In this document: positions 1 through 64,000 of the stretch, in pieces
Position numbering within the stretch: the first letter of the stretch is position 1
Layout of the letters: each line of letters begins with the position of its first letter
Origin: a virus
Strand: one strand, 5' to 3'
Virus record (IMG/VR): IMGVR_UViG_3300024349_000326
Location: 1-64,000 of that record
Length of the DNA stretch: 64,000 bases
Position numbers and translations under genes: made by a program
The notes under the pieces: generated by a model
What the model was told of the DNA's origin: nothing
Database searches by the model: none
The model's input: the letters and a program-made list of their open reading frames with translations, nothing else

Positions 1-528
1 TCAGGTTGTCCGCGCCCGCAATGCGTTCAACACGGCCGTGTCTACCTCGGCGGCCACGAGTGTAAACGCTCTGTCTTGTCGGTGCGCATCGCGGAAGGTG
101 ATGCACTCTGCCGACAGCGGGTTGCCGGTCTTTCGCAGCAGTGCCTTGTAGTGCTCGATAGGCGGCTTCTCGGGCCGGGTGTCGATGATGTACTTGCCTG
201 TCGGGATCAAGCCGTCCAGGCAGAGCACGTTGAGGATCAGCGGCACGTCGCGGGTCCGCCGCCCGGCGCGGATCGCGTCGGCCCGCCGCTGGGCGTCTTC
301 GCAGAGCGGCAATGTTGGACTGACCGCGTACTCCGGCACCAGCCCAGGGGCCGTTCCCGAAGCTACCAGGAAGTCGAAGCCCTCCATCCGGTAGACCTTA
401 GCCAGGTACTCTTCCAGCCGGCGGTAGCGGACCCGGAAGATTGGCAGTTGCGTCATTTCAAGGATCGGCCTGGGGCCGGCGGCTGTGATCTTGGCAGGTA
501 TTCTCTCGCGGTGGAAGTGACGCGGCAT
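1..528 (-). CDS. hypothetical protein (C-terminus runs off window edge)
   Basis: ORF from ATG at 528 continuing past position 1; GC3-rich codon usage typical of the window; no recognisable motifs. Confidence 0.4.
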   Translation of the reverse strand: MPRHFHRERIPAKITAAGPRPILEMTQLPIFRVRYRRLEEYLAKVYRMEGFDFLVASGTAPGLVPEYAVSPTLPLCEDAQRRADAIRAGRRTRDVPLILNVLCLDGLIPTGKYIIDTRPEKPPIEHYKALLRKTGNPLSAECITFRDAHRQDRAFTLVAAEVDTAVLNALRARTT

Positions 529-529
529 C

Positions 530-757
530 TTAGCCCTCGGGGAAGGTGAATTCGTAGCAGTCGCTCGCCTCGGCAGCCAGCAGGTTGAAGAGGTCGTCGC
601 CCAACCGCACGGCGATGCCGGCTACGGAGGGGTCGTCCCGCAGATAGCGGATCGCCCGCTGTACCTCGGCCCGGGCGCACAGATCGTCGTGAACCCCTGG
701 CTGCAACTGTCGCCAGCGGTTTCGGCCGCGTCGGTAGTAGATGATGAATCGTCGCAT
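530..757 (-). CDS. small hypothetical protein (76 aa; internal Met of longer ORF 530..1030)
   Basis: Start at Met92 of listed ORF (MRRFIIYYRR...), chosen so the gene ends before divergent control region 758-883. Confidence 0.3.
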   Translation of the reverse strand: MRRFIIYYRRGRNRWRQLQPGVHDDLCARAEVQRAIRYLRDDPSVAGIAVRLGDDLFNLLAAEASDCYEFTFPEG

Positions 758-841
758 CGGTGTGGTCAGTCTGTAAATCGCAAACGATGCACGGATCGGC
801 ACTGCCGCGTCGTGGAAATTGTGAGATTCCTGGAAAAAAAC

Positions 842-863
842 CGAGTTTTGGGAGTCATGTGTA
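842..863 (+). promoter_or_regulatory. 22-bp motif CGAGTTTTGGGAGTCATGTGTA (copy 1) in divergent intergenic region
   Basis: Identical 22-mer recurs at 35548-35569; flanks also similar (TTyCTGGAAA upstream); lies 20 bp upstream of ATG 884 with GAGGAG SD at 869-874. Confidence 0.6.
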
Positions 864-883
864 TGGTGAGGAGTTAGTGCGTA

Positions 884-1432
884 ATGCAACGTGTCACCGA
901 CCTGGCTGATCCACGCCGCTGCAAGGGCGCGAGCCTCGATGGTCAGTGCCAGAACGTCGCCGAAGAGGGGTCGGATTACTGCCGGGTTCACGGGGGACAC
1001 GATCAGGCACCTGCTCGACGCCTGAAGCAATACCTCTTGACGAAGGCCCAGGACCGCGAGCGGCTGGCTCAGCTTGCGGAAAATGACGCACTCAAGACGC
1101 TGCGGGAAGAGGTGGTCGTCGCCTTGGGGCAGTTGGAGCGGCGGCTGAGTCTGGCCAATCGGTCGGATGCCGAGTTTCTGGCCGCCTATCCCGAAGTCGA
1201 GAAGTCACTGAAGACGCTCGCCGAGTTGAAGAAATCCAATTTCTCGCTGGAACAAAAGTCCGGTGCCACGCTCTCGCGCGAGCAGAGTTTCGCGCTAATT
1301 CGGCGGGTGATCGAGATTATCGTGGACGAGTTGGAGGGCATCACGGACTACGAGCGGATCGTCGAGAGCATCACCATGCGAATCCTGGCACTGGTCCAAC
1401 GCGCCGGCAACTCCGAAGTCAATCCCGAATGA
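884..1432 (+). CDS. hypothetical protein, first rightward gene after control region (182 aa)
   Basis: ORF with SD GAGGAG 9 nt upstream; N-terminal Cys/His cluster (C..C..CRVHGGH); helical remainder. Confidence 0.55.
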   Translation: MQRVTDLADPRRCKGASLDGQCQNVAEEGSDYCRVHGGHDQAPARRLKQYLLTKAQDRERLAQLAENDALKTLREEVVVALGQLERRLSLANRSDAEFLAAYPEVEKSLKTLAELKKSNFSLEQKSGATLSREQSFALIRRVIEIIVDELEGITDYERIVESITMRILALVQRAGNSEVNPE

Positions 1433-1638
1433 ACCTCGTCTGGTGCGCCTGCGGCAGACTTGTCCGGTATCCCGGAGAGGATCGCTGCGAAGATTGTTGG
1501 GCGGACGCCCAATCGGCGTCGGATAAGCGGCGGCCCGCCAACGTCAACACGATGGCCCAATTGAGCCGGGAGGGATGCGATGTTCCCGTTCACGCGGAAA
1601 CTCGTGCTGCCCGGCGAGGCCGGGGTCAAGCCCGGTGA
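1429..1638 (+). CDS. small Cys-rich protein (CxC...CxxC)
   Basis: ATGA overlap with upstream stop; 69 aa; overlaps next gene by 59 nt so extent uncertain. Confidence 0.3.
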   Translation: MNLVWCACGRLVRYPGEDRCEDCWADAQSASDKRRPANVNTMAQLSREGCDVPVHAETRAARRGRGQAR

Positions 1639-2191
1639 CATCATCGGATTCAGCGGCCGAAGCTGGCTGAGCGCCGGCATCAACATCGCCACCTACGGAA
1701 TTCCCTTGTGGGGACTCAGCCATGTTGGCGTGATGGCCAACGCCCCGGACGGACGCCTGTTGATCTTCGAGAGCACGTCGCTGGACGGCGACATCCCCTG
1801 TGAAATCACCGACAAGCCAATCTGCGGCACGCAAGCCCACGCCCTGGACTTCATCCTCGGGCATTATGACGGCAAGGCATACCACTATCCGCTCTATCGG
1901 CCGCTCTACCGGAATGAGGACGAACGGCTGACGGAGTTTCTGATCGACACCATCGGCGTGCCTTACGACGCGATGGGCGCGTTTCGTTCGGCGGGTGTGG
2001 GACTGTCGTGGATCGAGTCGCTGTTTCGTGAGCAAAGCCTGACTTCGATCTTTTGTAGTGAGTGGGTGGCCGCTGCGTATGCAGTGACGGGACTGCATCC
2101 AACTGACAACGTGAGTCGCTGGAATCCCAACCGCCTCTGCCGTCACTTACGCGGCCACAACATCCTCTGCAAGCCTCGGAGGCTCAAATGA
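1580..2191 (+). CDS. permuted papain-fold (YiiX/DUF830-like, NlpC/P60 superfamily) cysteine peptidase; endolysin candidate
   Basis: GGAGGG SD; motifs GDIIGFSG...SHVGVMA and downstream catalytic Cys in IFCSEWVAAAY, characteristic of permuted NlpC/P60 amidases. Confidence 0.55.
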   Translation: MFPFTRKLVLPGEAGVKPGDIIGFSGRSWLSAGINIATYGIPLWGLSHVGVMANAPDGRLLIFESTSLDGDIPCEITDKPICGTQAHALDFILGHYDGKAYHYPLYRPLYRNEDERLTEFLIDTIGVPYDAMGAFRSAGVGLSWIESLFREQSLTSIFCSEWVAAAYAVTGLHPTDNVSRWNPNRLCRHLRGHNILCKPRRLK

Positions 2192-2745
2192 AACGAATCC
2201 TCTTCGCGTTGGTCCTGCTGGTTTCGGTTGCGGGCTGCGAAGTCGTCGAGAATCGCGGAAACCGTGCGGTAACAAAGGAACGCCCGGTCGTCAACGTCCC
2301 GCTGGCGATGCGGCAAAGCAACTGGCTGGGCAGCAGCCGCGAAGGTTCGTGCGTCCATGCCTCCATGATCTCGCTCTTCCGCTGGCAAGGCCGTTACAGG
2401 ACGGCCGACTACTGGCGAAAGACATACGGCAACGGCGAGTGGCCGGACGACATGGCCGCCAAGTTCGACCGCGAGGGAATCCGTTACGCATACGTCGAGA
2501 ATGGAGACGTGCGGTTCCTGGAATGGGCCTGCCGCACACGGCGCGGCTGCGGCATCACGGTCATGGGCGGTGCCCACATGGTCGCCCTTGTCCATTTGGA
2601 CGATAAGTGGGCCGCCGTGCTCGACAACAACAACGTCTCCAAGTTTATCTGGGTTCCCCGCGAGACTCTGATCGCGGAGTGGAAAGCCAGTTACGGGTGG
2701 GCGGTGACGCCGATCTACACCCCGGCGGCCCCGCTGCCCCAGTAA
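2188..2745 (+). CDS. lipoprotein with papain-like (C39-like) Cys-His-Asp arrangement
   Basis: Signal peptide plus lipobox LLVSVAGC; GSCVHASMISL (Cys) ... GGAHMVALVHLDD (His/Asp); ATGA overlap with upstream gene. Confidence 0.45.
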   Translation: MKRILFALVLLVSVAGCEVVENRGNRAVTKERPVVNVPLAMRQSNWLGSSREGSCVHASMISLFRWQGRYRTADYWRKTYGNGEWPDDMAAKFDREGIRYAYVENGDVRFLEWACRTRRGCGITVMGGAHMVALVHLDDKWAAVLDNNNVSKFIWVPRETLIAEWKASYGWAVTPIYTPAAPLPQ

Positions 2746-2777
2746 GTCACCGAGTCACTAACCCTGTGAGGAAACCA

Positions 2778-3473
2778 ATGAATCGAGTCCTCTTGAGCGT
2801 CTGTCTGTTGCTCGCTGTGTTGGCGGCCCCGTGCTTCGCGGACACCGCCACGGCCAATGGCGTGCTGGCCGAACAGCGGGTCGTGAACCTGCCCAACGAT
2901 CAGGGCAAATGGTACATCAGCGTGGTCGGCAATGCCAACGACACTGCGTATACCCGCGTGCTCGGCTGGTTTGAGGCGAACGCCAGCCTCAAGGGCCTGA
3001 AGAACAAGGTCCATTTCTGCCCGGTCACGGCTGGCACCCCGATCTATCAGGAACGGTACGCCGCGAACGTGAAGGGCCTGCCGACCGTGCGGGTCCAGAA
3101 GCCGGATGGCACGGTGGTCTACGAGGCGTCCGGCAAGAATCTCCCTATGACGGCCGAGGGTCTTTACGGCGCGATTGCCGGTGCGGTCCACACGGCCCAG
3201 GGCATCCGACCGATTCTTCCGTGGCGGCGTGACATGGAGCGGCGCTGCCCCGGACCCGGCCCCTGCCCGACGCCGAATCCGCAGCCGCAGCCCCAACCCG
3301 ATCCTGAGCCGCAGCCGATTGACGACGGCGGGGCACCCGATCTGGACCCGCAGCCGGCGGCCGAAGGTTGGCCGCTCTGGGGCTTGGCCTTGCTCGTCAA
3401 CGGCGGCTTCCTAGTCGGCCTAGCGGCAGGCTACGGCCGCAAGCTGGCGACGAAGTTGCGTGGCGTGAAGTAG
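2778..3473 (+). CDS. secreted protein with Pro/Gln-rich linker and C-terminal TM anchor
   Basis: SD GAGGAAA; signal peptide MNRVLLSVCLLLAVLAAPCFA; PNPQPQPQPDPEPQP linker; hydrophobic C-terminus WPLWGLALLVNGGFLVGLAAG. Confidence 0.55.
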   Translation: MNRVLLSVCLLLAVLAAPCFADTATANGVLAEQRVVNLPNDQGKWYISVVGNANDTAYTRVLGWFEANASLKGLKNKVHFCPVTAGTPIYQERYAANVKGLPTVRVQKPDGTVVYEASGKNLPMTAEGLYGAIAGAVHTAQGIRPILPWRRDMERRCPGPGPCPTPNPQPQPQPDPEPQPIDDGGAPDLDPQPAAEGWPLWGLALLVNGGFLVGLAAGYGRKLATKLRGVK

Positions 3474-3554
3474 TTGCGCGTGCGTTTCGTGTCCTCTGTC
3501 CCCTGACCATCCGGCCGTCTGAGCGGCCACACTCGAACACCTGGAGAAGAAAAG

Positions 3555-3977
3555 ATGAACCCCACCGTTGTGATCTGGATTCTGGCCGTTGCAGTGGCCG
3601 TGCTCGTCGGGCGTGAAGTCGGCAAGTGGCTCTTCGGCACCAACGAGAAGCTGATGACCAAGAAGCGGGCTGCCCAGAAGTTGGCCGGCATCCTCCGCGA
3701 CAACGGCCTGCGACTCTTGCCCGCGTTGCTGGAAGACTTCGCCGTGGGCGACGTGCAAGACATGGTGGAGAAGATTCACGATGTCTGCAAGATCGTCGAT
3801 GCCGGCAGCGATGCCATCCTCAAGGAACTGGAACAGACCTACGAGAACGTGCTGACCAGGAAGCTCGCCACACCCGAGGGCCTGGCCTATATCAAGGCCC
3901 GGATCGCCGAGGTTGAGGCCGCGCCGGCACCCGTTCCCGAAGCCCCGAAGCCCGCTACGTCCCCGGTCAAGTCGTAA
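3555..3977 (+). CDS. type-II membrane protein (N-terminal TM plus helical ectodomain); i-spanin/holin-like candidate
   Basis: SD GGAGAAG; TM WILAVAVAVLV followed by amphipathic helical region and Pro-rich tail. Confidence 0.5.
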   Translation: MNPTVVIWILAVAVAVLVGREVGKWLFGTNEKLMTKKRAAQKLAGILRDNGLRLLPALLEDFAVGDVQDMVEKIHDVCKIVDAGSDAILKELEQTYENVLTRKLATPEGLAYIKARIAEVEAAPAPVPEAPKPATSPVKS

Positions 3978-4078
3978 CCGACTGATTCACCGCGCCCGGC
4001 TGCGGTCATACGCTCACCGGGCCGGTTCTCCGATGGCTCCCGACAACTTGCCGCGAGCCATCCGAGAACCGGAGATCA

Positions 4079-4426
4079 ATGATGAATCGTCGAAGTTTCC
4101 TGACCGCCACGATGCTGCTCGCGCTGGTCACGGGCTGCGAAGTGCCACAGCAACGGCAAAACCAAGGCGGTTGCCGCCGCCCCAAGGTGCTGGCCTTCAC
4201 CGCTTCCTGGTGCGCCCCGTGTCAGCGGGCAAAACCCGCCCTGGTCCAGATTCAGGCTGCGGGCGTGGACGTGGAGATCATCGACATCGACGTTCATCCC
4301 GACTTGGCGAAGGAATACGGCGTCACCGAGGTGCCGACCTTCCTCGTCTACGTCTGCGGGAAAGCGCCGGTGCGGACCAACGACATCCTGGTGGTTGTCT
4401 CCCTGACTCGTTTTGGGTGCAGGTAA
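4079..4426 (+). CDS. Tat-signal lipoprotein thioredoxin (WCAPC active site)
   Basis: MMNRRSFLTATMLLALVTGC (twin-Arg plus lipobox); thioredoxin CxxC motif FTASWCAPCQ; C-terminal TEVPTFLVY typical of thioredoxin fold. Confidence 0.7.
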   Translation: MMNRRSFLTATMLLALVTGCEVPQQRQNQGGCRRPKVLAFTASWCAPCQRAKPALVQIQAAGVDVEIIDIDVHPDLAKEYGVTEVPTFLVYVCGKAPVRTNDILVVVSLTRFGCR

Positions 4427-4623
4427 TGGCTCGCCGCCGCTGTCGCAACTGCCCGGACGAGCCGAGGCCAACACCGGAACCCAAGGTGACACGGACGGTT
4501 GGCTCCCGTCGTCGCCGAGAACGAAACACGAGGTTGCACCGGGCCGAACGCCGAAGCAACCAGCGAGCCGCACTTGCCGCTGTCCCACGCGAACCTGAGA
4601 TGCAACCTCAATTAAACCAATGA
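4426..4623 (+). CDS. small arginine-rich basic protein (possible terminase small subunit / DNA-binding)
   Basis: TAATG overlap with thioredoxin stop; 65 aa MARRRCRNCPDEPRP...; sits immediately upstream of terminase large subunit. Confidence 0.35.
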   Translation: MARRRCRNCPDEPRPTPEPKVTRTVGSRRRRERNTRLHRAERRSNQRAALAAVPREPEMQPQLNQ

Positions 4624-4632
4624 TGTCCCTCC

Positions 4633-6306
4633 ATGAACTTCGTGGACGAGTTGCTATTAGCCTTGGGGGAGGGATTGCGCAGCAACAACCTGCGGTCGTG
4701 CAGTCGGTGGGCCGAGCATCGGCGGGTAATGGGGGCACCCTTTAACGGTCCTTACAGCTTCGCGCGACATCCCTGGTGCCGCGAGATTCACGACAGCAAA
4801 GCGGCCTGGACGGTCGCCATGAAGGCCGCCCAGTTGGGCGTGACGGAGACGGGGATCAACCGGGCCTTCTTCACGCTCGACCAGTCGAAACGGGACGTGC
4901 TTTACGTCCTGCCGACGGCGCTGAACGCGAGCGACTTTTCCAAAGCCCGTTTCGCCACAGCGTTGAAGCTCAGCCCCTACTTGAAAGACCTGTTCGTCGA
5001 TACGAACACCGTGGGGCTGAAATCGACCGGCACGAACGTCCTGTACATTCGCGGAAGTCGCGGCGACAGCAACCTGAAGTCCATCCCGGTGTCCGAGTTG
5101 GTCTTGGACGAGTTGGACGAGATGGACACCCATGCGGTGTGGCTGGCCTTGGAGCGGTTGTCGGGCCAGATCGAGAAGCACATCCTGGCGATCTCGACCC
5201 CGACCGTGCCCAAGTACGGCATCCACAAGCTGTACCTTACGAGCACCCAGGAGCACTTTTACTTTCAGTGTCCGCATTGCAGCCGGTGGACCGAGTTGCT
5301 TTGGCCCGATTGCGTGGAGACCATCGGCGAGTCTGTCAACGATCCCCGCTGCCAGGAATCGTTCATCAAGTGCAAGGAGTGCAAGCACAAACTGGAACAC
5401 GAGGCCAAGCCGGAGTTTCTGGCCGGCGGCATGTGGCGGGTGACGGAGCCGAACGTCTCGGCCGAGGAGTCGCGTGGCTTCTACATCAATCAGCTTTACT
5501 CGTCCACGGTGACGCCCGGCGAGTTGGTGATTGCCTACCATCGCGGGTTGGGTGACGAGGCGGCGAATACGGAATTCCATTGCAGCAAATTGGGCGTGCC
5601 GTTCATCGGTGAGGGCGCTCAAGTCACGGATGAGATGATCGAAGCATGTATCAAGACGCACTCGATCAACGACAAGCGCCCGCAGATCGGCGGCGACCGC
5701 CTGATAACGATGGGCGTGGATCAGGGGAAGACGGGATACATTTCGGTCGTGGACTGGTTGTTCGACGAGCACCCCGGCAAGGACATCAATGCAGCGGCCA
5801 TCGGTAAGTTGCTCTGGTTCGGCAAGTTCTCCGGCGAGGAATGGGGCTATCTCGACGAGTTGATGCGGGAATGGCAGGTCTTGGCCTGCGTGGTGGATGC
5901 CGACCCGTTCACCAACGACGCCCGCCGCTTCGCCAAGAAGTTTCACGGCTACGTGTGGTTGACGCGATACCGGCGGGGGCAGACTGCCAAGGAAATCGCC
6001 ATCAGCGAGGAAGACACGGGGGCACCCTTCGCCACCGTGGACCGCACCAACTGGCTCAGTTGTACACTCGGGCGGTTCAAGACGACGCCGCCCCGCATCC
6101 TTCTGCCCCGCGATATTTCGTTCGAGTATCGGGAACACGCCAAGAACCTGGTCCGCACCTACAAGAAAGACGACACGGGCAATCTGGCCGCCGAGTACGT
6201 GAACACGGGGGCCGACCACTTCGCACATTCCCTGTGCTATGCCGACATCGGCTTGGCCCTGGCCCCGATTGGCGGTAGCGGCGGAAACGTCGGCAAGGTC
6301 ACTTAG
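4633..6306 (+). CDS. terminase large subunit, lambda GpA-like family
   Basis: 557 aa; N-terminal ATPase (LVLDELDEMD Walker-B-like), zinc finger CPHCSRW...CKECKH, C-terminal nuclease region MGVDQGKTGYISVVDW; position directly before portal. Confidence 0.8.
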   Translation: MNFVDELLLALGEGLRSNNLRSCSRWAEHRRVMGAPFNGPYSFARHPWCREIHDSKAAWTVAMKAAQLGVTETGINRAFFTLDQSKRDVLYVLPTALNASDFSKARFATALKLSPYLKDLFVDTNTVGLKSTGTNVLYIRGSRGDSNLKSIPVSELVLDELDEMDTHAVWLALERLSGQIEKHILAISTPTVPKYGIHKLYLTSTQEHFYFQCPHCSRWTELLWPDCVETIGESVNDPRCQESFIKCKECKHKLEHEAKPEFLAGGMWRVTEPNVSAEESRGFYINQLYSSTVTPGELVIAYHRGLGDEAANTEFHCSKLGVPFIGEGAQVTDEMIEACIKTHSINDKRPQIGGDRLITMGVDQGKTGYISVVDWLFDEHPGKDINAAAIGKLLWFGKFSGEEWGYLDELMREWQVLACVVDADPFTNDARRFAKKFHGYVWLTRYRRGQTAKEIAISEEDTGAPFATVDRTNWLSCTLGRFKTTPPRILLPRDISFEYREHAKNLVRTYKKDDTGNLAAEYVNTGADHFAHSLCYADIGLALAPIGGSGGNVGKVT

Positions 6307-6319
6307 CGAGAGGTTTGTC

Positions 6320-8113
6320 ATGGCCGAAAGCCAAACGCTCAGCCTGATCGACAGCCGACATCCGGGCTACCTCTCCGGCATGACGGACTGGCGCAAGTGG
6401 CGCTTGACCTACGAAGGCGGCGACGACTTCCGCGAGTCCTACTTGGAGCGGTTTTCGACCCGCGAGGATCAGGAGGACTATGCCGTCCGCAAGGCAATCA
6501 CGCCCGTGCCGGCGTTCGCCAAAGCGGCGATCAACGACATTCGCAACGCGATTTATCAGCGCCTCAGGGATGTGGTTCGCAAGGGTGGCAGCGAGGTCTA
6601 CCAGGCCGCCGTCAACGGCAGCAACCTGGGTGTGGACCATCGCGGCTCGACCATGAACGCCTTTCTCGGCGTGAAGGTCTTGACCGAACTATTGGTCATG
6701 GGGCGGGTGGGCGTGTTTGTCGATCATCCGTTGATCCCGGCGGGTGCGACCTTGGCCAACGTCAGCCGGCCCTCGCCGTACCTGTACAAGTACGACATCG
6801 AAGACATCCTTTCCTGGACCTGCTCGAAGCCGGAAGCCCCGTCCGAGTTCCAGGCGATCCTGCTGCGCGACACAGTGATGCAGTACGACCAGTCCACGAT
6901 GTTGCCTTCGCTCTCGGTCGAGCGATACCGCTACATGTGGATCAACCCGGAGACGGGCAAGGTCAACTTGCAGTTCTACAACGTCAAGAAGGAGGTGGTG
7001 GACATCGCCGGGCTGCCGGGCGGCCCGATGCAACTGGAACTGGACCGCATCCCCTTCGTGCTCTTGGACATTGGCGGGAGCCTGATACGGGACGTATGCC
7101 AGCAACAAATCGCTCTGTTGAATCTCGGATCGAGCGACGTGAACTACGCCCTGCGGTCCAACTTCCCCTTCTACATCGAGCAGAAGGACATGCGGGCGAC
7201 GGGTGCCCACTTGAAGCACGCCGCCACGGAAGACGGGACATCCACCTCCGGCGGCCAAGGGGCAGCCGATACGAGCATCAAGGTCGGCGCGACGCACGGC
7301 CGCACCTACGACAAGGGAATGAATCCGCCGGCCTTCATCAATCCTTCGGCCGAGCCGTTGCGGGCGAGCCTGGAATTGCAGGACCGGCTCAAGCGGGACA
7401 TCCGCGAGTTGGTGAACCTGGCCGTGTCGAGTCTGGCGGTGCGGGTCTCGGCTGAGTCGAAGGCGATGGACAACCAGGGCCTTGAAGCGGGGTTGTCGTA
7501 CATCGGATTGTTGCTTGAAAGCGCCGAACGGCAGGTCGCCGAGTTCTGGGCCGCCTATGAAGAGCGGAACCTGAGCAAACGCGAAGTGGCGACGATCAAG
7601 TACCCGGAACGGTACAGTCTGAAGTCGGATGCCGACCGGATCAAGGAAGCGCAGGAATTGCAGAAGCTCATGGGCGCGGTCCCCGGTCGCCGGGTGAAGC
7701 GGGAGTTGGCCAAGGGGATCGTCCAGACACTCTTGGGCGGCAAGATCAGCATGGACGACCTGAGCGCGATCAACCGTGAGATCGACACAGCCCACTACAC
7801 CACCAGCGATCCGCAAACGATCATCCTGGCGGCGCAGGCGGGGCTGGTCGGCGAGAAGACAAGTTCCGTGGCCTTGGGCTTCGACGACGACGAGTATTTG
7901 GAGGCCCGCAAGGACCACGCGGAGCGCGTCACACGCATCGCCGAGTCCCAAGGAATGGAGAAGGGCGGCAGCGACCCGGCGGCGCGGGGCGTCCCAGACT
8001 TATCGGCCGATCCCAACGCCGGCAAGGAGGAAAAGGCGGCCAGCCGCAGTACCGATCTACGAGACACTACGGCCCAGCGCGTGCGCGGCCAAGGCCGCTT
8101 CTCAGGAGAGTAG
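6320..8113 (+). CDS. portal protein (candidate)
   Basis: 597 aa ORF immediately after terminase, GAGAGG SD; size and position as lambda gpB-like portal; acidic C-terminus. Confidence 0.6.
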   Translation: MAESQTLSLIDSRHPGYLSGMTDWRKWRLTYEGGDDFRESYLERFSTREDQEDYAVRKAITPVPAFAKAAINDIRNAIYQRLRDVVRKGGSEVYQAAVNGSNLGVDHRGSTMNAFLGVKVLTELLVMGRVGVFVDHPLIPAGATLANVSRPSPYLYKYDIEDILSWTCSKPEAPSEFQAILLRDTVMQYDQSTMLPSLSVERYRYMWINPETGKVNLQFYNVKKEVVDIAGLPGGPMQLELDRIPFVLLDIGGSLIRDVCQQQIALLNLGSSDVNYALRSNFPFYIEQKDMRATGAHLKHAATEDGTSTSGGQGAADTSIKVGATHGRTYDKGMNPPAFINPSAEPLRASLELQDRLKRDIRELVNLAVSSLAVRVSAESKAMDNQGLEAGLSYIGLLLESAERQVAEFWAAYEERNLSKREVATIKYPERYSLKSDADRIKEAQELQKLMGAVPGRRVKRELAKGIVQTLLGGKISMDDLSAINREIDTAHYTTSDPQTIILAAQAGLVGEKTSSVALGFDDDEYLEARKDHAERVTRIAESQGMEKGGSDPAARGVPDLSADPNAGKEEKAASRSTDLRDTTAQRVRGQGRFSGE

Positions 8114-8116
8114 CCC

Positions 8117-8716
8117 ATGCTGGTTGACATTGATCGTGAATCGCAGGCCGAGTTTCGCACGGGCAGCGGCACCGTGGGCACGACCGTTGTGCGCCTCGGC
8201 TCGGCCAGCGCGCGGCAGACAGTGACACTCACCGACGTGACTGCCGGTACTTTCAAGCTGGGCGTTGGGGAGTCCGAGACGGACGCCATTGCCTTCGATG
8301 CTGCGGCGGCAGCCGCGCAAGCCGCCTTGGAAGCGGTTGTCGGCGCGGGGAACGTCGCGGTTTCCGGCGATGCTGGCGGGCCGTGGACCGTGGACTTCAT
8401 AGGTGCGTTGCGGTGGCAGCTTATCGCGGCCATGACGGCGGTAGACGTGGACCTGGAAGGAGAAGGCCACGCGGTCACGGTGACGGTCAACGAGCGCGGA
8501 CACGCGGTCGGCTGGCCAGTGAAGAAGTACGTCATGCTGCGGGCCAACGGGGCAAACACCAGCGTCATCACGATCGGCAACAGGGCCGACAACGCCGGGG
8601 ACGGCTTCATCCTCTCCGCCGGCCAGCAGAGCCCGACGATCTACGTGGACGATCTGCGCAAAGTCTACATCGTCGGTGGCGCAGCGGATCAGGGCTACTC
8701 GTGGATCGCCTGCTAG
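8117..8716 (+). CDS. hypothetical head-module protein
   Basis: ORF 4 nt after portal stop; Ala/Gly/Val-rich beta-type composition. Confidence 0.5.
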   Translation: MLVDIDRESQAEFRTGSGTVGTTVVRLGSASARQTVTLTDVTAGTFKLGVGESETDAIAFDAAAAAAQAALEAVVGAGNVAVSGDAGGPWTVDFIGALRWQLIAAMTAVDVDLEGEGHAVTVTVNERGHAVGWPVKKYVMLRANGANTSVITIGNRADNAGDGFILSAGQQSPTIYVDDLRKVYIVGGAADQGYSWIAC

Positions 8717-8728
8717 GGGAGGCGTTTT

Positions 8729-9250
8729 ATGGCTATCGACGCCACCTTCTACGGCACGCTGGACGAGGCCGACGAATACTTCGCCAACCGGCTGCATGAG
8801 ACGGCCTGGACCGAGGCTTCCGCGAATGACCGGCGCAAGGCGCTCCTGGCCGCGCGAGGGATCATCGACGCCTTGAACCACAAGGGCAACAAAGCGAGCG
8901 TTTATACGCTCTTGCTGGCGAACCCATCGGCTACACAAGAGCAAATCAGGGCGGCAGAGACGACCCAGGCGTTGGAGTTTCCGCGCGGGGCTGACACGGC
9001 GGTCCCCGAGGCCATTCGCGTGGCTTCCTACGAGATCGCCTATGCCCTCTTGGACGGCAAAGACCCTGAATTGGAGTTGGAGAATCTGGCCGTCAATGCG
9101 ATGGGGTACGGGGCGGTGAAGACCAGCTACGAGCGGTCGCAACTGCCCATCGAACACATCATCAACCTGGTGCCGAGTTCTGCCGCGTGGCGCTTGCTCA
9201 AGCCTTTTCTGCGCGACTCGGACGCCCTGAAATTGTCACGACTGAGCTAG
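8729..9250 (+). CDS. hypothetical head-module protein (connector/adaptor candidate)
   Basis: 173 aa, helical, between portal and scaffold. Confidence 0.45.
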   Translation: MAIDATFYGTLDEADEYFANRLHETAWTEASANDRRKALLAARGIIDALNHKGNKASVYTLLLANPSATQEQIRAAETTQALEFPRGADTAVPEAIRVASYEIAYALLDGKDPELELENLAVNAMGYGAVKTSYERSQLPIEHIINLVPSSAAWRLLKPFLRDSDALKLSRLS

Positions 9251-9365
9251 GCGCGTGCCCTGGTTCCCTTTTACCGGCCCACTGCCGGGTCAGAGTCCGC
9301 TGAAGACCGGAATGACGCGGATCGTCTGTCAAGAATTCCCTCTCCGGGTGTAAGGACGTTGTTGC

Positions 9366-10235
9366 ATGTCCGTCTCTCTGTACCTCGCGCGTCCGTGGGT
9401 GTCTTGTTTCGAGGGTGAGGATGATGCCGCGAAGGCCGCCGCTGAGAAGGCCGCCGCCGAGGCTGCCGTCGCTGCTGCTGCTGCCGCTGCCGCCACCTCT
9501 GCCAAGACGTTCACACAGGAACAGGTGAACAACATTGTGGCGACCGACCGCCGCAAGCTGGAAGAGGCGCTGAAGAAGACCGAGAAGCAGTACCAGGAAT
9601 TGCTGGCCAGCCAGAGCCTCACCGAGCAGGAGCGGAAGGCCCTGCAAGCGAACCTGGAGATGGTGCAAGGCCAACTGCGGTCGAAGGAAGAGCAGCTTCT
9701 CCTCGAAAAGAAACAGGTCGAAGAGGCTTACGCCGGCAAGTTGCAGGAAATGGAAAGGAAGGCGACCCACTTCGAGACGCTGTTCCGTGATTCCACCATC
9801 CAGCGGGCGCTGCAAGATGCCGCCGTCAAGCACGAGGCGTGGAGTCCTTCGCAAGTCGTCACCCTCCTTCGCGGGCAGACGAAGATGTTGGAGGAGACGG
9901 ACCCCAAGACCGGCAAGTTGACCGGCACGTATAAGCCGATGGTCGAGATGCCGGCCGTCAACACGGCGACGGGCGAGATCGAGACCAAGGCGTACACGCC
10001 CGAGGACGCCGTGAAGAAGATGAAAGACACGCCCGATACCTGGGGCAATCTCTTCCGCAGCGGCGTGGTTTCGGGAATCGGCGCGGGAACGGCTACCGGC
10101 GGCCTCACGCCGGGTCTAAGCGGCAAACTGGATGCGGCGGCGATTCGCAAGCTGACGCAGGAGCAGTTTCGCGAGATTCGGGCCAACCACCCTGAATGGC
10201 TCGGACTCGATCCTTTGCCCAAGAAGGGCCGCTAA
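9366..10235 (+). CDS. scaffolding protein
   Basis: Poly-Ala N-terminal region, long coiled-coil (KLEEALKKTEKQYQELL..., EEQLLLEKKQVEEAY), directly upstream of major capsid gene. Confidence 0.6.
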   Translation: MSVSLYLARPWVSCFEGEDDAAKAAAEKAAAEAAVAAAAAAAATSAKTFTQEQVNNIVATDRRKLEEALKKTEKQYQELLASQSLTEQERKALQANLEMVQGQLRSKEEQLLLEKKQVEEAYAGKLQEMERKATHFETLFRDSTIQRALQDAAVKHEAWSPSQVVTLLRGQTKMLEETDPKTGKLTGTYKPMVEMPAVNTATGEIETKAYTPEDAVKKMKDTPDTWGNLFRSGVVSGIGAGTATGGLTPGLSGKLDAAAIRKLTQEQFREIRANHPEWLGLDPLPKKGR

Positions 10236-10338
10236 CCGTTCGGGGGTCGGCACACCAAAGGTCTGCTCGAACCCGGCGCGCGTCACGGTGACGAGGCACG
10301 GCGAGCAGAGGTCACACGAGAAACTTCGGAGAGTAGCG

Positions 10339-11736
10339 ATGAACCGTTTGTACCTCAGCCAGCCGTTCACGGCTTGCTACGAAAACCAACTGGATGCCTT
10401 CATCCCCGAGTTGTGGGCGGACGAGGGCCTGCGCATGTTGGAAGCCAACCTGGTGATGGCCAACATGGTCCACCGGGACTTCGAGGACCAGATCGCCAAG
10501 TTCGGCGATGTGGTCAACACCCGCCGCCCCGGCGAGTTCAAGATTCGCCGCAAGAAGGACGGCACCACGCTGGTGCAGCAGGACGCCGTGGCCACCAACG
10601 TGCAAGTGCCGTTGAATCAGTGGCTCTACTCGTCTTTCGTGATCCGCGACGGCGAGGGGAGCAAGTCCTTCAAGGAACTGAGCCAGATTTACCTCCAGCC
10701 CGCGATGCAGACCATCGCCCTTGGCGTCGATCGTGCCCTGTTGGGCCAAGTCCACGCCTACCTCGGCGCACCGGCCGACCGTGTGGGCAAGCTGGGTGGA
10801 CTCACCGCCAGCACGGCCAAGGACTACGTGCTGGATGCCCGCGAGCGGCTGAACATCAACAAGGCCCCCGTGGACGGCCGCAAGCTGGTCATGGCCCCCA
10901 CGAGCGAGACGGCCATGCTCAAGACCGACTTGTTCGTTAAGGCCAACGAGCGCGGCGATGGCGGCTCGGCGCTGGAGAGCGCCATCCTCGGCCGTATCCT
11001 CGGCTTCGACACCTACATGGACCAGAACGTCAACTGTGTCCTGTCGGGGTCGGACACCGACAGCGATCCGGTCACGGAGCCGTATGCGGCGGGAAGCCCG
11101 GCGACGACGCAGATTGCGTCGGTGTTGGCTCCCACGGCCGGCGAGTTCGTGGTCGTGGCCGGCAACGATCAGCCGACCTGGGCGACCGGGACGAACGCGG
11201 CCTGGTTCACCTTGAACGAGGCCCTCAAGTACGCCACCGAGGACAACGCCGCGGCCACGCGCTGGGTGAAATGCGTGACGGCTGCCGCTTATGCTGCCGG
11301 CTACAGCGAGGGCATCACGCTGACCGTCACTGAGGGGAAGGCCCCGCAGGTCGGCCAGTTGCTCGCCTTCGGCGCGACCCTCGGCACGCGACACACTTAC
11401 ACGGTGATCGAGTCCGAGGGGAGCGGCACGTCCTGCACCGTCTACCTGGATCGGCCGCTCGTGGCCGCCGTGGGCAACGGTGCCGATACGTTCCCCGGCC
11501 CCTACGGTGCGATGAACTTGGCGTTCCACCGGGACGCCCTGGCACTGGTTACTCGGCCGCTGGCCCTGCCGGACACCCGCGCGGGCGTCATGGCCGGACA
11601 CGCCGCCTACAACGGCATCACCATGCGGGTCTTGGCCCAGTACGACATCAATGCGGGCGGCCTGATCGTCAACTGCGACATCCTCGCGGGTGTGGCGGTG
11701 CTCAACAGCGGCCTGCTGGTCCCGGTGCTCGGCTAA
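10339..11736 (+). CDS. major capsid protein, P22 coat-like
   Basis: Start at MNRLYL with GGAGAG SD; N-terminal region ELWADEGLRMLEANLVMANMVHRDFEDQIAKFGDVVNTRRPGEF resembles P22 gp5 coat family signature; followed by strong terminator. Confidence 0.75.
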   Translation: MNRLYLSQPFTACYENQLDAFIPELWADEGLRMLEANLVMANMVHRDFEDQIAKFGDVVNTRRPGEFKIRRKKDGTTLVQQDAVATNVQVPLNQWLYSSFVIRDGEGSKSFKELSQIYLQPAMQTIALGVDRALLGQVHAYLGAPADRVGKLGGLTASTAKDYVLDARERLNINKAPVDGRKLVMAPTSETAMLKTDLFVKANERGDGGSALESAILGRILGFDTYMDQNVNCVLSGSDTDSDPVTEPYAAGSPATTQIASVLAPTAGEFVVVAGNDQPTWATGTNAAWFTLNEALKYATEDNAAATRWVKCVTAAAYAAGYSEGITLTVTEGKAPQVGQLLAFGATLGTRHTYTVIESEGSGTSCTVYLDRPLVAAVGNGADTFPGPYGAMNLAFHRDALALVTRPLALPDTRAGVMAGHAAYNGITMRVLAQYDINAGGLIVNCDILAGVAVLNSGLLVPVLG

Positions 11737-11766
11737 TCCTGTCCGTAGCGAGTCTCGGTCGCCCGG

Positions 11767-11796
11767 CCCGGTGAACACCGGGCCGGGCGGCCCCTC
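11767..11796 (+). terminator. intrinsic terminator-like hairpin after capsid gene
   Basis: Perfect inverted repeat CGCCCGGCCCGGTG-AA-CACCGGGCCGGGCG (14-bp arms). Confidence 0.6.
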
Positions 11797-11834
11797 TACC
11801 ATCAACTGTCCTGCGGGCTTGCCGGAGATGCCTC

Positions 11835-12131
11835 ATGGAACTGCTCTTTGCACAAGCCGACACGTTTGCCGATGCGATTGCCCTCTTGAAACAGTACGGG
11901 CCGCTGGTCCTGGTGACTGCCGTTCTTCTCTGGCAAAGCTGGGTCCGTGAGTGTCGCATGAACACACGGATCGTGAAGCTCGAAGACGAGCAGCGGAACG
12001 TGCTCATGCCACTGGTGGAAAGGTCCGCCGACGTGATCGCCCAAAACACCTTGATGATGGAGCGGCTGGAAAAGGTGCTGGACGAGCGCTTCGAGTGCCC
12101 TTGGCGGCCCACATGCTCGCAACAAGCCTGA
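11835..12131 (+). CDS. hypothetical small protein (one predicted TM)
   Basis: 98 aa ORF after terminator; hydrophobic stretch PLVLVTAVLLW. Confidence 0.45.
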   Translation: MELLFAQADTFADAIALLKQYGPLVLVTAVLLWQSWVRECRMNTRIVKLEDEQRNVLMPLVERSADVIAQNTLMMERLEKVLDERFECPWRPTCSQQA

Positions 12132-12142
12132 GCGTGACGCCC

Positions 12143-12649
12143 ATGACGTATCCTGCCAACTTCGGACTGAACCAGCAGATTCGGCGCGTGCTCTACGCGC
12201 TGAAGCGTCAGTACGGCGGCACGATAGTTGTCTATCAGAACGGTACGGTGACTACGGACACGAAGACCGGCGAAACGACCCGCACGAAGACGGCCACGCG
12301 GATTCAGCGGGCCGTCGTCCTGCCCGAGACGATCAGCCGCGAAGTGAAGCAGTCGATTTCGCTGATCTCCGCGAACAAGCAGATGGTCACGGGCGGCGGA
12401 TACGAGGCAGGCAAGCGGCTGTTCATCGTCGAACGCCGCGACTGTCCCCACCTCGTCCTGAAGGAGAGCGATTGGCTCGTCTACCACGGCCGCAAGTATT
12501 CAATCGAGAACTTCGAGGAGTACGAGTTCGAGGCGGCCTACATCATCCACGGCAAGGAACTGGTGGGCGAGGCGATTAGCGGCGGGGCGACCGTGACGGA
12601 AGCCAACAATGCCTTGACGCTTGCCGCTCAGGCCGACGGGGAGGTGTAG
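12143..12649 (+). CDS. hypothetical head-tail joining protein
   Basis: 168 aa from ATG 12143; position between capsid and tail genes. Confidence 0.5.
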   Translation: MTYPANFGLNQQIRRVLYALKRQYGGTIVVYQNGTVTTDTKTGETTRTKTATRIQRAVVLPETISREVKQSISLISANKQMVTGGGYEAGKRLFIVERRDCPHLVLKESDWLVYHGRKYSIENFEEYEFEAAYIIHGKELVGEAISGGATVTEANNALTLAAQADGEV

Positions 12650-12651
12650 CC

Positions 12652-13143
12652 ATGCCCGCCAATCCCAATTGGGCACGCTGGGTTTTCGCATCCGTAGCTA
12701 CCTACTTGAAGCAAGTGGCCCAAGGCCAACAGCTTCCCGTTCTGATCGAAGGCTTGGACGAGCGGACCACGGAGTTTATGAGCGCCACGGACAGGTGCGA
12801 GGTCCGCATTACAGGGCCGTTCACCAGGGAGGTGAGCCGCGACTACTTTCAGATCGAGGTCGTAGTGAACGTCCTGTTCGTGAGCCGTTACGAAGAGCAG
12901 AAGAATCAATACGCCATCATCCAGAAGACGGGCGTATTCCAGGAGGCAATGGATGGAGCCATCGCCGTTTACAAGTATGGAAGCGGGGCGGACGACGACG
13001 AGCATGTTCTTGTCGGCTGCCTCTCGCCGATCCAAGGCCGACACAATGCTATCCGGGTGTTGCACTTCGGCCAGGTCAACCCAACCGACCGCTTGAAGCA
13101 GTCGATGGTGGATGCCTCCTATCGGATGGAGATTGCCACGTAG
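12652..13143 (+). CDS. hypothetical head-tail/neck protein
   Basis: 163 aa; start 3 nt after upstream stop. Confidence 0.5.
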   Translation: MPANPNWARWVFASVATYLKQVAQGQQLPVLIEGLDERTTEFMSATDRCEVRITGPFTREVSRDYFQIEVVVNVLFVSRYEEQKNQYAIIQKTGVFQEAMDGAIAVYKYGSGADDDEHVLVGCLSPIQGRHNAIRVLHFGQVNPTDRLKQSMVDASYRMEIAT

Positions 13144-13144
13144 C

Positions 13145-13750
13145 ATGTTTCTTTACGTGATAACCAATCGTGTCAACGGCAAGCAGTACGTTGGCATTAC
13201 GACCAACATTGAACAGCGTTGGCGAGAACACCGTTCCGGTCACGGATCAAAGCCGGTGTACCACGCAGTCAGGAAGTATGGCGCGGATAGTCTGCAATGG
13301 GAAGTGTGGTACGAAGGCGACGAAGACTGGATCAAGATGATGGAGTATCGGGCCATTGTGATGCTCGAAACGCGAGCACCACATGGCTACAACCTGACGC
13401 TCGGCGGTGAAGGTTGCCTCGGTTGGCGACCAAGCCCGGAGACGCTGCAAAAGTTCCGACACCGGCGTAACGGAATGTTGGGTCGTAGACATTCTGATGA
13501 AACCCGACAGAAGATTCGAGCGAAGGCATTCGGCCGCCCGCCGACTTCCGCTGTGCTTACGCTTCTGACAGATACGGCCGGTGAAAAGAACCCTCGCGCA
13601 CGTTCTGTCGTGGTTGATGGCATTGAATACGGGTGCATTAAAGATGCAGCCCTTGCGACCAGGATCAATGTCAACACCCTGTACTCCAGACTGCGCCATT
13701 ACAGTAGGTGCGGCCAATGGCCGGTTGGTTGGAAGTTCGCCCCTGTTTGA
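13145..13750 (+). CDS. GIY-YIG homing endonuclease with NUMOD3 DNA-binding repeats
   Basis: MFLYVITNRVNGKQYVGITTNIEQRWREH = GIY-YIG motif; repeated NUMOD3-like segments (RPSPETLQKFRHRRNGMLGRRHSDETRQKIRAK); GC visibly lower (~50 %) than flanks; free-standing between structural genes. Confidence 0.85.
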   Translation: MFLYVITNRVNGKQYVGITTNIEQRWREHRSGHGSKPVYHAVRKYGADSLQWEVWYEGDEDWIKMMEYRAIVMLETRAPHGYNLTLGGEGCLGWRPSPETLQKFRHRRNGMLGRRHSDETRQKIRAKAFGRPPTSAVLTLLTDTAGEKNPRARSVVVDGIEYGCIKDAALATRINVNTLYSRLRHYSRCGQWPVGWKFAPV

Positions 13751-13778
13751 CACCTAGCAACAAGAGAGGATAGACACA

Positions 13779-14528
13779 ATGGCCCGTATCGAGCTTAGGG
13801 ACTGCAATGTCATTGTTCAGGACGGCCTGAGCGGCACGGCGGCGGTCAACGAACCCGTCACCCCGCCCGAGGCGACCGACACCAGCTTTGACATCGACAC
13901 CGTTGCGCTGAACGCCGCCGTCACTACCAAGGTGCCCGTAGGGGCGCGTTTCAAGATTGCGGGCGAGACGACCCCGGTGTACCACACCGTCACTGCCCGC
14001 ACCCCGGCTGACGCCGGCCCGACGACCGAAATCACCTTCTCGCCGGCCCTTGGGGCGGGCACCTACGCGGACGGCGCGGTGGTGACGTTCTATCCCCAGA
14101 ATCTCGACATCAAGATCGGGGAAGGGAACATCACCTACACCGAGCACAACGAATACGAATACCTCAAGGACCGAGGCGATTTGGACACGGTGAAGGAAGG
14201 CGACGAAGTGCCGATGGACGTGAAGCTGGAGGCCGTCTTCGAGCACATCACCCAGGGCACCAGCGAGCCGGTCAGCCCGATGGATGCCCTGAAGGGCATC
14301 GGCGGGGCGGCCGAGTGGGTGAGCGCGTCGGCCGACCTGTGCGAGCCGTACTGCGTGGACGTGGTGGTCCTGCACACGCCGCCTTGCGGCACGGCTCAGC
14401 TTGAGCGCGTGACCTTCCCCGACTTCCGCTCGGAAACCCGCGAGATCAACTACAAGGAGTCCACGATCTCGATTACGGGCAAGTGCAAGGCCACCGAACC
14501 CCTCGTCGAGCGCGAGGCGGCGGCGTAG
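13779..14528 (+). CDS. major tail protein (candidate)
   Basis: 249 aa, beta-rich, located upstream of chaperone/TMP; followed by terminator. Confidence 0.5.
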   Translation: MARIELRDCNVIVQDGLSGTAAVNEPVTPPEATDTSFDIDTVALNAAVTTKVPVGARFKIAGETTPVYHTVTARTPADAGPTTEITFSPALGAGTYADGAVVTFYPQNLDIKIGEGNITYTEHNEYEYLKDRGDLDTVKEGDEVPMDVKLEAVFEHITQGTSEPVSPMDALKGIGGAAEWVSASADLCEPYCVDVVVLHTPPCGTAQLERVTFPDFRSETREINYKESTISITGKCKATEPLVEREAAA

Positions 14529-14589
14529 TGACGACTCCCCGGCCCTTGGAGGCCGGTTTCTCTGGCCTCTTTCTCAAGAAGACCAGATA

Positions 14590-14640
14590 TGCGGTGCCGG
14601 CAGCGGTGCCGGCACCGCAACTTTCTCTTTTCTTTCAGCG
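14590..14640 (+). terminator. rho-independent terminator after major tail gene
   Basis: GCGGTGCCGGC-AGCGGT-GCCGGCACCGC stem-loop followed by AACTTTCTCTTTTCTTTC. Confidence 0.6.
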
Positions 14641-14651
14641 AGGGAACAAAC

Positions 14652-15179
14652 ATGAAGATTGCCGGTGTTGACCCCAAATCGCTCTCCAACGAAGTGCTCT
14701 TGGTCCTGCCGCGCGGCGAGACTGAGATCATCTTCCGCGCCAAGGGCCTCCCCGACATGGCCGAGTTCGAGGCCCTGTGTCCGAATCCCAAGCCGCCGGG
14801 CAAGTTCACCAAGGATGGCTGGATTCCCAACCTCAACGATCCCACTTACCAGCAAGTCCTCAGCGAGTGGGCCAAGAAGCGGCTGGGCTATCTGGTCGTC
14901 AAGTCCCTCGGTCCCACCGAGATCGAGTGGGATACGGTCAAGGAGAGCGACCCCCGCACCTGGGCCAAGTGGGAGGAAGACCTGAAGAGCGCCGGGTTGA
15001 CCCAGGTGGAGTGCAATCGCGTGCTGGGCTTGGTCTTGGAAGCCAACGCCCTGGATGACGCCAAGCTGCAACGGGCGCGCGAGGTTTTTCTGCGTGGTCA
15101 GGGACCAATGCCCGAAGAATTCTCTTCGCCCCTTTCCGAACCGCCGAGTTCGCCGTCTGGCGGGCGTGCGAACGGCTAG
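14652..15179 (+). CDS. tail assembly chaperone (G-like)
   Basis: 175 aa from MKIAGVD with GAGGGA SD; located directly before TMP region; -1 frame stays open 15059-15355. Confidence 0.5.
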   Translation: MKIAGVDPKSLSNEVLLVLPRGETEIIFRAKGLPDMAEFEALCPNPKPPGKFTKDGWIPNLNDPTYQQVLSEWAKKRLGYLVVKSLGPTEIEWDTVKESDPRTWAKWEEDLKSAGLTQVECNRVLGLVLEANALDDAKLQRAREVFLRGQGPMPEEFSSPLSEPPSSPSGGRANG

Positions 15180-15355
15180 GGGTCCGGCCGCCGGGCGTCA
15201 AGCCGACTTGGGACGAGTGCGGTGTTGAGACCCAGGCTTTGATCGTCGCCTTCGACCAGATGCGAAGTTACGACGAAGCCGAGCGGGAGGCTCAACTGGC
15301 TGGGGCAAGGACGCCCTTCGCGGCACCCCGTCCGGCGAAAGGGGAAGGTTCCTGA
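15059..15355 (+). CDS. -1 frame extension of tail chaperone (GT-like frameshift product, T segment)
   Basis: Frame -1 relative to 14652 ORF is open from 15059 to TGA 15353-15355 with protein-like sequence (AEFAVWRACERLGVRPPGVKPTWDECGVETQALIVAFDQMRSYDEAEREAQLAG) and no internal start; ends 3 nt before next gene; candidate slip site GGTTTTTC 15083-15090 (non-canonical). Confidence 0.45.
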   Translation, partial: RQAATGARGFSAWSGTNARRILFAPFRTAEFAVWRACERLGVRPPGVKPTWDECGVETQALIVAFDQMRSYDEAEREAQLAGARTPFAAPRPAKGEGS

Positions 15356-15357
15356 CC

Positions 15358-15876
15358 ATGAAGTTCAAGGCCCAGTTCTCCATTCCGCGCATCGACGTGG
15401 CGGCCTATCGCAACGCCCTGGACTCTCACATGAAGGCCGCGATTGCCCAGGCCCTTATGGAATGGCTGGAGGCGGTCTTGGCGGAGATTCCGGTGTGGAG
15501 CGGGGCATCGCGGGCGACGTTCGTGAAGCTGGCCCAGCAGATCGGCTACGGGCTGCCCGTCGCACCGGCGGCGACTGCGACCGGCGAGCGGATCGACCGG
15601 ACCTGGATGGGGACGGCCCAAAGCGACGGCAAGCTGACGGCGGACAAGGAGACGGGCGAGTACACCTTCACATACAGCACGACGCTGCCGTGGCTGATCT
15701 GGAACGAGTATCACAACGCCAACGTCGAGCCGGACCCGACCCTTTTCTATCGTCTGATCGAGCCAGGCCCCTACAACTTCCAGGTTGCGGGTGCCAGGGC
15801 CTTTTTGCGGTTTGCGGAGAACGTGGATCTTCCCAAGGTCAAGCCTCACATGCGCGTGGTGCAAGTGAAGTCCTAG
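15358..15876 (+). CDS. hypothetical tail protein
   Basis: 172 aa ORF between chaperone and TMP. Confidence 0.5.
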   Translation: MKFKAQFSIPRIDVAAYRNALDSHMKAAIAQALMEWLEAVLAEIPVWSGASRATFVKLAQQIGYGLPVAPAATATGERIDRTWMGTAQSDGKLTADKETGEYTFTYSTTLPWLIWNEYHNANVEPDPTLFYRLIEPGPYNFQVAGARAFLRFAENVDLPKVKPHMRVVQVKS

Positions 15877-15888
15877 CATGGTGCCTCA

Positions 15889-18800
15889 ATGGCCGACGAA
15901 ACCATTGTCAATAAACTCGGCTTCAGCGTCGAAGACGCCTTGCAGGCGCTTCAGCGATTGGACTCCGCGCTGCAGTCCTCGGGCACCGCCTTCCAGACGT
16001 TCGGCGCGAAGATTAACGCCTGGAATAGCCAGTCGGAAGCCGCGCTCACGCGGATGAAGGACATGGCCTCGGCTGCCGCGCGGCTGGCCAACTCGATGGC
16101 GAAGATGGGCACCGGGCCGGCAACGCCGGCTGCTGCCGCTTCTGCTGCGCCCGCCTCGAACCTCTGGCTGCCGCCCGGCGTGGCCGAGGAAGCGCAAAAG
16201 GCCAATCAGACCATGACGAATCTCGGCAACGCGGCGGCCAATGCCGGGAATCAGATGAGAGAGGCTGGACAGAAGGGGGCAAAGGCCGGGAAGGACGCCG
16301 GGGATGCTGCGAAGAGCGCCGGTGAGAAGACCAAGGCGTGGACCGTCACCTGGGAGACCCTGACGCGGGTGGTAATGACCCAGGCCATCGTCCGCGCCTT
16401 GAGCCAAATCCGTGATCTTTTGCGGGAGGCGGTGGACCAGGCGCTACGGTTCTCCACCCAAATCTCGGAAATCCAGACCATCGCCCCGAGGATCGACCGC
16501 AACTTCCAAGGGCTGAGCAAGGAAGTCGCCAACCTCTCCAAGCAGTTCAACTTCCCGCTGCCCGACGTGGCCGAGGCGGTGTACCAGACGATCTCCGACC
16601 AGTTCACCACGGCGGCCGAGCGCGCGGACATTCTGACGGCTGCCGCCAAACTCGCCAAGGTTGGCGTGATGGACTTGAACGAGGCCGCGCAACTCTTGAC
16701 GGGTACTCTCAACGCCTACGGCATGGCGTCCGACCAGGCCGAGACGGTGGCGGCCAAGTTCTTCAGGACCGTTGAGTTGGGCCGGATGCGTGGAGCCGAG
16801 TTGACCCCGGTGATCGGCCGCATCATCCCGATTGCCAATGAGTTGGGCGTCAGCCTGGATGAAGTCAACTCCTCGATGGTCGCCTTGACCATCGGCTCGA
16901 TGCGCGTCAATGAGGCGGCGACCGGCTTCCGGGCGGCGATGTCGGCTCTTATCAAGCCGTCCGAACAGATGCAGAAGGAGTTGGCCGCGCTGGGCTACGC
17001 CACACCGCAACTGGCGGTCAAAGCCGAGGGACTTCAAGGCATCTTCCTCAAGCTGGCTGGCAGCACGGACGAGAACGTGGCAGCGATGGCCAAGCTGTTT
17101 CTCAACATCCGTGGCTTGAACGCCGAGGCACGTTTGACCGGCGAGGGTGCGGAGAAAGTCGCCGAAGCCATGAAGGCAATGAGCGACATCAATCTCACCG
17201 ACAACTTCAACGAGATATTCAAGGAGTTCACCTCCACCGACGCCCAGCAGTACATGGCGGAGTTGAACAGGTTTAAGACGACGCTGGCGACCGAAGTGGG
17301 GCCGGAATTGGTCAAATTCCTCAAGCACCTGCTCGATGCGGCGGGCGGGGCGGACGGGCTGGCCTCGGCGCTGAAGAGTATCGCCACCACGTTGACGAGC
17401 CTGGCCGAATTGCTCGCCCCGGTGGCCGGGTTGATGGCGATGTTCTCGCTTCGTGGCAAGCTGGCGGGCATGACCGGATTCAAGGGCGCGATCCTCAACA
17501 ATGTCGTTGCGCCGCTGACGATGGCATCGTGGGCTGCGGACTTCCTGGACGCGCAGATGGCGTCGATGCTCGATAACGCCAATGCGAAGTTCCGCAAGGA
17601 CGTGGCGGAGATCGTGGCCAGCCAAAAGAAGGCGGCCCAGGAGCGGCTGGACGCCGAGATGAAGGTCTATGACGAAGCCGGCCGCCGCTTGGCGCAGTAC
17701 ACGGCCGAGGTCCGCCGGGAGTACAACGCCCAAGTGGACCATGTGCGGAAGGCCAACGAGGAGTTGGTTGTGTCGGCGCGGACCACGATGCAGTCGATGA
17801 TTACGGCCCGGGAAAAGGTCGTGCAGCAATTGCGCGCGGCCGCGCAGGACGCCAACAAGGCGGCCGAAGACTCCATGAAGCGCCAGGCCGAGTCGCAGGC
17901 CAAATTGGACGACCTGCTCTTCAAGCGGCGGCTCGAAGAGCGTCAAAAATACGACGACTATTACAAAAAGCCCGAAGTCACGTCGGATATGTACGGCCGG
18001 CGTGCGCTCGAATTGGCGCAGCAAGCGGCGGGCCTTTTGGCCAAGGCCGAGACCCCGGATCAGGAGCGGACGGCCCAGGCGATCTTCCAGCGGGCGGCAG
18101 CCTACGCCCAGGAAGCCGAGCAGATCGCCAAGGGGACCGAGAACGAGTGGCTGCGGAAGCGTGCCGCCGACACGGTGGAGGACATCATCCGCAAGCAGAT
18201 CGCCGCCGAAAAGGAGCTTCAGGCTAACAGCGCCACGCGGGCCTCGGCGGCTGCCCGAGCGGCGGCTCAAGAGCAAGAGCGCGTGAACCGGATGAAGGTC
18301 TTGATGAAGGGAATCCTCACGGACCTTGATCTGTTCGACAAGAAAGGTCCGGTGGACCCCAAGAAGACGGCAGAGATGTCGGCCGACTTGAAGAGCAAGA
18401 TGGATGCCTTCAAGAAGGAATGGATGGAGGGCACGGCCGATCTCAGTCTGGACGAGGCGTTGAAGCTCGACGCCTTGCAGCAGCGGGTCAAGACGGCCTT
18501 GGAGGGCGGCGTCTCGGAGGCGGAGGTCCAGAAGCTCTTTGCCGCCCCGGACACGATTGACCAATTCCGCGCCCAGATCGAGGCGGGACTGAACAAGAAG
18601 GCGATGGAGGTCTCGGTCCTGTTGCCGGTGGCCTCGCCCGACCTTGCCAAGAAGCTGTTGGCCGAGATGCCCTTACCCGACCGGGACAAGTACCTCCAAC
18701 AACAGAATAGTGCCTACGAGAAACAACTGGAACTGGTCAAGAAGCTCGCCAGCGAACAGCAGAGTTTGACTGCCGCCACGACCAATCAGAAAGCGGCCGT

Positions 18801-19707
18801 GGGATCGCTCGGGGCGAACCTGCATATCTACGAGCAGGGCATGGAGCGTTGGGGCACCTTCTTGAGTCAAGCTGCGGCCAAGGCGAAAGGCGCGATCCTC
18901 GGCGGCGGGGACATTCAGAAGGAAACGAAGGCCCTGGCCGCCATGATTCAGCAATTTCAGCAGTTGTCCAAAACGGGCGGCCAGGATTTCGGGTTGAAGG
19001 AGTATGAGGAATTGCAGAAGAACGCCACGGCGTTGATGGCCAGCCCCACCATCACGGACTGGGACCGCAGTTTCCTCACCAACCAGATGGCCAACTTGAA
19101 GGTCTTGGCCGAACAGACCGAAGCGCTCAAGAAGTTGCAGACGCCGCAAGGTCAGCCCCGCGACGTGGAAGGCGAGTTGCTCAAGGCCCGACAGGAGGCA
19201 GAACGCCTCAAGGAAATGATCGACAAGCTGAGGCCCCAGGCCGCGACTGAAATGGGGCAGGGCGCGCAGGCGGCCCAAAACGCCCTGAGCGCGATTCCGA
19301 GCATGGCGGGCCTGGCCGGCGACATCCAAGAGGCGGCCACGGCCATGTGGGACTTGGCGGTGGCCTCGTGGAGCGTCCAGTCTCCGCCGCCCGTCACCGC
19401 CGCCAAGGGCCGGACGATTTGGAACTTCCTGGCCTTCGGCGGCCCGGCCCAGGGCACGGACGTGATTCCGGCGATGCTCTCGCCGGGCGAGGTGGTGATT
19501 AACGCCGCCTCGTCGCGGCGGTTCGCCGCGCAACTGACCGCCATCAATGCCGGCGTCCAGCCGGTGTACCGCAGCGAAGGCGGCAGCGTCACCAACATCG
19601 GTGACATCAACGTGAACGTAACCGGCGGCGGAACTGGCCGCCAGACGGCTAGGGAAATCGCTGCCGAGATTCGACGCGAGTTGCGGCGCGGCACGGCGAC
19701 CCTGTAA
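15889..19707 (+). CDS. tail tape measure protein
   Basis: 1272 aa, helical/Ala-rich; TP901-type TMP core-like segment (QTIAPRIDRNFQGLSKEVANLSKQFNFPLPDVAEAVYQTISDQF...LNAYGM); C-terminal IPAMLSPGEVVINAASS motif. Confidence 0.9.
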   Translation: MADETIVNKLGFSVEDALQALQRLDSALQSSGTAFQTFGAKINAWNSQSEAALTRMKDMASAAARLANSMAKMGTGPATPAAAASAAPASNLWLPPGVAEEAQKANQTMTNLGNAAANAGNQMREAGQKGAKAGKDAGDAAKSAGEKTKAWTVTWETLTRVVMTQAIVRALSQIRDLLREAVDQALRFSTQISEIQTIAPRIDRNFQGLSKEVANLSKQFNFPLPDVAEAVYQTISDQFTTAAERADILTAAAKLAKVGVMDLNEAAQLLTGTLNAYGMASDQAETVAAKFFRTVELGRMRGAELTPVIGRIIPIANELGVSLDEVNSSMVALTIGSMRVNEAATGFRAAMSALIKPSEQMQKELAALGYATPQLAVKAEGLQGIFLKLAGSTDENVAAMAKLFLNIRGLNAEARLTGEGAEKVAEAMKAMSDINLTDNFNEIFKEFTSTDAQQYMAELNRFKTTLATEVGPELVKFLKHLLDAAGGADGLASALKSIATTLTSLAELLAPVAGLMAMFSLRGKLAGMTGFKGAILNNVVAPLTMASWAADFLDAQMASMLDNANAKFRKDVAEIVASQKKAAQERLDAEMKVYDEAGRRLAQYTAEVRREYNAQVDHVRKANEELVVSARTTMQSMITAREKVVQQLRAAAQDANKAAEDSMKRQAESQAKLDDLLFKRRLEERQKYDDYYKKPEVTSDMYGRRALELAQQAAGLLAKAETPDQERTAQAIFQRAAAYAQEAEQIAKGTENEWLRKRAADTVEDIIRKQIAAEKELQANSATRASAAARAAAQEQERVNRMKVLMKGILTDLDLFDKKGPVDPKKTAEMSADLKSKMDAFKKEWMEGTADLSLDEALKLDALQQRVKTALEGGVSEAEVQKLFAAPDTIDQFRAQIEAGLNKKAMEVSVLLPVASPDLAKKLLAEMPLPDRDKYLQQQNSAYEKQLELVKKLASEQQSLTAATTNQKAAVGSLGANLHIYEQGMERWGTFLSQAAAKAKGAILGGGDIQKETKALAAMIQQFQQLSKTGGQDFGLKEYEELQKNATALMASPTITDWDRSFLTNQMANLKVLAEQTEALKKLQTPQGQPRDVEGELLKARQEAERLKEMIDKLRPQAATEMGQGAQAAQNALSAIPSMAGLAGDIQEAATAMWDLAVASWSVQSPPPVTAAKGRTIWNFLAFGGPAQGTDVIPAMLSPGEVVINAASSRRFAAQLTAINAGVQPVYRSEGGSVTNIGDINVNVTGGGTGRQTAREIAAEIRRELRRGTATL

Positions 19708-19735
19708 CCCCTTTTGTAAGACGAGAGGAAAACCC

Positions 19736-20344
19736 ATGAGCGTCAGTCGAATGAGTGTTGGGCAGAACGCGGGTTGCAGCATGGTCCGCGCCCGCAGGGC
19801 CGAAGACCAACTTCAACCGCGCGGGCGGTTCGTGGTCGAGCACTTCCGCAAGGGAGTGAAGATCGGCCAGTACGAGTTCAACAACGGCATCACCAACGAG
19901 GGCAAGAACAAGCTCTTGGACGTGATGTTCCACGGCGTCTCGGCCATCACGACCTGGTGGCTGGGGCTGATCGACAACAGCGGCTATAGCGCGCTGGCCG
20001 CTGGGGACACCTACGCCAACATCAACCAGGCGGGCAACGGCTGGGACGAGTTCACCGACTACACGGACCCGGCCAACGCCGGCAGCGCCAGCACCCGCCC
20101 CGAATGGACCGAAGGCGCGGCCTCCGGGCAGGCCATTACCAACGGCAGCCCGGTGGTCTTCGACATCACCAGTAGCGGCACCGTCAAGGGCCTGTTCCTG
20201 GTGGGCGGGGCTGCCAACGCCCAGAACAAGGGCGACTACCAAGCGGCTGGGGCCGTGCTGTGGGCCACCGCCCTGTTCGGCACGGGCGACGTGCCGGTCA
20301 ACGCCGAGGACCAGTTGAAGGTGACGTACACCGTCAGTGCGTAA
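19736..20344 (+). CDS. hypothetical tail protein (distal tail candidate)
   Basis: SD GAGAGGAAAA; 202 aa; followed by hairpin GCGGGGTC-GCTTTTG-GACCCCGC plus T-rich tract. Confidence 0.5.
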   Translation: MSVSRMSVGQNAGCSMVRARRAEDQLQPRGRFVVEHFRKGVKIGQYEFNNGITNEGKNKLLDVMFHGVSAITTWWLGLIDNSGYSALAAGDTYANINQAGNGWDEFTDYTDPANAGSASTRPEWTEGAASGQAITNGSPVVFDITSSGTVKGLFLVGGAANAQNKGDYQAAGAVLWATALFGTGDVPVNAEDQLKVTYTVSA

Positions 20345-20425
20345 GAGGAGACTCCCTCGCCACGGGTCGGGCGGGGTCGCTTTTGACCCCGCTCGGCCCT
20401 TCTTTCTCCCTTTTGAGGAATCACG

Positions 20426-21403
20426 ATGGCCTACGAACGATTTGCAAACGGCGGCCTCTCCTCGCTGGATGCCGCCATCGACAACGACGATCTCGCCTTG
20501 ACCGTGAAGTCGGCTGTCGGATTCCCCACCGGCGGCAACTTTCGCATCATCATCGACAACGAGATCATGCTGGTCACGGACGTACAGGGCAAGACCTTCA
20601 CGATTACGCGGGCACAAGAGGGGACCAGCGCCGCCAGCCACGATGCGGATGCGGCGGTCTTCCATATTCTCACGGCCGGTGCCTTGGCTCAGCGGGACAT
20701 TGAGCAGTTTGCCGCCGGCGCGATCGCCAACCGCGATGTGGCCGGGCAGGCAGGCCGGCTCTATTTGCCGACCGAGGGCTATATCGCCCGCGACAACGGC
20801 CTCGAATGGGAGCGGATGCCCTTCTGGCGCTTTACCCCGCCGAACGCCGGAGACTTCACTTGGGTCAACCAGGGCAGTGCCACGGTGACGGATCGCAAAG
20901 GGATGATGGTCCTGGAGACGCCGAGCGTGGCATCGGGCGAGAATCTGCGGTGCCAGGTCAAGTCCGCGCCGGCGACCCCTTACACGATTACCGTCGCCTT
21001 GCTGGCTCACGGCCCCATCTACACGACTGGCTATACGCTTCCGCACTACGGCATTTGCTTGCGCGAGAGCGGCTCGGGCAAGTTGCTGGTCTACGGCTTC
21101 GGCTATAACAGCTATCCGTTTCGCTTTCAGTACGCGCAGATGACGAACCCCACGACGATTGCCACCGGCTCCATCGTGGACACAACGGTGGCCCGGCACT
21201 GGCCACAGTGGCTCCGCGTCAGTGACGATGGCACTTACCGGAGGGTTTACGTCTCCGGGGATGGTGTCAAGTGGAATCTCGCGGTGTCTGCCGAGTCCCG
21301 CACGGCGTTTCTCACGGCTGACCAGGTGGGCGTGTTCGCCAACAGTTGGAAAAACACCTACGTGCCGCGCGTCATTTCTTTCTTGCATTGGAGCGAATCC
21401 TAA
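20426..21403 (+). CDS. tail fibre / receptor-binding-like protein, paralog 1
   Basis: 325 aa; shares conserved N-terminal ~100 aa and WVNQGSAT core with the next two genes. Confidence 0.55.
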   Translation: MAYERFANGGLSSLDAAIDNDDLALTVKSAVGFPTGGNFRIIIDNEIMLVTDVQGKTFTITRAQEGTSAASHDADAAVFHILTAGALAQRDIEQFAAGAIANRDVAGQAGRLYLPTEGYIARDNGLEWERMPFWRFTPPNAGDFTWVNQGSATVTDRKGMMVLETPSVASGENLRCQVKSAPATPYTITVALLAHGPIYTTGYTLPHYGICLRESGSGKLLVYGFGYNSYPFRFQYAQMTNPTTIATGSIVDTTVARHWPQWLRVSDDGTYRRVYVSGDGVKWNLAVSAESRTAFLTADQVGVFANSWKNTYVPRVISFLHWSES

Positions 21404-22386
21404 TGGCTGAGCAATTCAAGAACCTCGCCAGCACGACTCTCAACGGCGCGATCGACGATTCCACCACCACGATTACCGTCGCCAGCGCGATGGGCTTCAC
21501 GGGCGGCGATTTCCGTATCCTCGTGGACAGCGAGATTATGAAGGTCACGGCCGTGAGTGGCTCGGACCTGACGGTTGCGCGGGGCGCGGAGGGGACGAGT
21601 CCCACTGCCCACGACAACGGTGCTACCGTTCGTCACGTCCTGACGGTCGGCGCGCTCGACGCCCACGACCAGAATGATCTTGTGGTCCGGGACGCCTACG
21701 CCAGCAAACCCGCTGCCGGCGTGCCAGGGCGCATCTTCTTGCCGAGCGATGGCATCTTCTTCGAGCGCGACAACGGCTCGGCGTGGGAGAAGTTCGGCCC
21801 GATCTGGCCGATGACCCCGCCCCAAGCCTCGGATTTTCCGACCTGGGTGAATCAGGGTTCGGCGACCATCACGGACAACAGAGGGGCGATCTGGTTTGAG
21901 TCGCCGTCCGTGAGCGGCACCAACTACCGGCTGCGGGTGAAAGCCTATCCCAGCCCGCCGTTCACGGTGGAAATGGCGTTCATGTGTCTCATCACCCCGA
22001 ACACGAGCAGCTATCCCGGTGCCGGACTCATCATCCGCGATGACGTGTCGGGCAAGTTGCAGCACTATGGGGTCTACGACACGAGTGGCAAGATCGGGGG
22101 CATCAATCGTCCCAGTCCCACCGGCAGTGCCAGCGCCATCACGGGTTGGCCTGGGTCGGGGCAACTCGACCAGACGGAATCGGGTCTGTTGTGGGTCAAG
22201 TACGAGGACGACAACACGAACCGCAAGATTTCGATTTCCACGGACGGTTACTCGTGGGTGCAGATGGTCAGCCTCTCCCGAACCGACTACCTGACGCCGA
22301 CGCAAATCGGAATATATCTGCACGCGCCTCAGACCACCCCTGAGAGCAACCAGGGGGCAACTTTCTTTCATTGGAAGCAAAGCTAA
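21403..22386 (+). CDS. tail fibre / receptor-binding-like protein, paralog 2
   Basis: TAATG junction with paralog 1; same N-terminal motif (GDFRILVDSEIMKVTAVSGSDLTVARGAEGTSPTAH); divergent central/C-terminal part. Confidence 0.55.
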   Translation: MAEQFKNLASTTLNGAIDDSTTTITVASAMGFTGGDFRILVDSEIMKVTAVSGSDLTVARGAEGTSPTAHDNGATVRHVLTVGALDAHDQNDLVVRDAYASKPAAGVPGRIFLPSDGIFFERDNGSAWEKFGPIWPMTPPQASDFPTWVNQGSATITDNRGAIWFESPSVSGTNYRLRVKAYPSPPFTVEMAFMCLITPNTSSYPGAGLIIRDDVSGKLQHYGVYDTSGKIGGINRPSPTGSASAITGWPGSGQLDQTESGLLWVKYEDDNTNRKISISTDGYSWVQMVSLSRTDYLTPTQIGIYLHAPQTTPESNQGATFFHWKQS

Positions 22387-23366
22387 TGGAAACCTTCGCC
22401 AATCAAGCCGTTACCACGCTCTCGGCCGCGATCAGCAGCGTGACCGCCACGAGTTGCACGGTCGTTGACGCCACGGCGTTCCCGGCGACGGGGAACTTCC
22501 GCATCAAGATCGACAGCGAAATCCTCATCGTCACGGCCCGCGCGGGCAATACCTTTACCGTGACGCGCGGGGCCGAGGGGACCACGGCGGCCACGCACGC
22601 CAGCGGTGCGAACGTCATTCATCTGCTGACGAAGGGCGGTCTGGAGGCGAGGGTCGCCAATCGCTTCATCTCGGACATCTACGACAACAAGCCGGCTGCC
22701 GGCGTCAAGGGACGCCTTTTCCTTCCTACGGACGGGTTGTTCCTGGAATACGACGATGGGGCGGCGTGGCACAAGTACGGGCCGTACCGGCGGCTCAAAG
22801 CGCCGCCGGAGATCGGTTGGTCCTGGGTGAACCAGGGCAATGCCACGGCGACGTACATTGACGGCCGGATTGTCCTGGAAGACCCTGATCTCGATGCCGC
22901 CGATCCCCAGCTTCGCCTTTACGTCCGACCCGCTCCGCAATGGCCGGCAACACTGACGATGGCGTATCTCTTCAACGGGATTGGCGGAGACACGCCGCGT
23001 ATGGGCTTCTGCATCCGCCAACACAGCCCCGGCATCAGCTATGACGGTTACATCGGCGCGTGCGGCATGTTCTTAGGCGGTACGCAGTGGCAGTCGTATG
23101 GTCAGTGGCTCACCTCTCCAACGAGCACGAGTTCGAGCTGGAGTTGGGACGACTACTTCCCTGCCCAACGGCTCATTTGGACGCGCTTCGAGATTTACGG
23201 CGACAGAAAGCGCTTCTATCTCTCGGCGGACGGCGTGAATTTCATCAAGGTGAAGGACGACAGCATGGGCAGCTATGCCATGCCTAACCAGGTCGGCATC
23301 TTCATCGACCCGCAGGACAACAATCAGCCTGTCTCTCTGTCTCTGGTCCATTGGGAAGAGAGCTAA
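22386..23366 (+). CDS. tail fibre / receptor-binding-like protein, paralog 3
   Basis: TAATG junction; motif GNFRIKIDSEILIVTARAGNTFTVTRGAEGTTAATH; C-terminus LVHWEES parallels FLHWSES / FFHWKQS. Confidence 0.55.
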   Translation: METFANQAVTTLSAAISSVTATSCTVVDATAFPATGNFRIKIDSEILIVTARAGNTFTVTRGAEGTTAATHASGANVIHLLTKGGLEARVANRFISDIYDNKPAAGVKGRLFLPTDGLFLEYDDGAAWHKYGPYRRLKAPPEIGWSWVNQGNATATYIDGRIVLEDPDLDAADPQLRLYVRPAPQWPATLTMAYLFNGIGGDTPRMGFCIRQHSPGISYDGYIGACGMFLGGTQWQSYGQWLTSPTSTSSSWSWDDYFPAQRLIWTRFEIYGDRKRFYLSADGVNFIKVKDDSMGSYAMPNQVGIFIDPQDNNQPVSLSLVHWEES

Positions 23367-23369
23367 GCG

Positions 23370-25931
23370 ATGGCTCAGACCGGCAAGCTAGGCACCGCCG
23401 ATTCCCGACTGGCGAACGTGCAACTGGCGTTTGCCGCTGCCGAGCCATTGCCGCCCTCGGTCACGACGGGGAGCGGCCGGCTCGGCGGGCAGTTGGGAGA
23501 CACGGTTCTCGCCCTCGGCGGGGTGATTGGCGCGAGCGTCATTCACCTTGCAGCCGAGAGCGTGCTTGCGGCTGCGCATACGGCGGCCGGCGAGGGCGTG
23601 TTCGCGCCTCATGCGTCTCCGCTTTGGGCCTTGGGTGGTCAAGACTCTCAACTGGGCGACACCGAACTGGCCTTCTCCGGTGCGGACGCCGCGCTGCCGA
23701 CGATTACTTCCCAGAGCGGCCGGCTTGGCGGGCGATTGGGCGATCTGGTCCCCGGTCTCGGCGGGCTGGTCGGCGCGGGCGTCATTCATCTGTCCGCTGA
23801 AAGCGTGCTGGCGATCGCGCAGACGGCGGACTCTGCCCCCACGTTCGCGCCCCACGCCTCGCCTCTTTGGGCCTTGGGCGGTCAAGACTCCCAACTGGGC
23901 GATACCGAACTGGCTTTTGCCGGTGCCGAGGAGGCGCGGCCGGAGACTGGCGACCGCACCGGGCAGCTTGGCACCCTCAATTCTCTCTTGGGTAACATGC
24001 GGCCCGCCCTGGGCGAAGAAGAGGGCGGCGGCGGGGCCAACATCGTCTATGCCGATGCCGAGAGCCACTTGGCGGTGTCGGCCGAGGCGGCTACGAGCGT
24101 CGTGCGGACGTGTGCCGCCTCCAGCGCACTGGTCCTGTCGGACGCCGCTGGACGCAACAATCTCCTGAGCGGGGCCGCCGAATCGGCGGTCAGCCTGGAC
24201 ACGGCGGCAGCCTTTACGGTGGCGCGGGCGGCGGCGGCCGAGAGCACGCTGGCCCTGGCAGATGTGGCCGGGCGCAACAATCTGCTCAGCGGTGCGGCCG
24301 AGTCTCCGATCAGCCTGGATGTAGCGGCTGGATTCACGGCCGCATGGGCGGTGGCGGGCGAAAGCACGCTTGTCCTGACGGATGCGGCGGCCAATATCGG
24401 CGGTCAGCTTATCGAGGCGGCGGCAGAGTCTACGCTGGTCCTGGACGTGATGGCCGACTTCACGGTCGCGCGGGCGGCGGCGGCCGAGAGCGCACTGGCC
24501 TTGGCCGACGCAGCCGGCCGCAACAATCTGCTCAGCGTCGGCGCTGAGTCCGCGATCAGCCCGGACACGGCGGCGGAGTTCGCGGTGGCACGGGCGGCAG
24601 CAGCGGAAAGCGCGTTGGCCTTGGCTGATGCGGCGGGCCGTAACAACTTGCTTAGCGCCAGCGCCGAGTCGGCACTCAGTTTGACCGTCGAAGCGGCCCG
24701 CGTCTTGCCGGCCGTTATCGAGGTGGCGGCCGAATCCGCGCTCAGCTTGACCGGGGCCGCCGGGCGAAATAACATCGTCGCTGCCGCAGCCACAAGCACC
24801 TTGGACCTGACCAGTGCGGCGACGTGCATTCATGTTGTCCCCACCTTGGTCAGCGCCGAGTCGGCGGTCAGCCTGGACACGGCGGCGGCTGGCTTGGTCG
24901 TGCGGACAGGATGGGCTTGGGACGATCTTTGGGACTTGTGGCACGAGGCGTCCGTCGTCGTCGTTCGGAAACTGGCCGCTGAAAGCCCCCTCACGCTGGC
25001 CCAGTCGGAAGTGACCGCGCGGCCGTGGTACTTGTCGGTCGAGACCCCCGTTCAGACCATCACGGAGGAATACGATCCGCAAGTTGACGAAATGGTCACG
25101 CGGATCGAGGGTCTGCAAGACGCCGCCAGCATGGCCCGGCCGCTGCCGATGGTGGTCCACCAGCCGATCCCGCTCGGGCAGACGGCCTCGGTCGTCAAGG
25201 TCAAGCCCACGGCCATCAACGTCTCGGCCGAGAGCGTCCTGGAACTGCTGGGCGAAGTCCGACCGAACCAGACCGGCGACGTGGGACACTGGCTGGCGTT
25301 CACGCAGACGGCCACGGTCGATAAGTGCAAGCCGGCCAGGTCCACCTTGGAGTTGGCGGCCGAGGCGGCGACGGTTTGGACCGGCCCGCGCGATGCGGAC
25401 TCGGCGCTCAACCTCCGCCAGTCGGCGACGTACTATCTGGTCTCGGCCGGCATCCTTCAGCGGTATCATCCGTTTGTCGGGGCTGGGGCACCGGGCGCGC
25501 CGACGCCCCCGCCGCTTGTACTTGAGGGTCCGCGCCCCGGCGTCACGGTCACGTTCCAGTTGGTCTATCCGGCGACCGGCACCGTCACCGATTCGGTGAC
25601 ATTCCGAGCGCCCAACTTCGGCAACAAGGATAGGCTCGGCTTCAACCGCGTCCTGCGCGAGACTCGCGGCGGCACACTGATCGTCTTTGCCGATCCGATG
25701 TGGCCGAAGATTCAGACCCTCGTGCTCAATTTCTCCGGCCTCACGAGCGACCAAGCCCAGCAGTTGCTTGCGTTCCTGGACGCCCACCTCGGCGAAGAGG
25801 TCGGCGTGTACGACTGGGAGCATCGCTACTGGACCGGCGTGATTACCACGCCGACCGACCCGGTGGTCCAGGACGGCAAGGACCGTTTCTCGGCGAGCTT
25901 CGAGTTCGAGGGTGAGTTGGTGCCGGCTTAG
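23370..25931 (+). CDS. repeat-rich tail fibre-like protein (853 aa)
   Basis: Two ~81-aa N-terminal repeats, then about seven 40-aa Ala-rich repeats (AAESxLxLxDAAGRNNLLSGAAESAVSLDTAAAF), and a distinct C-terminal domain. Confidence 0.6.
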   Translation: MAQTGKLGTADSRLANVQLAFAAAEPLPPSVTTGSGRLGGQLGDTVLALGGVIGASVIHLAAESVLAAAHTAAGEGVFAPHASPLWALGGQDSQLGDTELAFSGADAALPTITSQSGRLGGRLGDLVPGLGGLVGAGVIHLSAESVLAIAQTADSAPTFAPHASPLWALGGQDSQLGDTELAFAGAEEARPETGDRTGQLGTLNSLLGNMRPALGEEEGGGGANIVYADAESHLAVSAEAATSVVRTCAASSALVLSDAAGRNNLLSGAAESAVSLDTAAAFTVARAAAAESTLALADVAGRNNLLSGAAESPISLDVAAGFTAAWAVAGESTLVLTDAAANIGGQLIEAAAESTLVLDVMADFTVARAAAAESALALADAAGRNNLLSVGAESAISPDTAAEFAVARAAAAESALALADAAGRNNLLSASAESALSLTVEAARVLPAVIEVAAESALSLTGAAGRNNIVAAAATSTLDLTSAATCIHVVPTLVSAESAVSLDTAAAGLVVRTGWAWDDLWDLWHEASVVVVRKLAAESPLTLAQSEVTARPWYLSVETPVQTITEEYDPQVDEMVTRIEGLQDAASMARPLPMVVHQPIPLGQTASVVKVKPTAINVSAESVLELLGEVRPNQTGDVGHWLAFTQTATVDKCKPARSTLELAAEAATVWTGPRDADSALNLRQSATYYLVSAGILQRYHPFVGAGAPGAPTPPPLVLEGPRPGVTVTFQLVYPATGTVTDSVTFRAPNFGNKDRLGFNRVLRETRGGTLIVFADPMWPKIQTLVLNFSGLTSDQAQQLLAFLDAHLGEEVGVYDWEHRYWTGVITTPTDPVVQDGKDRFSASFEFEGELVPA
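23472..23957 (+). repeat. tandem ~243-bp duplication inside fibre gene
   Basis: Two adjacent, roughly 85 % identical units (SGRLGGQLGDTV... / SGRLGGRLGDLV...); boundaries approximate. Confidence 0.7.
24060..24900 (+). repeat. about 7 tandem 120-bp coding repeats inside fibre gene
   Basis: Recurrent GCCGGGCGCAACAATCTGCTCAGCGG... units encoding AAGRNNLLSGAAES; boundaries approximate. Confidence 0.65.
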
Positions 25932-25963
25932 CGCCGGTTTGGTGCCCGGCGAGGAGAGACCCC

Positions 25964-26362
25964 ATGTTCACGCTTGCAGCCCCGTACCCGCTCTTGCAGA
26001 CGACCACACTCCTGCCTAACCCAGAATTCAGCGATCAGGAGGGCTTGACGGCGACCGTGACCCGCAAGCTGGCAATGGATGGGACGCGCTACACCTACGT
26101 CAAGCGCAAGGGCGACCGCCGGAAGCTGAAGTGGACCTTCCGGCTGATGCGCAACAAGGCCCTGGAACTGCGGGCCTTCCTCTTCGCCTACTTCGCCTCG
26201 CCGGTACGGATCGCTGACCACAACGGGCGGGTCTGGGTCGGCAATTTCACGAACAATCCATTCGAGTTCGACACGCCGCAGAAGGCTGGGCCAGCAATCG
26301 GGCCGATGCCGCGTGGTGAGGCCCAGATGATCGAGTTGGAATTCGAGGGAGTCGAGCAGTGA
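25964..26362 (+). CDS. hypothetical tail protein
   Basis: 132 aa; stop overlaps start of next gene (ATGA at 26359). Confidence 0.5.
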   Translation: MFTLAAPYPLLQTTTLLPNPEFSDQEGLTATVTRKLAMDGTRYTYVKRKGDRRKLKWTFRLMRNKALELRAFLFAYFASPVRIADHNGRVWVGNFTNNPFEFDTPQKAGPAIGPMPRGEAQMIELEFEGVEQ

Positions 26363-29253
26363 GAAACATATCCCCGGCCGGATTGGCGAAACTGGCGAAC
26401 CGTTACGGCAATGAACCCATCACCATCATCGAGGTGGACTGGGTGAACGGGACCACCGCGCGCTATGCCGACCGAACGGTGGGGACAATTCCGGGCCGCA
26501 TCGTCGAGGTCGGCGATCTGGATAACGTCGTCAACGTGAGCAACAGCAGCGGGTCGCAGTCGCTTGCCGTCACGCTCGACGACACGGACGGCTCAATCAA
26601 GGCCATCATGGACGCTCACGACGTTCATAAGCGGACCTGCCGGGTCTATCAGTATTTCATGGGTCTCGATCTCGCCGACAAGTTCCTGCTCTTCAGCGGC
26701 AGGGTTAGTTCGCCGATCAGTTGGAGCGAGCGGGACCGCACGGTAAAGTTCACCATCCTCTCGCAACTGGAAGACAAGGAGATCGGCTTTTCCGCCGAGG
26801 AGGGCCAGTTCCCCTACCTGCCGGCCGACATGGTGGGCAAGGCGTGGCCGATGATCTTCGGCAAGGTGGTCAATTGCCCGACGCTTCAGGTCAACAAAGC
26901 GGTCACGGGCACGACGCTTACCGGCGTCGGCATCCTCAGTGGCATGGACCTGTGGGCCTCTTTGTCGGATGGTGCCGACGACTCGCAATTCACCATGAGC
27001 CTCATGCAGATGGTGATTGAGCGAAATCACTACTCGGAAGTAAAGGATTGTTGGGCACCGGCCTTCCATCCGCCAGTGGACGCCCAGAAGGCGGCGGAGC
27101 TTCAGCAGCGCGTTGACTCGCTGAACGAGCAGATCAACGATGCCGTGGCCCGCCGCAGCAAGCAGCGGGCGTGTGCCCAGGCCCGCCGGCAGCAGCAGAT
27201 CGACGAGGCCAACGCCCAGGGTTTGGGCGAGAATCCCATCCACATCCTCGGCGGCGAGGATTTTCCCCAGGGGCGGACTTTGACCGTCAATATCAACGGC
27301 GGTCTGTTCACCGGGCACTTCGAGGGCGAGTTGTTTCACGTCCAGAGCCGCCAGCATCCGGCGGACGCTGCCACGGCCGCTGACGCCTACGCCGAGAAGA
27401 CCGAGGAGCCGGCCGTCTGTCTGGAGCCGACGCAGACCCGCTACTATCGGTACGAGGATGAAATCCCTCCGGGCTGCGGCGCGCGGCCGTCTTGGCAGAA
27501 GACGATCATTCACTACGGGTGGGTGAGCACGACAAGCCAGGCCACTACGCACCAGATGGACACCGAGCCGGTGGCCCAGCACTTTTGGGTCGATCCCGGC
27601 GCGTCGGTGAAGATCGCCAGCGACGAGCCGATTACCTACATCGTCTCCATCGTGCCCGGCACGGTCTTGGCGGTGAAAGCCTACAAGCAACTCACCGGCG
27701 AGCGGCGGCTGGTGGACGTGCCGACCGACCTGTACACGGTCACGACGCAGACCTATGGGTCCGTGACGGCCGTGCAGATCGTCGTCAACAAGCCGCTCTC
27801 TTCCATCACGGACCAGGGCTGGAGCGACGATCTCTACGTGACTTTCCAGTCAAGCGTTGGCCCGGACACCGTGAACATCCTCAAGTACCTGATCGCCAAC
27901 TACACCGATCTGACCTGGGATGCCACGTCGTTCAATCACGTCCAGCAGAAGCTCCAGCCGTTTCCGGCCAACTTCCCGATCCTGGACCGGAAGAACACCA
28001 TCGACGTATTGCAGGAGATCGCCTTCCAGGCCCGTTGTGCCATTTGGCTCAGCAACGGGGTCTTCTACTTGAAATACCTGCCCGAGGAGCCGATGCCGGC
28101 CGGCACGATCACCGTGAGCGACATCGACGCCGAGAAGGGGATCGAGGTCGAACTGACCAGCACGGAAGACATCGTGACCAAGATGAAGGTCAACTGGCGG
28201 CTGAGTTGGGCGGACGTTTCGGACCAGCCGAAGGACAAGGCCGAGAGGACGATCCTCTTGCGGCACAACGTTGCCAAGTACGGCACCCAGGAGCAGGAAT
28301 ACGACTGGTACATCTACAACCAGCCGGACATCGCCTATAAGTGTGCGACATTCTGGCTGATCCGCAAGTCGAACACCTGGAAGCGGATCAAGTTCAAGAC
28401 CTTCTTGAATAAGCTGAACCTGGAAACCTTCGACGCCGTGGCGCTGGACTTCGACCGGTCTTACGTGGCGAACGGGCCGGTTCTGGCTATCGTCGAAAAG
28501 GCCAACTACAACTCGGCGGAGAATTGCGTGGACTTTGAGTGCCTGGTGCCGGTGGCGGCGGGCACGATGGCGCAGTACCACTTCTTCTGGCCGGCGGCAC
28601 TGCCGCAGACGGACACCTGGCCGCCTGCCAACGAGGTCGAAGCCGGCTGCGCCGGTGGCGACGGGATCGGCACGGGAGCCACGGGCAACTTGCCGGTGGG
28701 CGACACCACGACCATCCCGGATGGTAGCGTGGTCTTCGTCGGCGGCCCGAACGTCGTCTTCCGGGCGCACAGCGATTGGGGCGACAGCACGCCGACCGAC
28801 GTGGGCTTCACGGCCCAGCCGGTCGTGGACACGGCCACCTACATCAACCTCTCGCCCGGCTCGAAGCCGCGACTCAATCTGCGGACGTATCCCCGGCGGA
28901 GCCTGCCGGCCATCACGCCAGCCTCCTCGGCGGCCAGCGCGACTACCGTCGATATTCACCAGACCAAGATTCTCGATACGTCAGGCAGTGAAACCAAGGT
29001 CGCTTATCTATCGTCGATCCTCCACGGCATCAATGAGAACGGCAGCTTAACCATCGACCGTGGGGCACTGGTGGCGGACGACACGCATGAGGATGGACAG
29101 CCGTTGTCCGACGTGCTGAAGAACGGCGACGACTACCTAGCCATCCGCACGGACGTTTCCATCTGGGATGCCGATGATGGGGAGCACGAGTTCCACTTTG
29201 AGTATGACGACGAAATCGGGATGTTCGGCGCAGGGACGGCGTTCCTGCGGTAG
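26359..29253 (+). CDS. large tail tip / central fibre protein (964 aa)
   Basis: Size and position as last tail gene; beta-rich; N-terminal region resembles tail-tip/host-specificity type proteins (ITIIEVDW...); followed by terminator. Confidence 0.55.
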   Translation: MRNISPAGLAKLANRYGNEPITIIEVDWVNGTTARYADRTVGTIPGRIVEVGDLDNVVNVSNSSGSQSLAVTLDDTDGSIKAIMDAHDVHKRTCRVYQYFMGLDLADKFLLFSGRVSSPISWSERDRTVKFTILSQLEDKEIGFSAEEGQFPYLPADMVGKAWPMIFGKVVNCPTLQVNKAVTGTTLTGVGILSGMDLWASLSDGADDSQFTMSLMQMVIERNHYSEVKDCWAPAFHPPVDAQKAAELQQRVDSLNEQINDAVARRSKQRACAQARRQQQIDEANAQGLGENPIHILGGEDFPQGRTLTVNINGGLFTGHFEGELFHVQSRQHPADAATAADAYAEKTEEPAVCLEPTQTRYYRYEDEIPPGCGARPSWQKTIIHYGWVSTTSQATTHQMDTEPVAQHFWVDPGASVKIASDEPITYIVSIVPGTVLAVKAYKQLTGERRLVDVPTDLYTVTTQTYGSVTAVQIVVNKPLSSITDQGWSDDLYVTFQSSVGPDTVNILKYLIANYTDLTWDATSFNHVQQKLQPFPANFPILDRKNTIDVLQEIAFQARCAIWLSNGVFYLKYLPEEPMPAGTITVSDIDAEKGIEVELTSTEDIVTKMKVNWRLSWADVSDQPKDKAERTILLRHNVAKYGTQEQEYDWYIYNQPDIAYKCATFWLIRKSNTWKRIKFKTFLNKLNLETFDAVALDFDRSYVANGPVLAIVEKANYNSAENCVDFECLVPVAAGTMAQYHFFWPAALPQTDTWPPANEVEAGCAGGDGIGTGATGNLPVGDTTTIPDGSVVFVGGPNVVFRAHSDWGDSTPTDVGFTAQPVVDTATYINLSPGSKPRLNLRTYPRRSLPAITPASSAASATTVDIHQTKILDTSGSETKVAYLSSILHGINENGSLTIDRGALVADDTHEDGQPLSDVLKNGDDYLAIRTDVSIWDADDGEHEFHFEYDDEIGMFGAGTAFLR

Positions 29254-29295
29254 CGGCAAGTAGACGTTCAAGGTAAGTGCGGCAAGTGCGTTTGG

Positions 29296-29327
29296 ACAAA
29301 ATGCCCAGGTGGACAACCACCTGGGCA
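29296..29327 (+). terminator. intrinsic terminator at end of structural module
   Basis: AAATGCCCAGGTGG-ACAA-CCACCTGGGCATTT perfect 14-bp stem, followed by GTCTTTCTG. Confidence 0.6.
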
Positions 29328-29352
29328 TTTGTCTTTCTGAGAGGAGCATCTT

Positions 29353-29928
29353 ATGGAAAGCGCGTTTGCTTGGCTGAATCAGTTATTCCAGGCCATTTTT
29401 CAGTTCTTTCCTCGCATCCTCATCGTGCGTGCGACTCATGGCGGCGTCAAATGGGTCAAGGGGAAGCACGTCAAGCTGCTCGTGCCAGGGCTGCATATCT
29501 ATTGGCCGCTGGTAACGGACGTGGAAGTGGTCGTGACCGCGCGCCAGACGCTTGCCGTCCCGGACCAAGTGATGGCCACCAAGGACGGCAAGAAGGTGGT
29601 GGTCAAGACTCTGGTGGTCTACAAGATTCCCGATCCCGTGCGGGCCATCGGCAAGATGAACTGGGACGTGGACACCACCATCAACGACCTGACGCAATCC
29701 GCCGTGGTCCGCGTGATTGCCACGCACACCTACGACGAGATCATGGCGGGAATCAGGGACGAGAGCCTGACGAAGACCTTGACCAGAGAGGTCCGCCGCG
29801 AGTTGCGGCAGTTTGGCGTCCATATCGCCCGCTGCAAGCTGGTGGACTTCTCTGACTGCAAGGTCTACAAGCTGCTCACCAGCCAGGCGGATCGCCAGGG
29901 CATGGCTACGCACCAGTTCTATCAATAA
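29353..29928 (+). CDS. SPFH / band-7 (prohibitin-HflC-like) domain protein
   Basis: N-terminal hydrophobic segment then VKWVKGKHVKLLVPGLHIYWPL...VVYKIPDPVRAI...TTINDLTQSAVVRVIATHTYDEIM pattern typical of SPFH domains; isolated after terminator and convergent with leftward block. Confidence 0.6.
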   Translation: MESAFAWLNQLFQAIFQFFPRILIVRATHGGVKWVKGKHVKLLVPGLHIYWPLVTDVEVVVTARQTLAVPDQVMATKDGKKVVVKTLVVYKIPDPVRAIGKMNWDVDTTINDLTQSAVVRVIATHTYDEIMAGIRDESLTKTLTREVRRELRQFGVHIARCKLVDFSDCKVYKLLTSQADRQGMATHQFYQ

Positions 29929-29931
29929 GCG

Positions 29932-30321
29932 TCAAGACTGGCGTGCCGGGCAGTTCTGGCACTGGTCCAGTGTGACTTCGCAGCCGAAGTGCTCGGCCTC
30001 CGGGTTGCCGCAGATGCCCGCGATGTTCAGCGCGCCGTCAAGCACTTGGACTTGGAGCATCCGCAGTGTGCAGAGCGGCCACGCTGGATAGAGGCGCGAG
30101 CCTTCTTGCCGGAAGCCGGAGAGAGTCGGCGGAGGTCCGGGGAATTGCAGGGAGCCGTCCGGGTGAATCGTGGGCCGTCCTTGAGTCATTTCCACGTCGG
30201 GAATCGCCTGCTCCAGGAGGCGATAAAAGCTCGCGGGCGAGCCACCGGAATAGACAAGGTAGTTGCAGCTTCCCGAGGGTGTCGGGCGGCGGGGTTGGTC
30301 GTTGGGGCAATCGCATGGCAT
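29932..30321 (-). CDS. Cys-rich hypothetical protein
   Basis: 129 aa; MPCDCPND... and C-terminal GICGNPEAEHFGCEVTLDQCQNC. Confidence 0.4.
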   Translation of the reverse strand: MPCDCPNDQPRRPTPSGSCNYLVYSGGSPASFYRLLEQAIPDVEMTQGRPTIHPDGSLQFPGPPPTLSGFRQEGSRLYPAWPLCTLRMLQVQVLDGALNIAGICGNPEAEHFGCEVTLDQCQNCPARQS

Positions 30322-30326
30322 GGGTT

Positions 30327-30773
30327 TTACCAGAAGTCTCGTGGGCAGTCTTCTGTGGCCATCTTGATCTTGTTGAGCGCGGCATAGCCGTTCTCGGCCA
30401 CTCGGCAGCCGCAGCCCCGGCAGATTTGCCGCTCAGGGTCGAACCACTTGCACGGCTTGCAGTGCTGGTAGAATATCCGCTCGACCTCCTTGTCGGATCG
30501 CTCGGGCCGACCGGCCGCTGTCCACGCAATCAATGCCTCGGCATACGACAGCGTTCGTCGCACGATGCCCGGAGTCTCGGGTGGCGTCTCAGGCGGGGGC
30601 GCGGCGTCGTCATTCACTTCGACGTGTGGATGTGGTGTCTGGCATCGGCTACATGCTCGGGCCGTCACTATCATTCGGCAGGTCGGTTTGTCTTCGTCGA
30701 GACAGACGCGATGCACGACACGGCCCGTTGGCGTCCGTGAGTCAAAGGCTGAGGAGCACTCAGGAAAAGTCAT
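30327..30773 (-). CDS. Cys-rich hypothetical protein (start uncertain; longest ORF reaches 30863)
   Basis: C-terminal CKPCKWFDPERQICRGCGCR cluster; Met31 chosen so the gene does not overlap upstream gene. Confidence 0.35.
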   Translation of the reverse strand: MTFPECSSAFDSRTPTGRVVHRVCLDEDKPTCRMIVTARACSRCQTPHPHVEVNDDAAPPPETPPETPGIVRRTLSYAEALIAWTAAGRPERSDKEVERIFYQHCKPCKWFDPERQICRGCGCRVAENGYAALNKIKMATEDCPRDFW

Positions 30774-30789
30774 TGAAGGCGATTCCCTT

Positions 30790-31497
30790 TCAGCAGCAGC
30801 TTGCATTTGCGGTGTCCCAGACGGTGAAAGGGTAGCCACCGGGCTGGGAATACATCGGAACATCCACCGGACTCGTCCAGACGAACGTACCCGAGGGCGC
30901 GGAAGTTATTACGCCATCGCAGTTGGCGGAGACGACACCCAGCTCGAACACGTCCGAGTGAAACGTCGGGGCTCCTTGGTACGGATACAGCCAATACTCG
31001 ATATGCCATTTGGCCAGGTGGCCTACGTTGTTCAGGCCCGACCACCCATAGCCGTATCCTATGGCGATGGTGAAGTCGTAGTTCTGCCTGTAAGTCCAGT
31101 AGAAATGCCAATGGTCGCCGTCGAACCATTCAGTCTTCGTGAATTGCTGCGGGTAGATCAGATACGGAACGTAGGATGATCGGCCGTGGATGGAGCGCGC
31201 GTCATTGACGACGGCCTGGGTGCATCCGCAGTCGCAGTTGTCGATTACCTCGTTGAGTTCGTCGATGATGTCCTGCTTCCATTTCACCCGCTCGCACCAC
31301 TCGTCCGACTCCGGCGCATTTCTGCACATATACATCAGCCTGTTGCGGACAACACTGATGTCCGTAGCGGACCAAATATGCCCCGCCTCCACTTCGGGCA
31401 GCGGATCGAGATAGTCCGCATAGTCGCACGGTCCAATGAGGTCGTTGACCCGCTGGATGATGTCGTTCCACTTGGCTCGCGTCCAGACTTGTCCCAT
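30790..31497 (-). CDS. Trp/Tyr- and Cys-rich hypothetical protein
   Basis: 235 aa; CDCGC motif, many W/Y (WHFYWTYRQNYDF, GYGYGWSG), C-terminal ASCC. Confidence 0.45.
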   Translation of the reverse strand: MGQVWTRAKWNDIIQRVNDLIGPCDYADYLDPLPEVEAGHIWSATDISVVRNRLMYMCRNAPESDEWCERVKWKQDIIDELNEVIDNCDCGCTQAVVNDARSIHGRSSYVPYLIYPQQFTKTEWFDGDHWHFYWTYRQNYDFTIAIGYGYGWSGLNNVGHLAKWHIEYWLYPYQGAPTFHSDVFELGVVSANCDGVITSAPSGTFVWTSPVDVPMYSQPGGYPFTVWDTANASCC

Positions 31498-31511
31498 CGT
31501 GCCCTCCGCCC

Positions 31512-32132
31512 TCAGAACATCCGCAGCATGGCGTGGTAGACTCCCGCCTCGGCGATGCAGTCGGCCAAGGCGTCGTGGGGGTTAGTGTTGGTGACGCCCA
31601 GCTTCTTGCACATGGCCCCCAGGCCGACGAACGGGAAGGGCACCGGCTCGCCCGCGAAGGCGGCCTTGTCGTTCAACGAGACCGCGTAGAGCATTCCGTC
31701 GCGGGCGTGGCTGTGGAAGATCGCGTCTACCTCTGCTACGCCCAGCCATGCCTTGAGGAAGCTCGACTCGAAGGCCCAGTTGTGGGCCAACGGCACGAGG
31801 CACTTTTTGAAAGGCAGCTTCAACGCCAGCACCCAGTCGTGGAGCCAGTCGGCCACTTGCTCGGCCTCCGGGGCGTGGAGCAAGAGTTCCGTCATGGGAA
31901 TCTTGTGCTTATGCTTCGCCGCCACCGACTCCCGCTCCGGGTGCCTCGGCTTGATGCGGGTGTAGAAGGGGCGCACGTTGGCGAGCGGCTTGAAGTCCGA
32001 ATTCAGAGGCACCACGGCGATCTGGATGATTTCGTGGTAGCCGGGTTGCGTGCCCGTGGTCTCCAGGTCCACGGCTGCCATCAGGCAGCCGTTCAGATGG
32101 ACCAGGCCGGGGTAGACGATGGAATCAGCCAC
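31512..32132 (-). CDS. DnaQ-like 3'-5' exonuclease (DEDDh)
   Basis: Exo motifs AVDLETTG (I), HNWAFE (II), HDALADC (III). Confidence 0.8.
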   Translation of the reverse strand: MADSIVYPGLVHLNGCLMAAVDLETTGTQPGYHEIIQIAVVPLNSDFKPLANVRPFYTRIKPRHPERESVAAKHKHKIPMTELLLHAPEAEQVADWLHDWVLALKLPFKKCLVPLAHNWAFESSFLKAWLGVAEVDAIFHSHARDGMLYAVSLNDKAAFAGEPVPFPFVGLGAMCKKLGVTNTNPHDALADCIAEAGVYHAMLRMF

Positions 32133-32583
32133 GGCTCTTCCTCTGCTTCTTGCAGTTGGGGTTCTTGATCTCTCGGGTGCCCCTGCGCATCTTGCGGATC
32201 GTCAGGCGGGCGGCAAGCGGCTGGTAGCTCGGCATGTCGTTCAACTCGGCCGGCAGCAGCCCGCGCTCGATCATCTCCTCGTAATGGATCAGGGCCATCG
32301 CGTTGAACATGATCGCGGCCAAGTGGTCCTCGTCGCGTTTGCCCTGCTGGTACTTCATTACGTGCCGCTTGAGCGAGGCCACACAACGGCTGAAAGGCAT
32401 CCCCCGTTCCCAGTTCCGCTCGGCATACTTGGCTGCGCCCATGCGGAGCCAATGCCCCTGCCGCTCCTCGGCGAACGGAGAGATCAGGTCGGGTCGGGGC
32501 TTGTCGTCCGCCGTGTCCCGAATCGCCATGCCCTTGCCGAAGAATTGCCGCTTGCCGCTGTCCGTCATGCCGTACTTGCTCAT
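32125..32583 (-). CDS. phage NTP-pyrophosphohydrolase-like (dATP/dGTP diphosphohydrolase-type domain) protein, tentative
   Basis: Pattern GAAKYAERNWERGMP...SLKRHVMKYQQGKRDEDHLAAIMFNAMAL resembles phage MazG-like / dNTP-PPase domains; 8-nt overlap with exonuclease gene. Confidence 0.4.
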   Translation of the reverse strand: MSKYGMTDSGKRQFFGKGMAIRDTADDKPRPDLISPFAEERQGHWLRMGAAKYAERNWERGMPFSRCVASLKRHVMKYQQGKRDEDHLAAIMFNAMALIHYEEMIERGLLPAELNDMPSYQPLAARLTIRKMRRGTREIKNPNCKKQRKSRG

Positions 32584-32756
32584 TGTTCTTCTTCTCCGGG
32601 GTTCTCAGGTGAAACTTCGATGATGTCGCCGCCGTATTCGTCGGCGAAGGCCGCCTCGTCTTCCGGCCGCTGGTCCACTTCGACTTCGGCGACCAACTCG
32701 GCCCGCAGCACCGAGCGCGAAAGGAAAGCGGCGGAACGATAAACGCGAAGGGTCAT
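32580..32756 (-). CDS. small acidic ORF (58 aa) linking primase and downstream genes
   Basis: ATGA overlaps at both ends (primase stop / this start; this stop / next start); MTLRVYRSAAFLSRSVLRAELVAEVEVDQRPEDEAAFADEYGGDIIEVSPENPGEEEQ. Confidence 0.3.
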   Translation of the reverse strand: MTLRVYRSAAFLSRSVLRAELVAEVEVDQRPEDEAAFADEYGGDIIEVSPENPGEEEQ

Positions 32757-35404
32757 GGCTTAGCCTTTTCCGCCGGTTTGAGGGTCAGATGGGAAACAAA
32801 TGCCTTGTGGTCCGTTCCGAAGATTCTGGTGTGCCGGATGGGAAGTTCCTTGGAGACGGATTTCTTTGACCAGAGGTGCTTTTCGTTGGCGGGGAGCCAT
32901 TGCTGAAAGCGGTCGTAAAACTCCGCGAACAGGGTATGCTTGTCGGGCGTCTGCGTGCAGCATTGCAGGATGAATTCCTCCAAGGCCGTCTGATTGTCTT
33001 CCTGCGCGGACAACTTGCTGGCGGTTGTCACGACCGGCAGCCGCAGCCGGTCGATGATGGGTGGCAGGTCCATGTGCATGATCGTGTAGAGGAAGTGTGG
33101 GGCCTCCTGATCGAGGAATACTTCCATCTTCGCTTTGGCGATTTTCTGCTCCTCCAGCAGATCGTTGACCTGGATTGCCGTGATGCGGGTATCGCCGGGA
33201 AAGACGGGGCAGTTCCCCCGGCTGTTGGCCGTCTGGACCCAATGGGTTGCGTTGGGTTGCTCAAAGCTGTCGCACCGCATCTTGCGGATCAAGATGGTTC
33301 GTCCCGTGCTGTATTCTTTGAGTTTGGCGTGGGCACCCGGCGACTTGGTGATGTCCACCTCTTCTACCGCGCAGATGATCGCGCCCGCCAACTCATTGTT
33401 GAATTCACTCGTGAGCGCCCGTTTGGCTTGGACTACGCCTTTCGTCACCAGCCGTTGTAGGGACTCATAGAAGATGCTCTTGCCGCAGTCTTCCGGGCCA
33501 AAGAAGAAGAGGTAGGGAGTGGGCTGAAAGGGATCGCGGAAGGCGCAGGCCACCCAGGCACGCAGATAACTGGCTCCAGTCCTGACGTTTGCGTCGATCG
33601 CCCAAGGCAACTCGCGCAGGGCAGGTGTTAGCTCGTGGCCGATGTGGTCGAAGATCATGTCCCAGTGCGGATGGTGCGGGACTTCATCATCGGCCAATTC
33701 GGCGGGCCGGAACTTGAATTGCGCGGCGTCGAGATTCCATTGCCGGCCGCCGGGGTACTCCTCGCGGAAGGGCAGATTGACCAGTCGCCAACCGCGTGCG
33801 GCGGCTGCGCCCATGATGGCTTCCGCCTCCGCCTTGGGATGATTCAGGCTTTGCAGCAGCATCTTGACGTTTGAGGCCGGATGCCGCACCCATTCCTTTT
33901 CCTTCTTCATCACCCAGCCGGCGTGCTCGACGGCGGCCGTCTCTACGGCTCGGATGATGTGGTCAAACTCATTGAAATCGAGTTCGTCGTCATCCTTGGG
34001 GTCGGTCTGAACCTTGAAAATCCTGACGTACTTGCCCCTCTTGTCGTCCCAGCCTTCTATCGGGTCTTCGTTCTTCTTCCGTTCGATCTCCACGACCAGT
34101 CGGCCATCTTTGTGGGCCTTGAGCGTCACTTTGCGGTCGTCGATGTCGTTCGGCAGTGCGAGGTCTTCGCCCAAGGTCTTGGCGGCCTGGATAGCGGCAT
34201 CGGCCGAAGAAAAGACGTAACCGCCCTCCTCGCGCTCTACGCCGCCGAAAAGCGTGCAAGCCGTCTCCAGGTCCGGGTAGCGATTGAAGTAGCAGGTGGT
34301 CCAACCTTGCCCGTCCTGGGTCCAGGTGTCGGCTTCGGCGATGCCGGGCGAGAAGCGGTAGACCCGCCACGCACCGTTGGGCAGCGGGAAGAGAAAGCAG
34401 TTCGGCGTATTGGGGTCGCGGCCTTGGGAGATCGTCTTGAAAACGCCGACCAGCTTTAGAACCTTGCCTTCTTCGTCCAACAGCTTGCGGAGGGCCGTCG
34501 TATGCGTCTGTAGCAGATGGTGGTCGGCGACCCAGAGCGTGGTCGCGCCGGATCGCATCAGGGCCTCAATCTGCGCCTTGTGCGAGTCGTCCAAAGGGAT
34601 GATCTTCCGGCTGGATGCCAGGGTCTCGAAGGGGTCTTGATCGTCCTCGGCAATCTCGTTGACCCGAATCTTGGATCGGCGGCCCTTGACCACTTCAATG
34701 TGATCGCGCCAATTCTTCGGCAGGTCGGCGAGCGAAAGATGCTTCGTGGCCGGCTTGATGACTTCCAGGCCGTGGTTCTCGGCCGACAACTTCCGGTGCC
34801 ATATCCACATGACGTGCCCACAGGCGTCGATTGCACTGGCGAAGTCAAAGCCCACTTCGGCAGACATCATTCCCAGGATGCAACGGGCCAAGGCGGCGTG
34901 CTCGGTGTGGTTCGCCGTTGGCACGCCGGCGTCGTCGAGATAGACGTAGAGATGGATGCCGTCTCCGCCGGTGCTGCGGCGGACTTCGACGTAGGGTAAG
35001 GCGCACGCCGCCTGTTTGACCTTCTCCAACTGGTCATCGTCGATGCCAACGCCTTGGGCGTGGCCGGTCAGGGCGTCGAAATCGTAGCCGAAATGCCGGG
35101 AGACTCGGGCCTTCCATTCCCATCCCGTCATGCCGATGCCTTCGGCGTACAGATCGAAGGGGTAGCCGACCTTGTAGTCTTCCCACGTCGGGTCCGTGGC
35201 CGCGTTTTTCGGGATGCGGATGGAGTGCCAGGTGTCGCTGCCGTTAGTCCAGGTGGACTTCTTGCCGGCCACCGGCTCGCCATCGCCGGCAACGACGTTC
35301 ACCTGGGTCTCCATCGCCGTGGACCACCGATCCACCAGATCGGCGTTGGCTGGCGTCTTCCGGGCGTGGAGGAAGCTGTAGAGGGCTTCGCTTGCTAAGG
35401 GCAT
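32753..35404 (-). CDS. primase-helicase (prim-pol N-domain plus P4/D5-type SF3 NTPase)
   Basis: 883 aa; N-terminal GDGIHLYVYLDD prim-pol-like motif; C-terminal Walker A LFFFGPEDCGKSIFYESL and Walker B ICAVEEVD. Confidence 0.8.
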   Translation of the reverse strand: MPLASEALYSFLHARKTPANADLVDRWSTAMETQVNVVAGDGEPVAGKKSTWTNGSDTWHSIRIPKNAATDPTWEDYKVGYPFDLYAEGIGMTGWEWKARVSRHFGYDFDALTGHAQGVGIDDDQLEKVKQAACALPYVEVRRSTGGDGIHLYVYLDDAGVPTANHTEHAALARCILGMMSAEVGFDFASAIDACGHVMWIWHRKLSAENHGLEVIKPATKHLSLADLPKNWRDHIEVVKGRRSKIRVNEIAEDDQDPFETLASSRKIIPLDDSHKAQIEALMRSGATTLWVADHHLLQTHTTALRKLLDEEGKVLKLVGVFKTISQGRDPNTPNCFLFPLPNGAWRVYRFSPGIAEADTWTQDGQGWTTCYFNRYPDLETACTLFGGVEREEGGYVFSSADAAIQAAKTLGEDLALPNDIDDRKVTLKAHKDGRLVVEIERKKNEDPIEGWDDKRGKYVRIFKVQTDPKDDDELDFNEFDHIIRAVETAAVEHAGWVMKKEKEWVRHPASNVKMLLQSLNHPKAEAEAIMGAAAARGWRLVNLPFREEYPGGRQWNLDAAQFKFRPAELADDEVPHHPHWDMIFDHIGHELTPALRELPWAIDANVRTGASYLRAWVACAFRDPFQPTPYLFFFGPEDCGKSIFYESLQRLVTKGVVQAKRALTSEFNNELAGAIICAVEEVDITKSPGAHAKLKEYSTGRTILIRKMRCDSFEQPNATHWVQTANSRGNCPVFPGDTRITAIQVNDLLEEQKIAKAKMEVFLDQEAPHFLYTIMHMDLPPIIDRLRLPVVTTASKLSAQEDNQTALEEFILQCCTQTPDKHTLFAEFYDRFQQWLPANEKHLWSKKSVSKELPIRHTRIFGTDHKAFVSHLTLKPAEKAKP

Positions 35405-35489
35405 GGCAACTCTCTAAGGCCGCGTCGCGATTGATCCCGTGTCGTGCGTATAAACGCACGGTGCTCGGCCTCGAATAGCGGGCCGCGTA

Positions 35490-35575
35490 GACACCTACAC
35501 ATGACTCCCAAATCTCCAGTTTTTTCCGACCATTTCTGGAAACTTGGCGAGTTTTGGGAGTCATGTGTAGGTGTC
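35490..35575 (+). promoter_or_regulatory. perfect 23-bp inverted repeat pair (operator-like); right arm contains copy 2 of the 22-bp motif
   Basis: GACACCTACACATGACTCCCAAA (35490-35512) and its exact reverse complement TTTGGGAGTCATGTGTAGGTGTC (35553-35575), 40-bp spacer containing TTTCTGGAAA; lies between divergent primase and ParB-like genes. Confidence 0.75.
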
Positions 35576-36524
35576 AACGTATGACGCGGATGCACTGATG
35601 CCTGAGCAGCCTGACGAGTTTCGTCCAATTCCTCTCGACCAGATCATCGAGCCGTGGGCCGTCCTGCGGGTCGTGAACCGGGAATCCATCGAGTACCTGG
35701 AACTGCGGGATTCGTTGGCGGCAGTTGGCCCGCTGAATTCCATCTGCGTGCGGCCGTCCGTGCGGCGGCCGGGCTACTACGAAGTCGTGGACGGCCTCTA
35801 TCGGTACACGGGCGCTTGCGAATTGCGGCTGCCGGCGCTGCCTTGCATCGTGAAGCACAACCTCACGGACGACGACGTGCTGGCGATTCAGATTCAGGCC
35901 AACGCCTTGCGGCCCGAAACGACAGCGGTGGAATACGCCCGGCAGATCAAGAGGATCATGGACGCCCTCACGGCTCGTCAGGGAACGGACGCCACTTTGG
36001 CTGACGTGAGCAACTTGATCCACAAGAACATTGATTGGATCAGCGATCAACTCCGGCTGCTTATTCTGCGGCCGGACATACAAAAGGCCGTGGAACGCGG
36101 CGAGATACCGCTAAAGTCGGCCTACGCGCTCGCCAAGCTGCCACGCATCCATCAGACGCAGTTAGTGGAACTGGCGAAGACGGCCCCCGCACGCGAGTTC
36201 GTCCCCGTGGCGGCGCGCCTGGTCAAGCAGATTCAGGAGGCCGCCCGTCAAGGAAAGCTGCATGATCTCGGCAAGGACTTCGAGCCGGTGCCTCACTTGC
36301 GGTCCTTGAAGGACGTATTGGCCGAGTACCGCGAGCATCAGCTTGGCGGTTTAGCGCTCACGAAGGCCGACTGTAGAACGCCGGTGGAAGGCTGGTACTT
36401 GGCGCTTCAATGGGCGTTGAATCTGGACGAGGAAAGCATCCGCCAACAACGAGAGAAAGTCCTGGCGCGAGCCCGCGCGAGTCTATTGGAACGGAGGATA
36501 GAACCATGTGACGACAACGAGTGA
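35571..36524 (+). CDS. ParB-like nuclease-domain protein
   Basis: GTG start overlapping the inverted repeat (alternative ATG at 35598); ParB N-domain-like segment IPLDQIIEP...YEVVDGLYRYTGACEL; helical C-terminal half. Confidence 0.55.
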   Translation: MSTYDADALMPEQPDEFRPIPLDQIIEPWAVLRVVNRESIEYLELRDSLAAVGPLNSICVRPSVRRPGYYEVVDGLYRYTGACELRLPALPCIVKHNLTDDDVLAIQIQANALRPETTAVEYARQIKRIMDALTARQGTDATLADVSNLIHKNIDWISDQLRLLILRPDIQKAVERGEIPLKSAYALAKLPRIHQTQLVELAKTAPAREFVPVAARLVKQIQEAARQGKLHDLGKDFEPVPHLRSLKDVLAEYREHQLGGLALTKADCRTPVEGWYLALQWALNLDEESIRQQREKVLARARASLLERRIEPCDDNE

Positions 36525-36539
36525 CCTACCTTCTCAAAG

Positions 36540-36573
36540 CCTGAACCCTGAATCCTGAAACCTGAAACCGAAC
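36540..36573 (+). repeat. CCTGAAN heptamer tandem repeat (x4-5)
   Basis: CCTGAAC CCTGAAT CCTGAAA CCTGAAA CCGAAC immediately upstream of gene 36587. Confidence 0.6.
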
Positions 36574-36586
36574 AGAGAAAACAACA

Positions 36587-37324
36587 ATGTCCGACACCGC
36601 TTTGGTTCCCATCAATCTCGACCAGCTTCCTTCGACCCAGATCGGCACCGACGACCAGTTCGCGGAATTGGCGAAGGGCGGCGACTACATCGGCCGGATG
36701 CAACTCTACACGAAGTCGAAAGCCAACATGAAGGGCCTCGTTCCGCAGGGCCACTACGGCATCCCGGAGTCCGATGAAGAGATCATCGACCTGGGGCCTT
36801 CCGTAGACTTGCTCCCGCTGGCCCGCCGGCCGAAGGCCATCGACATGACCGACATGGAGGCGCTGGTCATTTCTTACGACATGGAATCGGAGGAGTTCAA
36901 GCGGATCGCCGCCAAGTCCAGCGAGTCCGATTCCCACTGTCAGTACGGTCCCAGCTTCCTCGTCTATGAGCGCTCGACGGGCCGGTTCCTGGAGTTCTTC
37001 TGCGGCAACAAGTCGAGCCGCATCGAAGCCAAGAAGCTCTTTCCTTTCCTGCCCCTTACCCAGACGGACATCAACGCCAAGGCGGCGGCCGGCAATCCAG
37101 TCGGCGACCTGAAGCCACACGGCCCGGTCCCCGTCACCCTGAAGGTCAAGGTGGCCGAGAACCGCAAGGGCACTTGGCACGTTCCGGTCGTGGTGATGTG
37201 CTCCACGCCGTTCACCCGATTGCCCTCCGACGACGTGATCGTGCGGGAGATCAACAAGTTCCTCACGATCAAGGACAACGGCGTCGAGAAGGTCCAGGAC
37301 AGCAAGCCGGCCCGCGCTCGTTAG
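36587..37324 (+). CDS. hypothetical protein (possible ssDNA-binding/recombination function)
   Basis: 245 aa, acidic N-terminus, first large gene after ParB-like protein; no firm motif. Confidence 0.45.
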   Translation: MSDTALVPINLDQLPSTQIGTDDQFAELAKGGDYIGRMQLYTKSKANMKGLVPQGHYGIPESDEEIIDLGPSVDLLPLARRPKAIDMTDMEALVISYDMESEEFKRIAAKSSESDSHCQYGPSFLVYERSTGRFLEFFCGNKSSRIEAKKLFPFLPLTQTDINAKAAAGNPVGDLKPHGPVPVTLKVKVAENRKGTWHVPVVVMCSTPFTRLPSDDVIVREINKFLTIKDNGVEKVQDSKPARAR

Positions 37325-37520
37325 CCCATCTGCTCCCCGCCAGACTTGCCGCAAGGCCCCGGCGGGGTTTCTGACGCTGTGGTGTAAGCAGCACCCCAAC
37401 CGAAACGCAACTCTTGTCGGGGATTTGCTGTGCCGCTGTGCGACCATAGGCCCTGACTGCCACCTGTCGCCACCCGCACACGCCGTACCCATTCCATGAA
37501 CGTAAAGTCGGTCTTTGGTG

Positions 37521-37548
37521 GTCCGGGTTCAAGTCCCGGCAGCGTCTC
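37521..37548 (+). other. tRNA-like T-arm plus acceptor 3' strand (orphan; no full cloverleaf found)
   Basis: CCGGG-TTCAAGT-CCCGG fits the GTTCRANYC T-loop consensus with a 5-bp stem, followed by CAGCGTC; its exact complement GACGCTG lies 168 nt upstream at 37373-37379. Confidence 0.3.
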
Positions 37549-37654
37549 TTGTCCGCTTGGCCTCGGCCTAAGCGTGGGAAGCCGGAACCGGTGTGCCACG
37601 GTCTCAACCGGATTGTCGGTGAAGAGGATTCCAGCAAGCAGAGTTTATCGAACC

Positions 37655-38158
37655 ATGATGCCCAAGTCCTACAAACCGATACCCCTACGCAGCGCGGCGC
37701 AGGCCAAACGCTTTTGGCAGAAAGCAGATTGCACTGGTGCTGACGGGTGCTGGCGGTGGAACGGTGCAGTGTTTCGTCTTCGAGGTGAATCGCGAGGACA
37801 GGTGCGGATCAATGGCACGTTGTTCTACGCGCCGCGTGTCGCGCATTTCATTGCCAGCGGCATCGACCCCGGTGAGCATCTGGTTTGCCATACTTGCGAC
37901 AACCCGCTTTGCGTCAACCCAAGACACCTATTCCTCGGGAATCACGGTGACAACATGGCGGACATGGTGCGCAAGGGACGTGGCAGCGGGCCGAATGGGA
38001 AGGGCGAGGCGAGCAACGGCCACAAATTGACGGACGCAACGGTGCGTCTGATTAGGGCAGCGTGCGGCAGCCAGCGTGACGTTGCGGAACGCTTCGGCGT
38101 GTCACAGGCCACCGTGAGTCGTGTTGTTACTCGCGCTTCCTGGAGTCATGTCGCATGA
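37655..38158 (+). CDS. HNH homing endonuclease (HNH_3 type) with C-terminal HTH
   Basis: CWRWNG...HR...V.HTCDNPLCVNPRHLFLGNHGDN motif; C-terminal RDVAERFGVSQATVSRV helix-turn-helix. Confidence 0.8.
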   Translation: MMPKSYKPIPLRSAAQAKRFWQKADCTGADGCWRWNGAVFRLRGESRGQVRINGTLFYAPRVAHFIASGIDPGEHLVCHTCDNPLCVNPRHLFLGNHGDNMADMVRKGRGSGPNGKGEASNGHKLTDATVRLIRAACGSQRDVAERFGVSQATVSRVVTRASWSHVA

Positions 38159-38679
38159 ATCCGTCAGCTATCCTCATTTCGGCCCCATCCATCGACTTCT
38201 GCACTTTCATCGGCTTGAGTCACCATGCACTGGGCCGCTCACCGGCTGCTTCCTCGGACGCTTGCCGGCGGGAGTTGTCGGACGCCGAGCGATTCCTAAG
38301 CTGCCTAGCCGCGATGCGCGACGAGCGGGCACCCGTGGGGCTGTCGCCCCATTTGTTGAAGCACGTCTCGTTCAGTGCCTTCATCGGGGCAGACGAGCGG
38401 GACATGCTGGAAATTCTGCAATTGACGGGGATGCCGTTCATAGTGGTGGAGACGATTGTGCGGGGCGTGCAGGCGGCGGTCGTCACCGGCACTCTTTCCC
38501 AATGGCGGGATGCGGTCGTCTCGGGATGCAGCAAAGGCATCTCTACGCCCGTGCGACACTGCTTCAACAAGCTGCACGGCCTCTTCACGGCCGCCGGCCT
38601 GAACGTCTGGGGCGACTACTCGCCCCGCAGCGCCCCCGACCAGACTTTTCTGCTCTTGGAAGACAAGAGGGGCCGGTAG
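38155..38679 (+). CDS. hypothetical protein
   Basis: ATGA overlap with HNH gene; 174 aa. Confidence 0.45.
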   Translation: MNPSAILISAPSIDFCTFIGLSHHALGRSPAASSDACRRELSDAERFLSCLAAMRDERAPVGLSPHLLKHVSFSAFIGADERDMLEILQLTGMPFIVVETIVRGVQAAVVTGTLSQWRDAVVSGCSKGISTPVRHCFNKLHGLFTAAGLNVWGDYSPRSAPDQTFLLLEDKRGR

Positions 38680-38737
38680 CAGTTCCGATTCGCACCTGTT
38701 TTACGATCTATCTTCCACGCACACTGTCGCATCTTTC

Positions 38738-39973
38738 GTGGCATTCCGTACTATGCAGCCTTTCTTCGAGCAAGACGACCTGAGCCTTTATTGCGGCGAT
38801 CTCCGCGAGGTGCTGCCGACATTGCCCGAGGCGTCGGTGGACTTCGTGTGTACTGATCCGCCCTACGGCCTCAGCTTCATGGAGAAGGACTGGGACCACG
38901 AGGTTCCTGGACCTGAGTATTGGCGGGCCATCGCCCGCGTGTGTAAGCCAGGTGCCCTGCTGCTGGCGTTCGGCGGTACGCGGACCTATCACCGGCTCTG
39001 CTGCGCGATCGAGGATGCCGGATGGGAGATTCGGGACGCCTTGATGTGGCTATACGGGCAAGGAATGCCCAAATGCGGCGACATCGGCAAGCTGATCGAC
39101 AAGTCGAAAGGCGCAGAGCGCCAAGTCATTGGCGACAAGCTGGACCGTCCCGGCTACCACTTGCACGAGGGCAAAGGAAACGGGTGTTACGGTGGTGGCA
39201 GTGGACTTCACGCCCCTGGCACGGACGCCCGGCTTCGCGCTGCACAGATAACGGCTCCGGCCACTCCCGAGGCCGCGAAGTGGACCGGCTGGGCGATGGC
39301 CCTGAAGCCAGCCTGGGAACCCGTCGTGCTGGCGATGAAGCCGCTGGATGGCACGATTGCCCACAACGCCCTGACGTGGGGCGTGGCCGGCATGAACATC
39401 GACGGCTGCCGGATTGCTTGCGAGGGTGGCAGCCCCAGTCAGCAGCGCCGGCAAGGGGCCGTGCCCGTAGGCAATTACAACGGCTGGAACGTCCCGAGCC
39501 GTAACGGCTACGGCGACCAACGACCAGGTGAGACGCTTGGCCGATGGCCGGCGAATCTTGTGCTTGACGAGGATGCCGCCCGCCTTCTCGACGCCCAGAC
39601 CGGGACGCTCACCAGCGGCACTAACTGCGCCCGTACCAAGTCCGGTGACGGCTATCACGGTGGCATCGGCAAGGCGGGCGATATTCAGGTGAGCTACGGC
39701 GACTCGGGCGGGGCGAGCCGGTTCTTCTACTGTTCCAAGGCGACACGGAAGGAGCGCGGCGCAGGCAACGACCATCCTACGGTCAAGCCCCTGGCCCTCA
39801 TGGAATACCTGCTGACGTTGCTTTCGACCCCAGACGGCGGAGTGATTCTGGACCCGTTTGCCGGCAGTGGCACCACGCTCTTGGCCGCCAAGCGGCTTGG
39901 CCGCCGCTGCATCGGTGTCGAGTTGACCGAACACAACTGCGAGATCGCCCGAGGGAGATTGCATGTCGCTTGA
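38738..39973 (+). CDS. DNA methyltransferase (beta-class N6A/N4C; DPPY ... FxGxGTT order)
   Basis: TDPPYG (motif IV) near the N-terminus and DPFAGSGTT (motif I) near the C-terminus; GTG start (ATG alternative 38753); overlaps SNF2 gene by 11 nt. Confidence 0.8.
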   Translation: MAFRTMQPFFEQDDLSLYCGDLREVLPTLPEASVDFVCTDPPYGLSFMEKDWDHEVPGPEYWRAIARVCKPGALLLAFGGTRTYHRLCCAIEDAGWEIRDALMWLYGQGMPKCGDIGKLIDKSKGAERQVIGDKLDRPGYHLHEGKGNGCYGGGSGLHAPGTDARLRAAQITAPATPEAAKWTGWAMALKPAWEPVVLAMKPLDGTIAHNALTWGVAGMNIDGCRIACEGGSPSQQRRQGAVPVGNYNGWNVPSRNGYGDQRPGETLGRWPANLVLDEDAARLLDAQTGTLTSGTNCARTKSGDGYHGGIGKAGDIQVSYGDSGGASRFFYCSKATRKERGAGNDHPTVKPLALMEYLLTLLSTPDGGVILDPFAGSGTTLLAAKRLGRRCIGVELTEHNCEIARGRLHVA

Positions 39974-41999
39974 AGGCGTGAAAGTCGAAGCCCAGACATC
40001 CAGCGGCACGCGGATTCGTGTGCCGGTTTTGCTGGAGCGGAAAGACGGCCGCATCTACTTCTGGGACGGCAAGGTCGGCACGAAGACTCGCTACGGGCTG
40101 ATGGGGGAAGTCAAGGCCATGCGAGGCGCGCATTTCCACGGCTACGACGACGAGGGCGAGTACGCCAAGATCAAAGTGTGGTCCGTGGACGACTGCCATC
40201 GCAATCGTTTCCAGATCGGGTATCTCTGCGGCGAGGCTGTCTACGCCTGGTTCGACCGCCCACTTGTGCGTCACGAGTACCGGCCGCTGATGCGCGGCGG
40301 CGTGCCGCAGACCTACATGCCGCACCAGGCGGACATGGCCGACGCCGGCCTGACGTACCACTACCAGATATTCGGTGCCGAAATGGGCACCGGCAAGACC
40401 CTGGCTGCCCAGATGGTGATTGAGAAGTCGGGCGTCGATCTGGTGTGGTGGGCAGGCCCGAAGACCAGCATCCCGAACATCAAGCGCGAGTTCAAGCTGT
40501 GGGGCTTCCCTTTTGAGCGCATCCAGGTCGAGTTCTTCACCTACGAAGGGCTGGTCCGCGTGATGGACGAGTGGGGTGGCTCACAGACCTTGCCTCGGTT
40601 CTTCGTGGCTGACGAATCCAGCCGGTGCAAGAACGACACGTCGCAGCGCTCGAAAGCCTGCCAGAAGCTCGCGGACCTGATCCGAGAGAAGCACGGCCTT
40701 GACGGCTATGTGATTGAGATGTCCGGCACGCCGTCGCCGAAGACGCCGTGCGACTGGTGGAGTCAGTGCGAGATCGCCTGGCCGGGCTTCTTGAAGGAGG
40801 GCAGCCGCCGCGCGATGGAAGAGCGGCTGGCTTTCATGGTCGAGCAGCAATTTGACGCCGGCAAGTTCAAGAAGCGGATCGGCTGGAAGGACGACGAAAG
40901 GAAATGCGCCCAGTGCGGAGAGACGTTTGAGGAGGGGCCACATGAATTGGATGGCGTGACGGACCCCGACGACTACCACAAGTTCGTCCGTAGCACGAAC
41001 GAGGTCGCCTATCTCTACGAACGGCTCAAAGGACTGGTCATCGTCAAACACAAGAAGGACTGCCTGCAACTGCCCGAGAAGCGATACCGGAAGATCGTGT
41101 GTAAGCCGACTGCAAGCACCTTGCGTGTGGCCGAGGCCCTGATTCAAGCGGCCCCCAACGCCGTCACCGGCATGACCTTGCTGCGGGAATTGAGCGACGG
41201 CTTCCAGTACCGCGAGCAGCAAGACGGCATGGCGAAATGCACGCATTGCTCGGACGGCACGGTGGCGGAATGGGTGGACCCGGACGATCCCGAGGCCACG
41301 TATCAGGCCATCGACCTGCTGGACCCGGACCTGAAGGCCCGGCTCGTCAAGCAGACAGTTGCCTGTCCAGCGTGCGGCGGCAAGCGCGAAGTCCCCAGGA
41401 TGGTCCGTATCGCTCGCGAGATTCCCTGCCCGAAGGACACCGCCCTGAAGATGCTCTTGGACGAGAACGAGGAAGTCGGGCGGCTGGTGATTTTCGCCGG
41501 CTTCACCGGCTCCGTGGATCGCATTGTCAAGCTGTGCCTCAAGGAAAAGTGGGACGTGGTGCGGTGCGACCAAGGGAACTTTCAAGTCTTTCGCGCCAAG
41601 AGTGACGGCCCGGAGGGCGCGCTGGCGACGGAGGAGGAGCCACTGGATTACTGGGCGAACATGGAGGGGCACGGCAAGGTCGCCTTCGTTGCGAACCCGG
41701 AGTCGGGCGGCATGAGCCTGACTTTGGTGGAGGCCCGCATGGCGGTGTACTGGTCCAACAGTTGGAAGCCGGAATACCGGGTCCAGTCGGAGGATCGAAT
41801 CCATCGCAAAGGCATGGACGAAAACTTGGGATGCACCATCGTGGACCTGATCCACCTGCCGAGCGACAGCCGCGTGTTGGACGTGATTCGCGCCAACCGA
41901 AAGCTGGAGTTAATGACGATGGGCGAAATCCTCGAAGGCGTCGATTGGACGGATGCCGGCGCGGAGGGCGAAATGCTGGTGGAGGAAACGACATCGTGA
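39963..41999 (+). CDS. SNF2-family helicase / DNA-dependent ATPase
   Basis: GAEMGTGKTLAAQ (Walker A), FFVADESSRCKN (DExx), EMSGTPSPKTP (motif III), C-terminal helicase domain; internal Cys4 pairs KCAQCGE / CTHCSDG / CPACGG. Confidence 0.85.
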   Translation: MSLEGVKVEAQTSSGTRIRVPVLLERKDGRIYFWDGKVGTKTRYGLMGEVKAMRGAHFHGYDDEGEYAKIKVWSVDDCHRNRFQIGYLCGEAVYAWFDRPLVRHEYRPLMRGGVPQTYMPHQADMADAGLTYHYQIFGAEMGTGKTLAAQMVIEKSGVDLVWWAGPKTSIPNIKREFKLWGFPFERIQVEFFTYEGLVRVMDEWGGSQTLPRFFVADESSRCKNDTSQRSKACQKLADLIREKHGLDGYVIEMSGTPSPKTPCDWWSQCEIAWPGFLKEGSRRAMEERLAFMVEQQFDAGKFKKRIGWKDDERKCAQCGETFEEGPHELDGVTDPDDYHKFVRSTNEVAYLYERLKGLVIVKHKKDCLQLPEKRYRKIVCKPTASTLRVAEALIQAAPNAVTGMTLLRELSDGFQYREQQDGMAKCTHCSDGTVAEWVDPDDPEATYQAIDLLDPDLKARLVKQTVACPACGGKREVPRMVRIAREIPCPKDTALKMLLDENEEVGRLVIFAGFTGSVDRIVKLCLKEKWDVVRCDQGNFQVFRAKSDGPEGALATEEEPLDYWANMEGHGKVAFVANPESGGMSLTLVEARMAVYWSNSWKPEYRVQSEDRIHRKGMDENLGCTIVDLIHLPSDSRVLDVIRANRKLELMTMGEILEGVDWTDAGAEGEMLVEETTS

Positions 42000-42041
42000 A
42001 TTGACCTGCGAACACCTTTCTAACCCCGTGGAGTTGCAGCA

Positions 42042-43004
42042 ATGAAGTATGTGCTGTTGGTCCTTACCCTGGTCTCGCTGGCCGTGGCTCCGGCGCTCGC
42101 CGGTGTCCCCGATGACTTGCAGCGTGTGAGCGTCACCATCAAGGCAGGCCGCGCCCAAGGCTCCGGCACTCTCGTGACCCGACAGGTGGGCGACGATACC
42201 GTGACGTTCATCTGGACGGCCGCCCACGTCGTCGATGGCTTGCGCACCACGCGCACGGTCGTGACGCCGCAGGGCACGCCTCGCATCGTTGTCGAATACA
42301 AGGACGCCGAAATCATCCAGGAGCGGCAACAGGACGGCCGCCGGGTGGGCGAGGTCAAATACGACTGCAAGATCATTAAGGTCAGTGACGCCGACTACGG
42401 CGAAGACTTGGCGGTGCTCATGGTCCGCTGCAAAGGGGCCTATCCGCTCAATGTCTGCGCCAAGTTCCACAAAGACCCGAATTACATTCCGCCCATCGGC
42501 GTCGATTTGAGCCATTGCGGCAGCCTCTTGGGCCAGTTTGGGGCCAACAGCTACACCACGGGCGTGCTCTCCCAAGTGGGCCGCACGCTGCCGATGAAGG
42601 GTGCCAATGTCAAGGTCTTCGATCAGGTCACGACCGTCTCGTTTCCCGGCTCGTCTGGCGGCGGCATGTACCTGAAAGACAATGGCCTGTACATCGGCAT
42701 GTTGACTCAGGGCGTGATGCAATTGCAGGGCTTCAACTTCATTGTCCCGGTGCGGCGCATCCATGCCTGGGCGAAGCAGTCGAAGATCGAGTGGGCCATC
42801 GACCCCACCGTACCGATGCCCAGCTTGAAGGAGATCGACGCGATCCCCGTGGAAGACGCCGGCCAATCGCCAGGCGGGTATCCCGACCGCAATCCGGCCG
42901 CCGGCCCCGACGAGCCGCCATCCTTCAAACCACCGTTCAACCTCGACAACGCCATCAACTGGGTCGAGCGACTGTTCACCCGCGCGGGGCGTCGGTCCTC
43001 TTGA
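42042..43004 (+). CDS. secreted trypsin-like (S1) serine protease
   Basis: Signal peptide; catalytic His in TAAHVV, Asp in DLAVLMV, Ser in FPGSSGGGMY. Confidence 0.65.
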   Translation: MKYVLLVLTLVSLAVAPALAGVPDDLQRVSVTIKAGRAQGSGTLVTRQVGDDTVTFIWTAAHVVDGLRTTRTVVTPQGTPRIVVEYKDAEIIQERQQDGRRVGEVKYDCKIIKVSDADYGEDLAVLMVRCKGAYPLNVCAKFHKDPNYIPPIGVDLSHCGSLLGQFGANSYTTGVLSQVGRTLPMKGANVKVFDQVTTVSFPGSSGGGMYLKDNGLYIGMLTQGVMQLQGFNFIVPVRRIHAWAKQSKIEWAIDPTVPMPSLKEIDAIPVEDAGQSPGGYPDRNPAAGPDEPPSFKPPFNLDNAINWVERLFTRAGRRSS

Positions 43005-43064
43005 GGCTATCCCTCTGTTCTGCCCCTTGTTCTGCCTCCCGTGACCGACAGCACTTGAGCCGGG

Positions 43065-43092
43065 TGGCGATGGGCAGCGCCACCCGGCCTCT
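43065..43092 (+). terminator. hairpin after protease gene
   Basis: CCGGGTGGCG-ATGGGCAG-CGCCACCCGG 10-bp perfect stem; no T-tract. Confidence 0.4.
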
Positions 43093-43107
43093 CTGAGCCT
43101 CGACGCT

Positions 43108-43266
43108 ATGGGACGACCGAATAGTTGGAAACGCACCACGCGGGCCTGTGACGCCCCGAAGCGAAAGAAGTGGTTTAAGCAGACCACGCATCGGAGGAAC
43201 CGGCGAAAAGCCAAACAGAATCCCGAATCACAAGACAAGCGCCTGGATGCCTGGGCCTTCGATTGA
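43108..43266 (+). CDS. small highly basic ORF (52 aa)
   Basis: MGRPNSWKRTTRACDAPKRKKWFKQTTHRRNRRKAKQNPESQDKRLDAWAFD; intergenic position. Confidence 0.25.
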   Translation: MGRPNSWKRTTRACDAPKRKKWFKQTTHRRNRRKAKQNPESQDKRLDAWAFD

Positions 43267-43275
43267 GGAAACACC

Positions 43276-44589
43276 ATGAAGCTGACCAAGAAGAAGGTTG
43301 AGAAGATCAAACAGGCCATCACGGGTGGCGTCACGCAGCCGGACATCGCCAAACGGTTTAAGGTCAGTCGCTCCATCGTGTCGGACATCGCCACAGGCCG
43401 TGTCCACAAGGACGTGGAATGGCCCGGTGGGGAAGCGCCGACACCCAAGCGGGCCGGCGGTCAGCACAAGAATATCCCGGACTACGACCCGACCGACAAG
43501 CGGATTCTGGAGTTGGAGGCCGAGATCGTTCACTTGACCGAGGAGCGGAACCGCGAGCGGCAGAAGGTCAAAGCCGGGGCGAAGATCGCCGGCCTCTTCA
43601 AGGCGGTGGTCGCGGAGATGGAACAGCGCATCAAGCCGTTCGACGCCCTACCGTCCATCTATCAACCCCGCCCCAAGGCACAGATTTCGGAGCATTGCGT
43701 CCTGCATCTGTCCGATTGCCACCATGACGCGGTGGTACGGCCAGAAGAGGTTGGTGGATTGGAAGAGCACAACTTCCCAATCTCTTGCGCCCGTGCCGAG
43801 CGGCTGGTGGATACAGTGATTGACTGGAGCCAAGACACGCTTGCTCCCAAGTTCCATTTCCCGGTGCTGTGGGTCTTGGCGTATGGCGATTTCACCAGTG
43901 GCGAGATTCATGGGGCGGCGGAACGCTCTTACTATCGGAATACGTTCCGCAACTGCCTTGCTATCGGTCAGTTGCACGCCCTGATGCTGCGAGATTTCGC
44001 GCCGCACTTCGAGCGGGTCAACGTCTTGTACCTCTCCGGGAACCACGGGCGGCGGACGCCCAAGAAAGAGTTTGCCGGCGCGCACAACAACTTCGACTAT
44101 CTGGTGGCTGAGATCGCGCGGCTTCACTGTCGTGGCATTGAGAACATCAGTTTCCAGATTCCCGATGCGTGGTCGGCTAACGTCAACATTAACGGCGTCG
44201 GCTTCAACATCGCGCATGGTGACGACGTGCGAGGCAATCTGTCGATCCCGTTCTACGGGATGGTGCGACGGCAGAAAGGACTTGTGGCCCTCGGGGCGGC
44301 GGCCGGCACGCAACGCTGCCGCTACTTCGTCATGGGCCATCATCACGTCGCTTCGACGCTCTCGGACATCGACGGTGAGTTGTTGGTCAACGGGGCATGG
44401 GTGGGGACCGATGCCTATTCCTACAACTCGTTCAGTGGGTACAGGGAGCCGGCCCAATGGTTCCACGGCTGCAATCCCAAGTACGGGATTTCATGGAGGT
44501 TGAACGTCAAGTTGCGGCATGAGGCCGAGAAGAACGGCCCGAAGCGCTATTGCATCGACGGCGGCCGGGAGGTCGGGCCGTTGCGATGA
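43276..44589 (+). CDS. HTH-domain protein fused to calcineurin-like metallophosphoesterase
   Basis: N-terminal VTQPDIAKRFKVSRSIVSDIATGR HTH; phosphoesterase motifs HLSDCHH, VLAYGDFTSGE, LSGNHG, IAHGDD, GHHH. Confidence 0.7.
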   Translation: MKLTKKKVEKIKQAITGGVTQPDIAKRFKVSRSIVSDIATGRVHKDVEWPGGEAPTPKRAGGQHKNIPDYDPTDKRILELEAEIVHLTEERNRERQKVKAGAKIAGLFKAVVAEMEQRIKPFDALPSIYQPRPKAQISEHCVLHLSDCHHDAVVRPEEVGGLEEHNFPISCARAERLVDTVIDWSQDTLAPKFHFPVLWVLAYGDFTSGEIHGAAERSYYRNTFRNCLAIGQLHALMLRDFAPHFERVNVLYLSGNHGRRTPKKEFAGAHNNFDYLVAEIARLHCRGIENISFQIPDAWSANVNINGVGFNIAHGDDVRGNLSIPFYGMVRRQKGLVALGAAAGTQRCRYFVMGHHHVASTLSDIDGELLVNGAWVGTDAYSYNSFSGYREPAQWFHGCNPKYGISWRLNVKLRHEAEKNGPKRYCIDGGREVGPLR

Positions 44590-44806
44590 AGGGAATCCCA
44601 TTGACGAGGGGCAAAGAGGCCCTGGTGGACGACCAGGACTACGACTACCTGATGCAGTGGAAGTGGTCGTGTGGTAAGCGCGGCTAGCCCACCGCGGGAA
44701 GACCATGTATCTCGGCTTGTTTGACAGCAAGATCGAGGCAGCCCGAGCCTACAACGAAGCGGCCCCCAGGTACTTCGGTGAGTTTGCCGCGCTGAATCCC
44801 GTTTAG
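44586..44806 (+). pseudogene. decayed HNH-AP2 homing endonuclease (N-terminal and AP2 pieces in different frames, HNH core missing)
   Basis: Frame A: MKGIPLTRGKEALVDDQDYDYLMQWKWSCGKRG* ; frame +1: ...HRGKTMYLGLFDSKIEAARAYNEAAPRYFGEFAALNPV*. Both match the termini of the intact HNH-AP2 protein at 53649-54113. Confidence 0.55.
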
Positions 44807-44815
44807 GAGATCAAC

Positions 44816-44989
44816 ATGCCAGTGCATCGAACCACAAGGAACGGCAAGCCGGCGTTTCAGTACGGCACCACAGGTGCCAAGTACACCTACAAGCCTGGCA
44901 ATACAGCGAGCCGCGAGGCCGCCGAGAAGAAGGCCATCAAGCAGGCCCTTGCCATTGCGCGCCGCACGGGGAAGCCTGCCCACCTGTAG
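44816..44989 (+). CDS. small protein (57 aa)
   Basis: Strong SD AGGAG 7 nt upstream; MPVHRTTRNGKPAFQYGTTGAKYTYKPGNTASREAAEKKAIKQALAIARRTGKPAHL. Confidence 0.45.
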   Translation: MPVHRTTRNGKPAFQYGTTGAKYTYKPGNTASREAAEKKAIKQALAIARRTGKPAHL

Positions 44990-45004
44990 ACCTGCGAGAC
45001 GCTT

Positions 45005-45205
45005 ATGACCTCATGCACCATCGAGCACCACCGGGACGGCGAGTGCATCGAGAAGTGGAACGTCACGGAGGAAATGATTCAACGTGACGGCGACACGGCA
45101 CGAGTCGTCTTTCCCGTGGGGCAGATTGTCCTGGCCACCTATGACGAACTGCACTTTTGCCTTAGCGACGGGCTGAACGTTCTGAGCGAGGTCCAACAAC
45201 GGTGA
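45005..45205 (+). CDS. hypothetical small protein
   Basis: 66 aa ORF in tight array of small early genes. Confidence 0.4.
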   Translation: MTSCTIEHHRDGECIEKWNVTEEMIQRDGDTARVVFPVGQIVLATYDELHFCLSDGLNVLSEVQQR

Positions 45206-45420
45206 AGTATCGCGGCCTCTTTATCGGTGGAGCTATCGACGGGCAGGAGCGTGTCCTAGTGCATCGCAATCGCTACATCGGGATGCGCGACCAGCCCCAG
45301 TGCGTTTATCGGCTGCTGTTTGCCTTTGGCGAACCGCACACGCTGGTCTACTCGTTGTACGGCGTCGAAGAAACCCTGAATCGGCTGTGGCACCGCTACT
45401 CAGGAGAAGACCATGCGTAA
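45202..45420 (+). CDS. hypothetical small protein
   Basis: ATGA-type overlap with the upstream gene. Confidence 0.4.
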   Translation: MKYRGLFIGGAIDGQERVLVHRNRYIGMRDQPQCVYRLLFAFGEPHTLVYSLYGVEETLNRLWHRYSGEDHA

Positions 45421-45748
45421 GCTGGATCAGTTTTATGACCTGCTGCGGCTCGTCGCGCACAAAGACCCTTGGAGCGAGCAGGTGGAGTTCATGCTGCTCC
45501 ACCACGTCAGCGGCAAGCCGCGAACGATCTGCGGCCTGCTGCAATTCACCGAGGTTCCTGAAGGTGCCCAGGTCAACCCGACCTTCTGCCTCTACGGCCC
45601 CGAGGCCCAGGAACTCATGGACATGCTCTGGAACTGCGGGCTGCGACCCACCCAGAGCCAGAGCAGCGCCGGGCAACTGGACGCCGTGGAACGTCACTTG
45701 GCCGACATGCGGGCCATCGCCTTCAACAAGCTGGAGATCAAGCCTTGA
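45413..45748 (+). CDS. hypothetical protein
   Basis: 111 aa, overlaps neighbours by 8 and 4 nt. Confidence 0.45.
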   Translation: MRKLDQFYDLLRLVAHKDPWSEQVEFMLLHHVSGKPRTICGLLQFTEVPEGAQVNPTFCLYGPEAQELMDMLWNCGLRPTQSQSSAGQLDAVERHLADMRAIAFNKLEIKP

Positions 45749-45987
45749 GCAAGTTGGTCTGGTACTTCTGGCAACTGTTCCCCTGCACCTACCGGACTTT
45801 CTACGGCGACGACCTCGGCCGGATTCACTTCGCCGTGTGGAAGATGTGGTTCGGCCACTGTTATCGCGTCAACGACGTGATCGTGGACACGTTCACCACC
45901 GTGTTGGACGACATCTTGCGTCTCTTGGACGCGCTGTGTGCGGCCAACTGGACCCCCGAGTGCAGCGGCGAGTGCCGCAGCAAGTAG
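45745..45987 (+). CDS. hypothetical Trp/Cys-rich small protein
   Basis: 80 aa; C-terminal CSGECRSK. Confidence 0.4.
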   Translation: MSKLVWYFWQLFPCTYRTFYGDDLGRIHFAVWKMWFGHCYRVNDVIVDTFTTVLDDILRLLDALCAANWTPECSGECRSK

Positions 45988-46011
45988 CCCCGTCCTCAAC
46001 AGGAGACACCC

Positions 46012-46194
46012 ATGCCCGCCGACGACCTGCGCTATCTTGAGCTATCCGAAGATCGGGACGACGACTTCGAGGATGAAGACGACTTCGACGACGATTACGA
46101 CCCGTACCTCGACGACCCAGATGACGAAGATTTCGACGACGACTGGGCGGACGAAGACGAGGACTGGGAAGACGACGAAGACGAGGACGAATAG
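46012..46194 (+). CDS. poly-acidic 60-aa protein (DNA-mimic anti-restriction / nuclease-inhibitor candidate)
   Basis: About 60 % Asp/Glu (DDDFEDEDDFDDDYDPYLDDPDDEDFDDDWADEDEDWEDDEDEDE), with interspersed aromatics. Confidence 0.5.
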   Translation: MPADDLRYLELSEDRDDDFEDEDDFDDDYDPYLDDPDDEDFDDDWADEDEDWEDDEDEDE

Positions 46195-46265
46195 TAGTCG
46201 AGCCACGATGCGCGGCTCACCGTGCCTATGACCTTCGACCGGCATCCTGACGAGGAAGACGCCTT

Positions 46266-47066
46266 ATGCCCATCTTTTGCGTGAGCGATTTGCATCTGTG
46301 CGACCGTGGCTACCGCGACAACTTCGCAGTGGAAGGCCGCGAAGCCCGCTTCCACAAGTTCCTGGACTACGTGGAGGCCGAGGGCGGCCAACTCTACGTC
46401 TTAGGCGATCTTTTCGACTGGTGGCAAGCCAACCTGAGTCGGTCGGTACGTGCCTATCAAGACCTGCTGACACGCATGGCGCACATGGGACCAGTTGGGG
46501 CCTTGTGGGTCGTCGGCAACCATGACAATGCCTTGACCGACTTTCTCGGCAGCGAGATCAGGCTGCGGGGCCTGGAATTGCCCGTCATCTCTCGGGCCTT
46601 CGAGGCGACCATCGGCGGCCGGCGGTTCGCCTTCCTCCACGGTCACGAGTCCGATCCATATTGCCGGGACATGAACCCCGGCACCGGCGAGATTACTGCG
46701 ATCATTTCCGGGCTGCTGGAAGACCGCAACCGAGGGCCATTCGATCGTCGCTCCCATGCCGTGGAAGACCAGTTTGTCGGCACGTTGGAAGGGGCCTTGA
46801 CCCTCTGGCGGAAGCTGACCCTTCAGCATGGCCGTCTGGACGAGATGCTCGATGGCGTGGAAAGCTACCGCAAGGAGGCCGGGGCCGACGTGGTGGTCTA
46901 CGGTCATACGCACGAGCCGGGGCATATCGGCGATTACCACTTCAACACGGGCACCTGGGCGCGAACCAACGACACCTTTGTGCGAATCAACGACGACGGC
47001 CGCACGGCCGTCTGGGAATGGCTGCCTAGCAACCGTCCGGCACTGTTTGCCCATGCGTTGCGATGA
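46266..47066 (+). CDS. calcineurin-like metallophosphoesterase
   Basis: VSDLHL, VLGDLFD, VVGNHD, FLHGHE, YGHTHE motifs. Confidence 0.75.
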   Translation: MPIFCVSDLHLCDRGYRDNFAVEGREARFHKFLDYVEAEGGQLYVLGDLFDWWQANLSRSVRAYQDLLTRMAHMGPVGALWVVGNHDNALTDFLGSEIRLRGLELPVISRAFEATIGGRRFAFLHGHESDPYCRDMNPGTGEITAIISGLLEDRNRGPFDRRSHAVEDQFVGTLEGALTLWRKLTLQHGRLDEMLDGVESYRKEAGADVVVYGHTHEPGHIGDYHFNTGTWARTNDTFVRINDDGRTAVWEWLPSNRPALFAHALR

Positions 47067-47932
47067 AGCTGATGAAGCCGCTGGAACAGTACCAAGCGTA
47101 TCCCGTCCCCGTGGCGGCCATCTACTACGATGCCGTCTTCAACTGCCGGGGCGAGTTCACGCTGCAATCGGTCAGGGAACTGGCCGACAGCATCATCGAA
47201 GCAGGGCGGCTGATCTGTCCGATCGCCGTTCAGCCGTGGAGCGAGGCCGATGGCTTCGAGTACCGATTGATCGTCGGACACCGACGCTTCCGGGCCGTGG
47301 CCGAGTTCCTGCGATGGACCGAGATACCGGCCTACATCTGCAAGGGCTTGAGCGACCATGAAGCCCGCATGTTGAACCTGGTGGAGAACTTGCAGCGCAA
47401 GAGTCTGAACATCCTGGAGGAGGCCCGTGCGGTTCAAAGCCTTTTTCCAAAGGGGGCCAGCGTGCGGGAGGCTGCCCGCGAGCTAAAGCAGTCAACTCAC
47501 TGGGTCTGGCTCCGCGTGCGCCTGTTGCAGATGCCGGAAGCAATCCAGCAAAAGGCCGCTGCCGGCCTGCTGTCTCAAGCGAACTTGGAAGTGCTGGCGG
47601 GCTTTGAACGGGCAGACGAGCAAATTGCGGCTGCCGACAAGATCGTCGAGGCGCGCCAGCGCGGTAAGGGAAAGTTCCTGCCTGGCCTCACCAAGACGTA
47701 TAAGCGCCGCCACGGAAGCCGGCGCGTCGGGGAGATCAATCGCATGGTCGAACGGATGCTGGCCGCCGGCATCGTTGGCTTGCCGCCTCGCGTGGCGGCG
47801 TGGTGTGCGGGTTCCATCCCAGACGAGGAGTTGCTGAGAGAAATCGAGACAGCGACTCCAGAACGCGCGAGAGATTCCGTCATAGCTGGTAGAGAGGAAT
47901 TGGATGAACGCGCCCACGACAAATCCGGTTGA
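47063..47932 (+). CDS. ParB-like partition/nuclease protein
   Basis: ICPIAVQP...YRLIVGHRRFRA (ParB box with GxRR), HTH ENLQRKSLNILEEARAV. Confidence 0.75.
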   Translation: MKLMKPLEQYQAYPVPVAAIYYDAVFNCRGEFTLQSVRELADSIIEAGRLICPIAVQPWSEADGFEYRLIVGHRRFRAVAEFLRWTEIPAYICKGLSDHEARMLNLVENLQRKSLNILEEARAVQSLFPKGASVREAARELKQSTHWVWLRVRLLQMPEAIQQKAAAGLLSQANLEVLAGFERADEQIAAADKIVEARQRGKGKFLPGLTKTYKRRHGSRRVGEINRMVERMLAAGIVGLPPRVAAWCAGSIPDEELLREIETATPERARDSVIAGREELDERAHDKSG

Positions 47933-48263
47933 GCCGGGCATCGACATACGAAAGCTGAAAGCAGAGATGACCATCCTCTTGGAAGCGGACCCGTATCTCT
48001 ATGAGATGCGGGTCATGTATCCGGTTCACGGCGTCGTGGAGATCAGTTCCAACGATCCCCAACTTCGGATAGCCACCGTGGGACAACTGCTTCACAGCGT
48101 CCATTGGTCGAGTCCAGCAGTGCCGAGGCCCTTGTGGATTGGCAGGGGCCTCGCCCTGGAAATCCGCTTCCGCAATGGTACGTACCGCACGCAGCCGGTG
48201 ACGGCAGCCGGTGTGAGCGGGAAGCACGAAGACGGCAGCCGTTGGTCCTACGAGGTCTTCTAA
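47904..48263 (+). CDS. hypothetical protein
   Basis: 119 aa; 29-nt overlap with ParB gene. Confidence 0.4.
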   Translation: MNAPTTNPVEPGIDIRKLKAEMTILLEADPYLYEMRVMYPVHGVVEISSNDPQLRIATVGQLLHSVHWSSPAVPRPLWIGRGLALEIRFRNGTYRTQPVTAAGVSGKHEDGSRWSYEVF

Positions 48264-48266
48264 CCG

Positions 48267-48755
48267 ATGAGACAGCGGTATCGTCCTATTCCGAAGCCGA
48301 CAGGAGCCGACACCGAGCGATTCTGGTCTAAGGTGGATCGGCGTGCTCCCAATGAGTGCTGGCCGTGGATTGCTTCGCGCCAAGACGGCGGCCGTGGAAT
48401 GATCCGTCTTGCTCGGCGTTTGTACAAGGCTCCGCGTGTCGCCTACCTGCTTGCCACAGGTAGCGATCCTGGGCAACAAGACGTTTGCCACACTTGCGAC
48501 AACCCTGCCTGCTGCAATCCGAAGCATCTCTGGCTCGGAACTCGTGCTGAAAACAACGATGACCGGGATGCAAAGGGTCATCAGGTCGCCTTTCAGGGTG
48601 AAAGGCATCCTAACGCCATTCTGACGGAGCCGCAGGTCCGGCAGATTCTCGGATCGAATCTGACGAACGTGTACCTGGCATCGGTTTACGGCGTGTCGCA
48701 ATGCACCGTTTCGGCAATCCGGCATCGTCGCCTCTGGAGGCATGTCTGTGTCTAA
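48267..48755 (+). CDS. HNH homing endonuclease (HNH_3 type), paralog of 37655 gene
   Basis: CWPW...RVAY...DVCHTCDNPACCNPKHLWLGTRAEN. Confidence 0.8.
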   Translation: MRQRYRPIPKPTGADTERFWSKVDRRAPNECWPWIASRQDGGRGMIRLARRLYKAPRVAYLLATGSDPGQQDVCHTCDNPACCNPKHLWLGTRAENNDDRDAKGHQVAFQGERHPNAILTEPQVRQILGSNLTNVYLASVYGVSQCTVSAIRHRRLWRHVCV

Positions 48756-51240
48756 GTCCCTCCCGCCCAAACTCTATCTGGACACGGAAAGTTGCGGGCT
48801 GCACAGCATGATGGTGCTGTTGCAGTACGCCGTAGAAGACGGCCCAATCACGCTGTACGAAGTCTGGCGGCGGCCCGTGAGAGAAACCCTCGCGCTGATC
48901 GAGTGGATATGCCAGCACACGGTCGTGGGCTTCAACCTGTCATTCGACTGGTTCCACGTCTGCAAAACCTACACCATCTTCCGACTTTGCGATCCAGACT
49001 GGATTCCCGAGGAACACATCAATGAGATCGCCATACTGGAACCGCAAGGGCAGGACGGCCCGTGCATCAAGCCGGCGGCGGTCCTGGACCTGATGCTCCA
49101 CAGCCGCAAGGGGCCGATGCAATCGCTCATGGCACGCGAGGATGTCCGCATCAAGCGGGTGCCTACGGCCCTCGCCTATGCCCTGGCTCGTGAGCTAGAG
49201 GCCCGTGTCCAGTTTGACAACATCTACTTTGCCAAACGGGCCGACCCCGAAGCGCCCAAGTGGCAGGTCTTCGACCGCCATGATTCCTTCGGCGACCTGG
49301 ATACCGACTTCAAAGATGTCGTCTTGAAGTTCTCCCCTGCTGGTGGCCTCAAGTTTCTCGCCGAACATATTCTGAAACTCAAGCCCAAGTATCACTACAA
49401 GGACGTAGAGCCGCCCCCCGCGTGGCGGCCTTATGAGTTGGGCTACGCGCCCACGGCCTTGGCCGTGTCAAGTCCCGACAAAGGCTGGGCAATTGAGACC
49501 GACGAAGAGGGCGACAAGCGTGTTACGAAATATGCCTGGCCCGGCGTGATTCGGCAGTTTATCGACCACTGGGCGACCCGCACGGACGCCCGTGAGTATG
49601 CCACCGACGACATCGTTTATACGCGGGCGCTGGACAAGCACTTCGGCTGCCCCGAGCCGGGCGACAACGATTCCAGTTTGACCTGCATGGTGGCGGCTGT
49701 CCGCTGGCACGGTTTCACGATCAACCGCGAAGGGATCGCAGCCCTCAAGGCGAAGGCCCAAGCCACGGTGGCAGCCAGCCCGGTGAACATCAACAAGCCG
49801 AGCGAGGTCCGGGCCTACGTTATGGCGGCAATGAACGGGACCGAGCATTTGATTCTCGACACGTCCACAAAGAAGGCCAACCTCGAAGCGATCAGCAAAT
49901 GGGGCATCGGCAAGATGTGCCCCAAGTGCCAGGGAAAGGGCTACTTGAAAACGGAAACCGACATCTGCCCGCAGTGCAACGGCGTGTGCTATGTCGGTGA
50001 GCCGGAACGGTGTGGCAGGTGTCAGAGCGACGATCCGCAGTGCGCCCGCTGTGGCGGTACGGGCTTCCTGAAGGTGGGCCGACACCCGGCCGGCGTCCGC
50101 TCCAAGGAGATCCTTGCCGTGAAGTTCGCGGCTAAGGAGATCGAGCTATACGACAAGCTGCTGCTGGCCGGCAAGTTCCACGCCTCGTTCATCGTGATTG
50201 GTGCCCTCTCGTCCCGCATGGCTGGGGCAGACGGCCTCAACGCCCAAGGGATCAAGCACACCAAAGAAGTCCGGCAGATGTTTCCTCTCACCTGGGGCGA
50301 CAATCTGCTTTGCGGCGGCGACTTCAGTTCCTTCGAGGTGACAATCGCCGACGCCGTGTGCAACGACGAGGCCCTCCGCGCCGAGTTGATCGCCGGCCGG
50401 AAGATTCACGCTCTGTTCGGCATGGCGATCTTCCCCGGCACGACCTACGAGGAGGTCAAGTCAAGCGACGGCAGCACGACCAACGACATGTATACGAAGG
50501 GCAAGCAAGGCTTCTTCGGCACGATGCTCTACGGCGGCGACCACAGCACCTTGGTCAATCGCCTGGGCATCAGCGAAGAGGTCGCCAAGCAGGCCATTGA
50601 GAGCTTTGGCAGCCGATTCACGGGCGTCAAGAAGTGGCGAAAGCGGGTTGCCGATTCGTTCTGCTCCATGACCCAGCCCGCCGGCATCGGCACGAAGGTC
50701 GTCTGGAAAGAGCCGGCCGACTACGCCGAGACGATGCTGGGCTTTCGCCGCTACTTCACCTTGGAGAACCGTATCGCCCGCGCAATCTTCGACTTGGCTC
50801 GCAACCCGCCCAAGCATTGGCAGGACTGCAAGGTCAAGGTCGTCCGCCGCGACCGCGTGCAGACGGCCGGTGGTGCTGTCTCGTCGGCCCTCTACGGGGC
50901 GGCCTTCTCGATGCAGGCGGCCAACATGCGGGCGGCGGCGAACCATGAAATCCAATCGCCGGGTGCCGAGATCACAAAGCACGTCCAGCGGAAGATTTGG
51001 GACTTGCAGCCGGTCGGGGTCAACGAGTGGCGCGTCAGCCCCATGAACATCCACGACGAGATCATGTGTGTCACCCGGCCGGACATGGTTCCGAGCGTGA
51101 CGGAGGTGGTCCGGGATTCCGTCGAGCATTTTCGCCCCTATGTGCCGCTGATCGGCATGGACTGGAACGAGGAGATGGCGAACTGGGCCGAGAAGAAGAG
51201 TGGCACCATCAAGATCAGAGCACCGGAGATGATGAAGTAG
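48742..51240 (+). CDS. family-A DNA polymerase with 3'-5' exonuclease domain and inserted DnaJ-type zinc finger
   Basis: Exo I LYLDTESCGL; pol motif A GGDFSSFEV, motif B YTKGKQGFFGTMLYGG, motif C NIHDEIMCV; insertion CPKCQGKGY...CPQCNGVCY...CGRCQSDD...CARCGGTGF (4x CxxCxGxG). Confidence 0.85.
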   Translation: MSVSKSLPPKLYLDTESCGLHSMMVLLQYAVEDGPITLYEVWRRPVRETLALIEWICQHTVVGFNLSFDWFHVCKTYTIFRLCDPDWIPEEHINEIAILEPQGQDGPCIKPAAVLDLMLHSRKGPMQSLMAREDVRIKRVPTALAYALARELEARVQFDNIYFAKRADPEAPKWQVFDRHDSFGDLDTDFKDVVLKFSPAGGLKFLAEHILKLKPKYHYKDVEPPPAWRPYELGYAPTALAVSSPDKGWAIETDEEGDKRVTKYAWPGVIRQFIDHWATRTDAREYATDDIVYTRALDKHFGCPEPGDNDSSLTCMVAAVRWHGFTINREGIAALKAKAQATVAASPVNINKPSEVRAYVMAAMNGTEHLILDTSTKKANLEAISKWGIGKMCPKCQGKGYLKTETDICPQCNGVCYVGEPERCGRCQSDDPQCARCGGTGFLKVGRHPAGVRSKEILAVKFAAKEIELYDKLLLAGKFHASFIVIGALSSRMAGADGLNAQGIKHTKEVRQMFPLTWGDNLLCGGDFSSFEVTIADAVCNDEALRAELIAGRKIHALFGMAIFPGTTYEEVKSSDGSTTNDMYTKGKQGFFGTMLYGGDHSTLVNRLGISEEVAKQAIESFGSRFTGVKKWRKRVADSFCSMTQPAGIGTKVVWKEPADYAETMLGFRRYFTLENRIARAIFDLARNPPKHWQDCKVKVVRRDRVQTAGGAVSSALYGAAFSMQAANMRAAANHEIQSPGAEITKHVQRKIWDLQPVGVNEWRVSPMNIHDEIMCVTRPDMVPSVTEVVRDSVEHFRPYVPLIGMDWNEEMANWAEKKSGTIKIRAPEMMK

Positions 51241-51638
51241 TGGGTGACATTCGCCGGCCAAAGCACAGCCAAGAGTGGCACATCCAGCAAGCCTTGATTG
51301 CCTATCTCAAAGTCCGGGGCTGGCATGTGGAGCGGATGATCGGCAACGCCTTCCAGATGGGCGTGCCCGACCTGTTCATCGCGCATCCCAAATGGGGCCA
51401 GCGTTGGATTGACGTGAAGCGACCGGGAAAGAACTACGGCTTCACCAAGGCCCAAAAACTGAAGTGGCCCGTGTGGGAAGCCTTTGGCATCGGCATCTGG
51501 ATACTCACTGCCGCCACCCAAGAAGAATACGACAAGCTGTTCGCGCCGCCCAACTGGCGTGCCTTTTGGAAGGAGTCGTGGGGTCAGGTTCCTGACATCG
51601 ACGCCCTTCTCGACGAGCTAGACCGCGAAGGCTGGTAG
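51240..51638 (+). CDS. VRR-NUC domain nuclease
   Basis: GTG start overlapping polymerase stop (taGTG); EWHIQQALIAYLKVRGWHVERMIGNAFQMGVPDLFIAHPKWGQRWIDVKRPGKNYGFTKAQ shows the VRR-NUC PD-(D/E)xK pattern. Confidence 0.65.
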   Translation: MGDIRRPKHSQEWHIQQALIAYLKVRGWHVERMIGNAFQMGVPDLFIAHPKWGQRWIDVKRPGKNYGFTKAQKLKWPVWEAFGIGIWILTAATQEEYDKLFAPPNWRAFWKESWGQVPDIDALLDELDREGW

Positions 51639-51693
51639 CTCGTCGCCCTCTGTAATCCGCTAACGCCGCCCACTGCGGAGAAACCCTGCGCCT

Positions 51694-52194
51694 ATGGACC
51701 TGCAACAACGCCCCGAACCGTGGATGTGTATGCCACTCGCCTTTGCGATGGCCTTGGACATGCCCGTCGCCGACTTGCTCGCGGCCATCGGCCACGATGG
51801 CAGCGAGATCGTTTTCCCGAGTCTTTCTGAGCCGCTGTGCCGGCGGTGCTTCCACATTCAAGAGCCGATCCACGTCGCCTTATCGCGCGGGCTGGCCGTC
51901 ACGCCGGTCGAGTTGTTCCCCGTCCTTCAACCCACGGCAGTTGGGTCGTTCCAGAAGACGGTCCTCTACCGGGACAACAACTGGCGGCGCTTCGAGGAGA
52001 CGATTCGGGCGAGTCGCGGCGTAATCGACGGCACCGGCGCACGCCACGGCCACACGGTCGCCTATGACCACGGCCGCATCTACGACCCCAAGGGGTCGGT
52101 CTACGACTACTCTCGCCTCGCCTGCGAGGCCCACCAGTTCTACACCCGCTGCGCCTGGCGAATCGACCCCATTGGAGAACGCACCTGTGAGTAA
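51694..52194 (+). CDS. papain-like (C39-like) cysteine peptidase-domain protein, tentative
   Basis: N-terminal Cys in MCMPLAFAMAL, His/Asp in RHGHTVAYDHGRIYDP. Confidence 0.4.
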   Translation: MDLQQRPEPWMCMPLAFAMALDMPVADLLAAIGHDGSEIVFPSLSEPLCRRCFHIQEPIHVALSRGLAVTPVELFPVLQPTAVGSFQKTVLYRDNNWRRFEETIRASRGVIDGTGARHGHTVAYDHGRIYDPKGSVYDYSRLACEAHQFYTRCAWRIDPIGERTCE

Positions 52195-52861
52195 TCAATA
52201 CAACAGCGAATTGGTTTCAGAGATGGCCCGGCTCGGTAAGCCGTTTTGCACCGAAGACAACAGCCGACTCTTTCCGCACGTTGCTGCCGGCGATACCGAT
52301 GCACGCCGGCAGATGATCGAGGGGAATATGGCGTTGGCGGTCGTTAAGGTCGAGAGCTTCATCCGTTGCTTTCCCGAGATTGCCCATCTCCGGGACGACC
52401 TGACCAGTGCCGCCTTCGTCGGAGTGACCAAAGCCGTCAATCAGATGGCTGAGGGTTTCCAGATCAAACAGCCCGAGAATTGGAATCCAACCGACTGCAT
52501 TGGAGCATGGATCAACCGCGAACTGAGCGAGTTGATCGAGATTGAAGGTATCGTGCCGCCGCACACATCGAAGTACCGCGCCCGTGCCCAGGGAGAAGAA
52601 TTGACTGTTCCCACGGTCGTGAACGTCATTCCCGAGCGTTTCGAGATTCCTTCTTACGAAGAGGAGTTGGAGACCCGCGACCTGATTCACTCCTGCTGTG
52701 TGTGCGACGAGGAACGGACGTTTGTTGCCATGCGGGAGGCCGGACATACGCTCGACGCAATTGCAGCCACTATCGGCATGTCGCGCACGTCCTTGTATCG
52801 GATGGCCAAGCACCTTCAGGGCCGCGTTCAGCGCACACTGGAGGCCCTGCGCGACGAATGA
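52187..52861 (+). CDS. sigma-70 family RNA polymerase sigma factor (phage-encoded)
   Basis: GTG start (ATG alternative 52223); region-2-like DLTSAAFVGVTKAVNQM and region-4 HTH TLDAIAATIGMSRTSLYRMAKHLQGRVQRTLEAL. Confidence 0.55.
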   Translation: MSNQYNSELVSEMARLGKPFCTEDNSRLFPHVAAGDTDARRQMIEGNMALAVVKVESFIRCFPEIAHLRDDLTSAAFVGVTKAVNQMAEGFQIKQPENWNPTDCIGAWINRELSELIEIEGIVPPHTSKYRARAQGEELTVPTVVNVIPERFEIPSYEEELETRDLIHSCCVCDEERTFVAMREAGHTLDAIAATIGMSRTSLYRMAKHLQGRVQRTLEALRDE

Positions 52862-53439
52862 TTCGGCGCATCTTCCTAGACCTGGATGACGTGTGCAACA
52901 CGCTGGCACCCTTCGTGCTGCACTCGGTTGGCTGCGACATTGCCCCGAGCGACTACGCGCGCTACCCGCGTGAGCACGGCTTCAATATCTCGGATGCCGC
53001 CAATGATATGCTGGGCGAGGCCCGGTACACGGCTGCCACCCTCTGGGATTCTGTTCCGCGTGCTCTTTGGGTCAAGGTGCCAGAGTCAGACTTCTTTCCG
53101 TGGCTGCTTGATGCCTGCGCCGAGGCGGTTGGCCGTGAGAACGTCTGCATTGCCACCTCGCCTACAAAAGACCCCGAGTGCTTGGCGGGCAAGCTGGAGT
53201 GGATTCACGACCACTTCCCTGGGTGGATGCACCGACAGTACGCCATCACGCCCCGCAAACATCTGTTCGCCCGCCTCGACTCGCTACTGATCGACGACTA
53301 CGGCGACAACGCGAAACGCTTCAAGGCACATGGCGGTCACTCCATCCTCGTCCCGAGGCCCTGGAATGATAACTGGGCCTCGGACCCCCGCGGCTATCTG
53401 GAGGAAAAACTGACGGTGGCAGTTCCGAAATCGCCGTGA
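52858..53439 (+). CDS. HAD-superfamily 5'(3')-deoxyribonucleotidase (NT5C-like)
   Basis: ATGA overlap; HAD motif I FLDLDDV; C-terminal LLIDDYGDN (motif IV-like). Confidence 0.55.
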   Translation: MIRRIFLDLDDVCNTLAPFVLHSVGCDIAPSDYARYPREHGFNISDAANDMLGEARYTAATLWDSVPRALWVKVPESDFFPWLLDACAEAVGRENVCIATSPTKDPECLAGKLEWIHDHFPGWMHRQYAITPRKHLFARLDSLLIDDYGDNAKRFKAHGGHSILVPRPWNDNWASDPRGYLEEKLTVAVPKSP

Positions 53440-53480
53440 CTTGCGATCTATAGAGTGCCTACAAGTCTTTTGAGCAAACC

Positions 53481-53645
53481 ATGCACGTTGTCGAATTCAT
53501 TCCGGCTGACTGGTTAGAGCGGGCCGCCTGCTGGCCCGGCCTGAGAGTCTACAGCCGGCCGGTAGCAGTCGAGCGCCGCATCCGCACTCGGCGTGCAGCA
53601 GACGTGGAATTGCTGCTCCGATCCCTGCTTTCGGCACAGGTGTAA
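53481..53645 (+). CDS. small ORF (54 aa) upstream of HNH-AP2 gene
   Basis: MHVVEFIPADWLERAACWPGLRVYSRPVAVERRIRTRRAADVELLLRSLLSAQV; no further support. Confidence 0.2.
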   Translation: MHVVEFIPADWLERAACWPGLRVYSRPVAVERRIRTRRAADVELLLRSLLSAQV

Positions 53646-53648
53646 CCG

Positions 53649-54113
53649 ATGGCAACCATTGCACTTCTCAACACCGCTTCAGAGGCAATTGTCAGCCCGG
53701 AGGACGTGAACCTTCTCCGGGCTTGGAACTGGTCGCTCAACGGCGGGTACGTATCGCGCGGCACCCGTCGCGCCGGTAAGTACCGCCGCGTAATGATGCA
53801 CCGGGTTATTGCGCGCCGCAGTGGTCAGAAGATCGCCGGAAGAGAGATCGACCATATCAACCGCAATCCCTTAGACAACCGCCGCAGCAACCTCCGTGCT
53901 GTCTCCAAGAGCGTTAATCAGCACAACGCAGGTGCTCGCCACGATTCAAGTACGGGCCATCGTGGAATCACACGGCGCACGGGACGAGACACCCTGGTGG
54001 TCCGAATCCAAGTTGATAACAAGCGTGAATACATCGGCGACTATTCCACCCTTGAGGCAGCGCTTGCCGCTCGCACCGCAGCAGAGAGGAGACTTCTGAA
54101 TGGCAAAGCGTGA
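53649..54113 (+). CDS. HNH endonuclease with AP2 DNA-binding domain (intact copy)
   Basis: LLRAWNWSLNGGYVSRG...YRRVMMHRVI...IDHINRNPLDNRRSNLRAVSKSVNQHN (HNH) and ...REYIGDYSTLEAALAARTAAERRLLNG (AP2-like). Confidence 0.75.
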   Translation: MATIALLNTASEAIVSPEDVNLLRAWNWSLNGGYVSRGTRRAGKYRRVMMHRVIARRSGQKIAGREIDHINRNPLDNRRSNLRAVSKSVNQHNAGARHDSSTGHRGITRRTGRDTLVVRIQVDNKREYIGDYSTLEAALAARTAAERRLLNGKA

Positions 54114-55242
54114 GTTTCTTCAACTCGCCGACCACTACGATCCAGAAAAGCACGATGTCTCAGGGTGGTTCATCTCCGAGAAACTTGACGGTCAAAGGTG
54201 CTTCTGGGACGGGGGGATCAGCCGGGGGCTGCCCACCGAGCAGGTGCCGTGGGCGTCAATCATCGACCCCAAGACCGGCGAGAAGAAGGCGAGGATCAAG
54301 CCCGTGGCGACCGGCCTGTGGAGTCGCTACGGCAACCCGATCATGGCCCCAGACTGGTGGCTCAATCGCCTGCCGGCGTGTCCGCTGGACGGCGAGTTAT
54401 GGGCCGGGCGGGGCAAGTTCCAACTCTGCCGGTCGATCTGCGGCGGCGACACCCCAGACGAGCGATTCAGCCAGATCGTCTTCGCGGTTTATTCCACGCC
54501 GCCGTTGGGCGCGATCTTCAGCACGGGGCAGATCAAGAATGCCAACATGGTCTGCAACGTCGATTATCTCACGATTGAGGCGTGGATCAGGCAACGGCTC
54601 AACGGCCGAGGCGAACGGTTCAATGGCGTCCCCGTTCCCAAGCGGTGCCTGGGCGACGACTTCGAGTTTCTCTCGGCCGACCAGACATTCGGCAAGGAAG
54701 TGGCCGTGCTCAGCGACGCCCTAGAGAACACCGACGCCTCGATCTGCTATCTCCACCCGCAGACGAAGCTGATCGACATTCCGGGCGAGGCCAACGACCA
54801 GGTGGAAGCCTACCTGCAACGGGTGCTGGACCAAGGTGGCGAGGGCGTGGTGATTCGCAACCCGGAAGGTATTTGGACGCCCAAGCGGCACCGCAACATC
54901 CTCAAGTACAAACCTTTCCAGGATGCCGAGGCTCGCGTGCTGGGCTTCACGAGTGGCCGGGAGACCAGCAAAGGCAGTCGGCTCCTGGGCAAGATCGGTG
55001 CCTTGATTGTGGACTACCAAGGCAAGCGACTGGAACTGGCGGGCCTGACCGATGCCGAGCGCGAATTCGCCGATCCAATGGCCCGCGACTGGGCCGCAAA
55101 CAACCCCGGCATCGACGCTCCCTATTGGGTTGAAGGCAAGCAGTTCAAGAAGGGGCAAGCCGTGACGTTCAAGTACCGCGAACTGTCCGACGACGGCATC
55201 CCAAAAGAGGCCCGCTACTGGCGGCGGAGGGATGCTGAGTGA
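54100..55242 (+). CDS. ATP-dependent DNA ligase
   Basis: Motif I SEKLDGQR (KxDG), VVIRNPEGIW, ILKYK; 380 aa. Confidence 0.8.
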   Translation: MAKREFLQLADHYDPEKHDVSGWFISEKLDGQRCFWDGGISRGLPTEQVPWASIIDPKTGEKKARIKPVATGLWSRYGNPIMAPDWWLNRLPACPLDGELWAGRGKFQLCRSICGGDTPDERFSQIVFAVYSTPPLGAIFSTGQIKNANMVCNVDYLTIEAWIRQRLNGRGERFNGVPVPKRCLGDDFEFLSADQTFGKEVAVLSDALENTDASICYLHPQTKLIDIPGEANDQVEAYLQRVLDQGGEGVVIRNPEGIWTPKRHRNILKYKPFQDAEARVLGFTSGRETSKGSRLLGKIGALIVDYQGKRLELAGLTDAEREFADPMARDWAANNPGIDAPYWVEGKQFKKGQAVTFKYRELSDDGIPKEARYWRRRDAE

Positions 55243-55305
55243 GAAACCGTCTTCTGAATCCGCGAATATCTGACCGACGAGGCAGAGAACATCGCCATCG
55301 AGGAA

Positions 55306-56094
55306 ATGATCGCTAGGCGAGAGAAGCCAGTAAGTCCGCAACATCCTTCAACGAGTCCCACCGTGAAACGCAATCCGAAACAAGCCGAGAGCAACTTGTA
55401 CGACTGCATCCCGCAGACCGGCCCGTGCCCGATTGGGTGCAATCAATGTTTCTACAACCGGCCGGGGGCGTACTACGTGCCTATCGACCAGCCGCATTTC
55501 CCGACATTGGACGAAGTGGACGACGGCATCGTGCGGGTCAACTGCGGCAACGACAGCAACAATCAGCGGGAACACGTCATTGCCTCCACGGCCCAGTACC
55601 CCCGCCGCTTCTTCAACACGTCAATCCCCACGTTCGACTTCCCGGCCCCGGTCGTATTGACCGGCAATCCCCGCGAGGAAGAGCCGGTCCCGACGCCCAT
55701 CTGGGCTTTCCGCGACGGCGCGCCGCACAACCTGATGTTCGTCCGCCTGCGGGTGTCCAGCACCAATCTCGATTGGGTCCGCGACGGCATTGACTGGTAC
55801 ACGGCCCACTACCAAGTACCGGTGGTCCTGACCTACATGGCCTACTACGACGCCGAGCCGCAAGTTCCGGCCGACGTGCTCCAGGCCGCGGGCGGCCCGT
55901 GCTACGAGTGGCGAGTCCGCCACATCAATTCGTACTGGTGCCCGACGCCGGCCTTCATCCGCTGGGTCATGGACCAGTACAGCGACAACCGCCTCGTGTC
56001 CTACTGCGGCAGCCTGGAAGGCTCCTACTGCCGGCTTTGCCGCAACTGCGAAACGTACTACGTCCAAACCATCAAACGCATGAAAGGCGAATAG
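55306..56094 (+). CDS. hypothetical protein with CxxxCxxC radical-SAM-like motif
   Basis: CPIGCNQCFY near N-terminus plus C-terminal Cys cluster CRLCRNC; family not assignable by eye. Confidence 0.4.
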   Translation: MIARREKPVSPQHPSTSPTVKRNPKQAESNLYDCIPQTGPCPIGCNQCFYNRPGAYYVPIDQPHFPTLDEVDDGIVRVNCGNDSNNQREHVIASTAQYPRRFFNTSIPTFDFPAPVVLTGNPREEEPVPTPIWAFRDGAPHNLMFVRLRVSSTNLDWVRDGIDWYTAHYQVPVVLTYMAYYDAEPQVPADVLQAAGGPCYEWRVRHINSYWCPTPAFIRWVMDQYSDNRLVSYCGSLEGSYCRLCRNCETYYVQTIKRMKGE

Positions 56095-56138
56095 CCCGGT
56101 GCGTCTGGCCCTCTGAGCGCGGAGCGGGGCTGCGTTAA

Positions 56139-56372
56139 ATGTCCAAGGAAACCAGGGCCGCCCGCGACGGCCCGCCACTGAGGCGCGGATCGACAGCCGA
56201 GCTTTTCGATGAAGGGGAACAGAACATGGGCGGAATCGTCACGCTGATTATCTCGCTTTTGGCCGGGGCGGTCGTCGTCACTATGACCTGCGAGGCACCT
56301 GTGGCCATCATCACCGTTTGCGGTGCCGTGGCCGTTGCTGCCATCGTTGCCAAGGCGAAGGGGGTCTTTTGA
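56139..56372 (+). CDS. small membrane protein
   Basis: Hydrophobic IVTLIISLLAGAVVVTMT and VAIITVCGAVAVAAIVA. Confidence 0.4.
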   Translation: MSKETRAARDGPPLRRGSTAELFDEGEQNMGGIVTLIISLLAGAVVVTMTCEAPVAIITVCGAVAVAAIVAKAKGVF

Positions 56373-56452
56373 TGGCGACGGCTACGTGAAAGAGTAGCCC
56401 GGCCCGTCAACTCGTTACATCCTGCTGCCAACTGTCTCGCACTACGCGCCGA

Positions 56453-56968
56453 ATGGTCCTGTATCGCACGATCATCGCCGATTGTCCCTGGACCCCGACG
56501 CTGAACGCGGGGCACCCGTCCTACAAGGCCGGGCCGCAGCGGCAGTACCGGACCATGAGCGTGCGCGACATTTGCAGCCTGAAGGTGCCGGCCGCCAAGC
56601 AAGCCCATCTGTGGCTGTGGGTGGTCAACCAGCACGTCGATTGGGGATACGAGGTGGCGCGGGCCTGGGGCTTCGAGCCGTGGAACATGCTGACCTGGGC
56701 CAAGCCCGGTCTGGGCGTCGGCCGCTTCCAGTGCAACAGCGAACATGTCCTGGTCTGCCGCAAGGGGCGACGCCACGGCAACCCGTTCGGCCCGACCGGC
56801 GGAACATGGTTCACTTGGCCGCGAAACCGACACAGCGAGAAACCCGAGGAGTTCTACCGGCTCGTGGAGTCAGTGTCACCCGGCCCTTACCTGGAGATGT
56901 TCGCCCGCACGCGACGACCTGGCTGGGACGTTTTCGGCGACGAAGTGGAAGGATCAATCGAGCTATGA
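56453..56968 (+). CDS. MT-A70-family N6-adenine DNA methyltransferase
   Basis: IIADCPW (DPPW variant), HLWLWV, EHVLVCRKG, EKPEEFYRLVE. Confidence 0.7.
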   Translation: MVLYRTIIADCPWTPTLNAGHPSYKAGPQRQYRTMSVRDICSLKVPAAKQAHLWLWVVNQHVDWGYEVARAWGFEPWNMLTWAKPGLGVGRFQCNSEHVLVCRKGRRHGNPFGPTGGTWFTWPRNRHSEKPEEFYRLVESVSPGPYLEMFARTRRPGWDVFGDEVEGSIEL

Positions 56969-57636
56969 GTTACACCAAAGAGCACATCGCTGCCGCCTTG
57001 GACTTGGCCGTCTTGAAACCTACTGCCGCCACCGGCGACGTGATTGCGGCGGCCCGCCTCGTCAAGGAAGAGAACCTTGCCGCCGTCTGCGTAGCTCCCT
57101 GCAACGTGCGCCTTGCCAAGCAGTACACCGACCGCGTGTGCGCGGCCATTGGCTTCCCTCATGGCACGACGACGGCAGAGGTTAAGGAATACGAGGCCCG
57201 CCAAGCCATCGCCAACGGCGCGACCGAGTTGGACGTGGTGTGCAACTACAGCTACTTCCTCGATGGCACCTGCTCCCTGAACGACGGCCACTTCGACCGC
57301 CTGGGAATCAGTGGAGTTGTCAGTGTCGCCCACAAGCAAGGCGTCCTGGTCAAGGCGATCCTTGAGACGTATTGCCTGGACGAGAGCCAAATCATGCAAC
57401 TCTGCGAAATGTGCGTTCGGGAGGGCGTGGACTTTGTGAAGACTTCCACTGCGTTCGGTCCCGGCGGAGCGACCGTTGAAGCGGTCAGAGTCATGCGAGA
57501 GACGATCAGAGAACTTGGCAGTCGCGTCCAGATAAAGGCCAGCGGAGGCATCAAGACCTACGCGGATGCCTGCTGCTACCTCCGCCTCGGCTGCAAGCGA
57601 ATCGGCGCGTCCGTCTATAGGGAGTTGCTGCCGTGA
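56965..57636 (+). CDS. deoC: deoxyribose-phosphate aldolase
   Basis: ATGA overlap; AAVCVAPCNV, catalytic Lys contexts VDFVKTSTAFG and VQIKASGGIKT. Confidence 0.8.
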   Translation: MSYTKEHIAAALDLAVLKPTAATGDVIAAARLVKEENLAAVCVAPCNVRLAKQYTDRVCAAIGFPHGTTTAEVKEYEARQAIANGATELDVVCNYSYFLDGTCSLNDGHFDRLGISGVVSVAHKQGVLVKAILETYCLDESQIMQLCEMCVREGVDFVKTSTAFGPGGATVEAVRVMRETIRELGSRVQIKASGGIKTYADACCYLRLGCKRIGASVYRELLP

Positions 57637-58247
57637 AGAGGACCAAGATGAACCGGCTCGCCCTGAACCGAGGCTACCTCTGCGGCGCAATGGACCGGGT
57701 GACGGACTGCGGCGTGGGTTGGCGTCAAGACCTGATCCAGAGCCTCAAGGACTTGAAAATCCTCTGGCTTGACCCGACGCGCAAGCCCATCGACATCGGC
57801 GTGGAAGACCTGGAGAACCGCGCCTTGCGTCACAAGGCGAAGCGCGCCGGCGACTTTGAATTTGTCCGCACGCAGATGAAGCAGATTCGCCCCGTCGATC
57901 TGCGGATGGTGGACATTTGCGACTTCCTCGTGGTCAACATCGACCTCGATGTCCACGCCTGCGGGACGCTGGAGGAACTGTTTTGGGCGAACCGCATGAA
58001 GAAACCGATCCTCGTGCGTGTTGAGCAAGGCATCGAGCACACCCCCGATTGGCTGTTCGGCACGCTGCCCTTCGAGATGATCTTCTCGACGTGGGACGAA
58101 GTGAAGAAGTACCTACTGCACATTGCCCACGATCCGGTGATCGACCGGCTCAACCGCTGGTACTTCTTCAACTGGATGGGCGAGAACTGCATCGAGTCCG
58201 CTAATCACGGCACCGGCCGCAAGACCGTGCGGAGGGTGAAGAAGTGA
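57633..58247 (+). CDS. nucleoside 2-deoxyribosyltransferase / DNPH1 (Rcl)-like protein
   Basis: YLCGAMD...GW...WLDP N-terminal pattern and central DFLVVNIDL...GTLEELFWANRMKKPIL resemble the Nuc_deoxyrib_tr/DNPH1 fold; ATGA overlap with deoC. Confidence 0.5.
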   Translation: MKRTKMNRLALNRGYLCGAMDRVTDCGVGWRQDLIQSLKDLKILWLDPTRKPIDIGVEDLENRALRHKAKRAGDFEFVRTQMKQIRPVDLRMVDICDFLVVNIDLDVHACGTLEELFWANRMKKPILVRVEQGIEHTPDWLFGTLPFEMIFSTWDEVKKYLLHIAHDPVIDRLNRWYFFNWMGENCIESANHGTGRKTVRRVKK

Positions 58248-58459
58248 GGCCCAACCCGAGCACGCCCAGGCGGTCCATAGCCAAGGCTGTTTCCTGGGAG
58301 ACCTTCTCGAATCTTGTGTGCGGTGGGCTGGCCTACGGATGGTTCGGCGATCTCACTCGTTGCGCCGTGTTTACTGCGATCTGCTTCATCGTGAAGTTGA
58401 TCCTCTTCTATTACCACGAACGGGTCTGGCACCAGATTCCGTTCGGCAAGCAAGTGTGA
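58244..58459 (+). CDS. small membrane protein
   Basis: ATGA overlap; TM LTRCAVFTAICFIVKLILFYY. Confidence 0.45.
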   Translation: MRPNPSTPRRSIAKAVSWETFSNLVCGGLAYGWFGDLTRCAVFTAICFIVKLILFYYHERVWHQIPFGKQV

Positions 58460-58593
58460 GCCGGGGAGGGAGGCCAGTGACGTTTCGGTAGTAGCTGGCC
58501 GTGGGTTGCGATCAAGGGCGCGTGGAGTACGGGCGACTATGCCGACGACACGGCAACGCGCCGTACCCGGCTTTGGAAATCTTGGAGAACGAC

Positions 58594-58779
58594 ATGGAAC
58601 CTTATCGGAAAGAGAAGCTACCGGGCCGCAACGACAAATGCCCGTGCGGCAGTGGCAAGAAGGCCAAGAAGTGCTGCCTGGACAAAATCAAGGCCCTGGC
58701 CGCTCTCCCGGCGCGCGTCCGTGAGCAAGTCGTGGTCGCCAAGATTCTCGGCCGCCCTGTCCCCACCACCGGAGTCTGA
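58594..58779 (+). CDS. SEC-C motif protein
   Basis: [19 protein letters not shown] matches the SEC-C zinc-binding motif. Confidence 0.6.
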
Positions 58780-58780
58780 C

Positions 58781-59785
58781 ATGCGTATCCCGAAGTCCCT
58801 CAGCTATTCGTCCATGTCCCTCTGGTACAAAGACCAGGACGAGTTCTACATCCGCTATCTGGCTGACCACCCCGCGCCTCGCCTGCCGCAAGAGCAGCCG
58901 GCCGCCGTGGGCAGCGCCTTCGACGCCTATGTCAAGTCGATGCTGGCCCACGCCTTGTTCGGCCACGACATGCCGGCCCAATTCGAGTTCGGCGCGATCT
59001 TCGAGAGTCAGGTGGAGCCGTACAACCGCGACTTCGCCTTGAGAGCCGGCAAGCGGGTTTTCAAGGCGTACAAGCTGGCTGGGGCCTACGACGATCTACT
59101 CGACTTGCTTCGCAAGTCGATCGAGCCGCCGCGATTCGAGTTCAAAGTGGACGGCCGAATCGAAGGCGTCCCCTTCACCGGCAAGCCCGATTGCCGCTTC
59201 GTCTTGGACCTGGGCCAAGGGCGAGTGTCATGTGTCTTCGACTGGAAGGTCCGGGGCTATTGCTCCAAGTACGGGGCTAGCCCGTCGAAGGGCTACGCGA
59301 TCTGCCTGGACGGCTTCCGGTCGGAAAAGCCCAGCCGGAGCCAAGGCAAGGAGCACGCCATGTACAAGGCGATGGACTTCCGGGGCCTGACCATCAATTC
59401 CGGTTACATGGAGTTCTGCAACGACGAATATGCCGATCAGCTTTGCCTCTATGGCTGGCTCTTAGGCGAGAAGATCGGAGACGAGAACGTCGTGCTGGGG
59501 ATCGAAGAGTTGTGCGCCAAGTTCATGGGCGAGGGCAATCCGCCCACGCTCCGCTACGCCCGCCATCGCGGGCGGGTCAAGGCCGACTATCAGCAGAAGC
59601 TTGCCGCGAAGGCGGCGACCTGCTGGCAGGCCATTACCAGTGGCCACGTCTTCTCCAGCCTCAGCCGGGAAGACAGCGATGCCCGCTGTGCCGTCCTAGA
59701 GGAAATGTCCGTGGGCCTGGTGTCCAGCGGTTCGGCCCTGGACGACTGGTTCAACGATGTCACCCGTCCCAAATTCTTCCACTAA
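58781..59785 (+). CDS. PD-(D/E)xK superfamily nuclease (YqaJ/Cas4-like), tentative
   Basis: N-terminal SYSSMSLWYKDQDEFYIRY; GKPDCRFVLD ... VFDWKVRG core (D...D-x-K). Confidence 0.45.
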   Translation: MRIPKSLSYSSMSLWYKDQDEFYIRYLADHPAPRLPQEQPAAVGSAFDAYVKSMLAHALFGHDMPAQFEFGAIFESQVEPYNRDFALRAGKRVFKAYKLAGAYDDLLDLLRKSIEPPRFEFKVDGRIEGVPFTGKPDCRFVLDLGQGRVSCVFDWKVRGYCSKYGASPSKGYAICLDGFRSEKPSRSQGKEHAMYKAMDFRGLTINSGYMEFCNDEYADQLCLYGWLLGEKIGDENVVLGIEELCAKFMGEGNPPTLRYARHRGRVKADYQQKLAAKAATCWQAITSGHVFSSLSREDSDARCAVLEEMSVGLVSSGSALDDWFNDVTRPKFFH

Positions 59786-59788
59786 GTC

Positions 59789-60052
59789 ATGCCCATTCCA
59801 CTTCTTCTAATCGACCGGATCAAGACATCGGCCATGAGCGGCGAGCAGGTGGCCGACGCCCTCGCCAAGCTGGCACAAGTCGCCGATAGAACCGGGATTG
59901 ACGGCTGCGCCGTCAACCTCGAATACGTCAAGCACGACGACAAGCTGTTCCCCGGCGACCTGATCCCAACCATCACGCTTTCGCTGACCCGCCAAACGGA
60001 ACCCGTGGGGCCAGTGCCGGCGGATGTAATCGACGTGGAGCCGAACCCGTGA
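59789..60052 (+). CDS. hypothetical protein
   Basis: 87 aa ORF 3 nt after upstream stop. Confidence 0.4.
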   Translation: MPIPLLLIDRIKTSAMSGEQVADALAKLAQVADRTGIDGCAVNLEYVKHDDKLFPGDLIPTITLSLTRQTEPVGPVPADVIDVEPNP

Positions 60053-60336
60053 CCCTGATCCTCTTCATCCTGAGCGTCATCGGCATGACGCACATCATCG
60101 TGGACGGCGAGATCAGCGAGCCGATCCACGCATGGGTCAAGCCTCGCTGCCCGTGGCTCGCGGACCTGATGGATTGCTACCAGTGCTGCGGATTTTGGTG
60201 CGGAGTTGGCCTGGGGCTGATGCTGCTGAGCTATCGGCCCGGCATCGTGTTCGCGGCCGGCTGCGCCGGCAGTTTCCTAGCGCAACTTGGCTGGCTCGTG
60301 CTCGACTCCCTAGAGCGCTACGCAAAAGGCAAGTGA
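60049..60336 (+). CDS. Cys-rich membrane protein
   Basis: TM LILFILSVIGMTHII; CPWLADLMDCYQCCGFWCG; second TM. Confidence 0.45.
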   Translation: MTLILFILSVIGMTHIIVDGEISEPIHAWVKPRCPWLADLMDCYQCCGFWCGVGLGLMLLSYRPGIVFAAGCAGSFLAQLGWLVLDSLERYAKGK

Positions 60337-60485
60337 TGGAAGGCGAACGCGAAGGCTGGGTGACGGGATTCGCATGTTGTCGGGCGTGCTCGCACATCTG
60401 GGTAGCCGTGGTGCCGGCGGACGGTGAGTTGAGCAATCTGGAGTGCCCGGAGTGCCACAGCATGTTGGGTGAACTGACGGAGTGA
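60336..60485 (+). CDS. small zinc-ribbon protein (49 aa)
   Basis: FACCRACSH...CPECHS; tgATG overlap. Confidence 0.35.
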   Translation: MEGEREGWVTGFACCRACSHIWVAVVPADGELSNLECPECHSMLGELTE

Positions 60486-60488
60486 ACT

Positions 60489-60734
60489 ATGACGTGGTTG
60501 CTGATTGCCTTCGCCTGTGGCTGCGCGCTGGACTACACCTGGGCACGCTGCGTGAAGTGCGTCCAGGCCACGCGGCCGTGGTGGTCGGCACATTGGGCTG
60601 TTCTGTGTTTCCTCTGTAGCCTCGCGCCGCCGTACTTCCTCGTGGAAAAGAACCTTCCGCCGCTGGTGGCCTTCGCCATTGGCTGCTGGGTCGGCACCTT
60701 TGTCGCCGTGCGGAGACAGCGGTGCGAATCCTGA
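60489..60734 (+). CDS. small membrane protein
   Basis: Three hydrophobic segments; Cys-rich. Confidence 0.4.
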   Translation: MTWLLIAFACGCALDYTWARCVKCVQATRPWWSAHWAVLCFLCSLAPPYFLVEKNLPPLVAFAIGCWVGTFVAVRRQRCES

Positions 60735-60976
60735 TCTACCACGGCAAACACGGCGACGAGTATTGGCTGGCCGACACGCCCGAACGGCTGGAAGCGGCAA
60801 TGCGCACGCTGTTCGCCCGGCTCGATGAATGGGGCTGCTACGAGGACGACGAGGAAGGTATCGCTGAAGCCCGAGGCGGCGACTTCCAAGCCATCAAATG
60901 GATTCTCCAACGCCGCCAAGACTACGAATACGAAGGCTGGGACTTAGAGGAAGCGACTGATCCATGCACACCCTGA
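60722..60976 (+). CDS. acidic hypothetical protein
   Basis: 84 aa; EWGCYEDDEEGIAE, EYEGWDLEEATD. Confidence 0.4.
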   Translation: MRILIYHGKHGDEYWLADTPERLEAAMRTLFARLDEWGCYEDDEEGIAEARGGDFQAIKWILQRRQDYEYEGWDLEEATDPCTP

Positions 60977-61716
60977 TTAACACCGACTGTCTCGACTACC
61001 TCAACGGCAGCTCGCAGACTTGGACGACCTGCTTTTGCGATCCGCCGGACAATATCGGTCTGGGCTACGAGACCTACAAGGACAGGCTGCCCGACGAGCA
61101 ATACGTGGGCCTGCTGGAAACTTGGCTGCACCTATTCGTCCACAAAGCAAAGACTGTCTGGTTCAGCTTCAACGCAAAGTGGACCTTCGAGGTCGGCCGC
61201 ATCGTGGCCGAAATGGTGCGGCGCACCAGCGGCTTGGAGGCCAAGCCCTGCGTCCAGACCTTCACTTTCGGGCAGCATTGCCACCACGATCTGGGAAACA
61301 ATCACCGCCCACTGCTGCGACTGCGTTGGTTTGACGCCCCGCTACGGCCCGACGCCATCCGCGTCCCCAGTTGGCGGCAGGAGAACGGCGACAAGCGGGC
61401 CGACCCGCGCGGCCGGGTGCCTGGCGACGTATTTGACTTCACGCGCGTGGTCGGCAACAGCAAGCAGCGCCGCCCCTGGCACCCGACGCAACTCAACGAG
61501 GGCCTGGTCGAGCGCTGCGTGAAGTTCACCACGCCGGAGGGCGAGTCGGTTCTGGACCCGTTTGGCGGGACAGGCACGACGCTTCGCGTCTGCCGGCCGC
61601 TGGGCTACCCCTGCACCCTAATCGAGATCGACAAGGGCTACTGCGCCGAGATCGTCAAAGAGCACGGCATGGTCCGCAGCGAGTACATCCATCGTGCTCT
61701 GTGGGAGGTCGAGTGA
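60964..61716 (+). CDS. DNA methyltransferase (beta-class, DPPD/N ... FGGTGTT)
   Basis: LINTDCLDYL (motif X), FCDPPDN (motif IV variant), VLDPFGGTGTT (motif I). Confidence 0.7.
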   Translation: MHTLINTDCLDYLNGSSQTWTTCFCDPPDNIGLGYETYKDRLPDEQYVGLLETWLHLFVHKAKTVWFSFNAKWTFEVGRIVAEMVRRTSGLEAKPCVQTFTFGQHCHHDLGNNHRPLLRLRWFDAPLRPDAIRVPSWRQENGDKRADPRGRVPGDVFDFTRVVGNSKQRRPWHPTQLNEGLVERCVKFTTPEGESVLDPFGGTGTTLRVCRPLGYPCTLIEIDKGYCAEIVKEHGMVRSEYIHRALWEVE

Positions 61717-61931
61717 TGCGCCCCACCGAGTTGCCCTTGCCGCCGGAAAAACTGCTGGCCCGCACAGGCTATGAAACCACGCCGGTTCAACGGTTGGCCG
61801 CATTTGAGGCCGCCAACCCATCCCAGCAACGCCCAAAGAAGGTGCCCTGCGTCTGGGACCATGTGGACTTCATGGAGTGGGAATCCCGGCAAGACCTTGG
61901 CTTACTGCCGCCGGCCGGAGAACAAGCATGA
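61716..61931 (+). CDS. hypothetical small protein
   Basis: ATGA overlap with MTase gene. Confidence 0.35.
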   Translation: MRPTELPLPPEKLLARTGYETTPVQRLAAFEAANPSQQRPKKVPCVWDHVDFMEWESRQDLGLLPPAGEQA

Positions 61932-62164
61932 TCCATTGCACCTGTTGTGACGCAACGGGCTTCCTCAACCTTCATCAAGTGGACGAAGAGACGCTGCGCC
62001 GCTTTGACGAGACCGGCGATCACGCGATCATTTTGGCCTGGATCGCTGCCAACCCGTCCCACGATGTTTCGGTGTGTGATTGCTGCGGCGATGGAGAGGC
62101 GTGGCACGGCACGCCCGGCGAACATCACCCCGAAGACGCTGAACCCTGGCCGGAATGCTATTGA
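61928..62164 (+). CDS. Cys-rich small protein
   Basis: MIHCTCCDATGF...CDCCGDGEAWHG. Confidence 0.4.
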   Translation: MIHCTCCDATGFLNLHQVDEETLRRFDETGDHAIILAWIAANPSHDVSVCDCCGDGEAWHGTPGEHHPEDAEPWPECY

Positions 62165-62520
62165 TGCTGCGCATCACCATCGAGTTGGTTCCCTTGGGCA
62201 TCGAGTCCCGAGCCAAGGTTATCGCCACCGGCACAATCGCCAATACCGGAACCGGCTCACCGACCTGTGGCGACTATCGCGTCGAATTGCGCGATGCCGC
62301 TGGCCGCAAGTGGAAACGCGGGCACATCGAAGGCTTCCCACGAAAGCGGCTCCTCGCGTGGGACTTGCTATATCGAGCCTTGACAGAACTTGTGGGGAAT
62401 CGAAATCCCAGTTCCGATTCACGCGCCGTTTGCGATCTATTGACTGCCCACAACACCAGTCAACACGAGGAGCCGATCAATGACCACCCGACAACTGAAC
62501 GCAATCCTCAAGCGCCATGA
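62164..62520 (+). CDS. hypothetical protein
   Basis: Start ambiguous (62155 or 62164). Confidence 0.35.
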   Translation: MLRITIELVPLGIESRAKVIATGTIANTGTGSPTCGDYRVELRDAAGRKWKRGHIEGFPRKRLLAWDLLYRALTELVGNRNPSSDSRAVCDLLTAHNTSQHEEPINDHPTTERNPQAP

Positions 62521-62776
62521 GATTCACCCCAAGTTCTGGCCGGAGTTTCGCGGCATGGTGCAAGAGGGCCGGCTGCCTGGCAGAGAACTGTGGACCCGCA
62601 TGAACCATGTGGCGAACTTCGGGGCTGCCCGCAATGAAATCGCTCGGGAGTTGTCCAAGGGCTACGACCGCGAGTTCCCGCCCGACGACTACCAACCGCC
62701 GGCTGACTACCAATTTTACGAATCGTTGAAACCCGAAGACATCGCACAAGCGACATCGGGCGGGTGCGCCGTCTGA
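62480..62776 (+). CDS. hypothetical protein
   Basis: 98 aa ORF. Confidence 0.4.
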   Translation: MTTRQLNAILKRHEIHPKFWPEFRGMVQEGRLPGRELWTRMNHVANFGAARNEIARELSKGYDREFPPDDYQPPADYQFYESLKPEDIAQATSGGCAV

Positions 62777-62892
62777 AGCCCGTCAAACAACCAGACCCTC
62801 CGCCTCCTCAAACGGGTTGGAATCGGCCCACGGTGCGGGGCGCGTTGATCGACGGTCGCACCACGTCTTCACCTCATCCATGAAAGGACACT

Positions 62893-63111
62893 ATGAATCC
62901 GACCGACTTCTTGGGCCGCGAAATCCGCCCCGGCGACCTCATCGTTTATCCCTGGCGACGTGGCTCGCAAATGGGCCTGAACAAAATGACCGCCATGCAG
63001 GTGACGCCGGAATACATCGGCGGCTACAGCAGCTTCGGCAACCCGGTGCGGGTTCGCAACATGAAAAACATCGTCGTCGTCGATCGTCCGCAGACTGAGC
63101 CGGAGAATTGA
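62893..63111 (+). CDS. hypothetical small protein
   Basis: SD GAAAGGA upstream; 72 aa. Confidence 0.45.
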   Translation: MNPTDFLGREIRPGDLIVYPWRRGSQMGLNKMTAMQVTPEYIGGYSSFGNPVRVRNMKNIVVVDRPQTEPEN

Positions 63112-63112
63112 C

Positions 63113-63304
63113 GTGCCGCTGTACGACCTGCAATGCAGCGCGTGTGGGTTCGCCTTTGAGGCGTTTCAGGCCATGAATCAGCCTCAGCCTACGCGCTGCG
63201 CGAAGTGCGGCAGGAAGAAGGTTCGCCGGGTGCTCGTGAAGCCGCCCAAGGGGCACAACAACTACGAAAATGGGCACCCGCGCAAGAACCGGGGGCGTGG
63301 CTGA
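63113..63304 (+). CDS. FmdB-family zinc-ribbon protein
   Basis: GTG start; MPLYDLQCSACGFAFEAF...RCAKCGRKK pattern typical of the FmdB zinc ribbon. Confidence 0.55.
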   Translation: MPLYDLQCSACGFAFEAFQAMNQPQPTRCAKCGRKKVRRVLVKPPKGHNNYENGHPRKNRGRG

Positions 63305-63992
63305 TGGAGTTCGTCCGTAAGAAGAAGCGTGGTCAAAACCAGAAAGTCCGCCGGACCTGGTTCTCGGAAGAAGGCTACCGGATTGTCTGGCGCAAGGAGG
63401 TCTACGGCGTCCGGGTGCCGGCCCGTTTCCAGGCGTGCGTGCGAATCTTGATTCCTTACAGCGACGGAACGCTGCACCCAATGTGGGACTTCGTGAATCC
63501 CAAGCGCCGCTTAATCAAGACCCTCGCCGCCGCCCAGGACGAGTGCGAGAAACACAATCGCCTCTGGGCGGAGGCGCGCGAGGCCGCAGGAATCCGGGCC
63601 TTGAAAGAACTGTTCGGCGGCAGGTTGCCTTTGGGTTTGCCTCTGTGGGTAAGGAAGAAATTGGACCGCCAGTTGTATGCCATCTTGACCGACAACCGGC
63701 CGGCAAAAGATCGCGACTTGGAAGACGAGCCATGTACCGAGAGTTTGTCACCGGCTTCCGACGCACCCGGCCCCGGCGGTCCTACAAAAACTTCGGACTC
63801 TTCTGCCTCGCCCACGGAAGCAGCATCAGAAACCCTTACCCCTGCCTCGCCTGCCGAGGGAAGGGAACAGTCTACGACCCGGCGGACCCGCCGTGCCCAG
63901 TCGAAGGCAACAAGTACCGACGCATCATCTCCTGTGCCGGCTGCGGAAGGTCTGGCAAGGGGACGAAAGAAGCCTGCCGCCAAGCGTACCAA
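63304..63992 (+). CDS. hypothetical protein, 3' end beyond window
   Basis: tgATG overlap; open frame to window end; Ser/Thr/Pro-rich C-terminal tail (ASDAPGPGGPTKTSDSSASPTEAASETLTP). Confidence 0.5.
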
Positions 63993-64000
63993 GCGATCCT

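Follow-up and report, generated by a model that had tools for sequence, protein, structure and literature searches.

Three copies of a directional element in a Planctomycete temperate prophage: probable private promoters of a prophage-encoded sigma factor

The window analysed here, a stretch of 64,000 nucleotides from a temperate prophage that is integrated and encodes a serine integrase, carries three copies of a short directional element, all of them intergenic and each oriented into its downstream operon: gene 884 with the structural genes, the arm led by a ParB-like gene, and the primase arm. We consider it likely that these sites are phage-private promoters, read by host core RNA polymerase together with a sigma factor encoded by the prophage (52187-52861, plus strand), and that they diversify module by module among related phages. 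Computation established the number and positions of the copies, the conservation of their architecture, their identity within each genome, the identity of the sigma factor, and the segment-wise co-variation between sigma and DNA that points to this reading.

The 22-mer CGAGTTTTGGGAGTCATGTGTA occurs exactly on the plus strand at 842-863 and at 35548-35569, as a preliminary description of this DNA had reported, and our scan of the window found a third copy, with two mismatches, on the minus strand at 35496-35517; the same 22-mer had no matches in shuffled sequence. For its 16-nt core, TTGGGAGTCATGTGTA, a scan tolerating three mismatches gave exactly three occurrences, and a search of the ~72-kb source prophage beyond the window left the total at three. 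All copies lie at the window's only two divergent gene junctions, in agreement with the divergent intergenic placement initially proposed. The upstream context common to the sites (ATTCCTGGAAA / ATTTCTGGAAA) is also real, and the direct repeat that includes it (family D18) spans 38 nt at 84% identity.

The inverted repeat at the second site (35490-35512 / 35553-35575) is perfect over its 23 nt, as described, and can be extended to 31 nt with 94% complementarity, the arms being separated by 32 nt. It had been presented as a palindrome with the motif as its right arm, and the sites together as an operator/promoter set recognised by a dimeric regulator. However, the left arm is itself a full third copy of the directional unit, which had been missed, and only the notion of a promoter set at the divergent regions survives. 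A dyad operator is not supported: the 17-22-nt unit has no internal symmetry and site A (842-863) is a single unit, both of which argue against binding by a dimer, and the two arms at the second site lie ~60 bp apart, centre to centre, each facing its own gene, which argues for back-to-back promoters rather than half-sites of one operator, expected one to two helical turns apart.

Each copy would form a complete directional promoter of ~40 bp, consisting of a -35-like box, (C/T)(T/C)GGAA, a 17-nt spacer with TTTGG, an extended -10/discriminator segment (GGGAGTCATGTGTA in the window), and finally GG, the most likely point of initiation. Between the box and AGTCAT, all three window copies have exactly 17 nt. 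There is no canonical TATAAT in the -10 region, and the A at -11 is often missing; the proposed geometry is based on spacing and on the position of the SD rather than on any known consensus. A conserved SD (AGGAG) is found 3-5 nt past the element in the A copies, as well as in the B copy of L067, an indirect constraint that would put the start at the 3′ edge of the element.

Promoter A (826-866, plus strand), which contains the 22-mer at 842-863, has its -35-like box CTGGAA at 830-835, the 17-nt spacer with TTTGG, and the -10/extended segment AGTCATGTGTA; its putative start, at ~864-866 on the plus strand, lies directly 5′ of the SD GAGGAG of gene 884. This gene (884-1432, plus strand), the first after the promoter, encodes a 182-aa protein with a Cys-rich N-terminus and opens the 29-kb block of structural and packaging genes (884-29928). 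Promoter B (35532-35575, plus strand; box CTGGAA at 35536-35541, 22-mer at 35548-35569) would start at ~35570-35571, also on the plus strand, ahead of the ParB-like gene (35598-36524, plus strand; ParB_N and HTH_ParB) and of the rightward arm that includes the sigma gene; the start codon of the ParB-like gene lies 23 nt from the end of this copy. Promoter C (35486-35531, minus strand) is the left arm of the inverted repeat, with its core at 35496-35517 and its box, TCGGAA, as the reverse complement of 35524-35529. Its start would be at ~35495-35494 on the minus strand, ahead of the leftward primase operon, whose first gene encodes a D5-like primase/helicase (32753-35404, minus strand; DUF5906). 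The apparent palindrome would then be promoters B and C facing away from each other, their -35 boxes separated by 6 nt and their predicted starts by ~75 bp.

This architecture, with intergenic copies oriented into the genes that follow them, is shared by ~35 relatives, both phages and prophages, from IMG/VR contigs and from Thermoguttaceae/Planctomycetaceae MAGs. The sequence of the element varies between these genomes, but all copies inside one genome are of the same version. The inverted pair accompanies the primase gene in 33 of 34 loci of relatives (58-86% primase identity to the window), and the core from TTTGG to TA, which differs among genomes, is the same in arms B and C in each of the 15 close relatives compared. 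Three more distant genomes also fit this identity, and the version of copy A matches the arms in the four contigs that carry both (4/4). The anchor-to-anchor spacing from the -35 box to the core is fixed at 27-30 nt in most arms of the relatives (45 of 50). Among these relatives, the sigma factor diverges much faster than the primase (30-60% versus 15-25%).

The 224-aa product of 52187-52861 is a genuine sigma-70-family protein. A profile of 21 homologues matches SigF (1l0o_C, E = 1.4e-11), SigK, RpoD, and RpoS in region 2 and has a weak match to region 4; the structural matches of the AlphaFold model are sigma factors only, and some homologues carry the JGI name "sigma-70 family". The preliminary description, in which the binding partner was considered unknown, had listed this protein among the candidate regulators, and it is now the one best supported by the data, as it co-varies with the element segment by segment. 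Across 13 genomes (13-15 distinct), with family-wise permutation tests and neighbouring proteins as controls, a design short of a full phylogenetic model, the -35 box correlates with residues 193-206 (52763-52804, plus strand; r = 0.59, p = 0.011), which form the region 4.2 helix-turn-helix and are the most variable stretch of the protein. In the same 13 genomes, the 5′ core half (GG[GC][AG]GT) correlates with residues 124-134 (IVPPHTSKYRA; 52556-52588, plus strand), the equivalent of region 3.0 (r = 0.77, p < 0.0002), and the 3′ half ([CT][AT]T[GT]T[GA]) with residues 88-107 (..NWNPTDCIGA; 52448-52507, plus strand), comprising a loop and region 2.3 (r = 0.59, p = 0.0008).

Every DNA segment tracks its own sigma region and none besides. 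PPRS(K/R)Y pairs with GGCAGT and HTSK(D/N) with GGGGGT, while NPTDCIG pairs with (C/T)ATGTG and AC(Y/H)(M/I)GT with CATTTG. In the mosaic sigmas of L199, 3300035701_009376, JAXGPP, 3300022556_000002, and L208, each core half follows the matching sigma segment. Similar cores sometimes accompany very different region 4.2 helices; the model can accommodate this only in that region 4.2 follows the -35 box rather than the core. For the ParB and primase genes, the neighbours of copies B and C, r reaches 0.23-0.59 at most, and the ParB-like protein next to the element, which had also been put forward as a candidate regulator, does not co-vary with it.

From these patterns, we infer how the sigma may bind, exactly where transcription may start, when the operons may be turned on, and whether feedback may occur. 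Recognition of the -35 box would fall to region 4.2; within the core, region 3.0/2.4 would read the upstream half, and the downstream half would be read by region 2.3 and the loop before it. Promoter A would turn on the structural block, B the ParB-led rightward arm, and C the primase operon, these being the main lytic operons. As the sigma gene lies downstream of promoter B, in the same direction, the sigma could feed back positively on its own expression. Between relatives, the sigma segments and their own DNA segments appear to have changed together, in a modular manner, which would leave each phage with a private sigma/promoter pair.

Being temperate and integrated by means of a phage lifestyle that includes a serine integrase gene, this prophage must keep its three lytic promoters silent and needs repression, and the sites might instead be operators of a phage-specific immunity repressor that silences the three lytic operons in the lysogen, with selection for immunity specificity giving the match within genomes and the difference between them. 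They overlap the predicted start regions of all three operons, and immunity operators typically have phage-specific sequences that do not vary inside a genome. Lambdoid immunity operators (OL/OR in lambda) and Cluster A mycobacteriophage stoperators share this character, are located at lytic promoters, and diverge between close relatives, and stoperators are also asymmetric and orientation-dependent. Nevertheless, we think this explanation unlikely. No repressor was identified, with many small ORFs still unannotated: among the candidates, the ParB helix does not follow the core, and gp884 and two leftward proteins of 75 and 175 aa are conserved regardless of it; in contrast to those systems, the co-varying protein is a sigma rather than a repressor, and there are three sites rather than dozens. 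The asymmetric sites and the lone site A again speak against a dimer, and a repressor does not predict three DNA segments that map to three sigma regions in their known structural order. A repressor function overlapping the promoters could, however, co-exist with the promoter function. The genes that flank the inverted pair suggest other roles. Immediately downstream of the pair is a gene with ParB_N and HTH_ParB domains, and a second ParB-like gene is found at 47063-47932, as might be expected if the sites were of the parS/OB type and served the adjacent ParB-like protein as a centromere or as KorB-like global operators, in the manner of N15 and RK2; in N15, the dispersed centromere sites are located in promoter regions. 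Such a system is very improbable and was largely refuted, given that single sites are not palindromic, as 13-16-bp parS/OB sites would be, and that specificity does not follow the ParB helix: L066 and L048 have an identical recognition helix (HKGTAWIGDQL) and cores that differ at three positions, while L066 and L054 have one core and differing helices. Moreover, the maximum r of ParB windows with the three DNA segments is 0.48, 0.23, and 0.29, and the element is integrated rather than a plasmid prophage.

On the other side of the pair, the adjoining DUF5906 primase-helicase gene, together with the A/T-rich centre of the inverted repeat and the long inverted repeats on either side of it, would suit a replication origin, with the third copy as a cis-acting site in the manner of P4 ori/crr and the D5-like primase binding them all; the alpha protein of phage P4 binds repeats at two separate sites. 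We give this little chance, as primase windows do not track the element above background, our repeat search of the window found one inverted pair and one distant copy but no iteron or tandem direct-repeat arrays, and the gene-directed orientation, fixed SD distance, and sigma co-variation would all be unexpected. A role in RNA or secondary structure, as a long hairpin, a cruciform, or a site of pairing between transcripts, would have complementarity maintain the identity of the copies. Arms B and C are indeed perfectly complementary and co-varying, and copy C has an antisense orientation relative to A and B, but this role seems highly doubtful: copy A, 34.7 kb from the inverted pair, is of the same version without a local partner, complementarity is absent from the stretch that separates the arms from the inner boxes, the element has no match in Rfam, and complementarity alone leaves the link to sigma segments unexplained. 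Still further from what we expect are promoters of a phage-encoded single-subunit (T7-like) RNA polymerase, although a 17-nt conserved block ending in TA and followed by GG would fit, and the size, within-genome identity, TATA/TGTA-GG ending, and inter-phage variation resemble promoters of the T7 group (PMC11880802). The -35-like box at fixed spacing belongs to the unit, and no RNA polymerase gene was found in the window or the rest of the ~72-kb prophage, so that gene content rules such promoters out, barring a polymerase among the proteins without a family match.

Private promoters of a phage sigma have precedents. The sigma factors of phiEco32 (gp36, tAATGTAtA) and phage 7-11 (gp47, GTAAtg-16-aCTA) recognise differing, sigma-specific promoter sequences at similar genome positions, and the two proteins are 15% identical, a single jump (PMC8948821). 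As proposed here, a phage sigma redirects the host core polymerase to a few phage-specific operon promoters, relatives with divergent sigmas have differing promoters at similar genome positions, and transcription starts, as we believe it does here, a few bases past the conserved element. In contrast to those phages, ours is temperate and integrated in a Planctomycete host, its proposed promoters precede replication genes and not late genes alone, and sigma and promoter differ by small, modular changes between closely related genomes (primase ~75-91% identical). The polymerase/promoter pairs of the T7 group (PMC11880802) are similar in their near-identical promoters per genome, their phage-specific sequence, the protein/DNA co-variation that can be read from genomes, and the potential orthogonality of the pairs. 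However, recognition here would rest with a sigma subunit of the host enzyme and not with a phage polymerase, and the promoter is bipartite with a -35 box and has three copies only.

The late activators RinA and ArpU (PMC3152322) also belong to temperate phages that have their own activator and a promoter before the packaging/structural operon, but here we find a full sigma with regions 2, 3.0, and 4, and three targets, including the divergent replication promoters. With ECF sigma pairs (PMC5829568, PMC8103513), the system shares a compact sigma without region 1.1, a geometry that looks ECF-like (GGAAA(A/C), ~16 nt, then GTC), and paralogues that differ in specificity. Unlike ECF factors, its best sequence matches are to SigF, SigK, and RpoD region 2, and contact between the extended -10 and region 3.0 seems to matter; we saw no anti-sigma factor.

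If confirmed, these phages would provide a natural series of close sigma/promoter pairs in which single residue changes match single base changes, such as Y/H versus D/N in region 3.0 with A versus G in the core, so that the rules by which sigma regions 4.2, 3.0, and 2.3 recognise DNA could be read and directly tested, and they would be a source of ready-made orthogonal expression parts. Our literature search for descriptions of promoters or regulation in Planctomycete temperate phages found none, and the present analysis would offer a first picture of how transcription is organised in them. It also raises the evolutionary question of why a temperate phage keeps altering its private promoter code. 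One tentative answer, which we hold to be possible rather than probable, is diversifying selection for mutually orthogonal sigma/promoter pairs, with regions 4.2, 3.0, and 2.3 each swapped or mutated along with its own DNA segment. Such a code might insulate the lytic programme from co-resident or superinfecting relatives, as a kind of transcriptional immunity, and a second class of phage-specific motifs would then represent an earlier tier. This class 2 motif is present in four copies and has a cleaner bipartite form than the class 1 element described above, and the sigma factor 52187-52861 could in principle serve it as well.

The 22-mer CGAGTTTTGGGAGTCATGTGTA, which the preliminary description had placed at both 842-863 and 35548-35569, was found at these positions as exact matches. 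The minus strand has a third copy, at 35496-35517, that differs at two positions, and shuffled sequence contains no copies. Its 16-nt core, TTGGGAGTCATGTGTA, occurs only three times even when up to three mismatches are allowed, and the suggested search for further copies across the complete prophage returned a total of exactly three in about 72 kb. The 23-bp inverted repeat reported at 35490-35512 and 35553-35575 is indeed perfect, and it extends to 31 nt at 94%; the shared upstream context TTyCTGGAAA (repeat family D18) and the divergent placement hold as well, with the copies occupying the window's only two divergent junctions. Every copy is oriented toward the operon downstream of it: copy A (826-866, plus strand) faces gene 884, copy B (35532-35575, plus) the ParB-like gene, and copy C (35486-35531, minus) the primase gene. 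The inner "palindrome" between the arms is a pair of -35 boxes on opposite strands, 6 nt apart. Small ORFs running through the motif (MTPKTR..) were dismissed as spurious; the three copies differ in strand and context.

A GC3-based gene call divides the window into four strand blocks, namely 1-757 (minus), 884-29928 (plus; genes for structure and packaging, terminase among them), 29932-35404 (minus; primase and exonuclease), and 35598 to the end (plus; ParB-like protein, methylases, helicase, exonuclease, PolA, sigma factor, and ligase). The source is the 82-kb JGI contig Ga0310073_1182841 (loci L170 and L172 for the parts beyond the window). To the left of the window it carries an IS (DDE_3) along with host RND efflux genes; to the right there are small genes over around 8 kb, together with a gene for an HTH_17 protein, one for a large serine recombinase (652 aa), and a host ChlI gene in truncated form. 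The flanking host genes and the serine recombinase thus identify the element as an integrated prophage about 72 kb long, with the truncated ChlI gene as its likely attachment site. The replication arm also carries three DNA methyltransferase genes (38738-39973, 56453-56968, and 60964-61716) and two HNH endonuclease genes (37496-38158 and 53649-54113), the former of which is inserted shortly 3′ of the ParB-like gene and is missing in some relatives.

A blastn comparison of both junctions with 50,697 phage records gave no match, and the exact 16-mer was found in IMG/VR only on unrelated contigs, where it overlaps a gene start. A degenerate 17-mer scan recovered the arm pairs of relatives, its remaining matches being mostly on contigs not among the relatives from protein searches. 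There are dozens of such relatives in IMG/VR, metagenomes, and MAGs, with primases 41-86% identical, and close relatives occur in MAGs of Thermoguttaceae and Planctomycetaceae. An inverted pair of the same architecture is present in the primase/ParB spacer of 33 of 34 primase loci, and the sequence of the element is phage-specific: the window has TTTGGGAGTCATGTGTA, and other versions include TTTGGCAGTCTTTTATA, TTTGGGGGCCATGTATA, and TTTTCGTTAGGTCTA, as well as GGCAGTCTTTTATA in 3300007072_000340, GGCAGTCTTGTATA in 3300036987_000041, and GGGGGTCATTTGTA in JAXGPP010000005. Within each genome, the two arms agree exactly from TTTGG to TA. This held for all 15 closely related genomes that were compared; three more distant genomes also fit, and mismatches are confined to the flanks. 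The copy before the gene-884 homologue is the same version as the arms in all four contigs containing both sites. Since this matching copy lies tens of kb away (34.7 kb in the window), hairpin complementarity alone is insufficient, and the sequence must therefore have a trans-acting reader.

We propose that this reader is the 224-aa product of the plus-strand ORF at 52187-52861. Single-sequence searches gave only weak matches, but a homologue profile matches SigF (E = 1.4e-11), SigK, and region 2 of RpoD/RpoS, with a weak match in region 4, and sigma factors are the sole matches of the AlphaFold model. The protein diverges far faster than the primase (30-60% versus 15-25%), and the recognition helix of region 4.2 is its most variable stretch. 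The sigma factor was paired with the element across 26 distinct genomes, by means of loci that have the exonuclease gene at their centre. Whole-protein distance correlates weakly with core distance (rho 0.28), and a "code" sought between the region 4.2 helix and the core was not obtained; co-variation emerged only from a segment-by-segment comparison of protein and DNA.

Among 13 closely related genomes, and with family-wise p values, the 3 nt preceding the A-run of the -35-like box track sigma residues 193-206 in region 4.2 (r 0.59, p 0.011), the core 5′ half, GG[GC][AG]GT, tracks residues 124-134, equivalent to region 3.0 (IR.P..S..RA), and also region 2.4 (r 0.77, p < 0.0002), and the core 3′ half tracks residues 88-107, comprising a loop and region 2.3 (r 0.59, p 0.0008). 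Each DNA segment follows its own sigma region and no other, the top eight sigma windows for the -35 box all fall within region 4.2, and the segment order along the DNA agrees with the known order of sigma-promoter contacts. The protein and DNA variants pair as follows: PPRS(K/R)Y with GGCAGT, HTSK(Y/H) with GGGAGT, HTSK(D/N) with GGGGGT, HES(E/D)RL with TGGGG, NPTDCIG with (C/T)ATGTG, APVEF(L/M)GM with CTTTTA, AC(Y/H)(M/I)GT with CATTTG, the helix ..TQRM.. with TGGGAAA, and the helix ..ST(Y/H)xM.. with CTGAAAA. In five mosaic sigma factors (L199, 3300035701_009376, JAXGPP, 3300022556_000002, and L208), each core half tracks the matching sigma segment. For instance, JAXGPP and 3300022556_000002, whose primases are 91% identical, have region 3.0 and the core 5′ half in common, whereas their region 2.3 loops differ, as do their core 3′ halves.

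Other readers fare worse. Although the ParB-like and primase genes adjoin two of the three copies, their best windows correlate less well than the sigma factor, reaching 0.29 and 0.35, respectively, for the -35-like box, 0.48 and 0.59 for the core 5′ half, and 0.23 and 0.29 for the core 3′ half; moreover, the same ParB recognition helix occurs with differing cores and the same core with differing helices. For the product of gene 884, the first gene after promoter A, and for the 75-aa and 175-aa proteins on the leftward side, conservation does not depend on the core; like the ParB-like protein, they were rejected as readers. A single-subunit RNA polymerase was rejected, as neither the window nor the remainder of the roughly 72-kb prophage contains an RNA polymerase gene of this or any other type. 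Scans against Rfam, for tRNAs, and for the sigma-70 consensus and terminators returned nothing, and readings as sigma-54 or Bacteroidetes-type promoters, compared by eye, were set aside because of their spacing.

In all three window copies, the -35-like hexamer (CTGGAA, CTGGAA, and TCGGAA) lies exactly 17 nt from AGTCAT, and among 50 arms of relatives, 45 have their anchors 27-30 nt apart. The A copies and one B copy (L067) have a conserved Shine-Dalgarno sequence (AGGAG) 3-5 nt beyond the element, which would put the start at the 3′ edge of the element, most likely at the GG after TA. A SigB-like reading (GTTTTG-N12-AGGTGT) and TAGGTG as the -10 are not favoured because the start would then land inside or after this Shine-Dalgarno sequence. 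Assuming the GG start, the variable core falls at about -14 to -3, the stretch on which regions 3.0, 2.4, and 2.3 act. The -10 region does not resemble TATAAT, and the layout of GGAAA(A/C), around 16 nt, and GTC appears ECF-like, but the best matches of the protein are SigF and SigK. The predicted starts of promoters B and C would be about 75 bp apart.

The three sites are probably promoters private to the sigma factor of the prophage, which would be silent in its absence; its presence would jointly switch on the primase operon, the ParB-led arm, and the structural block. The sigma gene is itself downstream of promoter B, which could therefore reinforce its expression. All of these functional steps are inferred from sequence.

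It is well established that phages can encode sigma factors with promoters of their own. The related phages phiEco32 and 7-11 have differing sigma-specific promoters at similar genome positions (PMC8948821), and for T7-like polymerases the co-variation between protein and promoter has already been decoded (PMC11880802). What is unusual here is the temperate Planctomycete setting, the apparent use of a single promoter type for structural and replication operons, the putative back-to-back promoter pair, and the fine modular co-diversification suggested for sigma factor and promoter among close relatives.

A second motif class, CAGTTCCGA-N12-TTGCGATCTAT, has four copies in the window (38680-38711, 53420-53451, and 62409-62440 on the plus strand and 773-804 on the minus strand), all intergenic and facing downstream genes. 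In relatives (L199, L187, L221, L216, L213, and L131-L149), other sequences replace it, again common within a genome (CACTCTCGA..GTTTGGCAATCTCTC, CACTCGGGA..CGTTGTCCCTT, and CACTCCAGA..TTTACGATCTCCC). The idea that both classes share one version per genome was rejected, as same-genome similarity was not above cross-genome similarity (620 of 720 permutations equalled or exceeded the observed value). The first box of this second class is independent of the region 4.2 helix, CACTCCAGAAA being found with both TQRM and STHAM helices.

Other conserved sites lie near the promoters. The near-palindrome GCGTATAAACGC (GCGT-N4-ACGC) is located at 35446-35457, between promoter C and the primase start, and also in the primase leaders of relatives (L006-L047) and, in L077 and L081, upstream of the gene-884 homologue. 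In contrast to the promoter core, it is kept in nearly all relatives, including distant ones, and it has one exact intragenic copy in the window (8898-8909); it might serve as a conserved site for a regulator or form a small hairpin in the leader. In place of the HNH gene that some relatives lack near the ParB-like gene, other relatives (L008, L009, and L029) have an additional small ORF that separates promoter C from the primase gene. GACGCGG occurs 9-15 nt before the ParB and primase start codons (about 35584-35590 and, on the minus strand, 35418-35424), where relatives keep it, and, in the window and relatives alike, just upstream of the leftward class-2 motif (about 809-815, minus). Finally, GTGGAAATT is conserved at 811-819, some 18 nt upstream of the -35 box of A copies, with the distance unchanged in 8 of 15 A loci (the window, L076, L078, L080, L111, L112, L114, and L115). 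It is missing from copies B and C and may serve the structural operon specifically, as an upstream activator or UP-like site.

Several repeats were also observed. An 853-aa ORF at 23370-25931, probably a tail fibre or adhesin, consists of diverged internal repeats of about 243 nt (families D1, D3, D4, D5, D8, and D14). Three adjacent paralogues of about 325-346 aa in the tail region (20426-23366), at 20426-21403, 21346-22386, and 22371-23366, have common internal motifs at a spacing of about 975 nt (families D6 and D11), which indicates tandem gene triplication. An extremely acidic Asp/Glu-rich repeat (GACGACGAnGAC..., family D2) occupies 46042-46245, where the gene call is a 67-aa minus-strand ORF and the plus-strand D/E-rich frame may be the real one.

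Follow-up and report, generated by a model that had tools for sequence, protein, structure and literature searches.

Three consecutive paralogous genes of an uncultivated, siphovirus-like phage from Planctomycetota probably encode fibre subunits for host adhesion that are maintained as an obligate, ordered three-member set, as judged from sequence comparisons and structure predictions. The genes, here termed copy 1, copy 2 and copy 3 (c1, c2 and c3), lie on the + strand of a 64-kb window (the whole stretch of DNA that was analysed, from metagenome contig Ga0310073_1182841), and tail-fibre proteins are the most likely products predicted for them. The fibre or receptor-binding reading is supported by homology, while presence in the virion, an anchoring role, oligomeric state and glycan binding are what we infer from sequence and models. 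Relatives of the window phage are located inside Thermoguttaceae MAG chromosomes, and among 50,697 phage records, megablast with 15 kb as query returned no close cultured relative. To our knowledge, the recognition of Planctomycetota, which have unusual envelopes, by their phages has hardly been described. The strongest candidate for a host-recognition device in a widespread group of Planctomycetota phages and prophages is the cassette.

The window encodes a terminase, portal, scaffold, major head protein and tape measure (1272 aa; PF10145 match, E 2e-24), followed by replication genes. The three open reading frames were found exactly where the first-pass annotation had placed them, at 20426..21403 (c1, 325 aa), 21403..22386 (c2, 327 aa, from the ATG at 21403) and 22386..23366 (c3, 326 aa, from the ATG at 22386), and the c3 protein is identical to P0001 of the source contig. 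They occupy a slot inside the tail morphogenesis module, bordered on the 5' side by the tape measure and a 202-aa gene and on the 3' side by a block of 853-, 132- and 964-aa genes. The backbone around this slot is syntenic in >50 loci, and the slot content is variable. The location of fibre-like genes directly after the tape measure and before the large tail-tip genes is unusual and counts against a fibre reading. Sequence searches with the 202-, 853-, 132- and 964-aa neighbours against PDB, Pfam, PHROGs and NCBIfam returned no usable match. The N-terminal half of the 853-aa protein, with its 'LG...LG' motifs and ~37-40-aa repeats, was considered as a row of docking sites tracking the number of fibre genes and was rejected, since six-gene loci carry fewer of these motifs than three-gene loci.

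Each protein is predicted to consist of an N-terminal beta domain, a short helix and neck, and a concanavalin-A-like lectin head. Segment HMMs place these parts at ~20429-20713 (N domain), 20717-20845 (neck) and 20849-21400 (lectin-like head) in c1 (AF2 model pLDDT 83), at 21403-21681, 21691-21825 and 21829-22383 in c2, and at 22386-22670, 22671-22808 and 22815-23363 in c3, all on the + strand; an HMM search of the window found no further N, neck or head modules beyond these. The N-terminal ~95 aa matched the 'Putative tail fiber protein' of 8jov in an hmmsearch against the PDB (E 1.4e-6, residues 3-88 against 4-99), and the top Foldseek match of the N-domain model was 8jov_1, 'Portal-tail complex of phage GP4' (E 4e-5, TM 0.69/0.64, 31% identity), followed by the N-termini of tailspikes 4y9v, 9k4a and 4ru5. 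On these comparisons, the N domain is a homologue of the part of a solved tail fibre that lies nearest the tail. It recurs at the N-termini of numerous proteins annotated as tail fibres or tailspikes, matching PHROG tail-fibre families 8469, 38058, 11439 and 9851, and BFVD tail-fibre N-termini with an rmsd of 2.0-2.5 Å. The helix and neck were modelled with low confidence (pLDDT 55-70 in AF2 monomer models).

The C-terminal ~185 aa, modelled with a pLDDT of ~85-97, are predicted to form a concanavalin-A-like lectin beta-sandwich, with Foldseek matches to 3o12 (E 1.6e-9), 3mep, CBM66 (4b1m), ERGIC-53, VIP36 and a legume lectin (E 1e-9 to 1e-5); 3o12 and 3mep are structural-genomics proteins of unknown function. 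The three heads differ in sequence and share one common predicted fold. A set of residues is conserved across 71 head sequences (W146, N148, Q149, R175, C211, R213, D279, Q300, H321 and W322, plus glycines), and the head module also occurs at the end of a 993-aa fibre-like protein. All three proteins match most of the profile of PHROG 19068 ('unknown function'; positions ~28-264 of 267), with E 2.3e-25 for c1, 6.8e-24 for c2 and 3e-8 for c3. No Pfam family matched the head above cutoff, and NCBIfam returned nothing; DUF1349 (PF07081) was hit by copy 2 only, at 13.6 bits (E 0.055), where the cutoff is 32.4.

Pairwise alignment showed the paralogues to be 40-43% identical (c2 43% and c3 40% identical to c1). 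Much as the first-pass annotation had read from the translations, they share an N-terminal motif (GFP..GNFRI.ID.EIM.VT..G.TFTVTRGAEGT.A..H) and a WVNQG[SN]AT core, and have different C-terminal ends (FLHWSES in c1, FFHWKQS in c2 and LVHWEES in c3). With a dN/dS of 0.06-0.30 over the three genes (0.10-0.30 for c1; 0.00-0.07 for the c3 neck), c1, c2 and c3 are genuine coding genes shaped by purifying selection. Between paralogues, identity is lower in the head (26-33%) than in the putative anchor (~50%), so that the head is the faster-diverging part. This pattern and the match to 8jov agree with the original proposal of a conserved attachment domain joined to a diversified distal domain, for which a lectin-like fold had been guessed and is now predicted by AF2 and Foldseek. 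The attachment part of that proposal holds less well, in that the N-domain motif is also found as an internal repeat (13-33 copies) in giant proteins. Hence, the module is not solely an N-terminal anchor, and instead of being dedicated to anchoring it may serve fibres as a general building block. Compared with the neighbouring 202-aa, 132-aa and 964-aa genes, the cassette as a whole has diverged further by 20-25 identity points, a pattern expected of host-contact proteins.

The best 120 homologues all fell into three orthologue groups, each 57-94% identical to its own copy versus 31-46% to the others, and in the tree each of c1, c2 and c3 is monophyletic, with all three joined in a single clade. 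By these sequence relationships, the three copies are ancient orthologue groups, a result that is new here. Orthologues of c1 are 59-94% identical; those of c2 reach 58-76% identity in the protein search and as much as 95% among IMG/VR loci. Complete c1-c2-c3 loci numbered ~24 in the genome and IMG/VR scans and 4 in the metagenome scan, and a further 5 distinct complete loci have the arrangement c1-c2-c3-c1'-c2'-c3'. The order c1-c2-c3 holds without exception in the ~30 complete loci of the clade, which have diverged to ~52% identity. No loss or gain of a single member was found across these loci, and the metagenome scan for counter-examples to the rule found none. An IS insertion between c1 and c2 was seen on a single contig in that scan. 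The sole expansion within the clade is a copy of the whole cassette, in which all six genes have been retained. The genes had initially been read as encoding multiple receptor-binding proteins. The comparison of copy number in related phages does not support a loose multiplication of interchangeable proteins and instead revealed a fixed, ordered set of old orthologue groups, present as three or six genes in every complete locus of the clade, and this constancy suggests that the proteins work jointly and are not interchangeable spares. Relatives outside the c1/c2/c3 clade carry 1, 2, 3 or 5 copies that arose by independent tandem expansions, so the family as a whole does not follow a rule of three. 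The family is large: 28,526 representative clusters match its profile, and hundreds of these are full-length proteins of ~325 aa.

The members of the cassette are joined by TAATG stop-start overlaps on the + strand, at 21401..21405 between c1 and c2 (a 1-nt overlap) and at 22384..22388 between c2 and c3. Of 42 related loci scored for the c1/c2 junction, 40 have a T[AG]ATG sequence there, and no scored locus lacks one in its c2/c3 junction context. The word TAATG is not itself enriched in the window (19 found versus 33 expected); what exceeds chance is the conserved placement of the overlap, not word frequency. The first-pass annotation had listed a junction at 4426 as consecutive with those at 21403 and 22386. 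All three sites are real, and a genuine TAATG (4424-4428) ends the ORF at 4079-4426, but this site, close to the terminase gene and 16 kb distant, is unrelated to the cassette. The start of c1 (20426) has no TAATG coupling, and c3 is followed by TAAgcgATG. In six-gene loci, the overlaps are conserved inside the cassettes, and the cassettes themselves are separated by a 12-nt spacer with its own GAGG. The overlaps likely result in translational coupling of c1, c2 and c3, as inferred from their arrangement.

An 81-nt spacer containing a strong hairpin precedes c1. The hairpin (20364..20409, + strand, between the 202-aa gene and c1) has a GC-rich stem of 16 bp followed by a T-rich tract, and is the best terminator-like site within 13000-30500. 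Its fold (91 nt) has a dG of -46.2 kcal/mol (z = -4.0), and it is kept in 14 related loci with compensatory changes at 6 pairs. It looks like an intrinsic terminator, attenuator or RNA-stability element, and it marks the upstream edge of the cassette. A Shine-Dalgarno-like GAGGA motif follows at 20415..20419 (+ strand), 6 nt 5' of the c1 ATG, and the block at this motif, GTGAGGAATCACGATG, is conserved across 14 aligned loci.

Fixed residues that distinguish the paralogues are concentrated in the helix and neck (9/57 positions) rather than the N core (4/83) or head (4/185). Each type has its own near-invariant helix (AQRDIEQF, DAHDQNDL and EARVANRF), and c3 orthologues show almost no variation in the helix and neck. 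Net helix charges are -0.8 (c1), -3.75 (c2, over 15 residues) and +1.0 (c3), making c2 strongly acidic and c3 basic.

How the three proteins might assemble can be read in two ways. Each paralogue may form its own homotrimer at equivalent or neighbouring sites, with three specificities that broaden or secure host recognition, an arrangement to which we give somewhat less than an even chance. The fixed set would in that case reflect selection for all three specificities or for three distinct docking positions. The homologous GP4 fibre is a single protein whose 18 chains make up six homotrimers, and the same N domain heads fibres with S74 intramolecular-chaperone domains. Fibres of the S74 type are homotrimers. 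Conserved ordered sets of homotrimeric tailspikes also exist, as in the Kuttervirus CBA120-like phages. The independently expanded relatives with 1, 2, 3 or 5 tandem copies fit separate homotrimers as well, and the paralogue-specific residues of the helix and neck could equally serve to prevent mixing of paralogues. Nonetheless, separate homotrimers sit uneasily with ~30 complete loci, diverged to ~52% identity, in which no single member has come or gone, and with an expansion that copied the whole cassette and kept all six genes. The small number of paralogue-specific positions in the N-domain core argues against three distinct docking sites, and the strongly acidic c2 helix would be awkward in a homotrimeric bundle.

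Alternatively, c1, c2 and c3 could assemble as a single 1:1:1 heterotrimeric fibre with pseudo-threefold symmetry and three different lectin heads, which we consider possible but rather doubtful. The stalk would be specified by the three distinct near-invariant helix-neck segments (acidic, basic and mixed). The stop-start overlaps would set the stoichiometry, so that the cassette becomes an indivisible unit of inheritance and occurs as exactly three or six genes. The strict copy number and fixed order, the retained duplicate of the whole cassette, and the combination of overlaps inside cassettes with an independent ribosome-binding site between them are in line with such an assembly, as is the concentration of paralogue-specific residues in the helix and neck. 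The distinct helices, with an acidic c2 and a basic c3, are suggestive only, and their charges sum to about -3.6 rather than to neutrality. Natural fusions of two complete units per chain in distant relatives (P0127-P0129) are also compatible with a mixed fibre, and there is a precedent in the virophage DSLV2, which has three consecutive paralogous tail-fibre genes (PMC12724248). Against a heterotrimer stand the family members with 1, 2 and 5 copies, the homotrimeric state of the solved homologue (the GP4 fibre), and the frequent occurrence of stop-start overlaps and tightly packed genes in the tail module and in distant arrays. That c1-c3 are structural or enzymatic tail proteins, either a GH16-type glycoside hydrolase acting on host polysaccharide or an inert baseplate block, is very unlikely. 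In favour of such a role, glucanases share the concanavalin-A-like fold, a further match of the head model is to the non-catalytic beta-sandwich of GH43 enzymes, and the slot right after the tape measure is the usual site of distal-tail or baseplate proteins. Against it, the heads of 71 aligned family members contain no invariant or nearly invariant glutamate and hence lack a GH16-like catalytic pair. Among single domains, the fold is matched best by non-catalytic lectins and carbohydrate-binding modules and by proteins of unknown function, and the cassette has evolved at a faster pace than the tail genes beside it, unlike core baseplate parts.

In an obligate, ordered set of adhesive fibre subunits, which we favour, the N-terminal beta domain would plug the fibre into the tail tip, the short helix and neck would most likely mediate oligomerisation, and the distal lectin head would most likely bind a glycan on the host surface. 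The conserved hairpin may close the upstream unit, with c1 translated from its own GAGGA ribosome-binding site and c2 and c3 reached through the T[AG]ATG overlaps, which would yield roughly equal amounts of the three proteins. The set appears to evolve as a unit and to have been duplicated once as a unit, and it would place three different lectin heads on the virion. The strict three-gene unit is a clean and testable case of a homotrimeric fibre gene evolving into a fixed set of paralogues. Since the family is large and unannotated, naming its putative anchor, neck and lectin head would help to annotate many metagenomic phages.

The closest solved relative of the N domain is the tail fibre of the Ralstonia podophage GP4 (439 aa), whose N-terminal ~95-residue beta domain is homologous to that of c1-c3. 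This N-terminal region is the portion of the GP4 fibre that is ordered in the portal-tail complex, in 18 chains (PDB 8jov), and its docking partner is reported to be the tail body. No counterpart of that docking partner was recognisable in the window. GP4 is a podovirus with one fibre gene, and the rest of its fibre protein is unrelated, whereas the genes here are triplicated, come from a siphovirus-like phage and have a lectin-like distal part. Modules homologous to the neck and head end a 1579-aa tail protein in the Caulobacter phage CcrRogue and, in the Mycobacterium phage Redno2, make up a protein of 268 aa encoded where the minor-tail cluster ends (27-30% identity over ~200 aa by tblastn). 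In these phages the modules thus lie distally in the tail gene clusters. Unlike c1-c3, they are single copies of unannotated function that either stand alone, lacking an N domain, or form part of a very large tail protein. Beta-sandwiches similar to the predicted head are found in concanavalin-A-like lectins, CBM66, ERGIC-53, VIP36, legume lectins, 3o12 and 3mep (TM 0.43-0.73 on target), at a sequence identity of 6-17%.

Several tandem receptor-binding proteins are also known from CBA120-like phages, with four tailspikes, and from the multi-depolymerase phage K64-1. As here, such sets combine related N-terminal particle-binding modules with different distal parts, and the N domain has a weak fold match to K64-1 S2-4 (9k4a). 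In those sets, however, the enzymatic beta-helix bodies differ from protein to protein, and the N-termini are differentiated and build a branched complex, whereas c1-c3 share architecture and size, and their N-domain cores barely differ. In gene organisation, the cassette resembles that of the virophage DSLV2 and related Synechococcus phages, where three consecutive, co-oriented paralogous fibre genes are conserved across the lineage (PMC12724248). The DSLV2 proteins have a T4 gp37-tip-like fold with a PF07484 collar domain, to which c1-c3 had no match in Pfam at E up to 1, and both the viruses and their hosts are unrelated to the window phage. Three consecutive, co-oriented paralogous fibre genes are nonetheless kept across the lineage in both groups. 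The DSLV2 fibre proteins co-purify as a 1:1:1 heterotrimer, and this heterotrimer binds LPS (PMC12724248). If c1, c2 and c3 do co-assemble, they would join DSLV2 among the very few heterotrimeric receptor-binding fibres, and would represent a fibre type with which phages of Planctomycetota read three glycan features in combination.

Three open reading frames lie in tandem on the + strand at 20426–21403 (c1, 325 aa), 21403–22386 (c2, 327 aa counted from the ATG at 21403) and 22386–23366 (c3, 326 aa counted from the ATG at 22386). The first-pass annotation had proposed three genes for proteins of about 325 aa here, and the reading frames are real. The N-terminal motif, the core (more exactly WVNQG[SN]AT, quoted as WVNQGSAT) and the C-terminal ends (HW.[EQ]S) that it had picked out are common to all three copies, with c2 and c3 sharing 43% and 40% identity with c1, respectively. 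Its series of consecutive TAATG junctions holds for c1/c2 (21401–21405, + strand) and c2/c3 (22384–22388, + strand), whereas the junction at 4426 adjoins the terminase gene and is unrelated to the cluster. TAATG is not enriched in the window (19 observed vs 33 expected), and a T[AG]ATG overlap is the type found at the c1/c2 and c2/c3 junctions throughout related loci. The start of c1 follows an 81-nt spacer with no stop-start overlap, and TAAgcgATG lies directly 3' of c3. The TAATG at 4424–4428 is itself genuine; it ends an ORF at 4079–4426 (115 aa), and its ATG opens an in-frame 65-codon reading frame to 4623, just 5' of the large terminase gene. These two frames are possibly a coupled small-gene pair, perhaps of the small terminase region.

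An AlphaFold2 model of c1 (mean pLDDT 83), based on an alignment of 71 sequences, comprises a small beta domain at residues ~10–81 (N domain, pLDDT 91–95), a helix at 84–94 with an ill-defined neck after it, to ~140 (pLDDT 55–70), and a beta-sandwich head at 141–325 (pLDDT mostly >85). The proposal of a conserved N-terminal domain of the virion-attachment type agrees with the homology found: the family profile matched residues 4–99 of the "Putative tail fiber protein" in PDB entry 8jov (E = 1.4e-6), which holds 18 chains of tail fiber protein. When residues 1–105 were modelled separately, the sole strong Foldseek match was 8jov_1, "Portal-tail complex of phage GP4" (E = 4e-5, TM 0.69, 31% identity), after which came three tailspike N-terminal domains (4y9v, 9k4a and 4ru5). 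By homology and predicted fold, the criteria that could be run place the proteins among phage tail fibres with a GP4-type N-terminal domain. This ~97-residue module is also N-terminal in PHROG tail-fibre families and in BFVD models of proteins annotated as tail fibres, some of which carry S74 chaperone domains. In an exhaustive representative search, its motif recurred 13–33 times within giant proteins (P0121, P0122 and P0136; 1911–7472 aa); hence, the N domain is a general fibre building block in addition to an N-terminal module. Three distant relatives (P0127, P0128 and P0129; 604–618 aa) carry two full units of N domain, neck and head fused in one chain.

The best structural matches to the head were 3o12 and 3mep (structural genomics entries with no assigned function), the beta-sandwich domain of GH43 enzymes, CBM66, and the L-type lectins ERGIC-53, VIP36 and a legume lectin (all E = 1e-9 to 1e-5). 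The predicted structure is that of the concanavalin-A-like lectin/glucanase fold, as the expectation of a lectin-like distal domain had foreseen. All three copies belong to PHROG 19068, which has no function label (E = 2e-25, 7e-24 and 3e-8 for c1, c2 and c3). Among curated families, NCBIfam returned nothing for the head and Pfam only a sub-threshold DUF1349 hint in c2, and DUF1349 membership was rejected. The head lacks any glutamate conserved among the 71 sequences, which argues against a GH16-type hydrolase and for a binding module. In Caulobacter phage CcrRogue, the neck and head together make up the C-terminus of a tail protein of 1579 aa, and in Mycobacterium phage Redno2 a 268-aa protein that closes the minor-tail cluster; they also end a fibre-like protein of 993 aa. 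These placements indicate a usually distal position in tail proteins.

The three genes, together termed the cassette, form a fixed and ancient set. All of the 120 best database homologues sorted into three groups, with 57–94% identity to one window copy and 31–46% to the other two. A neighbour-joining tree built on 143 members of the family, with short deep branches that are not resolved, showed c1, c2 and c3 each as monophyletic (36–37 sequences each) and jointly as one clade. A census of loci from genome, IMG/VR and metagenome scans (covering loci not cut by a contig end) showed that every complete clade locus is either c1-c2-c3 (~24 distinct, plus 4 from the metagenome scan) or c1-c2-c3-c1'-c2'-c3' (5 distinct, plus 2 partial), in invariant order. 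The six-gene form arose once, as the copies of cassette A group together and those of cassette B likewise; its c3/c1' junction is a 12-nt spacer carrying its own GAGG motif, and all six genes are retained in at least three sublineages, at 75–83% identity. The only disruptions seen were an IS110-like insertion and frameshifts in one MAG. The former (L198:412–2799) places a 438-aa transposase gene and an ORF of 241 aa between c1 and c2, the only broken c1/c2 overlap seen. The latter interrupt c1 and c3 in a 1.07-Mb Planctomycetaceae MAG contig (L009:10001–12944), and could reflect decay of the prophage or errors in assembly.

A dN/dS comparison, one of the checks suggested in the first-pass annotation, gave 0.06–0.30 in all three genes, reflecting purifying selection, with the head less constrained than the N domain and neck. 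Within orthologue groups, identity was 74–82% in the N domain, 72–88% in the neck and 56–63% in the head. Between paralogues, it was ~50%, 37–49% and 26–33%, respectively, consistent with the diversified distal domains described previously. Relatives' cassettes are typically 20–25 identity points further from the window than the flanking 202-aa, 132-aa and 964-aa genes, which is the signature usually left by host-contact proteins. It is probable that c1, c2 and c3 encode subunits of a tail fibre or adhesin that act together as an obligate set of three. The earlier reading as multiple receptor-binding proteins was largely right in its parts, but too loose as a whole for genes that form a strict c1-c2-c3 set.

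Three separate homotrimers, one per paralogue, are a reasonable possibility, if short of a probable one. The solved homologue (8jov) is a homotrimer, relatives with one, two or five copies exist, and conserved sets of homotrimeric tailspikes occur in other phages. More tentatively, c1, c2 and c3 may co-assemble 1:1:1 into one fibre. Such a heterotrimer is favoured by ~30 loci without loss or gain of a single gene, by a sole duplication that took the entire cassette, and by overlaps that occur within cassettes and never between them. Paralogue-specific fixed positions are concentrated in the helix and neck (9/57, vs 4/83 in the N core and 4/185 in the head), and the helices are distinct and near-invariant (AQRDIEQF, DAHDQNDL and EARVANRF for c1, c2 and c3), that of c2 being strongly acidic (net −3.75) and that of c3 basic (+1.0). 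However, the helix charges are unbalanced, and divergent necks could equally prevent mixing of three homotrimers. Natural fusions of two full units among distant relatives also speak for co-assembly, as does a published precedent in virophage DSLV2 (PMC12724248).

For the obligate three-member set, homology suggests how the parts and their translation may work. The N domain would anchor each protein at the tail tip, oligomerisation would fall to the helix and neck, and the lectin head would bind a glycan on the host surface. Copy c1 carries its own GAGGA motif; for c2 and c3, translation may rely on re-initiation at the overlaps, which would yield similar amounts of all three proteins. A hairpin with a T-rich tail at 20364–20409 (+ strand), 3' of the 202-aa gene and just 5' of the cassette, separates it from upstream genes. 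This is the best terminator-like site within 17 kb (z = −4) and is kept in 14 relatives' loci, with compensatory changes. Two further strong GC-rich hairpins with T-rich tails lie on the + strand, 3' of the 249-aa putative major tail gene (14590–14619) and 3' of the 964-aa gene, where the tail module ends (29299–29330), and the three may split the late operon into blocks that are expressed separately.

The window is a phage genome, from an 82-kb JGI metagenome contig. It encodes large terminase, portal, scaffold, major head protein, a GIY-YIG homing endonuclease and a 1272-aa tape measure (PF10145), followed by primase, helicase, polymerase, ligase, methyltransferase and ParB-like genes. No sheath gene is present in this complement, and the phage is thus siphovirus-like; no cultured phage close at the DNA level was found. 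Close tail-region relatives lie within large contigs and two "chromosome" assemblies of Thermoguttaceae MAGs, and within Planctomycetaceae MAGs, indicating that the host belongs to the Planctomycetota and that at least some relatives are prophages. The GIY-YIG gene (13112–13750; PHROG 314, E = 2e-35) sits within the structural module, flanked by head-completion genes on one side and by the putative major tail gene on the other, and is missing there in some relatives. The tape measure gene (15889–19707) is mosaic, with 39–43% identity to the window in three relatives (L004, L073 and L076) beside neighbouring tail genes at ~90%, a pattern in sequence that points to replacement through recombination.

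The cassette occupies a variable slot in a backbone of major tail-like 249-aa gene, two small genes, tape measure, 202-aa gene, slot, 853-aa-like, 132-aa and 964-aa genes, kept across a phage set much broader than the c1/c2/c3 clade. Copy number, proposed earlier for comparison, is three or six in every complete clade locus; outside the clade the slot holds one, two, three or five closely packed members of the same family, which are independent expansions. In one related lineage (L135:7039–11085), it is filled by three paralogues in tandem that share the N domain but have a different head ("...WDDGAGILG"), followed by a protein of 416 aa whose parallel beta-helix-like repeats are typical of tailspikes. 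Such variable content around a shared N domain is typical of a slot for receptor-binding cassettes that draw on one common N-terminal module. Upstream, the 202-aa protein (19736–20344) is conserved in the whole phage group (PHROG 8123, no function label; NCBIfam "choice-of-anchor S" sub-threshold, E = 0.0012, 18.6 bits, cutoff 70), and by position could be a distal tail protein or fibre docking partner. Downstream, the 853-aa protein (23370–25931) has a repetitive, alanine-rich N-terminal half (243-nt unit ×1.9, 120-nt units ×2; "AES..L.L.DAAGRNNLLS"). Its homologues range from 374 to 1024 aa with the final ~250 aa conserved, its C-terminal end is weakly similar to the following 132-aa protein (E = 6e-5, 37 aa), and its repeat number does not correlate with fibre gene number among relatives.

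Modular tail fibres that carry a lectin-like head and occur in tandem copies are a well-known kind. New here are a very large unannotated family (28,526 representative clusters match the profile), Planctomycetota as the phage host, and a strictly conserved, translationally linked three-paralogue cassette behaving as a single evolutionary unit. The tripartite fibres of DSLV2 differ in belonging to a PF07484-based family, a membership that the window proteins fail.

Follow-up and report, generated by a model that had tools for sequence, protein, structure and literature searches.

The 60-aa protein acid60, encoded in the 64,000-nt stretch of viral DNA that we analysed (the window), is an extremely acidic protein of an accessory gene and is predicted to be unfolded. 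Our leading reading, which we hold tentatively and with a little less than even confidence, is that acid60 is expressed as an accessory protein of the phage, acts as an unfolded, tethered polyanion, competes with nucleic acid, and has a host target. It would probably compete for DNA- or RNA-binding sites as a flexible charged chain, not as a shaped mimic of DNA.

Composition and signals of acid60

The original prediction of a 60-aa poly-acidic reading frame at 46012-46194 was borne out to the exact coordinates, and acid60 is also present in the JGI gene calling. Its translation is MPADDLRYLELSEDRDDDFEDEDDFDDDYDPYLDDPDDEDFDDDWADEDEDWEDDEDEDE. Asp (28) and Glu (11) together make up 39 of the 60 residues, that is 65%, slightly more than the approximately 60% that had been claimed for it. 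The only basic residues are two Arg, with no Lys or His, and the net charge is -37. The six frames of the window contain 571 ORFs of 40 aa or more. When these were ranked by D/E content, acid60 came first and the next ORF followed at 26%; the mean of the 571 ORFs was 6.7%, which gives acid60 a z-score of 10.9. The composition of acid60 is far beyond chance.

Eight aromatic residues (3F, 3Y, 2W) are placed at positions 8, 19, 25, 29, 32, 41, 45, and 52. The aromatics had been described as periodic; they do recur, but at a spacing of 3-11 residues, which is not strict periodicity. The recurrence arises because the gene contains imperfect internal repeats with periods of 18 nt (DDFDDE) and 24 nt (DEDWEDDE). 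The ORF cannot be longer than given in Table 1, since an in-frame TAG is present at 45985-45987. No promoter was detected near acid60.

Table 1. Features of the acid60 region (positions in the window)
Feature	Position	Strand	Remarks
Conserved exonuclease	43276-44589		Left border of the cassette
Variable cassette of small accessory genes (p57, p66, p72, p111, p80, acid60)	44590..46265	+	Gene-order comparison
p80, conserved 80-aa protein	45745..45987	+	Directly 5' of acid60; usual left-hand neighbour
Shine-Dalgarno AGGAGA	46001..46006	+	5 nt 5' of acid60 ATG
acid60 CDS, hyper-acidic 60-aa protein	46012..46194	+	ATG start, TAG TAG stop; stop codon included
N-terminal conserved linear motif, acid60 residues 1-20 (MPADDLRYLELSEDRDDDFE)	46012..46071	+	Proposed anchor; family alignments, MPE fusions
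acid60 internal repeat, period 18	46060-46094
Asp-rich tail, acid60 residues 21-60	46072..46191	+	F/Y/W every 3-9 residues
DPY[LF]D motif, acid60 residues 30-34			Within the Asp-rich tail
acid60 internal repeat, period 24	46135-46188
Calcineurin-like metallophosphoesterase (MPE), 266 aa	46266..47066	+	PF00149, E = 8e-14; 71 nt 3' of acid60; candidate functional partner

Selection on the reading frame

Three further ORFs overlap acid60, at 45938-46231 on the plus strand and at 46042-46245 and 46095-46391 on the minus strand. They are mirror artefacts, because none of the six frames is closed in the GAC-rich stretch. The same openness, together with the repetitive sequence of acid60 and its loss from most relatives, speaks for a functionless by-product, that is, a slippage-expanded GAC repeat that is open by chance and is carried along in a variable region. 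Comparison with the relatives leaves this explanation hardly credible. In alignments of acid60 with six relatives, differences piled up at codon position 3 (e.g. 19 of 29). Five of these comparisons allowed an estimate of dS, and their dN/dS was 0.09-0.32. From the position-3 excess and dN/dS of roughly 0.1-0.3, it follows that the D/E frame is under selection. The start codon, the Shine-Dalgarno sequence, the N-terminal motif, the DPYFD motif, and the aromatics are all conserved, and a GGAG or GGA motif is kept 5-9 nt 5' of the ATG in all relatives. The frame is kept through all length differences in the family, and none of its approximately 19 members is a frameshifted copy, although the repeats are slippage-prone. 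The family has also been kept while the identity of the MPE across acid60-bearing relatives goes from 91% down to 43%.

An element acting at the DNA or RNA level in place of a gene was also considered and rejected: there was no Rfam match and no enrichment of promoters or terminators, and the codon-position pattern is that of protein-level selection. Judged by these substitution patterns, acid60 is a real phage gene under purifying selection.

Relatives of acid60: conserved head and variable tail

About 19 distinct relatives of acid60, 35-128 aa in length, are encoded at the corresponding place in a single uncultured siphovirus-like lineage. They share the N-terminal motif P-x-E-x-P-E-[DE]-[WR]-D-D, with the consensus [ND]-D-L ... 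E-x-P-E-[DE]-[WR]-D-D, and this is followed by a tail that varies in length via in-frame repeat expansion. D/E content ranges from 43% to 76% and net charge from -14 to -93, and Asp is used more than Glu (44% vs 19% over the family). In one relative (L021), a single uninterrupted acidic run extends over 39 residues, almost all of them Asp. The C-termini are not conserved and are mostly D/E; acid60 itself ends in ...DEDEDE. A variable tail behind a conserved head is what would be expected if the tail needs charge density only.

acid60 is an accessory gene with a patchy distribution. It was present in 14 of 40 non-redundant related loci and absent from the other 26, and it was missing even where the MPE of the relative is 84-91% identical.

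Sequence searches gave no known relative. No match to acid60 was found in Pfam (E <= 0.01), PHROGs, or NCBIfam, by phmmer against the PDB at E <= 10, in a word-indexed search of 5.8 billion proteins, or by tblastn against GenBank phages, and megablast of the acid60 region against GenBank phages also gave no match. When acid60 was searched with phmmer against 1.84 billion representatives, there was again no match, and even the query's own entry was missing from the result. This means that the bias filter makes HMMER blind to the composition of acid60, and distant characterised relatives could be missed. The family alignment, used as the query of an hmmsearch, gave just two matches, a mis-called family member and an unrelated protein, and a scan of a genome collection for the DPYFD motif in an acidic context returned unrelated larger bacterial proteins only, with no prophage. 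The DNA polymerase of this phage shows at most 26% identity to any deposited phage. We also noticed that a 373-kb ENA contig, ERZ25039480 contig_43825, carries a related phage.

Predicted disorder and comparison with folded DNA mimics

acid60 is predicted to be unfolded. The AlphaFold model, made from the single sequence with no alignment, had a pLDDT of 56 and a pTM of 0.15 and contained no helix of four or more residues and no strand; low confidence of this kind, obtained without an alignment, fits disorder but does not prove it. V, I, L, and M make up 8% of the residues: four Leu and the initiator Met, none of them beyond residue 33. With a net charge per residue of -0.62, the protein lies deep on the disordered side in charge-hydropathy. 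These values, together with the D/E content, mean that no hydrophobic core is possible. The N-terminal motif is not helical either, because relatives carry prolines inside it.

Small acidic proteins of phages are often DNA mimics (PMC9836394; 10.1101/2025.06.06.658234), and the original prediction had compared acid60 with T7 Gp5.9, Ocr, and ArdA, which act by competing with DNA for a DNA-binding site. Ocr inhibits BREX and type I restriction-modification enzymes, while Gp5.9 inhibits RecBCD by binding the RecB arm, so that DNA ends are kept from binding. On such a reading, acid60 would be a folded, shaped mimic of dsDNA, dimeric and with carboxylates at phosphate-like spacing, that blocks type I restriction, BREX, or RecBCD. 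The small size, the very low pI, and the place among DNA-metabolism genes of the phage agree with it, and the length of acid60 (60 aa) is close to that of Gp5.9 (52 aa). The remaining evidence makes a shaped mimic extremely unlikely. Gp5.9 is a dimeric parallel coiled coil that is braced by an N-terminal beta-sheet (PMC9836394), whereas no helix or strand and no coiled-coil heptad pattern was predicted in acid60. Ocr has a compact helical fold that shows its carboxylates like bent B-DNA, a fold that acid60 is predicted to lack. More generally, Ocr, Gp5.9, and ArdA are folded dimers with a hydrophobic core and a fixed carboxylate geometry, in contrast to the predicted unfolded state of acid60. 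The compositions differ accordingly in both directions: D/E content is 65% in acid60 vs 29% in Ocr and 25% in Gp5.9, and V/I/L/M content is 8% vs 26-27%. Unlike the fixed-shape Ocr and Gp5.9, the relatives of acid60 vary almost four-fold in length, and this range, with the 39-residue acidic run, is incompatible with a fixed DNA-like shape.

Profile comparison of the acid60 family by hhalign gave a probability of 0.03% against T7 Ocr and of 0.5%, over 8 aligned columns, against Gp5.9. There was no Pfam match to Ocr or ArdA, the ArdA family gave no match in PHROGs or NCBIfam either, and the PDB held no sequence match at the threshold given above. As judged from sequence and profile comparison, acid60 is not a member of the Ocr, ArdA, or Gp5.9 family. 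Thus the proposed likeness to these proteins holds for size, and it fails for composition, fold, and sequence or profile similarity. The wider idea of a DNA mimic stands in part: competition with nucleic acid is still the most plausible mechanism, while a shaped copy of dsDNA is contradicted by the predicted disorder and by the composition.

Comparison with disordered polyanions and SSB tails

By analogy of function, the closest counterparts of acid60 would be the middle domain of Gp44, a host-takeover protein of Bacillus phage SPO1, and the C-terminal region of the RNA polymerase delta subunit. Residues 56-122 of Gp44 were found to be disordered by NMR and MD, were proposed to mimic single-stranded DNA, and bind the beta and beta' subunits of RNA polymerase (PMC8208478). 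We checked the composition of this segment, which is 57% D/E with no basic residue. acid60, at 65% D/E with two Arg, is phage-encoded like Gp44 and fits the composition of the polyanion class (40 residues or more, a D/E content from about 55% upwards, and hardly any basic residues). The two differ in that Gp44 is rich in Glu and Val with 4% aromatics, whereas acid60 is rich in Asp with 13% aromatics. Moreover, Gp44 is a 237-aa protein in which the acidic segment is flanked by a folded DNA-binding domain on one side and a C-terminal region on the other, whereas acid60 is free-standing. There is no sequence relationship between the acid60 family and Gp44 (hhalign probability 0.06%).

The C-terminal region of Bacillus subtilis delta (residues 91-173) has a net charge of -47, is tethered by the N-terminal domain, and is in steric and electrostatic competition with nucleic acids for the main channel of RNA polymerase (PMC7749165). 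This is the same logic of a tether and a polyanion that we propose for acid60; delta is set beside acid60 by function and not by sequence, and homology is not claimed. Delta is a cellular protein with a folded tether of 90 residues, while acid60 is phage-encoded and its putative tether is a motif of approximately 10-20 residues. It counts against our model that in Gp44 and delta alike the tether is a folded domain, while acid60 has only a short motif.

A different kind of acidic tail is that of SSB proteins. The tails of SSB and gp2.5 bind OB folds or partner proteins in competition with single-stranded DNA (PMC3936761, PMC10359462). They are disordered, as acid60 is predicted to be, and like acid60 they are acidic and aromatic-containing (Escherichia coli SSB, ...DFDDDIPF; T7 gp2.5); units of FDDD followed by an aromatic residue are common to them and acid60. 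acid60 could be imagined as a multivalent decoy of the SSB C-terminal tip, whose aromatic-DDD-aromatic units would saturate either the pockets in which repair and replication enzymes of the host receive the SSB tip, or else the OB-fold of SSB itself. acid60 contains DFDDDY and DFDDDW, its relatives contain WDDDF, WDDDW, and FDDDEF, and a 103-aa viral protein ends in ...PEEWDDDIPF, which joins the core of the family motif to a canonical SSB tip. We consider such a decoy improbable all the same. The SSB tip is defined by a C-terminal hydrophobic residue with a free carboxylate, but the C-termini of the acid60 family are not conserved and usually end in D/E. At 44% Asp and 11% aromatics, aromatic-DDD-aromatic units are expected by chance. 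In addition, SSB tips are attached to an OB-fold protein, and acid60 has no OB fold.

Genomic context

acid60 is located in a co-oriented, tightly packed module of genes for DNA replication and metabolism. When gene order was compared over 46 related loci, each small gene of the cassette was present or absent independently, and the same cassette in relatives also carries a C5 DNA methyltransferase, a PD-(D/E)XK endonuclease, and ClpP. A variable cassette of a DNA-metabolism module is the kind of site at which genes for host takeover and counter-defence are placed.

The neighbour p80 was present in 11 of the 14 loci with acid60 and in 9 of the 26 loci without it. Its 34 homologues are all hypothetical proteins, with invariant residues W6, Q10, P13, H28, W32, K33, W35, and C39. 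AlphaFold gave an alpha-beta3-alpha model of moderate confidence (pLDDT 70), and Foldseek with this model against PDB and BFVD gave nothing below E = 0.1. As a partner of acid60, p80 proved to be a dead end: the alignment was good, but the model was moderate and there was no fold match. p80 and acid60 share a frame, with the TAG and 24 nt between them. A joined product made by stop-codon read-through was rejected, because the frame relation fails in four of the relatives (L003, L011, L018, and L023).

Fusions of the head motif to the MPE

The MPE gene 3' of acid60 was found in all relatives, and its product has weak similarity to LpxH, YfcE, and PdeM. All members of the acid60 family that were found, those from MPE-independent motif scans included, share the strand of the MPE and lie 0-1 kb 5' of it, except on contigs that do not extend over this distance. 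In at least five contigs, the N-terminal motif of the family forms an in-frame N-terminal extension of the MPE itself. In L012 and L031/L350, the motif P-x-E-x-P-E-[DE]-W-D-D continues in frame into the MPE with no intervening stop (MIHVPIQARPVEQPEEWDDEPCVAG...EKA-MPIFCISDLH). In L383 (MLPHQPVVEQPEEWDDDWNARCEEDLDDKRGH-PFYAISDLH), the Met of the MPE itself has been lost, and the upstream ATG follows a strong Shine-Dalgarno sequence. L384 and L385 likewise have the head motif in frame with the MPE. The fusions occur in at least two separate sub-branches and in different samples, with the motif kept despite substitutions; in the fused forms the head motif is still there and the long acidic tail has been lost. 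Another small gene of the cassette, p57b, either overlaps the start of the MPE or is joined to it (L386), and it forms chimeras with the acid family in L023, L384, and L385.

The recurrence of the in-frame fusion makes the MPE a candidate partner of acid60, and the docking partner may thus be encoded by the phage rather than by the host. The fusion had no place in the original prediction, and it points to a possible phage-internal partner.

The fusions also bear on the role of acid60 itself, which might be a free-standing regulatory or adaptor subunit of the MPE and not an independent decoy, with the motif docking to the MPE or acting with it. The tail could then gate the substrate site as a pseudo-substrate, or steer the enzyme toward basic nucleic-acid-binding targets. 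We regard this as a lesser possibility, though one that deserves attention. The constant adjacency, the fusions in at least five contigs, and the behaviour of p57b all argue for it. Against this, the MPE is present in all relatives and acid60 is absent from 26 of the 40 loci, so that acid60 is not an obligatory subunit of the MPE, and the fused forms do without the long acidic tail. The net charge of the MPE is -10, which means that no global electrostatic attraction to acid60 would be at work. Adjacency seen in a single lineage does not count as independent evidence, neighbouring genes can fuse neutrally where genomes are compact, and the hyper-acidic ORFs of unrelated viral contigs described below do not adjoin an MPE. 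Charge complementarity was also dropped as a clue to the partner in general, given the acidic MPE and the fact that p57 (net +10), which alone among the neighbours is strongly basic, occurs whether or not acid60 is there.

The adjoining metalloenzyme and the preference for Asp over Glu in the family would suit another role, that of a cation sink or metal chaperone. Here poly-Asp would buffer or deliver Mg, Mn, Ca, or polyamines, for example to the dinuclear centre of the MPE; in a variant, acid60 would perturb the Mg or polyamine pools of the host. This is very unlikely, considering that ion binding needs neither a conserved N-terminal motif nor conserved aromatics, and that one small protein has a negligible capacity vs millimolar Mg. 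A precedent was not found in the literature.

Proposed mechanism of acid60

Returning to the tethered polyanion, we infer that the motif docks, that the protein competes with nucleic acid, and that its target belongs to the host, as follows. The N-terminal motif (residues approximately 1-20; E-x-P-E-[DE]-[WR]-D-D) would dock acid60 to a partner, and the Asp-rich, aromatic-punctuated tail would behave like a flexible strand of nucleic acid. The tail would fill the basic groove in which the bound protein, or one nearby, binds DNA or RNA, in electrostatic competition with nucleic acid, and the aromatics would give stacking or sticker contacts as the bases of single-stranded DNA do. The most likely target would be a nucleic-acid-binding protein of the host, i.e. 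a defence nuclease or the transcription or nucleoid machinery, and acid60 would then be a counter-defence or host-takeover factor.

If this is true, nucleic-acid-binding proteins would be jammed in a simpler and more evolvable manner, by a free-standing, unfolded polyanion that carries a short address motif and whose charge and reach repeat slippage could alter without any refolding. The fusion of the motif to the MPE gives a concrete handle on the partner of acid60. Should a defence system or RNA polymerase prove to be the target, the repertoire of anti-defence and host takeover would gain, with this family, a mechanism of a new type.

Hyper-acidic ORFs in unrelated viral contigs

As far as we are aware, the known DNA mimics of phages are folded, with a shape that copies DNA. 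Among the anti-defence proteins catalogued in EVADES, 11 are listed as DNA mimics, and the word 'disordered' occurs nowhere in the text of that paper. Standard homology tools are blind to proteins such as acid60, so that a class of them could be common and yet unannotated.

In unrelated viral contigs, we found at least 19 small ORFs in which a poly-D/E tail with Trp comes after a normal N-terminal part of 15-45 aa. We speculate, with considerable doubt, that free-standing, hyper-acidic, aromatic-punctuated disordered proteins constitute a widespread uncharacterised class of phage effectors. In such a class, the short, specific head would serve as an address and the slippage-tuned tail as a generic, sequence-independent competitor of nucleic acid, and in the lineage of acid60 the same head could instead bring an MPE to that address. 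The tails would strip nucleic acid from, or block, DNA- or RNA-binding proteins that serve defence or housekeeping in the host.

A linkage of such ORFs to the MPE was not borne out in the unrelated contigs, where an MPE-motif ORF was present in only 1 of the 19 retrieved stretches around them, at approximately 8.5 kb from the acidic ORF. A generic motif scan gave 20 such hyper-acidic ORFs among the first 120 matches listed.

Acid60 is a conserved gene under purifying selection

A 60-aa poly-acidic ORF had been proposed in the window, and it was present as described. The product of this gene, acid60, contains 28 Asp and 11 Glu (65% D/E), two Arg, no Lys or His, and eight aromatic residues. Among the 571 window ORFs of at least 40 aa, it was the sole hyper-acidic one (z-score 10.9), the runner-up having 26% D/E. 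AGGAGA is located 5 nt 5ʹ of the ATG, and the start is fixed by an in-frame TAG 24 nt upstream. The aromatics, previously called periodic, do recur, at intervals of 3-11 residues that result from the imperfect repeats making up the gene (DDFDDE, period 18 nt; DEDWEDDE, period 24 nt), but their spacing is not strictly periodic. Three long Thr/Arg-, Val- and Ser-rich ORFs overlapping acid60 were rejected as genes; the GAC-rich stretch is stop-free in every frame, thus they are mirror by-products.

Coordinates of the features discussed (window positions unless a related locus is named)
Feature	Position	Strand	Remark
acid60	46012-46194	+	hyper-acidic ORF; product MPADDLRYLELSEDRDDDFEDEDDFDDDYDPYLDDPDDEDFDDDWADEDEDWEDDEDEDE
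Overlapping ORF	45938-46231	+	not a gene
Overlapping ORF	46042-46245	-	not a gene
Overlapping ORF	46095-46391	-	not a gene
p80	45745-45987	+	strongly conserved, Trp/Cys-rich, 80 aa; 21 invariant columns
MPE	46266-47066	+	calcineurin-like metallophosphoesterase
Exonuclease	43276-44589		
Serine protease	42042-43004	+	trypsin/HtrA-like, 320 aa; PF13365 weak match, NCBIfam HtrA-like
DNA methyltransferase	38738-39973	+	phrog_67
DNA methyltransferase	60964-61716	+	phrog_67
HNH endonuclease	48267-48755	+	in replication module
HNH endonuclease	53649-54113	+	in replication module
p57b	L178:10231-10404		~57 aa, MNIAVTLQLDNMPDETDLEVVEDVIRRQAAEWLDLDRH...
p57b	L021:3853-4023		
p57b	L037:3158-3319		
p57b	L388:2358-2510		
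p57b-MPE fusion	L386:2309-3307		

Acid60 is also called in the 82-kb JGI metagenome contig to which the window belongs. Using the metallophosphoesterase gene (MPE) 71 nt downstream as a handle, we fetched 46 related viral loci; in 17 of them (14 after duplicate removal), a co-oriented hyper-acidic ORF was located no more than 2 kb upstream of MPE. Motif scans independent of MPE added the family members in loci L131, L152 and L231; where their contigs extend far enough, these too are in that slot. A GGAG-type Shine-Dalgarno sequence and ATG were kept in all copies of this acid family, and every length difference was in frame. When acid60 was compared with six relatives, most differences fell in codon position 3 (e.g. 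19 of 29), an excess that is robust although the codon alignment is somewhat ambiguous in low-complexity sequence. dN/dS was 0.09-0.32 in the five comparisons with estimable dS, and saturated against L003. The position-3 excess, the low dN/dS and the conserved start signals together indicate that the D/E frame of acid60 is translated and that selection on it is purifying. The reading as a junk repeat was rejected on this basis, and a functionless ORF is extremely unlikely.

Acid60 is predicted to be a disordered polyanion outside the Ocr, ArdA and Gp5.9 families

Acid-family proteins are 35-128 aa long, with 43-76% D/E, net charge of -14 to -93 and 5-16% F/W/Y; Lys and His are nearly absent, and Asp outweighs Glu (44% against 19%). 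The N-terminal consensus, or head, is [ND]-D-L ... E-x-P-E-[DE]-[WR]-D-D (MPADDLRYLELSEDRDDD in the window), and prolines inside it in several relatives argue for a linear motif rather than a helix. A central DPY[FL]D motif is kept in many members. The remainder is an acidic tail that grows and shrinks between members, and that of L021 has an unbroken acidic run of 39 residues, nearly all Asp.

DPYFD followed by acidic residues was also seen in unrelated larger bacterial proteins (genome loci L069-L101), such as DIRDPYFDEDDEYDF in ~660-aa proteins of Pseudomonadales and Azotimanducaceae MAGs and ADPYFDEDDDAPFDIDVP in ~880-aa proteins of Rhizobium. It may be an independent short linear motif there.

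AlphaFold, run without an alignment, gave acid60 a pLDDT of 56, a pTM of 0.15 and no secondary-structure elements. Its V/I/L/M content of 8% and net charge of -0.62 per residue preclude a hydrophobic core, and the protein is predicted to be an intrinsically disordered polyanion. A role as cation sink or metal chaperone is very improbable.

The original prediction likened acid60 to T7 Gp5.9, Ocr and ArdA. Ocr and Gp5.9, taken from the T7 record, have 29% and 25% D/E and 26-27% V/I/L/M, against 65% and 8% in acid60. Profile comparison of the acid family gave probabilities of 0.03% with Ocr and 0.5% with Gp5.9. Gp5.9 is a dimer whose hallmarks are a parallel coiled coil and an N-terminal beta-sheet (PMC9836394), and neither is present in the acid60 prediction. 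Because composition, profile scores and Gp5.9 features all differ, membership in the Ocr, ArdA or Gp5.9 groups was rejected, and a folded Ocr/Gp5.9-type mimic is hardly credible. What is left is the looser analogy with acidic proteins that compete with DNA.

Among proteins studied experimentally, the nearest analogues are disordered polyanions. Residues 56-122 of SPO1 Gp44 are disordered, bind RNA polymerase beta/beta' and are proposed to mimic single-stranded DNA (PMC8208478); we confirmed on the sequence that they contain 57% D/E and no basic residues, and profile comparison detected no sequence relationship between acid60 and Gp44. The C-terminal region of the B. subtilis RNA polymerase delta subunit, which carries a net charge of -47 and is tethered through the N-terminal domain, competes with nucleic acid inside the main channel of the polymerase (PMC7749165). 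The analogy drawn with acid60 concerns charge and predicted disorder.

In the best-supported model, which we favor tentatively, acid60 would act as a tethered polyanion whose N-terminal motif docks and whose Asp-rich tail, with its aromatic stickers, competes with nucleic acid for a basic groove. The likeliest target would be a host DNA- or RNA-binding protein, which would imply counter-defence or host takeover. A decoy of the SSB tip would suit the FDDDY and FDDDW units of acid60 and a 103-aa viral ORF (L309, L331) ending in ...FSIPEEWDDDIPF, i.e. PEEWDDDIPF, where the acid-family core PEEWDD is joined to the canonical SSB-type tip DDDIPF. The acid family, however, has no conserved C-terminal hydrophobic end, the defining feature, and this role is improbable.

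The head motif is recurrently fused to the metallophosphoesterase

Scanning viral contigs for the core PEEWDD[DE] returned acid-family members and also contigs in which the motif is in frame with MPE without an intervening stop. The fusion reads MIHVPIQARPVEQPEEWDDEPCVAG...EKA-MPIFCISDLH in L012 and L031/L350. In L383 it reads MLPHQPVVEQPEEWDDDWNARCEEDLDDKRGH-PFYAISDLH; the Met of MPE itself is gone and a strong Shine-Dalgarno sequence precedes the upstream ATG. The order in L384 and L385 is head motif, part of p57b, then MPE. The p57b gene, which is not in the window and whose product had no family match, overlaps the MPE start in L021, L178 and L388 and is fused to MPE in frame in L386. The 'acidic' ORF of L023 is a chimera of an acid-family head and a p57b C-terminus (...VTVEETAGGDS, compared with ...VDIEETAGGS in L231). 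The fused contigs came from different samples and at least two sub-branches, and the motif was kept despite substitutions.

This recurrence of in-frame fusions suggests that the head motif, p57b and MPE act together. Alternatively, the head could be an address able to carry either the polyanion or the MPE enzyme. MPE belongs to the generic PF00149 enzymes and resembles LpxH, YfcE or PdeM only weakly. That acid60 works with or on the adjacent MPE, as the fusions would allow, is the main rival to the tethered polyanion and is possible, if rather unlikely. A strict subunit model is opposed by the many relatives, the majority, that have MPE without acid60, by fused forms without a long acidic tail, and by the MPE net charge of -10.

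Trp-punctuated acidic ORFs in unrelated viruses

A generic scan of viral contigs for [DE]4-W-[DE]5 gave 119 match-containing ORFs among the matches listed, at least 20 of which were complete, small (37-147 aa) and hyper-acidic (47-73% D/E). One of the 20, L231, belongs to the acid60 lineage. The other 19 were from unrelated contigs with GC of 30-57% (L191, L194, L200, L205, L210, L216, L217, L224, L228, L229, L230, L232, L235, L255, L268, L285, L286, L293, L298), and their products have 15-45 N-terminal residues of normal composition followed by a poly-D/E tail with Trp. Only one of these 19 fetched stretches had an MPE-motif ORF, ~8.5 kb from the acidic one. Such small ORFs may form a broad, unannotated class. 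The neighbours checked mostly had no assigned function; one acidic ORF lies between ribonucleotide reductase and a DNA-binding protein.

No characterised free-standing phage protein of the acid60 type was found in the literature searched. The EVADES anti-defence catalogue has 11 DNA mimics, but the text of its paper nowhere uses the word 'disordered'. Acid60 is a plausible candidate for a known sort of protein, the acidic nucleic-acid competitors.

Acid60 lies in a variable cassette of a tailed phage

The contig encodes large terminase, portal, major head protein and tape measure of a tailed phage, together with helicase, primase, DNA polymerase A, ligase, two DNA methyltransferases and HNH endonucleases. 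Cultured relatives were not found among GenBank phages by nucleotide search of the region or DNA polymerase comparison. Nearly every relative retains the exonuclease and an MPE-ParB-p119 block, and between exonuclease and MPE is a cassette of small genes (p57, p66, p72, p111, p80 and acid60). These come and go independently even where MPE is 84-91% identical, and the cassette carries a C5 DNA methyltransferase, a PD-(D/E)XK endonuclease or ClpP in other relatives. Therefore, acid60 is accessory and belongs to a plastic part of the replication module, which fits a host-interaction role and does not prove it. No promoter, terminator or Rfam element was found flanking acid60.

Acid60 is usually 3ʹ of p80, which was present in 11 of 14 acid-positive and 9 of 26 acid-negative loci (Fisher p = 0.019, uncorrected for phylogeny). 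The predicted topology of p80 is alpha-beta3-alpha, and sequence and fold searches gave no recognisable family and no relative with known function. The two genes share a reading frame, parted by one TAG and 24 nt, a relation not kept in relatives.

With its two methyltransferase genes, the phage probably already counters restriction by self-methylation. Both HNH genes look like mobile homing endonucleases. The first and the DNA polymerase A gene overlap by 14 nt, at the 5ʹ end of the latter. The gene calls of L001, fetched from the window's own contig, do not include this HNH gene and leave ~480 nt (7253-7736) unassigned, which may be a calling gap; L002 lists a 162-aa HNH gene at the same place. 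The serine protease gene, just upstream of the replication module, is conserved in relatives.

The close relative L178 is on ENA ERZ25039480 contig_43825 (373,252 bp; phage region ~327-347 kb), and its phage is also a separate 87-kb contig in another sample. Either an integrated prophage, from which the host could be named, or assembly of a concatemer could account for the 373-kb contig.
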